DNA from: Bugula neritina
Taxonomy: Eukaryota > Animalia > Bryozoa
NCBI GenBank assembly: GCA_964035545.1
Contig: OZ037769.1
Location: 14,600,633 to 14,664,632 of the forward strand
DNA length: 64,000 bases
Direction: 5' to 3'
Shown here: positions 1 through 64,000 of the stretch, one piece after another
How the letters are laid out: each line of letters opens with the position of its first letter
Position numbering within the stretch: the first letter of the stretch is position 1
Translations under genes and position numbers: made by a program
Notes under the pieces: generated by a model
The model's input: the letters and a program-made list of their open reading frames with translations, nothing else
Told to the model about the DNA's origin: nothing
The model's database searches: none

Positions 1-417
1 CACTTTGTTTTTCATTCAATAAAAACTAAGTGTAGTTGGTATTAAAAACAGCTTTCATTTCTCACTTTTTTTCTCACCCTAATCTGCGTAGGCAAACAAT
101 TGGTTTGTTTCAAACACCACAACAGTAAAGCGTGACAGCATAGCCAGTGGAGAAAACAATCATCTATACTGCTGGATTAGTGGCAACTTGTGAGTGTGTC
201 AGAGTAGTGTCTTGTTGTGTGACTCTACAAATAAATTATGAATTTGAATATACTACAAAGTTGCAAACATTGTTTTAACAAAACACAGCATTTATTTGAT
301 ATTATATGTAAAGCTCAAGTTGATATAATATATATTAAATAAATTTTAGCTTTCCTTTTGGATACTCTGAAACAAAATAAAAAAATAAACCAAAATTGGG
401 TAAAGCCATGCAAACTA

Positions 418-675
418 GAGAGAGAAAGGTTAGGAGAGAGGATGGAAGAGAGATGGGGTAGAAGAGAGAAAGGGAGAGAGTCAGAGAGATAGTGGAAAAG
501 GGAAGAGAGAAAGGTTAGGAGAGAGAGAAGGTGGGAGAGACGGAGAGTGGGAGAGAGAGGGAGAAGGTGGGAGAGACAGAGGGTGGGAGAGAGGGAGGGT
601 GGGAGAGAGGGAGAGAAAGAGAGAGAGGTTGAGTAGAAGGTGTGGGAAAAAGAGACAGAGAGAGGAGTGAGAGAG
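418..675 (+). repeat. Polypurine (GA/GGGAGA)n simple repeat
   Basis: Almost pure purine tract of degenerate gggagagag units. It explains the Ser/Leu/Pro-rich tail of the spurious ORF 481-897. Confidence 0.9.
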
Positions 676-1499
676 CTTCCAAACTAACACCATTGACTTA
701 AAAAATGTTGATAAAAACTGCAGCAAGTCTTTAAAAACGATGCTAGCAAGTTCAAAGCTCACTATAACTTTCGAAATCAATAAAATGTCAAGTTCAAAAA
801 ACTTATCTGCGAGCAAAAAATAGTTACAGAGACAACCAGGTATTGGGCAAGAGCCAGCTAATAGGAGTACCTTTTTAGGTAAACTGCATGCAGGCACAGT
901 GAGATAGCATCGGTGCTAGTAATGCTAGTAATGAAAGTTTTCAGGGTTATTAAGGGTGCAATTTTATCACTAAACATCATAGCAATAGCAAAAATTGCTC
1001 AGTACAAACTTAGGAAAAATTTCTTTCATCCATTACATAATACCCGAAATCAAATCCATTTATTCAATTCATCAAGCCGAAAAACCAAGAATAATCAGAA
1101 AGACAGTAAAATCACTTTCTAGTAAAAAACAGCTTTAGATCATAATTGTTGGGTTCAGCTCTTAAGCTAAGACACCGATGCACTGAAATACGAAAAAGAT
1201 CAGCATACTTTTGACTGTCACAAAATTTATTTTACGCGCAACAGACATTTTAAGGTCACCCGCCACCCGCGCAGGACCACGTTGGTGAAAGGTGACCAGA
1301 TATTTTAAGGTCAATCAAAATCAAGCAAAGTTCATCGTCATATTGCTTACTGCTTAATGCTGCAGCTTATTTTTGCTTACCAAGTTTCTTTCTGCAGAAT
1401 AATTGTAGCTAGCTTCTCGATTTGCCATCTTTATTCCAGTCCAGGTTCAAATGACATCTTGATCGTTGCAAATATCCATGCAATCTAAAAAATATTTAT

Positions 1500-4400
1500 C
1501 AACCAGTACAACAACAGAAATACTTACAATGATCCAAATATTACTATTACATTACTATAACATTACACAGTAACACTATGTTTATAACTGTAATACGGAA
1601 GCATGACTTTGTGGTAGTTTGATATGCTATAGCAAAAGGTAGAAAAATCAACTGAAAAACCGACAGAAATAATCAAGTACAATTAACTAAAGTAAATAAA
1701 CTTACTGAATAGTAAATATTTTACTATACTTAGTGAATTGATTTACTTCCACTAGGTTTACTTTCATGATTAAATGCTTCTGTCTATTTTCCAGTTTATA
1801 GGAATATATTAAAAGTGAAACCAATTATAATTACTATTACCTTATCTAGTTTTGACTATATATTTTTCACAAATATAAACATAGTTATATGCGTATTCCT
1901 ATTGTGACTGCAGATACCATTGCGGTAACTGAAATCAAACTTCATTCTACTTCAAGTTTCAAACATTGTCCTAGTTCAAAGACTAACAAGTGAATAATTA
2001 ATAACTGTGAAAGCTCCAATAAGTTACTTCATTATTAAATAAGATACAACTGATTCTACTGTATATGATACTATGGTATCTGTATTAAATTAAAACATAA
2101 TTATGAAAATCAAAAGTTGTATTTTGAGCACTTATATTATAGTAATTAAATTAACAGCTTAAAATAGGCACATTAAACCATGATTGGAATTTTTATCCAT
2201 TTATCTTTATAATTATATTTATTCTTTATTCTGAAAGTTGACCCAACACTGGTAACAAAACTAAAAGTAATTGATTAAGTATGATTTATTCTTACACACT
2301 TTACCATTATATTTAGTCTTCCTGATTTTCAGTCTGTCATAGTGATTACTACTATATGAAAATGACTTTGACTTAGGAGTCATAATTATAGTCACAGTGT
2401 TGATAAGTCAACAGTGTAGGATTAACACAGCACTAGACTAGTACTACCTCCAGCTTTCAAGTTTATGTTAGGGTATCTCTAAGACTAAAGAGTAACCCTA
2501 ATAATGTAAGCAAAGAGCAGTGAGTAATAAGCATGCTATTCAACTTCAAGTTTCACTAGTACTATAACCAATACCACATGTATTTTAATAAAATTAGGTA
2601 GCTGGTGAGTGAACTATAAAATTAAATAGGGATCAAACTTTGAGCAATATTAATAGAAATAATATTAGGACAGAGGTTTCCAATTATTAGTATGTGAAAC
2701 CAAAGGGGAATGGATAACTACTATTAGTATTATTACATTTACTTTATATTTAGTTTTACCAGTTCGTATTATGATTATCTTACTTTGAATTGTAAAGTAT
2801 AATAATTATAATATTCATAGTAGTATATTTATATTAGTAATTAATATGTATATTAGTAAAAACATTTGTTTTAAGTTGCTTGTTTATTAAATTATTCTAA
2901 ATCCTAATAACGATAATCCTAATATTAGTGATAATCATTATGCTCATCACTGTCCCCAAGTGCTATCAGTATGACCATCGCAATATGAACCTAGACGTGC
3001 ATGTAAAAAGGCACTGCAAAACAGAACATGGGATGGAGGCAGATATCCATACCATAATACAAATATCGATATTGAATTTGATAAACATAATTATTATACA
3101 AATATAATGATAATAACTACAATGATCAAAAATAAATAATACCAAAGAGTTTTCGAATTACTATTCATAAAATCAAATATCACATTTATAAAGATATAAT
3201 CATATCTATTATTAAATTTAAGTCAATTATACTAATAGCAATAGTAATATAAATAGAAAAAAGAATCATTGACCAGGAGTAGGTGCAAAATAAAAGTCAA
3301 TTTTAAGACAAAGAGTAAGAAAAATACTAAATCGATATTTAAAATTACTTATTTTTAATCTTAGTCACTTACAGTCAGTCTTAGTTTAATTTTTACTACT
3401 AAGTCTTTAATTTCAAGTTCATTTTGACAATAAACTTGAAGACTTTAACTAAGAATATGTATAATTCAAAATTCCAAACTGGTACAAGTAAAAGTTGCTA
3501 CTGAAGCTTTGTAATATTATTTTAAATTATTGGTATGATAGCATTATATTTTGATTCATAGCAATACTGATAGTGACAATTTCAAACATACCCATACCAT
3601 TACTGTTACAGTTTAAGTTACTATTGCCATTGTGATTGCCGGTAATGAGTGAATATAACTTAAATTTATATGACTATTACTATTACTATTAGTATTACTA
3701 TCACTTTCAGTACCGGTCTAGTATCAGTATCACCTTAATTCAAAATCAATGTATAATTTATCAAATTACTTTTATATTATCATTTATCAATAATATGTCT
3801 ATCACTATGATATTATCATGATATTGATTTTTAATTTAAACATAATAAAATCATAGGTATAATCATAATGATAATCATAATCATAATGCTTAATTTTACT
3901 TTTAGTTCAGGTTCAATGATTTAAGAGTAAGTGAAAGTTACTATAACTATTGCCATTGTGATTGCTAGAAATATAATTTAAATTTATATGACTATTACTA
4001 TTACCAACACTCACTGCTCAGACTTACTCGGACTCACTCTGTCTCTAACTCTAAGTCTGAGTCTCACTCCACCAGAGTGAGAGTGACACTGAATTACTAT
4101 TACTATTAGTATTAGTATTAGCAAAATATATCAACCTTATGATTATCTTATTAGTTATTACAATATGTTCGGCATTGATGTTGAACTAAAAATATTAATA
4201 GTTATTACAATCACAATGACAATGCCAATATGATCAAAGACAAATGATTCCAAGCAGTTTGAGTTGAAGGTAAGTTATAAGTTGAAGTAGTACGTAAGTG
4301 GTAGTTGATACTGATACTATCAGTGATAGGTTTATACTCCATACCAATGAACTCAATAATATTACCTATATATTACAATAAATTATATTACTATTAGTAT

Positions 4401-6380
4401 TACCTATAATTAAAATAAATTATATTATTTCTTTTCCAGCTCAGTGCTTTATACCCTCTACTTAGTCTAATGCCGCGCACATGACGAGAATGTGAGGTGA
4501 AGGTCACTCACAGCTAAAATCGCCAAGGATCCATCACTAGTAGTAGTAGTTCTAGTAGTCGTACTACCAGTAATCTGGCTTCGCTATGGCACTACGAATT
4601 GAATGTTGACAAGACGCATGCATGTTTGCTGTTGGTAAACTAATTTTTACTGAATTTTAATCATGCTAAGCTGCAACCTATTTTCTAATGAAATAATATA
4701 TTCAATAATAATATAATAAATATAATAATTATCATTATGATTATGATATTTTATCATTTAATTTTATAACTTTTACTTTTAGTTTTAGTATTTTGGTTTT
4801 ACATCAAAATTTACATCAAAATTTACATCATTATGATTATCATTATGATTACAAAATAAAAATAATTATCATTAATCATTACCTTTTAATTTATGATTAT
4901 AATTAATGTTAGAATTACCACAATTACAATCATAATGATAATGGCATAATGCCAATGATAATCACAATCGTAACACTAATAATAATAGTAATAGTCAAAC
5001 TCGAGGATTGAGCCAATGATTCAGATTGTCTAAATTTAATTAAATAAATTTCAGCCTTGGGTTTAACTTTACAGTTCACAATTTTATTTTACTTTACGAC
5101 TGAGAGTCACAGTAAGACTAAGAAAAAGAGTAAGTCATACCTTTCTTGCAGTTATTTTCAAAGTTTGTAGTTGTACTAGTACACTAGTAGACCTAGTAGT
5201 AGTACTAGTAGTAGTAGTAACAGTACTATTAGTAGTAGTAGTAGTAGTACTAGTACTAGTAGCAGTACTAGTACTAGTTGTAGTACTAGTATCAGTGGTA
5301 GTAGTAATAGGACTGCGATCTTAGATGTAAGTCTAATGAAATACGAATAATAATAGTATAAGTATAACTTTTACATATTTAGTTTTACTATAAGTGTAAA
5401 TATAATGAGTAATAGTAAAACTCAAAGTGTATACATTAACTCAGTTGAGCATTAATGATTAAATATAATAATTATAATAAAGTAATATGATCACCATTAC
5501 GATTATAATTAAAATTCTTAGTAACACTTTTATGATAGGCCTACTCAGTTTAATTTATTAATATTAAACATTAGTTTGGCTACCACAAATAACTAATAAG
5601 TGCTACTATAGGTAACTGTAAAGATAAGTATAAATTTAACTATAACATAGACTATCAGCAATAATAATATATCATATTGATATTAAACTATATATGGATA
5701 ATGCAAATCATAGATCATACCTCATGATAATTATTCCTAATGATCTTAATTTTTATATGCTGATGCTAATAAGTAGTAATTTTAAATTTGATAACTCATG
5801 AATGATGAATAAGATAACAAGAATAATACTGGACGTAGTAATACTATTAGTCCTACTACTAGAATTTTATTATCTTATATGTGTAATACGCTTCTTTTAG
5901 TAATACTGCTGGTCAAAGTTAGTGTTAATCATATTTATAGTTAAATGTTGAAGGAATAAATTAGTTCATAACATAAACATTGCACTATGTGAATATGAAG
6001 TTTAATATGAATATCCCAATTACACTTGCTGTTGCTCTTTAGAGACTAGAGTTATAACTTATAACTATGATATAATAATGAATACCATTATTTTAACTAA
6101 TCATATTACTCAGCTAATGTTAATGATAACTGTAAGTCTAAAAACCATTACGGTTATAGGTATCACTGACTAATATTATTAATAATATAATCATTCGTTT
6201 TATACTTATACCTATATTTATATTTATACTTATACCTATTTTTATACTTATGATCATATCTATACTTTCACGTATGCTTGTACATTTTACTCATAGTATC
6301 AGGGTGGCAATCGAAAAGTCATAATCGATATGCTAATCTAATAATAGAACCAACTGCACTAATATAGTTGTATATTATTA
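1500..6380. repeat. Extended AT-rich cryptic simple sequence (TAA/TAG/TGA-type micro-repeats)
   Basis: No ORF of 60 aa or more in 4.9 kb. Runs such as (tagtag/actagt)n at 5170-5310, (acatcaaaattt)x2+ at 4801-4830, and a local direct repeat at about 3615-3690 and 3935-4005. Confidence 0.6.
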
Positions 6381-6385
6381 TTATT

Positions 6386-9325
6386 GTTGATTGACCGTAG
6401 TTTTTTAGCTGGTGTAACCTTTTACCATTGGCCTAGTTATACTAGGCTGAAATGGATAGAACTTTCCTCAGGATGTGAGCTTATCCTGATCCTAGTAAGG
6501 GTGTCTGCTGAATTAATGAGCATTTGTTTTCAGCTACTCCAAGTAGTGTCAGCCAGTCTACAATCTTGTATAAAGCTCCAAAGGCTCCAGTTACAACGGG
6601 ATGACTTTTTTGATGTTTTCCAAAGGCGGGTTTATTCTAGTGCTAAATTCTGATATTTTCCTAACTTTTCGAATTTTTTTTCTTTCACTCTGTAGTTAAC
6701 AGGGACTGTGATATAAATTATCGTTGTTTCAGCATTATGCTTGTCAACTACTAATATATCGGGTCTCCTAACTTTGATGACTACGTCAGTGTGTATGTTA
6801 AAATCTTACAAGGTTTTTACATTATCATTTTCCAGTACGGATTCTGCTTGATGGCCGTACCAATTCTTACTTTTCTGAAACCCACGAAGTTCACACAACT
6901 ACTATTGAAATTATCAATGCCAAAAGGTTGTGTTTTTTCTTATATTCTCCTTCTGCTACCTTCTCAAACTCACTCAATACGTGCATCGAAGTTTTGTCTC
7001 TTGCGTTACACATTCCACACTTCTTGCTACCCTGTTCTCTCATCATAGCCACTTCATAATTTCTAGTAGTGAATAGTTGATCTTGCGCAGCTGTCAGCAG
7101 TCCTTCTGTTTCCTTTTTCAGCCAACCATACTTCAACCAGTTCCAGGAAAATGCTTTCATGTCTTCCACCATTTTGATGTATTGACCACGTGAAGCTTTT
7201 TCTTTACACTCATCAATTCTTTCTATCACTTTATCATTATTTAGTTCTACCGCTGTTTTGTCTTTTAGAAAGGTATTCAGTGTGGTGTTTCTATCAGTCT
7301 GTGTTATATTTATGTAGTCTGACATGCTGCAGTTTTCAATCTTTATGCATTTTTCAGTTGACAACATTCTTCTACCGCCTTCCCTACTGCTAAAATACAG
7401 CCTGCCTACATCTGCTCTCGGATAGGGTGCACGGTTTGTTGTCATTAGCTTCCTTGTCTTTCAGTCCATATTTTTTAGCTCATGAAACAGTTCAGTCAAG
7501 TATTCTAGCTGTGTAATGCACTGCTGTTACTGCCCATGTGTTTATTGCTTTGATTGTGTTCTCACCATTCAGTTTTGAATCCAGAACTTTTCTTATTTGT
7601 TTGTAGTACTCCTTGATCTTATTTTTCATTTCATATATTTGTATTCTATCAATCTCAAGAACTCCTAGATATTTATACGGCTTCTCACCCAGATCTTTAA
7701 TTACCTGTTCCTCAGGCAAACTGATTCCTGTGTCCTTGATTTTCTTTCCCTTTCTCATAACCAGTGTGGCACATTTTTTAATCCAAATTTCATTTCTATA
7801 TTCCTTGTGAAGATCCCGGCAGTGTTTACCAAAGCTTCCAGTTCTGACTTTGATTTCCTATTTACCTTCAGGTCATCCACATATAGGAGATAGTTTGTTT
7901 TCTGTCTCGTCGAAATTTGCATCATTGAGCCGCTTCTGTCATGCGAATCGGTAGTTGGAGAAAAGGGATAGAGATAAAGAGTCTCCTTGGAAAATTCTTA
8001 GTTTGATCTTTATTTCTCCTATCTTTTCTTCCAGGTATTTCAGTTGTGTTTTCCAGGTTTCATGCTTTTTCTTATCAACCTTTTGACATTAATTGCTATT
8101 CCAGTTGTTTGCATCGTTTCTAAGATCTAATTTCCTTGTCTTTACATATGCTCCAATTTGTTGCTAACTTTATTTAGTCATTCTGCATTGGTATTATTTT
8201 TAGTTGGCTGACCCCATAATTATATTTTATCAGAATGCTTTTGATTTCCTTGTCAGGTGCCTCTTTAGATGTACATTCATTTCCTCGTAATTCTTGATAA
8301 AAGCGCTTATCATTGTAAACATTGTGTTCTGATTATATTGATCAACTCATTCTGTATATCTGTTTATCTTCTGGCTTACAGCTCTCAGGTTTTGCTTCAG
8401 TTTTTCAATCACTACACCACACTCTTTGTTTTTTATCCTATATTTTTCTTCAACCATTCTTCTCAATGAATCATTGTAAGCTCTACTTTTTCACTCTGCT
8501 ATTTTACTTAAGTCTGATCTAATTTTTTTTATTTCTTCTGCAGTCGTATTTTCCATACTTGTACATTGTCAGTTTTTCTTTTTCCTTTTTGTTACACACT
8601 TGTTCTGTTACTATTTTTCGCACAAGCCATGGTGGTGCTATTAAGCTCAATGGTATTAATAATCTCAACACAGTTTAGCACATCATTAATCTGTTTTACT
8701 GCCTGTAGTAATTTGACCCTCTCAATGTGCCTAAGGGCTCTTAGTGTTGGTCGATCATTAGATAGTTTGTTATGCTCATTTATAATTTTTCTACTAACAC
8801 TTTTTCTACCTCTGAACTAGGTACTCTTAAAATTCTCATGGCTGATTTATATGCTATCTCATGTTGTACTATAACATCCTCTATTTGCAAATTTAGCTCT
8901 TCTTCATCAATTGATGTGCCTAATTTTTGCAAGGTTCCTTCTTCAATCTTATGGAGTTCTCCTTCCATAAAATGCTTGTGTTTCTTCATAGTTCTTGCTT
9001 AATCCGCTAGTCTCTATTCGCTGATGTTAAACTCTCCTCTGTTTTCCAGCGTTTGCACATTCTTTTTAAATAATTCTTTGATCCGGGTCTACAGAGCTCA
9101 TACATTGTTTTTCTATGACCTCTCAATTTGGGTGTACTTTTGAAGCAGCATTTCATGACAACTTTGTTGTCTTCTCTTGAGTATCTTCTTCTAGTTGTGC
9201 CAGTAACGGGTTGACGGCCGTAGGTTGCCTGGTCCTCCACATACCCACTGCCAGACGAGACATGCCATGTTTAGTTAGACATACCATTAACGTCGTTGGC
9301 TTTATTAGTTCTATTTTAATGGATC
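6386..9325 (-). mobile_element. Decayed non-LTR retrotransposon, R4/Dong clade (RT plus restriction-like endonuclease), internally deleted
   Basis: Minus-strand fragments: N-terminal TGTTRRRYSREDNKVVMKCCFKSTPKLRGHRK; YKYLGV and NTIKAINTWAV; RADVGRLYFSSREGGRRM; ETEGLLTAAQDQ and CGMC..H; RPDILVVDK endonuclease motif near 6740-6770. Many stops and frameshifts, and the early RT region is missing at about 8130. Flanked on both sides by (TAA)n/(ATT)n (6373-6385, 9328-9355). Confidence 0.88.
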
Positions 9326-10224
9326 ATATTATTATTTTTAATTATTATTATTATCACTATCAGTAGCAAATAAATAATTTTATATTTGTTATTAGTTACT
9401 ACTTATATAAATTGAGTGCCACAGCTTGAGGGTTATAAAGTCAGTCTTAGTCAATGTAATGGGGATGCTGATACTGACATTTGGCTTCGAGCTCATAGTT
9501 AAATTGCTAACAACTATACCTAAGGATAAAAGGAGTATTAAAATATTAATTTATAATGATTATAACCTTAGAGTGGAGATATTATTCTCAATTTATTTAG
9601 TTTTTACTTTACTAACTTTTATTTTATTCATCAACCTCACTGTCTATTTAAATAGCAAACTAAAGATTAATTATGAAGGCCTTTGAATTGAAGTACTTTT
9701 CTGTAGCTGATTAGATTTCAAGTATTAAAATAACATACTAAGACAGAATACCATTATATGAGCTAGATTAATAAAGTAAAGAAGATTTCTTTGTTAATCA
9801 AAATATAGGTGTCACATATGCCTATTTTTAAGATTATGTTCTTATATGTGCTGTCTTTTTAATATTTTTAAAGTGCTACATTTTGAGGGTACATCAATAT
9901 GACTGCCCTGTAATTGCTTGTCAACTATAAGAGTTAGACCTATAAACTGTCTCATTTTCAAATTATCTTTACTTTTCTAATTGATGTTAACATGACTATT
10001 CCTATTAGTATTTTGGTGTTTACCATTAGTAATGTTTGAACTAACATCAATATCATTGTTAATTTGTCTAATTATTCAAATTTTAATATTCATCATTTGT
10101 GGACAGTAATAAAATTTTGTCTTTCTTAAATTAATGTGATTCTAGATTAGCTACTCTAGCAAGTGTGTATTGTGCAATGAGTACTAATGCCATATTTTTG
10201 CACTTCTTGTTCTATATAATTTAG

Positions 10225-12291
10225 ATTTAAGGTAACAATTCTTAAAGCTATCACATAATGCTGCTATCAGTTATAAAGATGTCACTGATCCAAACATTGA
10301 AAACCAGCTGAGTGCATGCAAGGTTGAAAACTTATTTTCTCTGGTTAGGTAAGTAGAAAGGTATTTGCTGTAATTTACAACTATTTTGTTTTCAACATCC
10401 TTGATGTTCATCTCTAAAAGATAAGTAGCACATAATGGTACCTGTTTTACTTAGCAGAAGAAATTATTGTCAAAGCTCTATTACTACATTTTAAATTGTA
10501 TGACACTCTTTTGACTACATTTGATTTCATATCTCAAATAATTATATTTCTGACTCATGAAACTGTAACCACACACTTGAGAACAAAATAAATAATGATA
10601 TGGAAGCTTTCTTTAACTTTGTCAATTTAGTCACCAGCCAATGACTGAAAACATGTTTTGTACACTATTGATTGCCTCTCTATTTCCGCTATAAGGCAGA
10701 AACTTTAATCTCAAAATTTAAGACACTGGCAATTCTTCCCAATAATAAGTTGTTCAAAACAAATATTTTTTGCCAAGTAATATAGTATTTAATTATATTT
10801 TTTAGTCAAAGAAATTTGTTTGGTTTCTTGTGTCATCTTGAATAGCTTGTTATTCATTATTTTTTTCTTCGTGTTATGACTATGAGTGTATATAACCTTT
10901 GCTGACAGGTTTTTCCCCCATCACTATATGTTTCTCTGTTTACTCTCTAACAGTTTTATTTCCGTTCATTTTTTAGAGTTTACTAAAATGACATGGGTGT
11001 GCTTTGTTGTGGCTCCTAATTGAGCGCATCCGTTGAGATTATTGGAAGTTTTGTTGAAACTGAGCTGAGGCCTCTTACTCCTAAAGGCAAGAATTTGAGT
11101 CATCTTAGCTACTTGTAGCATATCAACATCGAACAGCACCATTCCACTACTCTAAGCTTAAGGTTTTGGCTGCATTAGATCAACAGGTAAGTTTAATAGT
11201 TTGTATTTCGTACACTATTTCATGATGTCTGTTCAGCATTTACTTAGTAGCACACATTTATAGATTTTGCATTCTTTTAGTTTTTTGCAGTACAACTTTT
11301 CCACGCAACTATTACACTGTTGTTGCTGTTAATTGTAGTTTATTCTGCTTGACCATGCAATTATTGAATTATGTTGCAAAGGTGATTGAGTCCTTTTATT
11401 TAATTTAGTACACACTGGAAATCTGCAGTTTTTAGCCATTTTTACAATTTAGCTGCTAATGAACAATGCTTTTTGCTTAAAATTAGTGAGACATCAAGAA
11501 ATACACCTAAATAATCAAGGTTCTTCTTAGTTTTGCATGATTTCTCATGTTTTTTCCTATTTATTCATTTCATTTGGATTGCCTACTGTTACAAACTAAC
11601 CGTGGCGATCCCCAGTCAGAAGTTGCTGTAATTAGAAAAAAGCATAGGAAATCAAAGAAAATTAAAAAGAGCCTTGATTATTTAGGTGTATTTATTGATA
11701 TTTTTTTAGTTTCGGGCCAAAACTCATGTTCATTAGCAAAAACTTGAGATCTTCAGTATGTACTAACTTAAATAAAATGAACCAATTGCAGTAAATTTCT
11801 GCATTTTCTAATACTTCTCAAATTTACACTTAAAATAGTGCTGTCTTAAGAAAATGACACTAGCTGCTGTTTTCATGTATGTGCCCCAATTGTATATAAT
11901 GCTGTTGATTTGTTTAGTGCTTTTTCTATTTGTTTGTTATATAACTTTTCTTTTATGGTTGTTGCCAGCACCTAAAGCATTATTCATTAGTGTCAATTAA
12001 TTTCTACTCACAGTTTTACTGTTACATAGTTTATAAAGCCCTTGTGTCAACTTTTCTAGATATCCTGGTTAAAATTGTTCCACTTGATGAATGGCATAAG
12101 GCATATGCAATAGCAAAACAGTTGCAGGCTGTTTTGGAAATAAAATTGTGCATATAATCTTTATTTTATACATGTTATTTAGGCTTTGGTAGAACTGTTG
12201 GAGAGCCTTCCTCTTGAATAAAGCTACTCAACTTCCCGGATTCTACTTTATTGACATTAACCCACTACCTACAAAACGCCTTGAAATTTAG
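10225..12291 (+). pseudogene. Three-exon relic resembling the BEL/Pao pol RNaseH-integrase junction
   Basis: Candidate exons 10225-10348 (ag|...AG|gtaagt), 10977-11186 (ttttag|...CAG|gtaagt) and 12183-~12291 (ttatttag|). Peptides NDMGVLCCG, LRPL.PKG, LLVAYQHRTAPFH, LW.NCW and NPLPTKRL echo BEL/Pao motifs. Several stops and frameshifts. Confidence 0.35.
11388..11783. mobile_element. Palindromic MITE, older copy of the 24233-24653 family
   Basis: Shares tttagtacacactggaa...ttagctgctaatgaac...ggttc with the 24.2 kb copy. Imperfect hairpin. Flanks gatt/aatt. Confidence 0.85.
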
Positions 12292-12899
12292 CTAATAAAT
12301 TATGTATTTTGTGAGTTTTTTTAAATGTACAATGTTATGTATAAATTACAATCAGTTTATATATATATACATGTCTTTTGCTACTTAGTATTACAGTGTA
12401 AAAAGCATTTCAGGGTTAACAATTTAATTAATTGGCCCTAACAGTAATTATGTATAATACAGATTTGCAGATGCTTTAAATGAACCCAAAAAGCTGATGT
12501 TGTTAAACAGTGTACAAAATAGTCACCTCATATCAGCCAGACATGCTTAGTCATTACCTAGCATTAAAATCATAATATTATGAATGCAGTCAAGTTTTGA
12601 TATGCATCCCTATTATTGATAGTTTGTGAACCAGCAATTAAATATCAAGAAGCAATATTACTAACCAATGTGCCGGTTAAAGAGTTTCAAGTTGTAGTTA
12701 TAGTATCAAACTATTATAATGGCATAAAAACTATAGTTAAAACATCTTATTAATATTTACTACAGGAATACATATTATAGGTGTGCTAAAAATCTGGTAG
12801 AAGCATCAATTATTTTAGATGTTTTGGATTTAGTATCTCTGTACTATAATGTAATATACAGAACATCAGGTGCTGTCTCCACAGTGCATTGATGGCACT

Positions 12900-13520
12900 A
12901 ATGAATATTAATACATGCAGGCAGTGTTGGTAATGATTTATTGAAATAGGAGTTTAAAAACTGTTTAAACAACAACGAAAAGCCTGAGATTAGTCCAAGG
13001 AGAGGGGTATTTCAAGCTAGCAGATGAGCAATATAGATGCGAAAGTCTTGCCTAAAAATCATTATTGTTATATCTAGTCATTAATTTCTTGCAATAGATC
13101 TATTTCACTATTGAGAAGAACAAAATTAGCTAGTAAACAGTGTAATAGAGTCAAGGCACTTTGGCAGTGCTAGTTTAAAATAAACCTGGGATAGTCGAAT
13201 AGCAGAAGTACTTTTTGATGCATAATATAATTATGTGCAGCTTAAGATTTTGCAATACTGTGTTTTCAGTGAGATATTAATTTCAATAGCTACATTAAAA
13301 TAATGTACACAGTGATGCAAGTGATGCAAAATCTTCTAAGATGCTATGACTGTAGCAGTTTGCTACTAGTCTCAGGTAACAAACCAAATAGCCTTTCTTT
13401 GTGCCATCATCCAAATGCCAAACAAATAACTCATTCACTCTGTAACAACAAGGTGGTCTCCCAAGTAGATTGTTAGACATTTCAGGCATTAATAACCAAA
13501 GGCTTTTCACTTTGGCATAA
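12900..13520 (-). mobile_element. Highly decayed non-LTR retrotransposon RT relic (CRE-like)
   Basis: NELFVWHLDDGTKKG at about 13390-13440 matches the WYLDDGT RT motif typical of the CRE clade. Surrounding sequence is too decayed to confirm. Confidence 0.35.
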
Positions 13521-16500
13521 TTGTATAGTTACCCAGCTAAATAAATAATGTATTCATGGTATTGTAATTCCAAGCCATGCATTTATCTGTGAATGCAGCT
13601 AAGTATTTAATACGGCCATACATTTATGTACTATGTAGCAATGCCTAATGTAGCTGTCAAGCTTCTACTTATACTCATTTTACTGATGCTTTACTTCTGA
13701 TTACATGATTACAAACATAGCAGTTCAAACAAAATTATTTTAGATAGGAATAAATATAATGCTCCTAGCAAATGTTGTAAAACTATTTTCCAAAAACATA
13801 TACTTTGCAAACAAACTTTTCACAAAGTTATAATGCATTTATCATATTATTGTTTCATTTAAAAGTTATAATGATAGAATATTATACTTAAAACACACCC
13901 AAATTTTTAGATTCTTGTAATACTGTTAAACAAGAGTTAACAGTAAGATTGGCTGTAGAGTAGAATGTTTAGCTCTTTGTACTGAAGCTAACAAGTAACT
14001 GGCATTAAAAAGAGATGTAGATAAAAAGTGACAGAATAACAACTGGCTTGTATATTGGTAGTGCAAAAAGCTGTATATAACAGTTTAAACAAATACCCAT
14101 TAGAATAAATGGTAACCCAGTACTTAAAATGTGGTATGTCATAATACATATTTGTGGTGTATTAACTAGGCTAGATCAACACATAGCACTATATAATTGC
14201 TTTAGTATTTACAATTAGTTTGTGGTCTGGTGGGATTTGTTGATAGCCATTGTCTTTATCAACATAACAGTTTCATAAAATTAGCAGTTTTCCTTATTCA
14301 CCTAGTTAATTTTTAAGATTTATGTACAATATTTACATATTAGGATATAAAAAATATCTTTAACCAGTGAATATCAAAATAATGATTAAAGACATATTTT
14401 ATGTCATATTCTTGTGGCAATCTAAATAATAAGCTGGTCTAAATTGTACTTGTGCAAACAGAACCAGCTCATGAATATATGTTGTCTTTTTTTAACTTGA
14501 CAGTTAATCTAATATGGATGTGTATTTTATACTTGCTTTTGTGTTTAAGGTGATAAAATTGCACTGGTAAGGTAAATAAACGTTGCTTGTTTGGCATGCT
14601 TTTGCGTGGCATTGCATATTATGCTAAACTAATGGCCAGTTTTGCAGTAGCTTCACCATAACCTTCAAAAGAATGCAAATATCATCTAATTATTGTAAGC
14701 TTTTTAGGTTAACTTGACTAGCTATAAACACATGTAAAACTATTAGGCCATTCTAATTTCACGATATACATAGCTCTATAATTCTGAAAAACTGCTAGGT
14801 AGAGTGGAAATTAAACATGATCTATTCATTGCTAAAGTATTACAGCTATGAATAATATATATGTGATTACCTGAGTGATATCACAATCTTCACTTGCTAA
14901 GTTAGTTTAAATACAGGAAAAAAATTAATCTGGGGAAAGATTATATATGAGAAGCTGTTTTTGTAATAATTCCCTGCTCTAGGGTGGTTTAGAAGAATTG
15001 TTTTAAAGCAAAACTTTTGCATACATGAGTTGAATAAAATCATCGAGAGTTTTATGAAGGTCTATTTGTGTATAGGTAGCCCTATGTCACAACTCAAGTT
15101 TTTAGATTTTATGTAATTTGTGGTGCAAAGTTGCAAATAAAAACCTTATTTTAATAATACTTAGACATATGCAAGCAATAAAGATAATGAAAAAAATGCT
15201 ATAGTTGCTAATTAGCTAATATTATTTGCACATGATGCAAATATTTGTATGCATGCATGTTTAGTTTATTAGCATTGGTTAGATATAATTGAATATATAG
15301 ATTTGATGTGGAAATTGAAGAAAATCAATATGTTGTGTTCTATATACAACAACAGTTTTTACATTGGTTTGTTAATTACTTCATAAATCATTTATTACTT
15401 CATGCAATATTTGTTCCTGCAACTTTGCAGAGTGGCAAAATGCATTTCAAAGACATATATTAAGTGATTTTAATTATACTAGAAGTTTCAAACTAAGAAT
15501 TTTTGGGGAGTTTTCTTCTTCCTAAGACATATGTGGTAATTGAACACATAATAAGTGGTGGGCCACAACTCCTTTATACAACCTTGCAAGAAATTATGCA
15601 GCCATTTAAATAGAAAAGGAATTATTGAATTTATTTATTCAACATTATTAGTATTTTATAAATATTTGTTGCATTTAATTAATGAGCATAAAATTTGTCT
15701 TACAAATACTGTAATTAACAGCATGGTAAAAATATATTATATATACTGGTATATGTTTTGTATTGTATTAGATTTAGGCTACATTTCTAATTAAAATGAG
15801 TTAATGGCTAAGTTTAAATATCTTCAACTTATAGATTACATTTTTATGTGCTATAAAAATTTAACTCGTTTGTTACGACATTTCTCCATGCATAAAAGCA
15901 AAACCTACGGCAAGAAATCCTTAGCTAGAAAGATAAATAATAATTTACTTTAATTACATCAAAAGCTAATATCAGCAAGCATTCTATAAATAATGGTAAT
16001 TTACCTAGTGTAATTTTTCTTAAACTAGCTAAGCTTGCTTGGTACTTTAATAAGTTTATTGGCATAGTGTATTATGTTATACTTATAATATATTTTTAAG
16101 GCTTTAAGGAAAATGATGTTTTAGCTGCGTTATTCCTAATGCAAGCCTTATAAATTTACAATATATTATACTAAAATATTATGTTTGTAATTAGAAAGAA
16201 AACAAATTACTTTCATAAACTTATAATTATTGCATTCTGTTATTGTTAATGCTAGAATAACAAATTGAACACGGCATATGCTTCCCTAACCAGATGCTTT
16301 TAAACGGATTAAAAATAATTTGTCAATTTCTAATTATGAGGAACAAACTCCTCGATAGTTTCTACATTTGCGCATGATTTTATCAAGATAGGCTTGCTTT
16401 TGTGTCAACCTGTAGCCAGTGCAACTATACTTTATGTAACGAGTAAAACAGACTCATTTCCAAGTACACAGTCTAAAGGGTAGGAATTACTACAAAGAAA

Positions 16501-16893
16501 AGTGCCGGTTAAAAGTTAATTATAATTGGAAATAAGGTGAAATATCAGTCAGAAATTAAAAAGTGTCAACTAAAAAGGTGTATTGTTATTTCTTTTTGGC
16601 TTAATGAAAAAGTTTTTTGAGGAAGAAGTACGAGAAACATCTAGGAGGGGTTCATATCCACCACTGGCGACTACCTGTTTATTGATGAAAAACTATCCAA
16701 TGATAGTACAGTATTATGGTCTTTTGCCTTATAATTGGCTTTGATTTTTTTATGTCTAATTACGAGATACTAAACAGATGCAAAGTATGTTGTGCATAGG
16801 CAGTTTTTTTATGTCTCTAAACAACATTCTAGGAAAATATATACTGCACAAACTTCACATCTGTAAGGTTTTTCTCCAGTGTGTATCCTCATA

Positions 16894-19800
16894 CACAGTT
16901 AGTTTAAGGTCATACTTTTCATTTTCTGGCTCTTTGCCAGGTGCTTTATGTTCTATATGAACAATGTTCCACTGATAGCTCGAACAGGTTGAATGTCACA
17001 GGAACAAAAAAAATATGAAAAGATAAAGAAACTTATGTTCTCCAATATACTTTTTTATTTTTTTCAAAAGCCAATTCATGTTTAAGTTATAGCTTGTTGA
17101 AAAACATATTCCCCCTTCCACATTCTTTTTAATTTATACGCTCCTGACTTGTTATTGCGTCTCAATATGCCTTGTATTTGAGTGCTTGTTAGTCTCGCTT
17201 CACTAACTTTGCCTATACTTCACAAGTGCCAGTGCTGCTGGCTCAAAAGCTAAATGTTATAAACTGTCAGCTAAAACCCAATCTTGTATTCCTAGGTTGG
17301 TTGGCCTAAATAAAACAATAGTCAAATCATGATTTCATGTTTTAAAAATTTACTCTATTCTAACCTGCTGCCTAGCTATAGTTCTATTTTTGATTTATAA
17401 TTACAGCATTTGTGATACATTTTTTTGGCAACCATGTGATTTATAAAATGCAGTAATGGTACTTACAATATTATATTATTACCATTATAATATATTATAT
17501 AGTATTATGTGTGTTTTTATTATACTGCATAATATCTATTTTATTATTGTTGTTGTGCAAACAAGTGCAATTAACCTAGTTTTCAAAATGTACCTCTAAA
17601 TTATCAGAATATCAGTTCAGATATTTTCATGCTTTGTTAGGTAAACCTAAAAAAAGAGGCTGTATTCCCAAAGTAAAGGGTGTTGAACTATGAACTATAT
17701 TAGATTAGCCACTCTGCTACCAAGTGCATCAGTAAAATATTATATGAATAGCTCTGATGCTTTGTCTCCAGTGGCTGGCTGCGATATGATAACTTGGCCA
17801 ACTTCCAAGAGTTTAAAATTGGTGCAATTATTCAAGAGGTTACATACTGCACAGAGCTAGCAGTGATAGTAACCTTGCTATTGGCAGTACTTATTACAAC
17901 TGCCAGCATATAAGCTGCATTGTAGAATGCAGTTGGGGTAGGCTAGTAAAACCAAATTCTGCTCTCTAATATACCTTAGACACAATGCAGCAACATAATT
18001 GTTCGTTTCAAATTACATTGCCACCCTTACACGAGCTGTGGGCTTCATAAAGATTCATATGATTAGAGATTTATGCTATAGGCTAGCTATGATGAAAATA
18101 ACACACCATTGTCAAAGTTAACTTCAAGTATGTTGTTTTCCAGAAACTCAGTAATGTCCATTTATCTCTCGCATACAAATACTTATGCAATAGCATACAG
18201 TTTAAGTTTTATTTTAGAGCACACCTGCAAACTCTACAATAAGAGCTTGCTTTAACAGTCTATTTCAGACCTGTTTTTGTAGCTAGTAATACGCAAGCTA
18301 CTTATTTTTAAACTTTTGGGTTATTTGTTCAAAACAATTAGCTTTGCTAGTAACCCGAGACTATCGCAACAGTTGACTGCTATCAACATGAATTGACAGC
18401 CTAATAATAGACGATGTAAATTTGGTACATTTAGTACCTTGTACCAACTCTAGAATACTCACCACTATAACTTATATAAACTTCTGCAAGTTCAAATGCA
18501 AAATGCATACTTTTAGAAAATAGCTGTGCAACTTTTATTACATGCATTATTTTATTTCATATCTTAAACTTATGAACCATGAGTTCATTTTTCAAAATGT
18601 TTAAATTAAGTGCTCAAAAAATGCAATTAAAATTTTTATTCTTGCACAAATACCCTGGTGCAGTTTGACCACAACCCCAGCTGTTTTGACAAACACATTT
18701 AATGGTTTTTTTTATTGACATAGTGGTGAATGAGCTGGTTGTTTTTGGCAGTTGGGTAGACTTGAAGCTTGGCAGCTTTTAAACAATTCTGATTGGCAGA
18801 ATTTTACACGATAAGTTGATGTTTGTATCTGATTGGCCTAATAATGCATTTGCATTTGAAAATGTAGAGTTTTATTTAAGCTATAATGGTGATATTTTAG
18901 AGTTGGCACACACCCCTTTTGGGTTGAGTTTTATAGTCTGTTCCTGCTGTAGTCATCTACAACAACAGTGTATAGGGAAATTATTAGTATTACGAAATCT
19001 GTTTTGGCTTACTTTGCTATGCCAGTATTCTGACTTAGTTTGTAATCAACTATGTTGGCAGTTAAAACTGAGGGTGATTTCATCAAAGGTGGACATTGCT
19101 GAGGCCTTAGAACATCAAATCAACCAGTGCTGTTACTTGGTTGTATTGTAAAGCAGTAGTGAGAGCATAGCACACTATCACAGTCACTGAGCTGCAATGA
19201 CAGTGGCTACACCAAACTCGTCAGTTCTATTATATTATCTTATGTAAGGCACGTCAAAACAATATAGACCCACATGCAAGGCACTACATGCTAATACTCA
19301 TTTTTATACAAAATTTCTACATTATCTATTGCTAATAGCTGTGCATTTAAATCCAATGCAGATGAATATGTGACAGAGTAAAAAGCTACTGTTTTACAAA
19401 TTTAAAATAAAATAATAGTGCGGGTACACAAGCAAATAATTTATAGTTAGCGTAGGCTAATGCATTTGTAATGTGCATGTTAAACAACTTTTTTATAATT
19501 TATTACATTAGACTATGAGAATGTATTTAGTAGTATGTATTGATTTAAAACTAAATCATGAAATGATTATCATTATTGCAACCTCTGTGCTTGGTAGACA
19601 GGATAGAGAGGGGTGGTGTGACTGCTGTAACTGTGCTACTGCTCTACATACTAACAGAGACTAGGCTAGTGTTTTGACGTGCCTTACATACTGTCATTGC
19701 AGCTCAGTGACTGTGATAGTGTGCTATGCTCTCACTACTGCTTTACAATACAACCAAGTAACAGCACTGGTTGATTTGATGTTCTAAGGCCTCAGCAATG

Positions 19801-21209
19801 TCTACCTTTGATGAAATCACCCTCAGTTTTAACTGCCAACATAGTTGATTATAACAAAACTAAGTCAGAATACTGGCATAGCAAAGTAAGCCAAAACAGA
19901 TTTCGTAATACTAATAATTTCCCTATACACTGTTGTTGTAGATGACTGCAGCAGGAACAGACTATAAAACTCAACCCAAAAGGGGTGTGTGCCAACTCTA
20001 AAATATCACCATTATAGCTTAAATAAAACTCTACATTTTCAAATGCAAATGCATTATTAGGCCAATCAGATACAAACATCAACTTATCGTGTAAAATTCT
20101 GCCAATCAGAATTGTTTAAAAGCTGCCAAGCTTCAAGTCTACCCAACTGCCAAAAACAACCAGCTCATTCACCACTATGTCAATAAAAAAACCATTAAAT
20201 GTGTTTGCCAAAACAGCTGGGGTTGTGGTCAAACTGCACCAGGGTATTTGTGCAAGAATAAAAATTTTAATTGCATTTTTTGAGCACTTAATTTAAACAT
20301 TTTGAAAAATGAACTCATGGTTCATAAATTTAAGATATGAAATAAAATAATGCATGTAATAAAAGTTGCACAGCTATTTTCTAAAAGTATGCATTTTGCA
20401 TTTGAACTTGCAGAAGTTTATATAAGTTATAGTGGTGAGTATTCTAGAGTTGGTACAAGGTACTAAATGTACCAAATTTACATCGTCTATTAGAGAAACT
20501 GAAAGTACACCTGCTGCGCTATAGACAGACATTTACTGACAAGACTGTAAAGTGAAGTGATTTAGCTGAAATTAACTTTGCCAAACAAACAAAGAATTAT
20601 GTTGTGCTGAGGCATTTTCAATATATTATTGTAACATAGTGAGATGATTCAGCTGAGTGCTAAAGTAAAACAGGGAGCATTATATTGGCAGAAATCCAAT
20701 AGATTGCCAATTTGTGCGAGAGGGTACTATATGTTATTGTGATAGCGCAGAGCGGCAAACTACTAGGAATGTTATAATTAGTCACAGGAGCGTAGTTAGA
20801 ACCACCATATGAAGAATTTAGAAAATTGCAGTGAAACTTGCAAAATGGTGTATGTTTTTACCAAATTGTGAAGAGCATAAACAGAATTTCAAAAAACAAA
20901 GAAAGTATATTAGAGAAAACATATCAAGGAATGTCAAGTTTAACATTTAAACTTTGTAAAATGAATCCCCTGTGCTACAGCAGTGGAACATGGAGGGTGT
21001 AAAATTTTACTTATTATGCAACAACTTTCTCAGAAAATTTTTTATTGAAAAATTAAAAAAGTATATGAAAGAGGAATGCAAGAGCTATCTTTTCATGTAA
21101 AATTTATTAATGTGAGACAAAAACTGTTCGAGCTATCTCCTGGAAACTGTTTATATATAACATAAAGCAGTGCCTGAATCTGGAAAGTAATGACCTTAAA
21201 CCAACTGTG
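16894..21209. mobile_element. Non-autonomous TIR DNA transposon with CACAG termini and TA target duplication (EnSpm/CACTA-like or Tc1/mariner-like)
   Basis: Left end TA|CACAGTTAGTTTAAGGTCAT, right end ATGACCTTAAACCAACTGTG|TA. Imperfect TIR of about 110 bp (gctttatgtt...gatagctcgaacag). The empty site is defined by the ZNF reading frame. Confidence 0.9.
18409..20488. mobile_element. Nested foldback-type DNA transposon with about 850-bp near-identical TIRs and AT target duplication (ISL2EU/PHIS-like)
   Basis: 18409-19261 is the reverse complement of 19670-20488, apart from one 36-bp indel and a few substitutions. Ends are AT|AGACGATG...CATCGTCT|AT. The spacer is about 410 bp with no recognisable transposase. 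Confidence 0.92.
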
Positions 21210-21779
21210 TATGAATAGATAAATTACTTCTCTGCGTATATGCTTTGTCACACTTTTCACATTTGTATAACTTTTCTGAGTTGTGTTTTTTTACGGGGAG
21301 AGTTAATTCATTCCTGTCTTTGAAAATGGTGTTACATATTTGAAATTCATAAAAGTTTTCTTCATGGTTTATGTTCATGTATTTAGGTAACTCCTGATAT
21401 TGTGAAACCTGTTTACAATGATTTCTGTATGCGTCATTTTCTGCTAGCTCCATGCATGTTCTAAAGTGTTCTTCACACTTTGCACACCTTTTGGGCTCCT
21501 TACTATTTTCTTTTGTGTCAAGGCCAAGCAACGAATAAATGAAGGCTTCCCCACACTCACTACACCTTTTAAGATGTTTATTACTGTGCATTGTAGGATA
21601 GTTATTTGAAACTGGCGTCTGTGAACAACCTTCTTCTTTTGTATCATCAGTTTCAACTTTAAACTCTAAAAGAAGAGATTCCAGATTCTCACCTTTCTTT
21701 CTATTCTCAGATGCTAAGTCTTGCTCTGGAATATTAATAATAAACATTTACAATCTGCTGAGATAAAATATAAAAGAGA

Positions 21780-21900
21780 GCAGCAGTGGTATATAGGGGT
21801 TAAAATGTTTGCTTTGTAAACACAAAGTTAAGGGTTTGAACCCAGACAAAAGCCATTAGTGATGTTAGGAAGAGCATCCAGTCATAATTGCTTTCATTTA
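21780..21900 (+). mobile_element. tRNA-derived SINE in the ZNF1 intron
   Basis: A-box TGGTATATAGGGG, B-box-like GGTTTGAACCC, core gtgatgttaggaagagcatccagtcataa. Paralogous copies at about 25702, 28752, 30592, 38550 (head deleted), 42233, 48036, 52339 and 59408. Confidence 0.7.
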
Positions 21901-23093
21901 AATAAGCTCTTAGCCCAATTCATTAAAAACTCTTTTCTATCAGGGATCTCTTACAGAGACAGTGACTATAAACTTGTGTGAGTTTAAAATATATATATTC
22001 TTCTATAGAAGTTGTGGTATGTATAGTAGTTCAAGCAATGCATGGGGAGATAAAGACAAAAATACATGCAAAACCCTGAATAAGAAGCAAACTGGGAAAT
22101 TTACTAAAACAAAATGCCTAAATAGAATTTTAAACTGAATCAAATTTTTTTTTAAAAGGCAATAGAAGACAACTCTTTACTCACCACTGATGGACATATC
22201 TTGGTATTTTAGTATTTCTACTCAATCCTGATAAAATAATAAAATACTCTAAATCATATCATGTCCAATAAACAAAAGTACTAAATTAAAAATGATAAAG
22301 CATTAGCAAAAATTGGAAATCTAAAAGCAGAAAATTATAGCTTAAAAAGCCATAGAGTTGGTACTATATATAGCAAAATGTAAAACACAAAATACAAAAA
22401 TTAAAGACTAGCTATTTGGTTGCTGAAAGCTTTGAGGATGAGAAAGTATTGGGGAAGCAGTAATTTATAGACATATCTTATAAATTATTACTTGAAATTT
22501 AATCCTAATGTTTGTGCAACTGGGCTGATATACATATTATATTATATATACCTATCTTACCATCACCAAGAACTTATAGATTAAATAGATATAATACATT
22601 ATTCAAAGTAGCAATTTGGGCCTTAATAAAGCATTTAAAAAACCTACATCGAAAAATAAAGGCAAACCTTTATATTATTTTTCATCTTATTTCAACACTT
22701 AAAAAATAATATTTAATATAACTTGACATTAAAAAAGATTTTTGATCAGTAGCAGATGTTTATGAAGCTTACCCTGTGAGTTCACCGCAAGCATCAACTA
22801 TGATCTCAAGATACTCTTGAAAATAAATAACTTTTAGTGCCTATTTAATATATCTTATAGTTTATTACAATATATTGGTATAGAATAAGTAAAATCTAGT
22901 TTTAAATCAATCATGATATTGAATTGCACTTGATTATAAAAATGTGAGAAAAACAAATTTATTATAAAGCAATCCAAAAGTATAGAACCTAATTTTGTAT
23001 ATAATTATATGTGTATGAGTTGTCAAATATATTTTTTTTATAATATATAATAAAAATTATCAAAAAAAATTGCATCAAACCATAAAATCGTGC

Positions 23094-23113
23094 AGGTCAA
23101 AAGTCAAAGGTCA
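23094..23113 (+). promoter_or_regulatory. Tandem nuclear-receptor DR1 elements
   Basis: AGGTCA-A-AAGTCA-A-AGGTCA, about 0.9 kb upstream of the ZNF1 start exon. Confidence 0.45.
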
Positions 23114-24232
23114 AAAGAATGTAAATTCTGCATGTAAAAGAAAAATAATAATTTCCTAATAAATTAAAAATAAATAATAAAATAATAAATGATAAAATAA
23201 TAAATAAAAAAATAGATTTAACTGAGCAAAAAAGCTTAGCTAGATTATAACAATAAACTGTAATAATTTAATTGAATGCTGTATTTTACTATGTTAAGAA
23301 AGTCATGAGTCTATGTACGATTTGATGCTAGCCATTATTGTTTTACTATGCAACCACTTTAATATACTTTTCATTGGACAATTGGCACATATATTATACT
23401 ATGAGCAGCGAATTTAGAATGCATGCTAGTATAGATTCATCATCAAAATTTGAATTGCAAATTTGCTCTATGCTTTTCTGAGATATTTTTATCGGGGTTA
23501 GCTTATATAAAAATTATTTACTCAAAAAAGACTTAAAATATTATAAGCTTTCTTGTAGCATACTCCACAGAAATTTAAAACTGTTCATTGTGCTCTAAAT
23601 TTTAGCTCGATAATGATATTTTGCTCCATATTCTTGAATATTCATTTAATCTGTTTTTTTAATGTTTTTTCAAAGCCTATCAAATGCACTTCTTTACATA
23701 TATGTGTCATTTAACTTATAGTGCTTTAATTTATACATTTATATTAACATTTTTAACATAATAGGGTAAACTGTTTCTGTTAAATCATCTATAAAGACTT
23801 GAAAACTACCATGAAAGCTGTTATTTCTAAAATTATAAATATATTATGTAATGATGATTCTTGCATTATTACTTCACTTTATAGTACACTTTGAATACAA
23901 AACATCTTTGCACAAAATTATATAGATTTAATTCATTAAGACATTAAAACAATACTATGTGCAGTTTATTTATTATATATAAGAATGATGAAAAGTATAC
24001 AATCACTTAAGAATTCAGATGAATAACTATAAACTGTCTGATTCAGTATTGATAATACATTTCTAAAAATAGTTTTACATACTTTAATCAAACATCTTAA
24101 AACAATAGTCTAAATATTAAAGTGACTTTACATTAATGGGCTAAAAGTTATTCCAAATACATTAAACTACTCCGCTTGTCTCATTAAATGGTTGGTGATA
24201 TAGATTTAACTCTGCTAAATGTTTTAAAATAT

Positions 24233-24653
24233 GGGTCATTTTACTTAGTTTAGTACACACTGGAAATTTCCAGTTTTTAGCTATTTTTTACAATTTAGCT
24301 GCTAATGAACAAGGGTTTTTGCCCAAAAGTAGTTAAATGTCAATGAACACACATAAATAATCGAGGTTCTTTTTAATTTTGATTGATTTTCCATGTTTTT
24401 TCCTAATTATTCAACTACTTTTGATTGCAGGCCGTTACGAAAAAACCATAACGGTCTGCAATCAAAAGTAGCTAAATAATTAGGAAAAAACATGGAAAAT
24501 CAATCAAAATTAAAAAGAACCTAGATTATTTATGTGTGTTCATTGACATTTAACTACTTTTGGGCAAAAACCCTTGTTCATTAGCAGCTAAATTGTGAAA
24601 AATAGCTAAAAACTGGAAACTTCCGGTGTGTACTAAGTTAAGTAAAATGACCC
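24233..24653. mobile_element. Young palindromic MITE (421 bp), probable 4-bp ATAT target duplication, GGG termini (Sola-like)
   Basis: Near-perfect hairpin GGGTCATTTTACTTA...TAAGTAAAATGACCC centred near 24443. Absent from the paralogous ZNF 3' flanks (about 34830 and 46740), which give the empty site. Confidence 0.92.
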
Positions 24654-24850
24654 ATATATTTTGAGTTTTAATATGGTGTTTTATCTCAATATGCAATTAA
24701 TTATACTCGATTATATCCCTAAACTAAACTATGAACATTTGAATTGTGTTTAAAATTAATCGCGAGCTTACATTTGCATTTTTGATGCTGTGTTTTCATG
24801 CATACAATAGTCTGTCTGCTTTCTCTGAACATCTGGCCACATATTTCACA

Positions 24851-26128
24851 TTATTTTCTATAAGAGTGTACCTTCATGTGATTAGTTAGATTTTGTTTTG
24901 TGGTATAGGTCTTTCCACAACTTTCACATCTGTAAGGTTTCTCTCCACTGTGTATCCTCACATGAACATTTAGATGTCCTTTGTGGCTAAAATTCTGGCC
25001 GCATGTCTCACATCTGTATGGCTCTTCCCCAGTATGAGTTCTCATATGAACAGTTAGTTGTGCTTTTTGTCTAAAAGAATTGCCACAAACTTTACATCTG
25101 AATGGCTTTTCTCCAGTGTGTATTCTCGCATGAACAGATAAACTACTTCTCCGTGTATATGCTTTGTCACACTCTTCACATTTGTATGGCTTTTCCAAGG
25201 TGTGTTTCTTCACAGAGTTAGCTAGTTTGTCCCTGTTTTTGAAAATGGTGTTCCATGTTTGAAATTCATAAAAGTTTTCTCCATGGTTAATGTTCATGTA
25301 TTTAGCTAACTCCTGAGATTGTGAAACCTGTTTGCAATGATTTCTGTATGAGTCATTTTTTTCTAGCTCCATGCATATTCTAAAGCATTCTTCACACTTC
25401 GCACACCTTTTGGTCTCTCTACTATCTTCTTCTGTGTCAAGGCCACACAGCAAATAAACGAAGTCTTCCCCACATTCCCTACATCTTTTAATATGTTTAT
25501 TGTTGTGCATTGTAAGATAGTTTTTTGAAACTGGCGTCTGTGAACTTAACCTTCTTCTTTTGTGTCATCTGCTTCAACTTTAAACTCTAAAAGAGGAGAT
25601 TTCAGATTATCACCTCTCTCTCTATTCTCAGATGCAAAGTCTTGCTCTGGAATATTAATAGGAAACATTTGCAACTTGTTTATATAAAATATATAAAACG
25701 AAGCAGCAGTGATCTAGGGGCTAAAGAGTTTGCTTTGTGAAAACTAAGTCATGGCTTTTAACCCTGACAAAGACTATCGGTAATGTTAAGAAGAGCATCT
25801 GTGGTCATAATTGCTTTGATGCCTCATTTAAAAAGTCTTTAGCCCGTTCTAACAAAAAACCCTTTCCATGATGGGATTCCCACAGGGATAGCGACTATAA
25901 AATTATGTGAGTTTAAAATATATAGAAGTTGTATTTTATAATAGTTTAATAATACTTTAATTAGGCAATGCATGAGCAGAGCAGGAAAAATACATGCAAA
26001 AATCGTGAATCAGAAGCAAACTGTATAATTTACTAAAATAAAATGTCTTTATAGATTTCTAAAATGAAACAAATTGTTTTTTATAAAAAGCAACAGAAGA
26101 CAACTCTTTACTCACCACTGATGGACAT
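24851..26128 (-). pseudogene. ZNF2: four-finger C2H2 gene with a +2 insertion creating an early stop
   Basis: Mini-exon 26128-26116, main exon from 25646. An extra TT at 25546-25547 turns GGT TGT into GGT TAA. The downstream ORF 25510-24851 is still open (C4 module plus 4 fingers). Confidence 0.85.
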
Positions 26129-26632
26129 ATCTTGATATTTTAGTATTTCTACTCAATCCTGATAAGATAATAAAATACTCTAAAACATATCATGTCCAAT
26201 AAACAAAAGTACTAAATTAAAAGTGATAAAGCATTAGCAAACATTGGAAATCTAAAAGTAGAAAATTATAGTTTAAAAAGCCATAGAGTTAATACTATAT
26301 AGCAAAATGTAAAACACAAAATACAAAAAGTAAAGACTAGCTATTTGGTTGCTGAAAGCTTTGAGAATGAGAAAGTATTAGGGAAGCAGTAGTTGATAGA
26401 CTTATCTTATAAACTATTCCTTGAAATTTAATCTCAATGTTTGCTCGACTTGGTGGATATATGTATATATATAATTTATATTTAGGCTACCAGTATCAAA
26501 AACTTGTATAGATTAAATTTATCTTTAAAAAATTAATTTTAAGCTGCAATTTATTATTATAAAATGGTACACACGACATCTAGATATCATACAAAATATC
26601 AAAATAAAATGCATCAAACCATAATGTCATGC

Positions 26633-26652
26633 AAGTTAAAGGTCAAAGGTCA
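26633..26652 (+). promoter_or_regulatory. Tandem DR1 nuclear-receptor elements
   Basis: AAGTTA-A-AGGTCA-A-AGGTCA, containing a perfect DR1, about 0.5 kb upstream of the ZNF2 start exon. Confidence 0.45.
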
Positions 26653-27898
26653 AAAGAATGTATTAAAGTATCTAAAAAAATTTTTTAATTATAAATTTAA
26701 CTCAATCAAAAAAGTCTTATATCCAGTTTATGACAATATTATAGTAATTTAGCTATTATATATGTTGGAGTTTCCGCCGTTGAGTACTCATGTGTCTATG
26801 TGTGCTTTGATGCCAGCCATTATTGTTTTACTATGCAACCACTTTAATAGACCTTTCCTCAGAAAAAAAGATAATTAATACATACTATAAGCAGTAAATA
26901 TAAACTGCTGTTATAGAATCGTTATCAAAATTTGAATATCAAAATTGCTCTATTTGTCTGATTTTGCTCCTAATATTAATTTATCAGGGTTAGCTTAATT
27001 ATAACAATCAGCTACTAAAAAAGCTTTCCTATAGCCCAATCCACAGTATTTTAAAACTGTTCTTCGTGCTATAAGTTTTTCTTGTTTACCTATAATAATA
27101 ATATTTTGCTCTATATTATTGAGCATTATATCTAATTTTTCACTGTTTATTCAAAGCCTATCTAAGGACGCTTTCGAAAGCGCCCTAATTAATTCATCTT
27201 CCCACAAATATATGTAGCATTTTAATATATAGTGTTTTTATACATTTATATTATTTTTTTAAACATATTAGGTAAATATTTTCTGTTAAATCATTCGTAA
27301 AATCTTAAAAACTACCATGATGTCTTTTTTTACTAAAATTGAAGACATTATATAATAGTATTATATGCAATATTATGACACTTTATAGTATAATCTGAAT
27401 ACATAACATCTTTGCACAAAGCCATATAAATTATGCATTAGACATTAAAATAATATCATATGCAGATAATTTATTAAATATAAAAATGATAAAAAGTATA
27501 CAATTACTAATAATACTAATTAAGATATATAACTAGAAACTGTCTAATTCAGTATTCATGATGCATTTCTAAAGATAGTTTTCCATGCCTTAAGATCACT
27601 CGTCTTGAAATATTTGTCTTTTAATTGTGTCAAAGTAATTTTCCGGCTAAAAATTATTCCAAATACATTAAACTACTCTGTTTGTCTCACTAAATGATTG
27701 GTACAACAGATATAACTCTGCTAAAATTTTTTAGCTATGTTTCATGTTTTAATGGTGTTTCATCTAAGTATGCAATTTTATATCATTTATATATAGCTTA
27801 TAAAATTGAAATTTTCGTTTTACATTTGCAATTTTCTTGCCGTGATTTGATATAACAACCTATAAGCTTTCTCTTAATGTCTCGCCATAAATTTTACA

Positions 27899-29173
<1,275 letters not shown>

Positions 29174-29407
29174 CTTGATATTTTAGTATTTTTATACTCA
29201 ACTCTGATAAAATAATAAAATACTCTAAAAAGTATTACGTCTAATAAACAGAAGTACTAAGTTAAAAGTGAGAATGCTTTCTAAAAAAGCTAAATTTGAA
29301 TTGCATTTAAAATTGTTCACAAGCTTACGCATTTGCATTTTACATGCTGTGCTTTTATATAACAGTCTGTATGCTTTCTCTGAATGTCTGCTACAAATTT
29401 CACTTTA

Positions 29408-30919
29408 TTATCTAAAGTGTGTTTTCATGTGGTTAGTTAGATAGTATTTTCTGGTAAAAGTCTTGCTACAAGTTGCACATCTGTATGGCCTTTCTCCAGT
29501 GTGAGTTCTCATGTGAACAGATAAAATATTACTCTGTCGAAAATTCTTATTGCATACTTTGCACCTGTAAGGTTTTTCCCCACTATGTATCCTCATATGA
29601 GTGGTTAAATGTACCTTTTGTTTAAAAGTCTTGCTGCAACTGTCACACCTGTAAGGTTTTTCTCCACTATGAACTTTTATATGCCTTAATAGATCACTTC
29701 TTTGTGTGAAAGTCTTGTCACATAATTTGCAATTGTATGGCTTTTCTCTAGTATGACTTCTTATATAAACAATTAGATTTCCTTTTCCTATAAAAGTTTT
29801 ATCACAATTATCACATTTGTAAGGCCTTTCTCCAGTGTGCACTCTCATATGAACAATTAAAGCCCCTTTGCAGCTAAATGTCTGGCCACATGTTTCACAT
29901 CTGTATGGCTTCTCTTCACTGTGTGTCCTCATATATGAAGAGATAGAGTACTACTTTGTTGAAAAGTCTTATTGCATACTTTGCACCTGTAAGGTCTTTC
30001 TCCAGTGTGTATTCTCATATGAACAGATAAACTACTTCTCCGTGTATATGTTTTGTCACACTTTTCACATTTGTATGGCTTCTTAAAAGTGTGTTTTTGC
30101 AAGGGGTTTATAGTTAGTTCGTCCTTGTTTTCGAAAATGGTGTTCCATGTTTCAAATTCATAAAAGTTTTCTTCATGTTTTATGTTCATATATTCAGGTA
30201 ACTCTTGAGACTGTGAAACCTGTTTGCAATGATTTCTGTATGAGTCATTTTTTTCTAGCTCCATGCATGTTCTGAAGTGTTCTTCACACTTCACACACAT
30301 TTCAGGCTCTCTACTATCTTCTTTTGTGTCAAAGCCAAAAAACGAATAAATGAAGGCTTCCCCACACTCCCTACATATTTTAAAATGTTTATTGCTGTGC
30401 ATACTAGGATAGTCATTTGAAACTGATGTCTGTGAACAACCTTCTTCTTTTGTGTCATCAGCTTCAACTTTGAACTCTAAAAGAGGAGATTCCAGATTCT
30501 CACCTCTCTCTTTATAATTCTCAGATGCAAAGTCTTGCTCTGGAATAATAATAGTAAACATTTACAATTTACTGAGATAAAATATAAATGGAAGCAGCAG
30601 TGGTTTAGAGGTTAAAGCATTTGCTTTGTGAACACAAAATCATGGGTTCAAACCCATGATTTTAGAAAGAGCATCCAGTCTTGCTCTGAAATATTGTAAT
30701 ATCAAAAATGTACCTATATATGTGTTGCTTTATTAAAAACTCAAGGCCTATAAGTCTATATAGTAGTTCAAGAAAACCCCATTACAGGAAGATGAAGACA
30801 AATGCTTGCAAAATTTGTGAGCTAGAAAAACAAAATATTCTAATAGATTTATAAATAGAATCAAATTGTTTTTATAAAAAGCATCAGAAGACAACTTTTT
30901 ACTCACCACTGATAGACAT
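29408..30919 (-). pseudogene. ZNF4: eight-finger C2H2 gene with a +2 frameshift in finger 2
   Basis: Mini-exon 30919-30907, main exon from 30539. CATATATG at about 29930-29937 splits the ORF into 30561-29929 and 29932-29408, which overlap at ATGA. Confidence 0.88.
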
Positions 30920-31049
30920 CTTGATATTTTAGTATTTCTATACTAAACTGATTAAAATAATAAAATATTCTCAAAATATTCTGTCTAATAAACAGAAGTA
31001 CTAAATTAAAAGTGGTAAAGCTTTAGAAAAACTTGGAAATCTCAAAATA

Positions 31050-34000
31050 AGGAGTTATAGCTAAAAAGCCATATGGAATTGTTACTAGCAAATGTTAAAA
31101 CCCGTAATGGAAAGATAAAGACTTGCTTATATTTAGTTGCTAAAAGCTTTGAGGATGAGAAGGTATTGGGAAGCAGCAATTGATAGACATATTTTATAAA
31201 TTATTCCTTGAAATTTGGTGAAGGTAAAGCCTGTCAGTCAAAGTCTTCAAACAGATTCCAGTATATTCTTATATTCTCACTGTACAGGACTCCATAAGCA
31301 ATGACATGCAGCATCAGTAGCTCAAGGATTATAGTCAGTAGACGTATTAAAAGCATATGATGCTATATAAACAATGAATACTCATTTATGAAATATTTTC
31401 TCGTTCTTTTTATTTCACATTATAGATACTGGGAGCTGAACAAAAACATTTTCTTTTCTTCCTTGTTTCCAGTGTAAGTTGAATTACTTGCATTTTTTCA
31501 AATATAATATAGTTAACTATATTAACAAAACAATTTGTTTCAAAATTTTTTTTTGATATATATAATCAGTATCAGAATTTAAAAAAATATTTTTAGTGCA
31601 ATCATAACAAGCATATTACCATACTTTGAAACTTTCATTTTTGTTGTTTCATGTTTATGTTCAGTGTACAAGCTATGTTTTAGATTAGCAGAGCCTATTA
31701 TGGTTAAAATTAAATTAGATATGATGAAAAGATGCAAAACCTGCTATAATATGTATAATTAAAGTGAATTTTATTTAAAAAAACAAGTGGTCTTATTAAG
31801 ATCAACACTTTTAAATTGACAGAAGTAATTATTGCCTTAATGCATATACTATAACATTACAGATTTGGTAGGGGAGGGGGGGGGTTTGTTTTCTTTTATA
31901 TTCAGCTTCAACATAAATTCCTATAACTATTCATAATTATTAAAATTCTTTCATACAATATACTATGATTATTTAGCAAACTTTAGGTATTAATTTATGC
32001 TAACATTGTATGTATTAATTGTCAGTATTTAAGTTATTTAAAGAATCTTCTCACAAAATAATGACATCACTATTAAATATTTGAAGCCACTGTTTGGTCA
32101 CAAATCTCTCTGCGGGATAAGAAATCAGACATGAATCTTACAGACAGATAACTCAGAGTTGGTTCACTTTCTGCTGAGTTTGTTTCTATACTCATGAGTA
32201 AATCCACATGTAGATGGTATATATAATATGTTTTAACTTCATTATAGATGAAGGCTCGCACTTAATTTACATTTGCACTGTATTTGGTCGTACATGGATC
32301 TTGAGTGAATGAAATGAATTTTTATCTTCATTAGTTTTTAACTCATGTTTAAATATCCTGATTAGATAAAATTATTTTTTCATCAGCATGTTTAAAATCA
32401 GCTTTGCATTAAAATTTACTGGTAATTTTACTACAAGAAAATATTTGAATTTTTACTTATACAGATTTTAGCAAGAGTTGCTGTAACATCTTTCTCTGTG
32501 CAAGACAAACTGACACATAACCCAGTGATTTATCTTGATTTACATGTTTAAATGACTAGACTATGAATTGTGTCTTATTTTTCTACTTCTCCGTCATGAG
32601 TGTAGCTTCTGGTAAGTGATGGTTTTATATAAACTTCATGTAAACAAGATAACTGTAATTATTATTTTAGTTTACTAATATAATAATATATAGTCTACTT
32701 GTATATGCAGCATGGTCTAGTACAACTATATATATACAATATACTGTATACTATTCTTTTTGCTGACTAATGTTACTGCAGTTTTCAACTTTTATCTTGT
32801 TTATTAGTCTTTTAAAATAGCTAAATAGTATTATTGTATTTGTTCTTGGCAGCACACATTTAATTACTTTTGATGAAAAATGGCAATACTTATAGTTAAT
32901 TTTATCTGCCTCAGCTACTTGCTAGTGAAAAATTCTTCTGAATGTTAACTCAACAAAAAAAATAATTTCTTTTTATAACCTAACTTTCTTACTATGTAAC
33001 AAAATCAGTGTGATTATCATTATTTATACTGTGCAAATGTTTTTAAACTTCACATCTATAAAGATCATGTTGAAAGAAACTACAACAACCAGTATATGGA
33101 ATTGCAAGTTTTTCTTTAGTTTTGAAACTATATTATAGAAAACTAATTTTAAACATAATTAATTTTTGCTGTGTACTTTATAGGTTTAGGAAGAAAACAC
33201 TGCAATATATTTTTATAATAATAAAAATTAAGCCAGATTTTAGTCTAAAAACTATTATGTATATAGAAATTATAGAATTCAATAGTAGATTTACTTAACT
33301 AAAATATTCAATTATGTAAACAATCATGTAAACAAAAATTAATGACATCATAATTATATGAATATAAATTTAAAATTAATATAATACTATAAATAAATGC
33401 TTGTAATATTTGTTATCCTTGCGTTACCAAAAATTAACATATTTTGGGGTTAATATTGATTTTGATGACTGAATTTTTTGCAGGCATTCATTGTACCAGC
33501 TGCTGATGTTGATATCGATCGATTTTTGAAGAATGTCAGCGGAAACTTTCCACAATCTGATTGGCTGAAACAACATCATGGGGTATCCTGTTTAAAAACT
33601 ATAAGAAACATCTTGCAAGACGCTCAGTAACAATTTCAATCCTGTTACAGCTGCTATAAAAACACTTCATTACAGGAACACCAAGTTTGTGTAATGAAAT
33701 AAGCTGAAAGAGTTACATAACAATATTAAATAACAAGTGTATATTCTGCGGTGGTGAATGCCAGTATAGAAATGGTCTGTCTAAAAGTAGCCAAGATCTT
33801 TTTGGCTGAGAAAAGTTTATTGCTAAAGAGAATATCTTATAGACTGCATACCCTAAGACAGCGACAGTTAAACCAGCTACAGCAGCTATTCCAACTTTCT
33901 TCATAGTGCTGAGATTTTGCATGTTATTAACTAAACTGTATATTTCTATCAACTCATTTTTGTGGGAAGACTCCAGACTGGTGTATCTCCTCTGGCAGAG

Positions 34001-34250
34001 TAGTGTATATATATATACCTTTTAGTCATATATCTTTTTTGGCCAGCAATTACCGGTCTACCCTCTTCCCACAATCTCCAATGCAGTTGCCTTCTATTTG
34101 AGACCCGCTCTGTATACACATTCACAGCCTAATTACCATTTATTTAATATAGGCGTGTAAAAAATATTCAAAATAGTATTCAATGCTAAATGCTATTTAC
34201 TGCCTAATATTTAATATGAAAGTTGATGAATATTTTATGCATGCCAATAA
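31050..34250 (-). pseudogene. Decayed unknown gene(s), copy 1, co-duplicated with the ZNF genes
   Basis: Protein-like broken frames: MKKVGIAAVAGLTVAVLGYAVYK (hydrophobic anchor), PMMLFQPIRLWKVSADILQK, CIGDCGKRVDR..TLPEEIHQSGVFPQK. Four paralogous copies in the window. Confidence 0.5.
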
Positions 34251-35031
34251 GTGAACAATTAGACCTCCTTTCTGTCTAAAAATTGCATTATTCATTTGTT
34301 ATAAAAATTTACTTCATTTGTGTCTCACAGTTATAACAGAATTTGTAATTTATTCAATATGCATGTAAACTAAAAATGAAAAACCACCTTTTTGACTAAA
34401 TAAATTCTAATTTTTCATCTTTCAAATATGAATCTATTTGGTTAGAAAAATATATTCTATAGCATATATAGCATATAGATAGTATATATTATGCTACATA
34501 ACATTTTTGCACAAAGTTATATAGATTGAATGCATTAAGACGTAAAAACAATATGTGCAATTAATTTATTAAATATATATGAATGATAAAAAATACACAA
34601 TTACTAATAATGACACTTAAGATGTCAGAAGAATAACTATCAACTGTCTGATTCAGTATATTTATAATTCATTTCTAAAAATAGTTTTCCATACTTTAAT
34701 CAAACCTCCTAAAAATTGTCTAAATATTAAAGTAACTTTACATCAATGGGCTAAAATTTATTCCAAATACATTAAACTACTCGGTTTGTCTCACTAAATG
34801 GTTGGTGATATAGAATTAACTTTGCTAAATGTTTTTAATTATATTTTATGTTTTAATGGTGTTTTATCTTAATATGCAATTAATTATATTTGATTATATA
34901 CTAAAACTAAACTATTAACATTTGAATTGTGTTTAAAATTATTCACAAGTTTACATTTGCATTTTCCATGCTATGTGTTTTCATACAATAGTCCGTCTGC
35001 TTTCTCTGAACATCTGGCCACATATTTCACA

Positions 35032-38884
<3,853 letters not shown>

Positions 38885-40970
38885 CTTGATATTTTAGTAT
38901 TTCTACTCAATCCTGATAAAATAATAAAATACTCTAAAAGATATCATGGCCAATAAACAGAAGTACTAAATTAAAAGTGAAAATGCTTTAGAAAAACTTG
39001 GAAATATTAAAATATAGGAAATTGTAGCTTAAAAAGCCATGGAACTGGTACAAGCAAAATTAAAAATCAAAATACACAACATAAAAACCAGCTATTTGGT
39101 TGCTGAAAGCTTTGAGGATAAGAAAATATTAGAAAAGCAGCAACTGATAGACATATCTTATAAATTATTGCTTGAAAATTTGGTGAAGGTAAAGCCTCTC
39201 AGTCAAAGTCTTATAAATTATTCTTTGAAATTTATTGCTAATGTTTGTGCAACTTGCATGGGTGGATATATATATAAGTATATATATATACCTATCTCAA
39301 CATCACCAAAAAACTATTATAGAAGAAATCTCTCTATATTATTTATTAATAAACCCTTTAAAAATCCTAGATAAATAGAACAATAATGGCAAACATTTAT
39401 ATTTTTTCAACCTTGAGTTGCTTTAAATTTAAAAATGACTTCTAATATTATAACTCCACGCCATAAAATACTTTTTGTAGGCAGATGTCTATAAAGCTTA
39501 CCCAGCTGTGAGTTCACCTCAAACATCAACTAAATTCTAAGAATACTCTTGTGAATAGATAACTTATGGTGCCTATTTAATATATCTTACAGTCTATTAT
39601 AATCTATTATTAAAATGAGTAAAAGTCAAGTTCTAAAACAATCATGATGTTAAATATCAACTGACTGTAAAAATGGGTCTACGTGAATTTCATAAAACAG
39701 CCAACAAGTGGAACACTATTTTGTATATATAATTATATATATCAGTTATCAAATATAAATTTTTTTGTGTGGTAAGACTATAAATACAAGTGTTAGATAT
39801 ATAAGTTTTCAACTAAAAATATTAATTTAAAATCATATTGACCATTTAGTATTTATTTATTTTATTTCAATATATGTTATGTGTGAGAGTAACAGTTTAG
39901 TTACTGTTTTATATATAGTTCCATACTAAAGACCTGGCCTCATAATTGTGAGAATGACACGAAATTCATGTGATGATTTTAGTGAGTTATCTTCTCGTTG
40001 TGACAATATATGCTTTGCTCCAGATATTTTTTCAGGGTTAACCTAAATAAAAATCAACTAATACAAAGGACTTCAAATATATTAGTTTCCTTATTACCTT
40101 TTCTCCACAGAATTTTAAAACTGCTCATAAGCATTTATGCTTTAAATTTTACTCGTATATATAATAGTGTTTTGCTTGATATTCTTAAACAATTAACCAG
40201 CTTTTACAACATTTCTTCAAAACCTTTCTATTGCACCTCCCTCCATGGAGCATTTTACTAGTGCTAATTTATACCTTTATATATTAGCCTTTTAAACATA
40301 TATTAGGATAAATCTCTTCTGATAAATCATTCCTAAAATTTTAAAAATTACCATGCATGAGGCTTTTGTTACTAAAATTTGAGACATTATGTAATGGTAT
40401 TTCTACATTATTATGCCACTTAATTGTACAACCTGAATACATAACATCTTTTCACAAACTCATATAAATTGTGTATTAGATATTAAAATATATGAACATA
40501 ATTTATTATATATAAGAATAATCAAAATTATACAATTACTAATAATAAAACTTACAATACTAAATGAATAACTGAAAACTCTTTGTTTCCTCGTTAATGA
40601 TACATTTATAAAAACAGTTTTCCATGCACTGACCAAAGCAATAATTAGACCATTACCATTGACCACAAACATATTAAAACAATAATCTAAATGTTGATGT
40701 TAAAAGTTATTCCAAATACATTAAACTAATTAGTTTGTCTCACTAATTGGTTGGTAAAACAGATGTAGTTTTGCTAAATTTTGTGGATCATATTTCATGG
40801 TTTAATGGTGTTTCTTCTCTCCCCTCTCCTATGTAATGTTGTATATGATTATAGTTGAATTAGAATTGTGTCCTAAAGTTTTCACAAGTTTGCATTTGCA
40901 TTTTCCATGCTATACTTTCAGATAACAGTATATGTCTGCTTTCTCTGAAAGTCTGGCCACATATTTCACA

Positions 40971-42650
40971 TTATTCTCTAGAGTGTAATTTCATGTGGTT
41001 AGTTAGATTTTGGTTTGTGATAAAAGTCTTGCTACAAGTTGCACATCTGTATGGCTTTTCTCCAGTATGAGTTCTCATATGCACAATTAGATGTCCTTTG
41101 TGGCTAAAATTCTTCCCACATGTTTCACATCTGTAAGGTTTTTCTCCACTGTGTATCCTCATATGAACCAATAGATTGCTACTTTGTATGAAAGTTTTGT
41201 CACATAATTTGCATTTGTGAGGCTTTTCTCCAGTGTGAGTTTTTATGTGAAGAGTTAGGTGGGCTTTTCGCTTAAAAGTATTGCTACAAAATTCACATCT
41301 GTAAGGCTTTGCTCCACTGTGTATCCTCATATGAACAATTAAAACTCCTTTTCGTTTAAAATTCTTCCCACATGTCTCACATCTGTAAGGTTTTTCTTCA
41401 CTGTGTATTCTCATATGAAGAGATAAACTACTTCTCCGTGTATATGCTTTGTCACACTTTTCACATTTGTGTGGTTTTTCTTTAGTATGAGTTCTCATAT
41501 GGACAGTTAGATCTCCTTTTCGTATAAAAGTTTTATCACAACTTTCACATTTGTAAGGTCTTTCTCCAGTGTGTATTCTCATATGAACAACTAGAGCTCC
41601 TTTGTGGGTAAAAGACTGCCCACATGTTTCACACCTGCACAGGTTATCTCCACTATGTATTCTCATATGAATAGATAAATTACTTTTTCGTGTATATGCT
41701 TTGTCACACTTTTCACATTTGTATGACTTTTCCAAGGTATGTTTTATCACAGGGTGAGTTGGTTTATTCCTGTTTTTCAAAAAGGTGTTCCATGTTTCAA
41801 ATTCATAAAAGTTTTTTTCATGGTTTATGTTCATATATTTAGGTAACTGTTGAGATTCTAAAACCTGTTTGCAATGATTTCTGTATGAGTCATTCTTTTC
41901 TAGCACCATGCATATTCTTAAGTGTTCTTCACACTTCACACACCTTATGAGCTCTTTACTATCTCCTTGTGCGTCAAGGCCAAATGACAAATAAAAGAAG
42001 TTGTCCCCACATTCACTGCATCTTTTAAGAGGTTTATTGCTGTGCGATGTAGCATAGTTATATGAAACTGGCGTCTGTGAACAACCTTCTTCTTTTGTGG
42101 CATCTGCTTCAACTTTAAACTTTAAAAGAGGAAATTCCAGATTCTCATCTCTGTCATTATTCTCAAATGCTAAGTCTTGCTCTAGATCTTCAATGTTAAA
42201 CATTCAAAATTCACTTAGATAAAATATATAATTGAGCAGCTGTGGTCTAGGAGTTAAGTTGTAGTGTTTGCTTTGTGAAAACGAATTTATGGCTTTGAAC
42301 CCTGACAAAGGCCATTGGTGATGTTAGAAAAAGCATCTAGTCATAATTGCTATTACTGCAGGTCTTATTTAAAATATTTTTTAGCCCATTCTAACAAAGA
42401 GCTTTTTCATCATGTAGGATTCTCACAAGGATATCGACTATTAAATTTCTTGAGTTTAAAATATAGAAGTTGAGCTATATATAGTAGTTCAAGCAATGCA
42501 TGAGGAGATAAAAACAAATACATGAAAAATTGGTAAGTAAAATACAAACTGTGAAAGTTACTAAAACAACATATCTAAATAGATTTGTCCTTATAACTTG
42601 TTTTATAAACAATAATGGAATGCAATTCTTTACTCACCACTGATAGACAT
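40971..42650 (-). CDS. ZNF6: intact C2H2 zinc-finger protein, 9 fingers (join 42650-42638, 42181-40971)
   Basis: Open frame MSISEQDLAFENND...FKVE...CSEC-x22-CVKC...9 fingers...HSRE*, with canonical GT/AG splice sites. Confidence 0.9.
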
Positions 42651-42799
42651 CTTGAAATTTTAGTATTTCTATACTCAACTAAACAAAATAATAAAATACT
42701 CTAGAAAATATTACGTCTAATAAACAGAAGTACTAAATTAAAAGTTCTAAAGTTTTAGAAAATCTCGTAAATCTCCAAATTCGGAATAATAGCTTGAAA

Positions 42800-45700
42800 A
42801 GCTATAAAATTATTACTAGCAAAATTTAAAACTCTTGATGAAAATATAAAGACTTGCTATTTGGTTGCTGAAAGCTTTGAGGACTATAGTAGCAGGGCAA
42901 AGATTACAGCTAGTTATAAATCTATTAAAAACATTTGATAATATATAAACACTGAATGCTCATTCATGAAAGCTTCTTTTGATCTTTTTATTTACCATAT
43001 TATAGAAAATTGTAATTAAACAACAGATATTTTTTTATTTCATGTTTCCAGTGTAAGTTGCATTACTTGTTTTTTTTTCCAGATATAAAATAGTTAAATA
43101 TTAACAAACCAATTCTCTTCAAAATTTTTCCCCGATATGGTCAGTATCAGATTTAAAAAATATTTCTAATGCAAACATAACAATTAGCATACCATAGTTT
43201 GCAGTTTTGATTTTTGCTGTTTCAAGTCTACAATGTCTAAAATACAAGCATTATTTTAAATCAGTATAAACCACATCATTATTCAAATTAAGTTAGATCT
43301 GATGGAAAGATGCAAAAACTGCCAATTGTTTAATAAAATTAAACTTTATTTGAAAACATAAATGATCTCTATAAAACCCAAGACTCATCAACTGGCTGCA
43401 GTAATGATTGCCTCAATGCATGCATATATACTACAACATGATATATAGCTTTTTAGACACAACTTAAAGTTTTCAGTTATTTTCAGCTTCAATTACTTAA
43501 ATTTTGATGGCTATTCAGGATTATTAAAATTATTTTGTATAATATATTATGATTATTTAGCATACTTTAAGTATCTATTTATGCTGACTTTGTTTTTAAT
43601 TATTGTCAGCATTTAAGATATTTAAATTATCTTCTCACAAAATAATGACATCACTATTAAATATTTGAAGCCACTGTTTAGTGACAAACCTTTCTGCAAG
43701 ATAAGAAAACAGACATGATTTTTGCAGACAGTTAACTCAGAGTTGGTTCACTTTCTGCTGAGTTTGTTTCTATACTCGTAAGTAAATTCAATGTATGTAG
43801 ATGGTATAATATAATATGTTTTAACATATAATATACTTAATTTCCACTTGTATACTGTATTTGGTCGTACATCAATCCTAAATGAATGAAATGAATTTTC
43901 AGCTTAATTAGTTTTTAATTTATGTTTAAGTATTCTGATTAGATAAAATTATCTTTCCATCAGCATGTTTAAAATTAGTTTTGCATTGAAATTTACTCGT
44001 AATTTTACTGCAAGAAAATATTTGAATTCTTTACCTATACAGATTTTATAGCAAGTGTTGCTGTAGCATCTTTCTCCATGCAAGAGAATTGATGTCACAT
44101 CACCCAGAGATTCATTTTGATTTACATGGTTGAATGATACAGTATGAGTTGTGTCTCCTTTCTCGTGCTTCGATCTCAGTCATGAGTGTAGCTTCTGGTA
44201 AGTGAGGGTTTTGTACAAACTTCAAGTAAACAAGATGACTGTAATTATTACTTTAGTTTAATATTATAATAGTCTGCTTGTATATGCAACATGGTCTAGT
44301 ACAACTATATATATATATATATACTATATACTATTGCTTCTGCTGACCAATTTTACTGTAGTTTTCAACTTTTACTTGTTCGTTAGTATTTAAAATACCT
44401 ATAAATAATACTAATGCATTTATTCCTGACATATTCAATTACTTTAGAGGAAAAATTATGGTAAACTAATTTACTCTATTTGCCTCAACTACTTGCTATA
44501 AGTGAAACATTCTTCTGAATGCTAACTCAACAAAAAATATAATTTTTTTTTAATCTAACTTTTTTACTTACATGTAATGAAATCAGTATGATTATCATTA
44601 TTTACCATGCAAATGTTTTTTAAGCTTCACATCTATAAGATCATGTTAAAAGAAACTATAACAACCAGTTTGTTGAATTGAAAGTTTTCCTTAAGCCTTG
44701 GAACTATATCGAAAAATACTTTTAAACATATAATAATGCTAATATATTATAGGTTTAGGTTTAGGAAAAAAACACTGCAATCCTTGAACAATTAACAAGT
44801 AAGCCATAATTCAGTCGATGAAATATAATTATAAATATAGAAACCATAAAATTCAATAGCAAATATTTTACTAAACTAAAACATTCAACTATGGAAACAA
44901 TGACTACACAAAAATTAATGACATCATAATTATATGAACTAAATTAAATTTGAAATCATTTATCGAAATAAAGGTTTGTAATTTTTTCCCTGCCTTAGCA
45001 AAAACTAGCATTTGATGTTTAATATTGATTTTAATGACTGAATATTTTACAGGCAGCCATTATAGTCAGAAAAACTACTAATGTTGATATCAAATTATCT
45101 TTGAAGAATGTCAACAGAAACTATCCAAAATCTGATTGACCAAAACAGCATCATGGGGTTTCCTGTTTATAAACTATAAGTGACATCTTGTAAGACATGC
45201 AGTAACAGTTTCAATCCTGTTACAGCTGCTATAAAGACAATTAATTAATTACAGGAACACCAAGTTTGTGTAATGAAACAAACTAAAAGAGTTATATGAC
45301 ATTAAATAACAAGTGTATATTCTGCGGTGGTGAATGCCAGTAGAAATGGTCTGTCTAAAAGTAGCCAAGATCTTATTGGCTGAGAAAAGTTTATTGCTAA
45401 AGAGAGTATCTTATAGACTGCATACCCTAAGACAGTGACAGGTAAACCAGCTGCAGCAGCTATCCCAACTTTCTTCGTAGTGCTGAAATTTTGCATGTTA
45501 TTAACTAAACTGAGCTGTGCAAACATGCGCAAATGCATGAGTTTTATCAAACAAGTAATACAAAGAATTTCTACATATCATATAGGTATGCTATAATTAC
45601 CTCTCTTTTGCTTGAATCAATGAATTGAATCAGTAGGTAATCTTTATTGGTCATTTTTTCAATTAATTATAATAACACTATTACTGTTATTTTCATAATC

Positions 45701-46155
45701 TACTATATAGTGGCTAAAAGGAGAATATTTATATATTGATATTTTAATTATGAATATAATTTTCTATAGTATAATATAAAAGATATTTATTTTTATTGAT
45801 TTGCAAGAAAAATCTGTATTTAATTTTATTTGAGGAAATTTATCAGCATGTTTCTATCAACTCATTTTTGTGGGAAGACTCCAGACTGGTGTATCTCTTC
45901 TGGCAGAGTAGTGAATATATATACCTTTTAGTCATACATCTTGTCAACCAGCAATTACCGGTCTACCCTCTTCCCACAATCTGCAATGCAGTTACCGTCT
46001 ATTTAAGGCCTGCTCTGTATACACATTCACAGCCTAATTACCATTTATTTAATATAGACATGTATAAAATATTCAAAATAGTATTCAATGCTAAATGCTA
46101 TTTACTGCCTAATATTTAATATGAAAGTTGATAAATATTTTATGCATGCCAATAA
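42800..46155 (-). pseudogene. Decayed unknown gene(s), copy 2
   Basis: Homologous to 31050-34250; includes ORF 45302-45550 (KKVGIAAAAGLPVTVLGYAVYK). Confidence 0.5.
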
Positions 46156-46938
46156 GTGAACAATTAGATCTCCTTTCTGTCTAAAAATTGCATTATTCAT
46201 TTGTTATAAAAATTTACTTCATTTGTGTCTCACAGTTATAACAGAATTTGTAATTTATTCAATATGCATGTAAACTAAAAATGAAAAACCACCTTTTTGA
46301 CTAAATAAATTCTAATTTTTCATCTTTCAAATATGAATCTATTTGGTTAGAAAAATATATTCTATAGCATATATAGCATATATATATAGTATATATTATT
46401 ATGCTACATAACATTTTTGCACAAAGTTATATAGATTGAATGCATTTAGACATAAAAACAATATATGCAATTAATTTATTAAATATAAGAATGATAAAAA
46501 ATATACAATTACTAATAATGACACCTAAGATGTCAAATGAATAACTATCAACTGTCTGATTCAGTATTTATACTGCAATTCTAAAAATAGTTTTCCATAC
46601 TTTAATCAAACCTCTTAAAAAATTGTCTAAATATTAAAGTAACTTTACATCAATGGGCTAAAAGTTATTCCAAATACATTAAACTACTTGGTTTGTCTCA
46701 CTAAATGGTTGGTGATATAGAATTAACTTTGCTAAATGTTTTTAATTATATTTTATGTTTTAATGGTGTTTTATCTCAATATGCAATTAATTATATCTGA
46801 TTATATACTAAAACCAAACTATTAACATTTGAATTGTGTTTAAAATTATTCACAAGCTTACATTTGCATTTTCCATGCTATGTGTTTTCATACAATAGTC
46901 TGTCTGCTTTCTCTGAACATCTGGCCACATATTTCACA

Positions 46939-48445
46939 TTATTCTCTAGAGTGTACTTTCATGTGAAAAGTTAAACTTTGTCTTGACGTATAAGTCTTGC
47001 TACAAGTTTGACATCTGTATGGCTTTTCTCCAGTATGAGTTCTCATATGAACAATTAGATGTCCTTTCCATTTAAAATTCTTCTCACATTTTTCACAGCT
47101 GTAAGGTTTCTCTCCAGTGTGCATTCTTGTATGAATAGATAAATGGGCAATTTGTCTAAAAGTTTTATCACATACGTTGCATCTGTAAGGCTTTTCTCCA
47201 GTGTGCATTCTCATATGAACAACTAAAGCTACTTTGTAGCTAAAAGTTTTTCCACATGTTGCACACCTGTAAGGCTTTTCTCCACTGTGTACTCTCATAT
47301 GAATGGTGAGATCTCCTTTTCGTATAAAATTTTTATCACAACTTTCACACTTGTATGGTCTTTCCCCAGTGTGTATTCTCATATAAACATTTAGAGCTCC
47401 TTTGTGGGTAAAAGTTTGACCACATGTCTCACACCTGCAAAGGTTCTCTCCACTGTGTATTCTCATATGAACAGATAAACTACTTTTCTGTGTATATGAT
47501 TTGTCACACTTTTCACATTTGTATGGCTTTTCCAAATTGTATTTTTTCACCGGATTAAAAGTTAGTTCCTCCCTGTTTTTGAAAATAGTATGTGATGTTT
47601 TGAATTCATAAAAGTCTTCTTCATAGCTAATGCTCATATATTGAGGTAACTCCTGAGATTGTGAAACCTGTTTGCAATAATTTCTGTATGAGTCATTCTT
47701 TTCTAGCTCCGTGCATGTTTTAAAGTGTTCTTCACACTTCGCACACCTTTCAGGCTCTCTACTATCTTCTTCTGTGTCAAGGCCAAACAACAAATAAATG
47801 AAGGCTTCCCCACACTCACTACATCTTTTAAGATGTTCATTGCTGTGCATTGTAGGATAGTTATTTGAAACTGACGTTTGTGAACAACCTTCTTCTTTTG
47901 TGTCATCTGCTTCAACTTTAACCTCTAAAAAAGGAGATTCCAAATTCTCACCTCTCTCTCTATTTTTAGATGCTGATTCTTGCTCTGCAATATTAATATC
48001 AGAACTTTACAATTTAGTTTAATAAAACATGAAAGGGAGCAGCGGTGGTCTAGGGGTTAAAGCGTTTGCATTGTGAACACGAAGTCATGACTTCGAACCT
48101 TGCCGAAGGCCATTGGTGATGTTAGGAGGAGCATCTAGTCATAATTGCTCCTGTGACTCATTTAAAACAGTTCTTAGCACGTTCTAACAAAAACTATTTC
48201 TATCATGGAATCTCGTGAGAGAGCCACTATATAAACTTGTGTGAATTTAAAATATAAAAGTTGTTGTATATACAGCAGTTCAAGCAATACATGGGGAGAT
48301 AAAGAAAAATACATGCAAAAATTGTAAACTAGAAGCAACCTGTAAAACCTGCTAAAACAAAATATTCTTATAGATTTTTAAATTGAATAAAATTGTTTTT
48401 TAAAAAGCAATAGAAGGCAACTCTTTACTCACCACTGATAGACAT
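46939..48445 (-). CDS. ZNF7: intact C2H2 zinc-finger protein, 7 fingers (join 48445-48433, 47984-46939)
   Basis: Open frame [29 protein letters not shown]... Finger 2 has His replaced by Tyr. Confidence 0.88.
48036..48156 (+). mobile_element. Best-preserved copy of the intronic tRNA-derived SINE
   Basis: A-box TGGTCTAGGGG, anticodon-arm-like gcattgtgaac, B-box cttcgaacc, then ggccattggtgatgttaggaggagcatctagtcataa. Confidence 0.75.
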
Positions 48446-50481
48446 CTTGATATTTTATTATTTCTACTCAATCCTGATAAAATAATAAAATACTCTAAAA
48501 GATATCATGGCCAATAAACAGAAGTACTAAATTAAAAGTGAAAACGCTTTAGAAAAACTTGGAAATATTAAAATATAGGATTAAGTTGTAGCTTAAAAAG
48601 CCATGGAATTGGTACAAGCAAAATTAAAAATCAAAATACACAACATAAAAACCAGCTATAATTTGGTTGCTGAAAGCTTTGAGGATGAGAAAGCATTGGA
48701 AAAGCAGCAACTGATAGACATATCTTATAAATTATTGCTTGAAATTTATTGCTAATGTTTGTGCAACTGGGTGGAAATATATATAGGTATATATATATAC
48801 CTATTTCAACATCACCAAAAACCTATAGAATAAATCTCTCTCTATTATTCAAAGTGACAATAGGAATCTTAATAAACCCTTTAAAAATCCTAGATACATA
48901 AAACAATAATGGCAAACATTTATATTTTTTAACCTTGAGTTCTTTTAAATTTAAGAATAATTTTTAATATAACTTAACGCCATAAAATACTTTATGTAGA
49001 CAGATGTCTATAATGCTTACCCAACTGTTAGTTCACCTCAAACATCAACTAAGTTCTAAAAATACTCTTGTTAATAGATAACTTTTGGTGCCTTATTAAT
49101 ATATCTTATAATTCATTATAATCTATTATTAAAATAAGTAAAAGTCAAGTTCTAAAACAATAATGATGTTAAATATCAACTGACTGTAAAAATGTGTCGA
49201 CGTGAATTTCATAAAACAGTCGACATAAGTGGAAAACTATCTTGTATATATAATTATATATATCAGTTACCAAATATAATTTTTTTTGTTTGGTAAGACT
49301 ATAAATACAAGTGTTAGATAAGTATTCAACTAAAAATATTAATTTAAAATCATATTGACCATTTAGTATTTATTGATTTTATTTCAATATATGTTATGTG
49401 TGAGAATAACAGTTTAGTTACTGTTTTATATATAGTTCCATACTAAAGACCTGCAGCCTCATGATTGTGAGAATGACACGAAATTCATGTGATGATTTTA
49501 GTGAGTTATCTTCTCGTTGTGACCTTGCTTTGCTCCTGATATTTTTACCAGGGTTACTTTAAACAAAAACCAACTAATGCAAAGGACTTCAAATATATTA
49601 GCTTGTTTATAACCTATACTCTGCAGAATTTTAAAACTGTTCTTGAGAATTTGTGCTTTAAATTTTACTCGTATATAATAGTGTTTTGCTTTATATTCTT
49701 GAACAATTAATCAGCTTTTACAACATTTCTTCAAAACCTTTCTATTGCACCTCTCCCCATGTAGCATTTTACTAGTGCTAATTTATACCTTTATATTAGC
49801 CTTTTAAACATATTAGGATAAATCTCTTCTGATAAATCATTCCTAAAATTTTAAAAATTACCATGCATTGAGGCTTTTGTTACTAAAATTTGAGACATTA
49901 TGTAATGGTATTTCTACATTATTATGCCACTTAATTGTACAACCTGAATACATAACATCTTTACACAAACCCATATAAATTGTGTATTAGATATTAAAGT
50001 ATACGAACATAATTTATTATATATAAGAATGATCAAAATTATACAATTACTAACAATAAAACTTACAATACTATAAATGAATAACTGAAAACTCTTTGTT
50101 TCGGCGTTAATGATACATTAATAAAAACAGTTTTCCATGCACTGACCAAAGCAATAATTAGACCATTACCATTGACCACAAACGTATTAAAACAATAATC
50201 TAAATGTTGATGTTAAAAGTTATTCCAAATACATTAAACTAATTAGTTTGTCTCACTAATTGGTTGGTAAAACAAATGTAGTTTTGCTAAATTTTGTGGA
50301 TCATATTTCATGGTTTAATGGTGTTTCTTCTCTCCCCTCTCCTATGTAATGTTGTATATAATTATAGTTGAATTAGAATTGTGTCCCAAAGTTTTCACAA
50401 GTTTGCATTTGCATTTTCCATGCTATACTTTCAGATAACAGTATGTCTGCTTTCTCTGAAAGTCTGGCCACATATTTCACA

Positions 50482-52751
50482 TTATTCTCTAGAGTGTAAT
50501 TTCATGTGCTTAGTTAGATTTTGTTTTGTGATAAAAGTCTTGCTACAAGTTGCACATCTGTATGGCTTTTCTCCAGTATGAGTTCTCATATGAACAACTA
50601 GTTGTCCTTTTCGACTAAAGGTTTTGCCACAAACTTCACAACTGTATGGTTTCTCTTCACTGTGTGTCCTTATATGAAGAGGTAGAGTACTACTTTGTTG
50701 AAAAGTTTTATCGCATACTTTGCACCTGTATGGTCTTTCTCTAGTGTGAGTTCTCATATGAACAATTAGATGTCCTTTGTGGCTAAAATTCTTCCCACAT
50801 GTTTCACATCTGTAAGGTTTTTCTTCACTGTGTATCCTTATATGAACCAATAGATTGCTACTTTGTATGAAAGTTTTGTCACATATTTTGCATTTGCTGT
50901 GAGGTTTTTCTCCAGTGTGAGTTTTTATGTGAAGAGTTAGGTGAGCTTTTCGTTTAAAAGTATTGCTACAAAATTCACATCTGTAAGGTTTTTCTCCGCT
51001 GTGTATCCTTATATGAACCAATAGAGTGCTACTTTGTATGAAAGTTTTGTCACATATTTTGCATTTGTGAGGTTTTTCTCCAGTGTGAGTTTTTATGTGA
51101 AGAGTTAGGTGAGCTTTTCGTTCAAAATTCTTCCCACATGTTTCACATCTGTAAGGTTTTTCTTCACTGTGTATCCTTATATGAACCAATAGATTGCTAC
51201 TTTGTATGAAAGTTTTGTCACATATTTTGCATTTGCTGTGAGGTTTTTCTCCAGTGTGAGTTTTTATGTGAAGAGTTAGGTGAGCTTTTCGTTTAAAAGT
51301 ATTGCTACAAAATTCACATCTGTAAGGTTTTTCTCCGCTGTGTATCTTTATATGAACCAATAGAGTGCTACTTTGTATGAAAGTTTTGTCACATATTTTG
51401 CATTTGTGAGGTTTTTCTCCAGTGTGAGTTTTTATGTGAAGAGTTAGGTGAGCTTTTCGTTCAAAATTCTTCCCACATGTCTCACATCTGTAAGGTTTTT
51501 TTTCACTGTGTATTCTCATATGAAGAGATAAACTACTTCTCCATGTATATGCTTTGTCACACTTTTCACATTTGTGTGGTTTTTCTCTAGTATGAGTTCT
51601 CATATGGACAGTTAGATCTCCTTTTCGTATAAAAGTTTTATCACAACTTTCACATTTGTAAGGTCTTTCTCCAGTGTGTATTCTCATATGAACAACTAGA
51701 GCTCCTTTGTGGGTAAAAGACTGCCCGCATGTTTCACACCTGCACAGGTTATCTCCACTATGTATTCTCATATGAATAGATAAATTACTTTTTCGTGTAT
51801 ATGCTTTGTCACACTTTTCACATTTGTATGACTTTTCCAAGGTATGTTTTATCACAGGGTGAGTTGGTTCATTCCTGTTTTTAAAAAAGGTGTTCCATGT
51901 TTCAAATTCATAAAAGTTTTCTTCATGGCTTATGTTCATATATTTAGGTAACTGTTGAGATTCTAAAACCTGTTTGCAATGATTTCTGTATGAGTCATTC
52001 TTTTCTAGCACCATGCATATTCTTAAGTGTTCTTCACACTTCACACACCTTATGAGCTCTTTACTATCTCCTTGTGCGTCAAGGCCAAACAACGGATAAA
52101 AGAAGTTGTCCCCACATTCACTGCATCTTTTAAGAGTTTTATTGCCGGGCATTGTAGCATAATTATTTGAAACTGGCGTCTGTGAACAACCTTCTTCTTT
52201 TGTGTCATCTGCTTCAACTTTAAACTCTAAAAGAGGAAATTCCAGATTCTCATCTCTGTCATTATTCTCAAATGCTAAGTCTTGCTCTAGATCTTCAATG
52301 TTAAACATTCAAAATTCACTTAGATAAAATATATAATTGAGCAGCTGTGGTCTAGGAGTTAAGTTGTAGTGTTTGCTTTGTGAAAACGAATTTATGGCTT
52401 TGAACCCTGACAAAAGGCCATTGGTGATGTTAGAAAGAGCATCTAGTCATAATTGCTATTGTGTCTCATTTAAAAAATTTCTTAGCCCATTCTAACAAAG
52501 AGCTTTTTCATCATGTAGGATTCTCACAAGGATAGCGACTATTAAATTTCTTGAGTCTAAAATATAGAAGTTGAGCTATATATAGTAGTTCAAGCAATGC
52601 ATGAGGAGATAAAAACAAATACATGAAAAATTGGTAAGTAAAATACAAACTGTGAAAGTTACTAAAACAACATATCTAAATAGATTTGTCCTTATAACTT
52701 GTTTTATAAACGATAATGGAATGCAATTCTTTACTCACCACTGATAGACAT
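50482..52751 (-). CDS. ZNF8: intact C2H2 zinc-finger protein, 16 fingers (join 52751-52739, 52286-50482)
   Basis: Open ORF; sister of ZNF6 with an expanded finger array. Confidence 0.92.
50785..51462. repeat. Intragenic 339-bp tandem duplication (4 fingers)
   Basis: 50785-51123 and 51124-51462 are nearly identical, and both carry the unusual TGEKPHSKC linker. Confidence 0.9.
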
Positions 52752-52899
52752 CTTGAAATTTTAGTATTTCTATACTCAACTAAATAAAATAATAAAATAC
52801 TCTAGAAAATATTACGTCTAATAAACAGAAGTACTAAATTAAAAGTTCTAAAGTTTAAGAAAATCTCTTAAATCTCAAAATTGGGAATAATAGCTTAAA

Positions 52900-55800
52900 A
52901 AGCTATAAAATTGGTACTAGCAAAATTTAAAACTCATGATGAAAATATAAAGACTTGCTATTTGGTTGCTGAAAGCTTTGAGGATGAGATTAAGCAGGGC
53001 AAGGATTATTATAGCTAGTTATAGATCTATTAAAAACATATAATGATATATAAACAATGAATGCTCATTCACAAAAGCTTTTTTGATCTTTTTATTTAAC
53101 ATATTATAGAAAATTGTAATGAAACAACAGATATTTTTGTATTTCATGTTTCCAGTGTAGGTTGCATTAATTGTTTTTTTTTCCAGATATAAAATAGTTA
53201 ACTATTAACAGACCAATTCTCTTCAAAATTTCTTCGTGATATAGTCAGTATCAAATTTAAAAAATATTTCTAATGCAAACATAACAATTAGCATGCCATA
53301 GTTTGCAGTTTTAATTTTTGCTGTTTCAGGTCTATAATGTCTAGAATACAAGCATTATTTTAAATCAGTATAAACCACATCATTATTCAAATTAAGTTAG
53401 ATCTGATGGAAAGATGCAAAAACTGCCAATATTTAATAAAATTAAACTTCATTTGAAAACATAAACGATCTCTATAAAACCCAAGACTCATCAATTGGCT
53501 GCAGTAATGATTGCCTCAATGCATGCATATATACCACAACATGATATATAGCTTTTTAGACACAACTTAAAGTTTTCAGTTATTTTCAGCTTCAACATAA
53601 ATTTTGATGGCTATTCATGATTATTAAAATTATTTTGTATAATATATTATGATTATTTAGCATACTTTAAGTATCTATTTATGCTGACATTGTTTTTAAT
53701 TATTGTCAGCATTTGAGTTATTTAAAAAATCTTCTCACAAAATAATGACATCACTATTAAATATTTGAAGCCACTGTTTAGTCACAAATCTTTCTGCAAG
53801 ATAAGAAAACAGGCATGATTTTTGCAGACAGTTAACTCAGAGTTGGTTCACTTTCTGCTGAGTTTGTTTCTATAATCGTAAGTAAATTCAATGTATGTAG
53901 ATGGTATAATATAATATGTTTTAACATATAATATACTTAATTTCCACTTGTATACTGTATTTGGTCGTACATCAATCCTAAATGAATGAAATGAATTTTC
54001 AGCTTAATTAGTTTTTAATTTATGTTTAAGTATTCTGATTAGATAAAGTTATCTTTCCATCAGCATGTTTAAAATTAGTTTTGCATTGAAATTTACTCGT
54101 AATTTTACTGCAAGAAAATATTTGAATTCTTTACCTATACAGATTTTATAGCAAGTGTTGCTGTAGCATCTTTCTCGATGCAAGAGAATTGATGTCACAT
54201 CACCCAGAGATTCATTTTGATTTACATGGTTGAATGACTAGACTATGAATTGTGTCTCTTTTTTTGTACTTCTCAGTCATGAGTGTAGCTTCTGGTAAGT
54301 GATGGTTTTGTACAAACTTCATGTAAACAAGATAACTGTAATTATTACTTTAGTTTAATATTATAATAGTCCGCTTGTATATGCAACATGGTCTAGACTC
54401 TAGTACAACTATATATATACTATTGCTTCTGCTGACCAATTTTACTGTAGTTTTCAACTTTTACTTGTTCGTTAGTATTTAAAATACCTATAAATAATAC
54501 TAATGCATTTACTTCTGACATATTCAATTACTTTAGAGGAAAAATTATGGTAAACTAATTTACTCTATTTGCCTCAACTACTTGCTATAAGTGAAACATT
54601 CTTCTGAATGCTAACTCAACAGAAAATATAATTTCTTTTTAATTTAACTTTTTTACTTACATGTAATGAAATCAGTATGATTATCATTATTTACCATGCA
54701 AATGTTTTTTAAGCTTCACATCTATAAGATCATGTTAAAAGAAACTATAACAACCAGTTTGTTGAATTGAAAGTTTTCCTTAAGCTTTGGAACTATATCG
54801 AAAAATACTTTTAAACATATAATAATGCTAATATAGTATAGGTTTAGGTTTAGGAAGAAAACACTGCAATCTTTGAACAATTAACAATTAAGCCATAATT
54901 CAGTCGATTAAATATAATTATAAATATAGAAACCATAAAATTCAATAGCAAATTTACTAAACTAAAACATTCAACTATGGAAACAATGACTACACAAAAA
55001 TTAATGACATCATAATTATATGAACTAAATTTAATTTGAAATGATTTATCGAAATAAAGGTTTGTAATTTTTTCCCTGCCTTACCAAAAAACTAGCATTT
55101 GATGTTTAATATTGATTTTAATGACTGAATATTTTACAGGCAGCCATTATAGTCAGAAAAACTACTAATGTTGATATCAAATTATCTTTAAAGAATGTCA
55201 ACAGAAACTATCCAAAATCTGATTGACCAAAACAGCATCATGGGGTTTCCTGTTTATAAACCATAAGGGACATCTTGTAAGACACGAAGTAACAATTTCA
55301 ATCCTGTTACAGCTACTATAAAAACACTTCATTACAGGAACACCAAGTTTGTGTAATGAAACAAACTAACAGAGTTACATGACATTAAATAACAAGTGTA
55401 TATTCTGCGGTGGTGAATGCCAGTAGAAATGGTCTGTCTTAAAGTATAGCCAAGATCTTATTGGCTATATAAGAAAAATTTATTGCTAAACAGAATTTCT
55501 TATAGACTGCATACCCTAAGACAGTGACAGTTAAACCAGCTGCAGCAGCTCTTCCAACTTTCTTCATAGTGCTGAGATTTTACATGTTACTAACTAAACT
55601 GAGCTGAGGCAAACATGTGCAAATGCATCCTTTCTATATCAAATATGTAATACAAAGAATTTCTACATATCATAGGTATGCTGTAATTATACCTCTTTTT
55701 TTGCTTGAATTAATGAAATGAATCAGTAGTTATGATCGTTATTGGCTAATTTTTCACCTTCTAATAAAACTATTCTTTTTTATGATCTACTAAAGTGACT

Positions 55801-56540
55801 TAAAAAGAGAATGTTAATATGTTGATATTTCAAAAATTATTATTTCTTAAAAGATATTTATTTTTATTGATTTGCAAGAAAAAGCTGTATTCAATTTTAT
55901 TTGAGGAAATTTATCAGTATGTTTCTATCAACTCATTTTTGTGGGAAGACTCCAGACTGGTGTATCTCCTCTGGCAGAGTAGTGAATATATATATACCAC
56001 TTAGTCATACATCTTGTCGGCCAGCAATTACCGGTCTACCCTCTTCCCACAATTTCCAATGCAGTTGTCTTCTATTTAAGGCCTGCAGTCTGTATACGCA
56101 TTCACAGTTTAATTAACATTTATTTAATATAGGCATGTATAAAATATTCAAAATAGTATTCAATGCTATAAATGCTATTCACTGCCTAATATTTAATATG
56201 AAAGTTGATGAATATTTTATGCATGCCAATAAGTGGTGCTATATTCTTGTTAGTCCCAAATATAATTATTTTAATGGTTCACACTTCATTGAAGTGAGCA
56301 TCATATGGCTTTATGTACCATATTTTATCCTTAAGATTTATCTTGACTTTGATTAAATTTGGTCAACTTTCTATATTACACTGCAAGCTCCCACTCTCTT
56401 AAAATAAAAATTGTCTTTAAAACAAATAAAGTTTTAATATACTGTGGAGGTCATATAATGAGAACCTTTTCAATATATATAAACATATAAACATCTACAT
56501 TACACTCTCAGATTATATTTTGCAGTAAGTTATACCCAAA
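52900..56540 (-). pseudogene. Decayed unknown gene(s), copy 3
   Basis: Homologous to copies 1 and 2. Retains an extra upstream segment (56230-56540) that is also present in copy 4. Confidence 0.5.
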
Positions 56541-56748
56541 TTCAATTTTTTTTGTTATTTCAAAAAGGGTCATTGCAAATGAAATGCGCAGAATTTATAT
56601 TTTGAAAACTGAAAAGTAGTAAAAAATCAATAACTATAATATAATATGCAGTTAATTTCTATTTTTAAGCAACTTTTACTATTATGAAATGATTATATAC
56701 ATAAACCTATATAATAAACACTATCAGAAAAAAATGCATAAAAAAATA

Positions 56749-56777
56749 AGGTCAGGTAGGTCAAAAGTCAAAGGTCA
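56749..56777 (+). promoter_or_regulatory. Four nuclear-receptor half-sites (DR3, DR1, DR1)
   Basis: AGGTCA-GGT-AGGTCA-A-AAGTCA-A-AGGTCA in a spacer paralogous to the 23094 and 26633 sites. Confidence 0.45.
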
Positions 56778-58144
56778 AAAGAATGAAATTGCTACATGTA
56801 AATAATTTCCAAAAATGAATTTAACTGAAGCAAAGAGGCTTAGCTATAGTGTATATTAATATAATAATTTAGTTGAATGCTGTACTGTAAGCTTTTTATT
56901 ATAGGTAAATCATGAGTCTATATGTGCTTCGATGCCAGTCATTATTGCTTTACTATGCAACCACTTAAATAGCCCTTTTGTTAGATGGAAAGACAATTAC
57001 TCCATATATATACTGTCTATAAGCAGTAAATTTAGACTACTATATTATAGATTAATTATCAAATTTTGATTTTCAAAATTACTTTATCCGTTGCTCTGGA
57101 TATTTTTATCAGGGTTAGCTTAAATAACAATTAGCTAATAAACAAGACTTTCAATATTAGCTTTTTTATAACCTACTCCACAGAGGTTTAAAATGTTTTT
57201 TGTCCCTTAAATTTTACCATTATAATAATATTTTGTTCTACATGTTTAGACATGCCCTTCAACATTGAATCTGCTTTTTTAATGTTTCTTCAAAGGCTTT
57301 CTAATGCACCTCCCCCATGTGCACTTTACTATAGTGCCTCTATACACTTCTATTGAACTTTTTTGACATATTAAGGTAAATACTTTCTGTTAAATCATTC
57401 ATAAGAATTTAAAAACTATAACCATGAAGGCTTTTGTTATTAAAATTGGAGACATTATGTAATGCTATTTTTGCGTTATTATGTCACTTTATAGTACAAC
57501 TATAATACGTAACATTTTTGCACAACGTTATATACATTAAATGCATTAAGACATAAAAACAATAATTATGTGCAATTAATTTATTAAATATAAGAATGAT
57601 AAAAAATATACAATTACTAATAATGACATTTAAGATGTCAGATGAATAACTATCAACTGTCTGATTCAGTATATTTATAATTCATTTCTAAAAATAGTTT
57701 TCCATACTTTAAATAATGGTCTTAAAACAAAAGTCTAAATGTTAAGATCAGTTTACGTTAAAGGTCTAAAAGTTATTCTACATAGATTAAACTACTCAGT
57801 TTGTCTCACTAAATGGTTGTTGAAGCAGATATAATTTTGCTGAATGTTTTTAATAATACTTCATGTTTTATTGAGATTTCCACAATATGCAATTTTACAT
57901 AGCTAAATTTGAATTGGGTCCTAGAGGGTTTACAAGTTTACATTTGCATTTTTCATGCTGCGCTTTTATACAACAGTCTGGCCACATATTTCACATTATT
58001 TTCTCATAGAGTGTACTTTCATGTAGTTAGTTAGAATTTGTTTTCTGGTAAAAGTCGTAATAAAAGTTGCACAACTGTATGGCCTTTCTACAGTAGCCGT
58101 CGGTTTTGTCTAAAAGGTTGACGACATTTTTCACACCTGTAAGG

Positions 58145-59840
58145 TTACTCTCCACTGTGAATTCTTGTATGAATAGATAAATTGGCCATTTGTCTAAAAG
58201 TCTTGCCACAACTTTCACATCTATATGGCGTTTCTCCACTGTGTGTCCTCATGTGGATAGATAAAGTATTAGTTTGTCGAAAAGTCTTATCACATACTTT
58301 GCATTTGTAAGGCTTTTCCCCAGTGTGTATTCTCATATGAACAGTTAAAGCTCCTTTGTGTCTAAAAGTTTTTCCACATGTTTCACATCTGTAAGGCTTC
58401 TCTCCACTGTGTACTCTCATATGAGTGGCAAGAGCTCTTTTTTGTCTAAAAGTTTTACCACAACTTTCACATCCGTAAGGTTTTTCCCCAGTGTGAATTC
58501 TTATATGACTCAATAGAGTGCTTTTCTGTGTGAAAGTCTTATCACATAACTTGCATTTGTAAGGTTTTTCTCCACTGTGTATTCTCATATGAATAGATAA
58601 ACTACTTCTCTGTGTATATGCTTTGTCACACTTTTCACATTTGTATGGCTTTTCTCCAGTATGAGTTCTCATATGAACAATTAGATCTCCTTTTTGTATA
58701 AAGGTTTTACCACAACTTTCACATTTGTATGGTCTTTCCCCAGTATGTATTCTCATATGAATATTTAGAGTTCCTTTGTGGCTAAAAGTCTTGCCACATG
58801 TTTCACATCTGTAAGGTTTCTCTCCACCGTGTATTCTCATATAAATAGACAAACTACTTCTCTGTGTATATGCTTTGTCACACTTTTCACATTTGTATGA
58901 CTTTTCCAAATTGTGTTTTTTCATGGAGTTAGTTGGTGAGTCCCTGTTTTTGAAGATTGTGTTCCATATTTGAAATTCATAAAAGTTTTCTTCATGGTCA
59001 ATGTTCATATATTCAAGTAATTCCTGAGATTGTGAACCCTGTTTGCAATGATTTCTGTATGAGTCGTTTTTTTCTAGCTCCATGAGTGTTCTAACGTATT
59101 CTTCACACTTTGCACATCTTTTGGGCTCTCTACTATCGCCTTGTGTGTCAAGGCCAAACAAAGAATAAAATAAGTTGTCCCCACATTCGTTACATCTTTG
59201 AAGATGTTGATTGCTGTGCATTGTAGGATAGTTATTTGAAACTGGCGTCTGTAAACAACCTTCTTCTTTTGTGTCATCTGCTTCAACTTTAAACTCTAAA
59301 AGAGGAGATTCTAGATTCTCACCTCTCTCTCTATTCTCAGATGCTAAGTCTTGCTCTGGAATATTAATAGGAAACATTTACACTTTGCTGAGATAAAATA
59401 TATAATTGAGCAGCTGTGGTCTAGGGGTTGAAATGTTTGCTTTGTAAAAACGAATTCATGACTTTGAACCCTGACAAAGGCCATTGGTGATGCTAGGAAA
59501 AGCATCTTATAGTCACAATTGCTCTTGTGTCTCATGCAATTAAAAAAAGTTCTTAGCCCGTTCTAACAAAGAACCTTTTCAACATACAGGATTCTCAAAA
59601 GGATAGCAACTATCAACTTTCTTGAGTTTAAATATAAATGTTTTGGTATATATATATATATATATATAGTAGTGCAAGCAATGCATGGCGAAAGCAGGAG
59701 AAATACATGCAAAAATGGTGAATTAGAAACAAACTGTAAATTTACTAAAATAAAATGTCTTAAGAGATTTCTAAATTGAATCAAATTGTTTTATAAAAGG
59801 CAATATAGAAAGCAATTCTTTACTCACCACTGATAGACAT
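58145..59840 (-). CDS. ZNF9: C2H2 zinc-finger protein, 9 fingers, C-terminally truncated by a nonsense change (join 59840-59828, 59355-58145)
   Basis: Linker GEK has become GE*. Decayed fingers 10-11 continue to about 57997. Finger 1 has His replaced by Tyr. Confidence 0.85.
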
Positions 59841-59999
59841 CTTGCAGATTTTAGTATTTTCTATACTCAACTGAATAAAATAATAAAATACTCTAAAAAA
59901 TTTTCTGTCTAGTAAACAGAAGTACTAAATCAAAAGTTCTAAAGCTTTAAAAAAACTTAGAAATCTCAAAATAAGGAGTTATAGCTTAAAAGCCATAGA

Positions 60000-62900
60000 A
60001 TTGTTTCTAGTAAAATTTAAAACCCATGATGGAAAGATAAAGACTGGCTATTTAGTTGCTGAAAGCTTTGAGGATTAGAAGGTATTGGGAAGCAGTAATT
60101 GATGAACATATCTTATAAATTATTCCTTGTAATTTGGTGAAGGTAAAGCCTGTCAGTTAAAGTCTTCAAACAGATTCTAGTATGTTTTTATATGCTCATT
60201 GTACAAGACTCCATACGCAATATGACATGCAGCATCAGTAGCTCAAGGATTATATAGTTAGTAGACACATTAAAAACATTTTATGCTATATAAACAATGA
60301 ATTATACAAGCTTTTCTTGATCTTTTTTCTAACATTTTAAAAACTGGGAGCTGAAAAAAAATTTTTTTTTTCCTTTTTTTCAGTGTAAGTTGAAATACTT
60401 GTATTTTTTCAGATATAAGATAGTGAACTATAATAACAAAACAATTCTTTCCAAATTTTTTTTGGATATATATATAATCAGTATCAGAATTCAAAAAATA
60501 TTCCTACTGCAATCATGACAAGTATATTACCATATTTTGCAACTTCGATTTTTGCTGTTTCAGGTTTATGTTCAGAGTACAAGCTATGTTTTAAATTAGT
60601 AGAGCTCATTATGGTTCAAATTAAGTTAGATATGATGGAAAGATGCAAAACCTGCTATAATATATATATATATATATATATAATTGAAGTGAATTTTATT
60701 TCAAAAACTCAACACTTTTAAATTGACAACATTAATTATATTGCCTTAATGCATATACTATAATATATGACAGATTTGGTGGAGGAGGGGGGGGGAAATT
60801 TGTGTTTTCATTTATTTTCAGCTTCAACATAAATTCCTATGACCATTCATGATTATTAAAATTATTTTATATACTTAATATACTATGATATTATTTAGAC
60901 AACTTTAGGTATTTATTTATGCTGACTTTGTTTTCAATGATTGTCAGCATTAAAGTTATTTAAAGAATCTTATTGCAAAACAATGACATCACTATTAAAT
61001 ATTTGAAGCCACTCTTTGGTCACAAATCTCTCTGCAGGATATGAAAACAGACGTGAATCTTGCGGACAGTTTGCTCAGACTTGGTTCACTTTCTGCTGAG
61101 TTTGTTTCTATACTCGTAAGTAAATAATCCACATGTAGATGGTATATAATACGTTTTAACTTCACTACAGATAAAGTCTTACACCTAATTTACACTTGCA
61201 CTGTATTTGGTTGTACATGGATCTTGAGTGAATAAAACAAATTTTCAGTTCTATCAGTTTGTAATTTATGTTCAAATATTCTCATTAGATAAATTTACCT
61301 TTTCATCAGCATGTTCAAAATCAGATTTGCATTGAAATTTACTTGTATTTTTACTGCAAGAAAATATTTGAATATTTACTTATACAGGTTTTAGCAAGAG
61401 TTGCTGTAACATCTTTTTTTATTCAAGACAAGCTGACGGATAACCCAGTGATTCATCTTGATTTACATGATTGAATGATAGACTATAAATTGTGTTCCCT
61501 TTCTTTTACTTCTCAGTCATGAGTGTAGCTTCTGGTAAGTGATGGTTTTGTACAAACTTTATGTAAACAAGATAACTGTAATTATTACTTTAGTTTACTA
61601 ATATAATAATATATAGTCTACTTGTATATGCAGCATGGTCTAGTACAACTATATATATACAATATATAGTACTATATACTATATACTATATATATATAGT
61701 ATATACTTAAGTAGTATATGGTATACTGTATACTATATACTATATACTAAAGTAGTATATTATACTACTTAAGTATATGCAGCATGGTCTAGTACAACTA
61801 TATATATACAATATTCTGCATATACGTACTATTCGTTTTGCTGACCAATGTTACTGTAGTTTTCAACTTATTTTATCTTGTTTATTATTTTTTAAAGTAA
61901 CTATAAATAATACTAATGCATTTGTTTCAATAAATTTATTTTATTTGTCTCAGCTATACTTGCTGTAAGTGAAACATTTTTCTGAATGCTTATAATTCAA
62001 CAGAATATATAATTTCCTTTTAACTCAACTTATTTACTATTTTCAACAATTGAATATTAAGCCAGAATTCAGTTTATTAATTATTTTGTAAAAATTATAG
62101 AATTCTATAATAGATTTACTAAAATAGAATATTCAATAATATAAAAATGACTGCACAAAAATTAATGACATCATAATTTTATGAAGTATATTAAAACTAA
62201 AATATCACGAATAAATGTTTGTAATGTTTGGTTTTTATCCTTTAGCAAAAACTAGCATTTGATGTTTAATATTGATTTTAATGACTAAATATTTTGCAGG
62301 CAGTCATTATAGTCAGAAAAACTGCTGATGTTGACATCAAATTATCCTTGAAGAATGTCAACCGAAGCTTTCCAGAATCTGATTGACCAAAACAGCATCA
62401 TGAGTTTCGCTGTTTAAAAAATAATTATAAGCAAAATCTTGTGAGACAATCAGTAACAATTTCAATCCTGTTACAGTTACTACAGAGGCAATCCATTACA
62501 GGAACACATGGTTTGTGTAATGAAACAAACTGAAAGTGTTATACATAACATTAAATAACAATTGTATATTGTGCGGTGGTGAATGCCAGTAGAAATGGTC
62601 TGTCTAAATGTAGCCAAGATCTTATTGGCTGAGAAAAGTTTATTGCTAAACAGAGTATCTTATAGACTGCATACCCTAAGACAGTGACAGTTAAACCAGC
62701 TGCAGCAGCTATTCCAACTTTCTTCATAGTGCTGAGATTTTACATGTTACTAACTAAACTGAGCTGAGCAAACATGTGTAAATGTATCAAAAATGTATTA
62801 CAAAAATCATTTACATATTATAGGTATGCTATAGTTACCTCTTTTTTGCATGAATAAATGAATTGAATCAGTAGTTATAATCTTTATTGGCCATTTTTTC

Positions 62901-63700
62901 AACTTCTAATAAGACTATTTTTTTTAGGATTTACTAAAAGGACTTAAAAAGAGAATGTTAATATGCTGATATTTCAAAAATTATTATTTCTTAAGAGATA
63001 TTTATTTTTATTGATTTGCAAGAAAAAGCTGTATTCAATTTTATTTGAGGAAATTTATCAGCATGTTTTTCTATCAACTCATTTTTGTGGGAAGACTCCA
63101 GACTGGTGTATCTCCTCTGGCAGAGTAGTGAATACATATACCTTTTAGTCATACATCTTGTCTACCAGCAATTACTGGTCTACCCTCTTCCCACAATCTC
63201 CAATGCAGTTGCTTTCTATTTAAGGCCTGCTCTGTATACACATTCACGGCCTAATTACCATTTATTTAATATATATGGGCATGTATAAAATATTCAAAAT
63301 AGTATTCAATGCTAAATGCTATTTACTGCATAATATGTAATACGAAAGTTGATGAATATTTTAGGCATGCCAAATATAGTGGTACTATTGCTGTTAGTCC
63401 CAATTATATTTTAATAGTTCGTATTTTATTGAGATGAACATCATTAGGTTTGATGGTCTATAGCTTGTCCTTTAGATTTATCTTGACTTTGATTAAAGTT
63501 GGTCAACTTGCTATTATACACTGCAAGCTTTCATTCTCTCGAAATAAATAATATTGTATTTAAAACAAATTAAATTTGAATATACTGTGAGGGTCATATT
63601 ATGAGAATCTTTTCAATGCATGTGTTGTTCAATTCCCCACCTCATAACATATAAACATCTACAATACACTCTCAGATTATATTTCGCAGTAAGTTATTAT
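60000..63700 (-). pseudogene. Decayed unknown gene(s), copy 4
   Basis: Homologous to copies 1-3; the MKKVGIAAAAGLTVTVLGYAVYK segment lies at about 62660-62728. Confidence 0.5.
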
Positions 63701-63767
63701 ACTTTTTAAAAGTGCCACGTTTGTTGAATGTATATATATTATATATATGCAGGCCTTAAAACTTAAT

Positions 63768-64000
63768 TTGATCTTTTTATTTAACACATTATAGAAAATT
63801 GTAATTAAACAACAGATATTTTTTTATTTCATGTTTCCAGTGTAAGTTGCATTACTTGTTTTTTTTCCAGATATAAAATAGTTAAATATTAAAAAACCAA
63901 TTCTCTTCAAAATTTTTCCTCGATATGGTCAGTATCAGATTTAAAAAATATTTCTAATGCAAACATAACAATTAGCATACCATAGTTTGCAGTTTTGATT
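63768..64000. repeat. Start of a further duplicated copy of the 42980-43213 segment
   Basis: Near-identical to 42980-43213, so the duplicated array continues past the window edge. Confidence 0.85.

Follow-up and report, generated by a model that had tools for sequence, protein, structure and literature searches.

Zinc-finger (ZNF) families that are private to one lineage and carry N-terminal parts of their own (KRAB, ZAD, SCAN, FiNZ) recur across animal genomes; to our knowledge, bryozoans have hardly been studied for such families. The locus described here, a 64,000-nucleotide stretch of the Bugula neritina genome (the window), raises the question of whether a further N-terminal effector domain of this kind has arisen there: a first-pass annotation described nine C2H2 paralogs with a common N-terminus and took the latter for an independent domain with a SUMO-type site and possibly a C4 zinc module, a candidate counterpart of KRAB or ZAD.

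The nine paralogs proved to be real genes, all on the minus strand and with two exons each (ATG at window positions 59840, 52751, 48445, 42650, 38884, 30919, 29173, 26128 and 22197). In every window paralog, coding exon 1 is 13 nt long (ATGTCTATCAGTG, with variants ATGTCCATCAGTG and ATGTCTATTAGTG) and runs into a GT donor, while in all nine the intron measures 367-472 nt and its AG acceptor lies 5' of AGCAAGA. Phase 1 splicing yields the start M-S-I-S-E-Q, with the exon junction between MSIS and EQ. Gene models and splice signals are kept in all copies; moreover, exon 2 of gene 7 has no in-frame ATG 5' of the acidic leader that opens the protein, so exon 1 is needed to translate the leader. 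The nine genes are as follows:

Gene 9, 58145-59840, minus strand: intact; exon 1 59828-59840, intron 59356-59827, exon 2 58145-59355; product of 407 aa with 8 canonical fingers (Pfam zf-C2H2 and zf-H2C2_2).
Gene 8, 50482-52751, minus strand: intact; exon 2 starts at 52286; 605 aa, 16 fingers.
Gene 7, 46939-48445, minus strand: intact; exon 2 starts at 47984; 352 aa, 6 canonical fingers.
Gene 6, 40971-42650, minus strand: intact; exon 2 starts at 42181; 407 aa, 9 fingers.
Gene 5, 35032-38884, minus strand: broken; a 2.44-kb element (35169-37605) splits the finger array.
Gene 4, 29408-30919, minus strand: broken; frameshift and stop after ..STLSLHI at ~29929.
Gene 3, 27931-29173, minus strand: broken; stop at 28179, with three more fingers out of frame.
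Gene 2, 24851-26128, minus strand: broken; 2-nt insertion after ..DDTKEEG, stop at 25546.
Gene 1, 16809-22197, minus strand: broken; finger 1 is cut after CATA, directly before CACAGTTGG (~21203).

Intact fingers therefore number between 0 and 16 per window gene, and five of the nine genes are broken; the counts given earlier hold (16 canonical fingers in gene 8, and 0-1 in the first open frame of the broken genes). The lesions are of several kinds: i) gene 1 carries an insertion of ~4.26 kb with a TA duplication and matching termini, and its relic finger (16809-16960), severed by this transposon, resumes at ~16947; ii) the element in gene 5 has inverted arms of ~590 nt, and the last fingers resume at 35032-35250; iii) gene 4 reads CATATATG in place of CATATG, beyond which its array goes on in another frame, and gene 3 shows the same lesion, a TA added to finger 1 within its His-Met CATATG; iv) in gene 2 the remaining N-terminus and four fingers lie in another frame. 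Conversely, a four-finger block has recently been amplified inside gene 8 (339-nt period, 3.4 copies, 87% matches). The proteins belong to the poly-C2H2 class, which is defined by tandem C-x2-C-x12-H-x3-H fingers with TGEKP-type linkers (Pfam zf-C2H2, E 1.8e-56; zf-H2C2_2, E 2.2e-76): in 80 fingers taken from 10 copies, the C, C, L, H and H positions never vary and a TGEKP linker is present.

A profile of the N-terminus found 21 copies in the genome, 20 of them in a ~167-kb cluster at C5:14.559-14.726 Mb and one, a pseudogene, on sequence C4; no more distant copy was detected in the genome at E<=10. Promoter and exon 1 were found exactly 21 times, one per copy. About half of the ~21 copies are broken, and paralogs are 65-79% identical overall. 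Outside the genome, three matches were found among 5.8 billion proteins, and a profile run against 1.84 billion representatives returned five family fragments and otherwise ordinary ZNF arrays. The outside relatives come from a few contigs of a JGI metagenome sample and are at most ~72% identical to any copy in the genome; P0003, the one contig whose source tag was looked up, is tagged AY690838, which is a Bugula neritina mitochondrial accession (PMC2678162). These results point to a young family, probably private to Bugula-type bryozoans and made up of a single cluster of ~21 two-exon C2H2 genes.

Both shared N-terminal motifs, the MSISEQ..ENLESP(L/F)LE(F/V) stretch and (K/I)xC(S/R/N)(E/K)CG..F..GLD..C(A/V/E)(K/Q)C(E/K)E, were found as described; the parts of the N-terminus in gene 9 are given below:

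59225-59355, minus strand: acidic leader (A1 residues 1-43, after the MSIS of exon 1).
59282-59293, minus strand: psi-K-x-E site FKVE, followed by ADDTKEE.
58898-59224, minus strand: four decayed C2H2 fingers (A1 residues 44-152), from hhalign, a PDB sequence search and representatives P0009 and P0011-13.
59183-59194, minus strand: CxxC of decayed finger 1.
59105-59116, minus strand: CxxC of decayed finger 2.

Aligned by hhalign to the family's own finger array, A1 residues 44-152 matched over 107 columns (probability 93%) with linkers and CxxC in register; against a vertebrate ZNF protein the N-terminal region reached a probability of 96%, and all its matches in the PDB sequence search were tandem C2H2 chains. 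The alignments show residues 44-152 to be four decayed C2H2 fingers, placed on four consecutive canonical ones. CxxC-x22-CxxC accordingly consists of the two zinc knuckles that decayed fingers 1 and 2 have kept, while decayed finger 3 retains one Cys (C103) and decayed finger 4 retains F, L and the last His. The earlier suggestion that the CxxC pairs derive from fingers stripped of their histidines was thus borne out by the in-register alignment, but the independent effector domain was not, as ~70% of the module consists of the finger array's own front, now decayed. It was correct that no known domain matches the N-terminus, where Pfam returned noise at E<=1 and the search of 1.84 billion representatives brought up nothing beyond fragments of the family and ordinary ZNF arrays; the truly unmatched part, however, is the ~43-residue acidic leader only. 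Since most of the presumed unknown domain consists of decayed fingers, the locus holds an ordinary lineage-private ZNF family and no demonstrated new repressor system.

Could the two knuckles nevertheless have been turned into a C4 zinc module which, together with a SUMO-modified FKVE, recruits repression and silences transposons in a KRAB/ZAD-like system? Their spacing of 22 residues fits a zinc-ribbon-type site, and Pfam gave a weak DZR match at 58-95 (E 0.049). The folded C4 module that had been proposed did not emerge from AlphaFold2, which gave no confident fold, C4 site or ribbon (pLDDT 39 over residues 1-152 and 57 over the 44-112 segment): a beta hairpin was placed at the first CxxC, but the second CxxC fell at a helix start, with low confidence. 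The language-model recognition score of the N-terminal region was likewise low. The fast-changing contact residues of the fingers and the transposons that landed in the cluster could be counted in favor of such a silencing system; yet the insertions break these very genes and are no evidence that the genes target transposons. Given also that residues 44-152 are decayed fingers rather than a separate domain, and that the family is small, with about half of its 21 copies broken, we consider a new effector domain of this type quite improbable.

The cysteines themselves are conserved. None of C54, C57, C80 and C83 (A1 numbering) varies among 17 uninterrupted copies and three relatives from the other sample, as had been noted for the window, and three further positions had been missed: C33 and C103, which do not vary either, and C90, kept in 16 of 17 copies. 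As the copies are only 65-79% identical, invariance alone is weak evidence, but across 56 closest-pair comparisons the seven Cys columns changed once, where the mean per column is 16.7% (permutation P = 0.004), and the four CxxC cysteines alone changed in none of 32 comparisons (P = 0.015). C57 has been lost in pseudogene L004 and in no uninterrupted copy. Thus the N-terminal cysteines are conserved above background. This favors a C4 module to some extent, although conservation of C33, C90 and C103 makes other ligand sets possible. In a variant of the same idea, the two His-less fingers would be re-used as one zinc module (C54/C57/C80/C83, with C33, C90 and C103 possibly forming a second site) and act with a SUMO-type leader as a bryozoan-private effector of a small, fast-turnover repressor set; we hold this to be a long shot.

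At the codon level, the N-terminus was found not to evolve neutrally, with pN/pS about 0.5 (0.55 on closest pairs); synonymous divergence was 0.14, close to the intron divergence of 0.12-0.17. Across residues 54-152 pN/pS was 0.26-0.6, with pN about half of intron divergence. In the fingers, pN/pS was 0.33 for the framework and 1.31 for the DNA-contact residues. Pairwise distances between adjacent segments were almost uncorrelated (Spearman 0.06), so that even 'independent pairs' are mosaic and the statistics are approximate. The comparisons show moderate purifying selection on the N-terminus and, by the same codon counts, fast change of the DNA-contact residues.

These values bear on the view that the N-terminus is functionless in itself, the decayed fingers being an inert spacer, the similarity reflecting youth and paralog exchange, and the canonical fingers acting alone. 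The 65-79% identity of the copies, their mosaic histories, the low pLDDT and language-model score and the fact that half of the genes are already dead all agree with it, as does the identity of the leader codons and most Cys codons at third positions too. But paralog exchange hits synonymous and non-synonymous sites alike and cannot yield a pN/pS of 0.26-0.6; furthermore, the Cys columns are conserved above the regional mean, and the loss of C57 is confined to a pseudogene. This view is therefore rather unlikely.

The leader is acidic, predicted to be disordered and ~47 residues long (the MSIS of exon 1 and 43 residues encoded by exon 2), and among the 1.84 billion representatives no homolog of it was found outside the family by profile search. 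The SUMO-type site described in the first-pass annotation does fit the acid-extended consensus: of 17 aligned copies, 15 carry (F/V)K(V/A/I)E with ADDTKEE behind it (12 have FKVE itself), as do three of four cross-sample relatives, in agreement with the definition of an NDSM site, in which acidic residues follow psi-K-x-E/D (PMC5727262). Bare psi-K-x-E occurred in 31-44% of composition-matched shuffles, while psi-K-x-E with at least four acidic residues in the next seven occurred in ~1%, a rarity in favor of the SUMO-linked reading. On the other hand, the acceptor Lys or the Glu is missing in three copies (L018, K>N; L017, VE deletion; P0002, K>E), and pN/pS of leader codons 1-53 is near 1 (0.65-1.2). 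Moreover, pS in codons 1-53 is 0.08-0.10 versus 0.13-0.23 downstream; because the leader codons are near-identical at synonymous sites too, conservation of the leader may reflect paralog exchange or RNA-level constraint rather than peptide function.

Acidic activation domains are generally acidic with hydrophobic residues, and disordered. The leader has such a make-up (ENLES..EADD..EE around a hydrophobic core PLLEF, predicted disordered), so that LESPLLEF within D/E residues might act as an activation peptide and the family as activators. However, a like composition has been reported for repressive FiNZ and KRAB proteins (PMC10547256), and the near-neutral pN/pS of the leader also speaks against this reading; we regard activators as very unlikely.

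Taken together, a young family with a decayed-finger N-terminus is the best explanation, and one in which we have reasonable though far from full confidence. The four fingers would have lost their histidines through substitutions and deletions of 3-5 residues at a time when the family had yet to expand, and the family would have evolved by whole-unit duplication, paralog exchange, finger gain and loss, and frequent pseudogenization. Intact proteins probably bind DNA via their canonical fingers; the leader is a likely effector or regulatory peptide, by analogy with the way the FiNZ sequence is read in fish; and the decayed fingers may persist as a structural or protein-contact spacer, perhaps still holding zinc non-canonically. 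The C5 cluster opens no long-standing question. It would be a small, clean example of a 'new domain' produced by decay of an array's own first fingers and then kept under selection and, provided that zinc is still bound by the cysteines that remain, a modest instance of domain birth. Such an origin also calls for care when new domains are sought in ZNF families.

Known ZNF systems resemble this family in part. The scale of KRAB, ZAD or FiNZ families, to which it had been likened, is not reached: there are 21 copies in one cluster, about half of them pseudogenes. ZAD (zf-AD, PF07776) of insects likewise places two CxxC pairs before a C2H2 array in lineage-expanded, clustered genes. ZAD, however, is a folded C4 dimerization domain in which roughly 50 residues separate the CxxC pairs, whereas the Bugula module has a spacing of 22, aligns to two consecutive ordinary fingers and received no confident fold prediction; Pfam gave no zf-AD match at E<=1.

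KRAB-ZNF clusters of tetrapods share birth-and-death evolution, finger duplication and loss, Cys/His-lacking fingers in intact proteins and many pseudogenes, and degenerate fingers are common in them (PMC2865497). In the Bugula family, by contrast, the same four decayed fingers are fixed family-wide rather than scattered among members, and the effector part, if any, would be the 47-residue leader, whose codons lie in exon 1 and at the 5' end of exon 2. No KRAB box (PF01352) was matched at E<=1 in Pfam on whole proteins or the 176-residue N-terminus, and no KRAB protein was among the profile matches.

FiNZ-ZNF genes of cyprinid fish (~700 members in zebrafish, with experimental links to transposon repression) set a precedent for ZNF proteins with a short acidic N-terminus, there a Glu-rich stretch of 28 residues (PMC10547256). 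Both families are lineage-private poly-C2H2 genes in tandem clusters, with a Glu-rich N-terminus unlike known domains and fast-changing contact residues; but the Bugula family has 21 copies in one cluster, and four decayed fingers come after its leader. Among the 1.84 billion representatives, no ZNF of a fish matched the leader; the ZNF matches aligned to positions 32-91 only, and did so with their finger arrays.

Other ZNF clusters with private leaders are present in the same genome, on C8, C1, C4, C6 and C3. They too consist of tandem C2H2 genes, many of them broken, and each subfamily has its own acidic or disordered pre-finger region. Their leaders showed no detectable homology to the C5 leader by hhalign, and the sole resemblance is a run of eight residues in one C8 subfamily, FK(I/M)ADDSK versus FKVEADDTK.

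The window covers C5:14600633-14664632 of an animal genome that spans 216 Mb at roughly 30% GC. Nine paralogous C2H2 zinc-finger genes (genes 1-9) lie at 16.8-59.8 kb of the window, all on the minus strand. They share an exon 1 with 13 nt of coding sequence (ATGTCTATCAGTG) and a conserved stretch upstream; in all nine this exon ends in G followed by a GTGAGT donor, the intron measures 367-472 nt, and the acceptor (C/T)AG is followed by AGCAAGA, with phase 1 splicing predicted to give MSIS-E-QD... The exon join was predicted from sequence and the reading frame was checked on the joined sequence, while homology searches took exon 2 sequence rather than the joined exons as query (the gene 9 N-terminus, 58898-59353, or other genes). 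A start codon in exon 1 fits genes 5 and 7, where exon 2 has no in-frame ATG ahead of the leader (residues 1-43 plus MSIS of exon 1). On recheck of the paralogs, the first-pass annotation proved correct in the shared peptide strings, in the x22 spacing of the two CxxC pairs and in how widely the number of fingers varies. Gene 8 carries 16 fingers, in part via recent amplification of a four-finger block, one copy of which has an extra codon (..KPHSKC..).

Four-finger block repeat of gene 8
Window 50567-51701: 339-nt period, 3.4 copies, 87% matches

In the first 176 residues, Pfam returned no known domain, only noise and the onset of the first true finger; ESM Atlas look-alikes of the N-terminus reached a best score of 0.88 with low recognition and were uninformative. 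A profile of the N-termini from 17 uninterrupted copies (whose numbering is used throughout) aligned at positions 44-152 to four successive canonical fingers from the array of the family itself (107 columns, probability 93%): i) TMHSNK..KRC lines up with RIHSEEKPYRC; ii) the CxxC of CSECGEAF and CAKCEEHF match the finger CxxC..F; iii) a 19-residue N-terminal stretch is aligned to a 19-residue stretch of the array; and iv) YEFETCNTIFKNRDELT..KKHNLEK lines up with a 27-residue finger stretch. Moreover, a vertebrate ZNF aligns to positions 44-90 (probability 96%), the PDB sequence search retrieved tandem C2H2 chains only (ZNF568, ZBTB17 and ZBTB7A, at positions 44-95 and 103-152), and the non-family representative matches to this part (P0009 and P0011-13) are ZNF arrays.

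Judged by these alignments, residues 44-152 are four decayed fingers. The first retains both cysteines, with G and G/E replacing the histidines and a 3-residue deletion; the second retains both cysteines, with N96 in place of the first His and the second His gone in a 5-residue deletion; the third retains only its first Cys (C103); and the fourth retains F and L together with its last His. Successive CxxC pairs are spaced by 24 residues in canonical fingers and by 22 in the decayed ones. Since identical indels occur in every copy, the decay preceded the expansion of the family. Apart from MSIS, roughly 43 residues of exon 2 are all that is not finger-derived. Thus the earlier guess that the four cysteines stem from fingers that lost their histidines was right, and for that same reason the N-terminus is not the independent domain of unknown origin that had been proposed.

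Structure prediction was of low confidence. AlphaFold2 on the 17-sequence alignment gave a mean pLDDT of 39 (below 50 in the leader and in residues 102-152), while residues 44-112 with 20 sequences reached 57. The latter model places a beta hairpin round the first CxxC, then a disordered stretch, and lets the second CxxC open a helix; it contains no zinc ribbon, though with low confidence and shallow alignments it is too weak to exclude one. A complex prediction of two N-terminus copies with four Zn scored 0.00, a value that counts neither for nor against binding.

The N-terminus as a whole is under selection: dN/dS is 0.5 (Nei-Gojobori, all pairs), not near 1, and pN/pS is 0.55 over the eight closest pairs, whose synonymous sites diverge as much (0.14) as their introns do (0.12-0.17). 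Selection was estimated from closest-pair contrasts, and these values and those below are approximate owing to exchange among paralogs.

pN/pS along the N-terminus
Codons 1-33: 0.65-0.88
Codons 34-53: 1.0-1.2
Codons 54-92: 0.52-0.61
Codons 93-125: 0.28-0.45
Codons 126-160: 0.26-0.43

By comparison, pN/pS in the canonical fingers (gene 9 excluded) is 0.33 for the framework and 1.31 for the DNA-contact positions (-1, 2, 3 and 6), and the decayed fingers thus are under selection about as firm as that on the finger framework. The strongest N-terminal conservation falls in a 22-residue stretch and not in the acidic site. Over 56 pair comparisons, the seven cysteine columns (C33, C54, C57, C80, C83, C90 and C103) showed a single change, against an average of 16.7% (P 0.004), and the four CxxC cysteines none among the closest pairs (P 0.015); C57 is lost in one pseudogene (L004).

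Paralog exchange is indicated by pairwise distances over the intron and N-terminal exon of loci L001-L018, which are nearly uncorrelated between adjacent segments; for the two N-terminal halves, Spearman is 0.06. L015 and L017, for instance, are close in the intron (3.5% difference) yet 12.7% apart in codons 54-152, and for L011 and L015 the relation is reversed. Such a pattern indicates frequent recombination or gene conversion among paralogs and places a zone of breakpoints around codon 53. Furthermore, codons 1-53 show roughly half the synonymous divergence seen downstream, and the codons of the leader and of most cysteines are identical at third positions too. Part of the leader's conservation may therefore be nucleotide-level, reflecting a conversion tract or, we infer, a purine-rich GAAGAAG-type splicing signal.

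Within the leader, (F/V)K(V/A/I)E followed by ADDTKEE matches psi-K-x-E with a downstream acidic stretch, the definition of an NDSM (PMC5727262), so that the acid-extended SUMO consensus read earlier holds as a sequence match. Composition-matched shuffles produced the bare motif in 31-44% of cases and the acid-extended form in about 1%. The motif is absent from two loci of this genome, L018 (K>N) and L017 (VE deleted), and from the outside relative P0002 (K>E).

An AIMP2-like protein of Artemia franciscana (P0008, KAK2711373.1) has three tandem repeats that resemble the leader (..ESKLLLIKSEVDDIKAE..SQVSTSN; ..NIESKLLLIKSEVDDIKAE.PSQVSTSN; hhalign probability 72%, 43% identity over 35 residues). 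It was rejected as a relative, being of an unrelated animal and protein class with a score inflated by the triplication; its likeness probably reflects chance or a convergent acidic psi-K-x-E motif.

The finger part matches many other poly-ZNF clusters of this genome (522 first-look candidates in total).

Other poly-ZNF clusters
C8: 4.6, 8.44-8.59 and 10.73-10.78 Mb
C1: 26.74-26.78 Mb
C4, C6 and C3: others

Their pre-finger regions are unlike the N-terminus described here, and their leaders were dismissed as homologs, as profile comparison within the genome found no similarity. One C8 subfamily (C8:10.73-10.78 Mb and C8:4.62 Mb; L026, L028-L032) has its own 97-residue leader with FK(I/M)ADDSK, which resembles FKVEADDTK at a similar distance from the exon start; all five genomic occurrences of a DNA pattern for it fall in that subfamily. 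Comparison of the profiles lent no support to homology of the two leaders; if the motifs were homologous, conservation would lie in ADD(T/S)K rather than in the SUMO Glu.

Three separate whole-genome searches, with the 152-residue N-terminus, with the N-terminal profile at E up to 10 and with promoter plus exon 1 DNA, returned the same 21 places; the profile found no more distant members in this genome. Twenty of the copies form a single cluster (C5:14.559-14.726 Mb), whose left part consists of minus-strand genes and whose right part holds four genes on the plus strand. The remaining one is a pseudogene on C4 that retains exon 1 and the intron and thus arose via DNA duplication, not retroposition. 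Outside this genome, three relatives were found among 5.8 billion clustered proteins, to which a full HMMER search of 1.84 billion representatives added only fragments. All lie on JGI metagenome contigs, and the one contig examined (that of P0003, sample 3300003318) is tagged AY690838, the accession of the Bugula neritina mitochondrial genome (PMC2678162). Their protein identity to any copy here is at most about 72%, so their source is a related form rather than this assembly, and none of them stands out as a one-to-one ortholog. A scan of metagenome contigs with the N-terminal profile gave 198 pattern matches and no relatives.

The genes are best read as a small and young C2H2 family, private to bryozoans and under birth-and-death evolution, whose N-terminus consists of an acidic leader and four conserved decayed fingers. 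Of the previous interpretation, a region that lacks a known domain, derives from fingers and is under selection stands, but a KRAB/ZAD-analogous system is unsupported. With moderate confidence, we propose that intact members would act as sequence-specific DNA binders, with the leader as an effector or regulatory peptide and the decayed fingers as a retained structural or protein-contact spacer, possibly still holding zinc.

A full frame through the conserved last finger (..HMK.HS(R/G)E) is present in 11 of the 20 clustered copies, the rest being cut short or broken; of the nine in the window, four are intact (genes 6-9) and five broken (genes 1-5). Gene 1 is interrupted in finger 1 by an insertion of ~4.26 kb (window 16947-21203) that looks like a Tc1/mariner-type DNA transposon, given its TA duplication and matching inverted CACAGTT.GTTTAAGGTCAT termini (junctions: CATA before CACAGTTGGTTTAAGGTCAT, and ATGACCTTAAACTAACTGTG before TATG). 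Its interior holds a foldback with near-perfect inverted arms of ~800 nt (18405-19204 and 19690-20492). In gene 2 the DDTKEEG codons are followed by a 2-nt insertion. Both gene 3 and gene 4 carry +TA at the finger His-Met CATATG, where CATATATG (window 28179-28185 and 29929-29935) replaces the CATATG of intact paralogs; this may represent an excision footprint or have spread by paralog exchange. The site is of the same type as that occupied by the gene 1 transposon. In gene 5 the finger array is split by a 2.44-kb element (window 35169-37605) with inverted arms of ~590 nt (485 + 93 nt, 98% complementary) and no clearly visible TA duplication at its ends.

A small open frame (..MKKVGIAAVAGLTVAVLGYAVYKIFSLAINFSQP..) that includes a hydrophobic segment was also seen to recur between the ZNF genes of the window; it may be a small gene or mere part of the duplicated unit.

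Small repeated open frame
33713-33952, minus strand
45302-45550, minus strand
55439-55567, minus strand

Follow-up and report, generated by a model that had tools for sequence, protein, structure and literature searches.

A transposon splits one zinc-finger gene of the bryozoan Bugula neritina at a histidine-methionine codon pair, and two neighbouring paralogs carry a surplus TA at the same codons. This arrangement raises the question of whether the surplus bases are what transposons leave behind when they depart. We analysed a window of 64,000 nucleotides (contig OZ037769.1, forward-strand positions 14,600,633 to 14,664,632; coordinates below are those of the window), in which zinc-finger genes (ZNFs) with C2H2 arrays lie clustered in tandem, evolve fast and include many pseudogenes. 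A previous sequence-only reading of the window had proposed that a TA-duplicating element repeatedly strikes the CATATG of the finger arrays and disables ZNF genes even after leaving them, as a counter-attack on a defence family. Our results suggest, with medium confidence, that the +TA frameshifts are most likely exit scars of hairpin-forming transposons that duplicate 2 bp at their targets.

The proposed interruption of ZNF1 in finger 1 was borne out, the gene being split as CA-TA, element, TA-TG. Its 5' part (21210..21747, minus strand) comprises the N-terminal region and finger 1 as far as the first zinc-binding histidine. Read on the minus strand, it runs ...TCT ATT CA-TA and passes at 21209 into CACAGTTGGTTTAAGGTCAT..., and the other end of the element, ...ATGACCTTAAACTAACTGTG, extends to 16894 and is followed by TA-TG AGG ATA CAC ACT GGA GAA AAA CCT. 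The two copies of the target duplication are thus the TA at 21210..21211 (minus strand), upstream, the last bases of CA-TA, and the TA at 16892..16893 (minus strand), downstream, which precedes TG AGG ATA CAC. The 3' remnant of the gene (16847..16893, minus strand) covers 15 residues before unrelated DNA begins, and matches the homologous stretch of ZNF3 at 44 of 45 bases. When the element and one TA are taken out, a 12-residue stretch of ZNF1 is restored. Insertion into an already frameshifted CATATATG is ruled out, as the flanks CATA and TATG amount to CATATG plus one 2-bp duplication.

The inserted sequence (16894..21209, minus strand) is a non-autonomous cut-and-paste transposon with CACAG...CTGTG termini. 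It is about 4.3 kb long and non-coding, with no ORF, and has imperfect inverted repeats of about 30 bp; the window contains two occurrences of its terminal 20-mer, where 0.01 would be expected. Identity to the 2.55-kb copies of its family is 97-98% (2-3% divergence). A nested foldback of 2.09 kb (18405..20492, unstranded), with TA on either side and arms of about 800 bp each that are 99-100% complementary, stands in place of 327 bp of the family's internal sequence. The cut-and-paste insertion is genuine and young, its TA duplication lying inside CATATG; a non-coding member of the CACAG...CTGTG family recently entered ZNF1.

The family numbers about 240 copies in the 216-Mb genome, with about 475 matches to its ends at two or fewer mismatches. 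Both termini were found in the window copy and in the five full copies extracted, and the 2.55-kb copies are without ORFs. All 30 sampled single ends belong to this non-coding form and start with the same 20-mer, and none of the 35 family copies examined, all of them non-coding, held a transposase. Matching 2-bp flanks, read by eye in about 17 of 19 end pairs, comprised TT, TA, AC, TC, AA, TG, AT, CA and GA. TA accounted for 29 of 95 unique ends (about 30%), as compared to a TA dinucleotide frequency of 11%, and AT for 7% of target duplications. At its targets the family duplicates 2 bp whatever their sequence, with TA favoured about threefold, and the description of the element as TA-duplicating was therefore too narrow. 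The family also inserts into a 10-bp satellite.

By its end features, the family would fit the CMCT clade (EnSpm/CACTA, Mirage, Chapaev, Transib), which is defined by CA...TG ends and duplications of 2-5 bp, and whose transposases share motifs with RAG1 (PMC12730594). The likeness extends to the 5'-CA...TG-3' termini, the terminal inverted repeats, the many non-autonomous copies and a 2-bp duplication that lies within the range of the clade, Mirage-type elements also making 2 bp; the family differs in that the copies examined are without a transposase and in that its duplication, while leaning towards TA, is not sequence-specific. Tc1/mariner elements and other strict TA duplicators, including the fungal ESTA and PHISTA, resemble it in the 2-bp duplication and in the TA at ZNF1, but Tc1/mariner identity is ruled out, since no more than about 30% of copies have TA as their duplication. 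Tc1/mariner exit scars retain 2-3 element bases between two TAs, and no scars of this type were found at the finger sites.

The surplus TA reported for ZNF3 and ZNF4 at homologous His-Met codons was likewise present, both genes reading CATATATG. In ZNF3 (28180..28187, minus strand; from ORFs and alignment), the +TA in finger 1 yields His-Ile-stop, the stop overlapping the Met codon (ATATGA), such that the ORF at 28179-28721 ends in ...SLSIHI* and the next ORF is 27931-28182. An alignment of ten sequences, namely nine window genes and a pseudogene on contig 4, places the +TA of ZNF3 in the same finger 1 column as the insertion in ZNF1. ZNF3 bears a second lesion, an 8-bp tandem duplication (CCATATAG twice; 27975..27990, minus strand) that puts its last finger out of frame. 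In ZNF4 (29930..29937, minus strand; from ORFs and comparison with the closest finger), the +2 lies at the His-Met of finger 2 and is the sole lesion seen; the ORFs on either side span 210 and 174 aa, that at 29929-30561 ending in ...STLSLHI* and that at 29408-29932 starting with MRTHSEEKPY. The closest paralogous finger to this site reads CATATAAGG, so the ZNF4 lesion could equally be written as +TG.

The ZNF3 and ZNF4 frameshifts are real, and independent of one another, since their flanks differ and the genes are just 86-87% identical. It is highly improbable that errors of assembly or consensus in short AT runs produced the +TA calls. Long-read consensus can err in dinucleotide runs, and we used the assembly sequence alone, but up to eight paralogs show the same local context without +TA, such errors are rare in the lone TAs and two-unit runs that bear the events, and the independent 8-bp duplication marks ZNF3 as a true pseudogene. 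ZNF3 equals ZNF1 minus the element exactly, yet the two genes, at 86% identity overall against a divergence of 2-3% for the element, are distinct loci; a second haplotype is absent from the assembly. The same disparity (86% for the genes, 97-98% for the element) rules out one insertion inherited by ZNF1 and ZNF3 and then lost from ZNF3. Gene conversion spreading +TA between fingers is unlikely given base differences on both sides, within 10-15 bp, in ZNF3, ZNF4 and the contig 4 copy. An end-like CACACTGG in the finger linker was also considered as a cleavage site, but it lies 9-10 bp off the +TA and does not explain it.

Genome-wide, the only +1 or +2 changes at His-Met codons in finger context were +TA, in ZNF3, ZNF4 and one decayed pseudogene on contig 4, and a stricter finger-context pattern returned no -1 or -2 changes at this site. 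As an 8-mer, CATATATG shows no enrichment in the window, with 3 occurrences for an expectation of 2.7, but its placement is non-random. Of all TA dinucleotides in the coding sequence of the ZNFs, just 5% are His-Met TAs, and all coding +TA lie at these (P about 0.003 for two), which uniform hits on TA fail to explain and which counts against exit scars as their origin.

Such placement would follow if, as first proposed, the CACAG family prefers the CATATG of fingers and has entered and left ZNF3 and ZNF4 to counter a defence family. An element is indeed present at one such site, for which the chance is about 7e-4 given 240 random insertions and about 206 sites, three of three coding +TA are at His-Met sites, and ZNF1, ZNF3 and ZNF4 lie within 13 kb of each other, which fits local hopping. 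Moreover, TCATATGA is an 8-bp palindrome, a type of target that dimeric transposases may often favour. The family itself gives a different picture: CATA precedes just 3 of 95 ends, the ZNF1 copy included, which is at odds with repeated hits on CATATG; CTGTG-TATGAGRAYNCAY occurs once in the 216-Mb genome, as the window copy, and this is the sole junction of its kind at a finger His-Met site; and TA makes up just 30% of duplications. A search for TCATA-N(1-8)-TATGAGRAYNCAY gave 4 matches as compared to 2 in the control, and none on contigs with ZNF clusters. The proposal would require about 1000-fold targeting, with a mechanism nowhere in sight, and we judge it improbable.

Its defensive component fared no better. 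A Pfam search of the ZNF proteins matched C2H2 families only, and their N-terminal 160 residues matched no family and showed no KRAB; in an atlas search, this N-terminal part had weak generic ZNF matches only. A counter-attack on a defence family is unsupported because the ZNF proteins carry no KRAB, other repressor or named effector domain, and nothing ties these genes to transposon silencing. The window cluster is like the tetrapod KRAB zinc-finger transposon repressors in being a tandem, fast-evolving C2H2 cluster with many pseudogenes, but its ZNFs have no KRAB, SCAN or BTB and its host is an invertebrate. An arms race between the element and a ZNF defence has no support, whether the +TA are read as scars or as slippage.

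As a neutral yardstick we used a duplicated two-gene block (33940..56235, unstranded; 33940-46158 compared with 45848-56235), which gave 9667 aligned bases with 501 mismatches and 18 two-base indels. Two-base indels were the top class (18, against 15 of one base), and 14 of the 18 were TA or AT adjoining TA or AT. The commonest small indel in the neighbouring non-coding DNA is TA to TATA, a pattern newly reported here. Third copies polarised at least 10 +TA or +AT as derived insertions and no TA deletions. Among singleton indels, insertions outnumbered deletions by 17:3 and 15:1, and 2-bp deletions were absent. The +TA of ZNF3, ZNF4 and the contig 4 pseudogene are instances of this wider regional class of short insertions, chiefly TA to TATA.

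The main rival explanation draws on the same spectrum and attributes the +TA of ZNF3 and ZNF4 to duplication of TA during replication or repair, by slippage or proto-microsatellite birth, in a genome of 70% A+T and with no transposon involved. CATATG would then be hit as the sole conserved ATAT run of each 84-bp finger unit, and the ZNF1 element would have reached the same site by coincidence, aided by its threefold liking for TA. The nearby neutral DNA is indeed rich in TA-type +2 events, and a neutral rate of about 1.3% per TA for each 5% of divergence predicts about 3 hits over the approximately 206 finger His-Met sites, the number seen; exit scars would fit this tally as well. Events per run amounted to 0.45% for runs of 2 bases, 1.4% for 3 and 0.8% for 4, and were higher from 5 up, all based on small numbers; the rate per TA is about flat for runs of 2-5 bases, in favour of exit scars, and its rise from 5 is what slippage predicts. 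All but one of the tandem +2 insertions are TA or AT, with few of any other kind, while the family duplicates many other pairs. The absence of imperfect scars at the finger His-Met sites also favours replication over exit scars.

Several features sit poorly with such an origin. Known cases of microsatellite birth (tandem duplication of 2-4 bases) and TA slippage in A+T-rich genomes share with the window the addition of TA beside TA and the faster change of longer runs, but contractions are absent from the window, where polarity is insertion-only (at least 10 to 0), and lone TAs and two-unit runs are hit equally often. Four +TA events fall at lone TAs, at which slippage is not possible, whereas lone ATs are almost never hit (0 events in the pairwise comparison), and ATAT runs, at 1 in 120, gain TA no more often than lone TAs do. 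Of two controls for slippage, both underpowered, (AC)3 in the same finger linker showed no +2 or -2 in 62 sites and the Pro-Tyr site no +2. Given a TA-duplicating insertion in ZNF coding sequence, the chance that it would fall at this very site is about 5%. Replicative duplication is thus a serious contender, although we find it somewhat doubtful; were it true, the locus would record the usual decay of pseudogenes in an A+T-rich genome, together with one insertion placed there by coincidence.

Exit scars may account for these features. The proposal that an excised element leaves both copies of its duplication behind stands as a viable origin that the local indel spectrum mildly favours, with the excision itself, and any part of hairpins in it, being what we infer. 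The source of the class would be 2-bp-duplicating transposons of the EnSpm/Mirage/Chapaev/Transib kind that cut themselves out. The whole element would depart, each flank would retain its duplicated pair, probably sealed as a hairpin as in Transib, RAG and hAT, and the ends would then be rejoined. A TA target, being self-complementary, would give TATA whichever way the hairpins open, while at other targets the result would be a mixture of small insertions whose junctions are palindromic, as in TC-GA-TC.

Non-tandem palindromic insertions, which are not slippage products, were observed in the same DNA. At 44170..44175 (plus strand), in non-coding sequence, comparison with paralogs identified TC-GA-TC as a derived +4 insertion, three paralogs having a single TC; its layout is a duplication copy, two palindromic bases and a second duplication copy. 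ZNF2 is frameshifted by +AA (25546..25547, minus strand; GGTT-AA-GTTC in the alignment) at a place that reads GGTTGTTC in eight paralogs of the window and in the contig 4 pseudogene, and the two added bases are the reverse complement of the TT before them (TT-AA, scar-like). A TG-CA insertion was found as well, and TTGCA inserted after TGCAAC is likewise scar-like. Junction palindromes exceeded those of random inserts weakly, at P values of 0.0025 to 0.1 that vary with the statistic. Footprints of hAT Ac/Ds and Transib and V(D)J coding joints bearing P nucleotides are alike in the doubled target pair, the insertion-only polarity and candidate palindromic junction bases; they differ in that their duplications are of 8 or 5 bp rather than 2 bp, and the putative window scars are deduced from paralog comparison, not from a full and empty site pair. 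Three resident insertions with 2-bp duplications of TA or AT within the window further favour exit scars.

Other results count against scars as the source. The family's duplications are TA in 30% and AT in 7% of cases, as compared to nearly all TA among the scars, and no site was seen that is both occupied and scarred. Family copies elsewhere showed one +TA in 51 kb; per unique substitutions this is 1/251, against 14/501 in the ZNF cluster (P 0.03), a contrast that is not significant with singletons only, and we claim no regional +TA enrichment. In the 10-bp satellite, 0 of 520 units were 12 bp long, which counts against any uniform +TA process, although concerted evolution may hide scars there.

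If the +TA are exit scars, the influence of cut-and-paste transposons on the spectrum of small indels would reach well past the copies that can be seen, a gene with a two-base TA insertion would carry a legible trace of a past transposon visit, and transposon traffic could be measured from one assembly. The window would also hold a natural record of donor-site repair by relatives of the RAG recombinase. A bolder version has the excision, through flank hairpins, of RAG1-like (CMCT) transposons with 2-bp duplications as the main source of small insertions in this genome, scarring about 1% of TA sites per 5% divergence, with CATATG (within TCATATGA) as a favoured landing site and ZNF genes repeatedly disabled with only a two-base scar to show for it; we consider this version unlikely. 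A visit of another kind is still on view in ZNF5, which is split between CEKCGKN and F-KRKGHL by a second transposon of 2.43 kb (35172..37602, unstranded), whose inverted repeats are 590 bp long and whose target duplication is AT.

On its minus strand, the window (contig 5, 14600633-14664632; 216-Mb assembly, G+C ~30%) contains roughly ten C2H2 zinc-finger genes in tandem. Base composition, genome size and the absence of KRAB all speak against human DNA. A sequence-only reading had placed a CACAG element, a cut-and-paste transposon with ends CACAG...CTGTG, at CA(TA)TG in one finger of ZNF1, and both junctions confirm this. On the minus strand the gene reads ...S-I-H, CA-TA and then the element end CACAGTTGGTTTAAGGTCAT... 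from 21209; the other end, ...ATGACCTTAAACTAACTGTG at 16894, is followed by TA-TG AGG ATA CAC ACT GGA GAA AAA CCT. The window contains two occurrences of the 20-base element end (0.01 expected), and this copy is 97-98% identical to other family copies. Nested inside it is a 2.09-kb foldback (18405-20492; arms of ~800 bp, 99-100% complementary), which has TA on either side and takes the place of 327 bp present in other copies. ZNF1 is also truncated, 47 bases beyond the element. Directly downstream of the element, ZNF1 16847-16891 matches ZNF3 28137-28181 at 44 of 45 bases, while the next-best finger shows 4 mismatches; upstream, identity between the two genes is 86%. This match at the finger 1/2 junction suggests possible shared ancestry or gene conversion.

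The accompanying claim, that two paralogs carry a two-base TA insertion (+TA) at the same His-Met codon pair (CATATG), also held. ZNF3 and ZNF4 each comprise two ORFs overlapping by four bases at CATATATG, located on the minus strand at 28180-28187 (finger 1) and 29930-29937 (finger 2), respectively. When the nine window genes and a contig 4 pseudogene were aligned as ten sequences, the site of the ZNF1 insertion coincided with that of the ZNF3 +TA in a single finger 1 column. A genome search with CATNNATGAGRAYNCAY gave 15 hits, compared with 17 for the control; of the 15, six were CATATATG, three of them in finger arrays (ZNF3, ZNF4 and the contig 4 pseudogene, L037) and three in unrelated DNA. 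L037 (18596500-18600500) is decayed: besides its +TA, at the finger 3 His-Met site, it carries stop codons, indels of +1, -33 and +21, and a change of C to TTG directly ahead of CATATAG. With a stricter finger-context pattern, the genome showed no +1, -1 or -2 change at the His-Met site. Because flanks differ and the genes are 86-87% identical, the three +TA lesions are independent. Assembly error as the source of the +TA is very improbable. The nearest paralogous finger to the ZNF4 lesion (~95% identical) reads CATATAAGG, so the lesion could instead be a TG insertion (+TG) into a finger that encoded His-Ile-Arg, though local rates favor +TA together with a single substitution.

Genome-wide, the element end (20-mer, up to two mismatches) had ~475 matches, compared with 2 for a reversed control, typically paired 2.55 kb apart. 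No transposase of the family was found among 30 sampled ends, all of the non-coding 2.55-kb form, or in the sole full copy scanned, which held no ORFs of note. Matched end pairs carried 2-bp direct repeats of TT, TA, AC, TC, AA, TG, AT, CA and GA. TA flanked only 29 of 95 unique ends (~30%), while it makes up 11% of dinucleotides; the family, which had been supposed to be TA-duplicating, is therefore a 2-bp duplicator that favors TA threefold. In its CA...TG termini and its target duplication of 2 bp, the CACAG family fits the EnSpm/Mirage/Chapaev/Transib clade (PMC12730594). About nine of the 95 ends lie in a 10/20-bp satellite (CAGTATGTTG / CAGTATATTT), in several registers (loci L010, L011, L016, L019 and L020, all on contig 1). 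Around 18.0-18.7 Mb of contig 2, one copy is present in each of three 6.3-kb units arranged in tandem.

The further proposal, that the family repeatedly hits CATATG in a counter-attack on a defence family, gained no support. The 95 ends gave no evidence of a CATATG preference: CATA precedes only three of them, the window copy included, and the junction CTGTG-TATGAGRAYNCAY occurs once genome-wide, in the window. The ZNF proteins have a 160-residue region ahead of their finger arrays with neither a Pfam match nor KRAB, and an atlas search with them gave weak generic ZNF matches only. No finding points to a role in transposon control, and a motif-targeting arms race is unlikely. The coincidence of element and site is nevertheless real, since random placement there is rare. 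The pattern CATATGAGRAYNCAY has 217 genome sites against 11 in the control (the majority of the 100 matches listed lie within the window's ZNF cluster), and the chance of any of 240 random copies landing at such a finger site is roughly 7e-4. The family's insertion logo does not account for it.

As a neutral yardstick, we used a two-gene block duplicated in the window (within 33940-56235; 9667 aligned bases, 501 mismatches). It contained 15 one-base, 18 two-base and 10 three-base indels, with fewer of larger sizes, and 14 of the 18 two-base indels were TA or AT adjoining TA or AT. Polarization with third and further paralogs gave at least 10 derived TA/AT insertions and no TA deletions; four +TA events were at lone TAs. 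Among strictly filtered singletons, insertions outnumbered deletions by 17 to 3 (nine- and seven-way alignments) and by 15 to 1 (four-way blocks); these singletons contribute five further +TA/+AT events. The window CACAG copy has one +TA relative to the family consensus. Across paralogous non-coding blocks and ZNF flanks, two-base events are the commonest small-indel size and insertions overwhelmingly predominate. Such an insertion-dominated, two-base-rich spectrum is unusual for an animal genome. The +TA rate was ~1.3% of TAs per 5% divergence. With +TA this common and insertion-only, ~3 hits are expected at the ~206 finger His-Met sites; the three seen equal this background.

The exit-scar origin that had been proposed for the +TA is unlikely in its targeted form; as a general process of 2-bp-duplicating elements it is the best single reading, to which we give about an even chance. 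Its support includes the insertion-only polarity, the hits on lone TAs and almost never on lone ATs, a flat rate over short runs, the excess of two-base over one-base events, and three resident insertions in 64 kb, each with a 2-bp target duplication of TA or AT. By inference from the known chemistry of Transib, RAG and hAT, a TA duplication, being self-complementary, would heal to TATA however the flank hairpin opened, and this could account for the uniform look of TA scars beside the mixed look of the others. A derived +4, TC-GA-TC (44170-44175; a single TC in three paralogs), consists of a duplication copy, two palindromic bases and a second copy, the pattern expected of a hairpin-opened scar. 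Other palindromic insertions are TG-CA (yardstick), TT-AA (ZNF2) and TTGCA following TGCAAC, and junction palindromes in 18 non-TA insertions exceeded those of random inserts, but only at P 0.0025-0.1, varying with the statistic. The TTGCA event belongs to a set of small derived insertions that make palindromes (39254-39258, 42357-42361, and near 49454 and 56087); three separate events each yield CTGCAG.

Several results count against exit scars. Family duplications are 37% TA or AT, whereas tandem +2 events are nearly all TA, and 51 kb of CACAG-family copies elsewhere held one +TA. Imperfect scars were not found at finger sites: none with filler between the two TAs occurred in finger context. 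In the 10-bp satellite, none of 520 units was 12 bp, though 9 of 95 family ends lie there. (AC)3 and Pro-Tyr control sites showed no +2 change, both controls being underpowered. Duplication of TA through replication rivals this reading closely and is a lesser but substantial possibility. The rate per run was 0.45% for two bases, 1.4% for three and 0.8% for four, and climbs from five bases up, as slippage predicts.

Neither uniform scarring nor slippage predicts the concentration at His-Met sites, which hold 5% of TAs in ZNF coding sequence and yet all of the window's coding +TAs (both), the contig 4 +TA and the resident element. Some element may genuinely prefer the 8-bp palindrome TCATATGA; alternatively, selection may act as a filter. 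A +TA there creates His-Ile-stop overlapping the Met codon (ATATGA), and such an allele may be less harmful because the finger array retains an immediate start codon.

All four frameshifts in the window's ZNF genes are insertions, three of them +2. ZNF2 has a +AA in its N-terminal region (25546-25547, GGTT-AA-GTTC), the two inserted bases being reverse-complementary to the TT before them. In ZNF3, exact tandem duplication of the 8-bp sequence CCATATAG (27975-27990) shifts the frame of the last finger; 8 bp is the target-duplication size of hAT or P-type elements, so this could be another exit scar. A second transposon, distinct from the CACAG element (35172-37602; 2.43 kb; ends AGAGGCTTTTCAC...GTGAAAAGCCCCT; 590-bp inverted repeats, 98% complementary; AT target duplication), splits ZNF5 between CEKCGKN and F-KRKGHL, and the sister gene at 46939-47943 has the empty site GAAGAATTTTAAA. 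ZNF9 reads TAA (GGA GAG TAA CCT, 58145-58171) where paralogs have AAA, with finger-like sequence beyond, and this looks like a premature stop. ZNF5 (37993-38524) and ZNF7 (47467-48004), 96.6% identical, have lost the ATG of other paralogs (AAAGTTTTG versus AAATGTTT). Directly upstream of the lost position is a conserved ...TTATCTCAG, which looks like a candidate splice acceptor; the true start may thus lie in an upstream exon.
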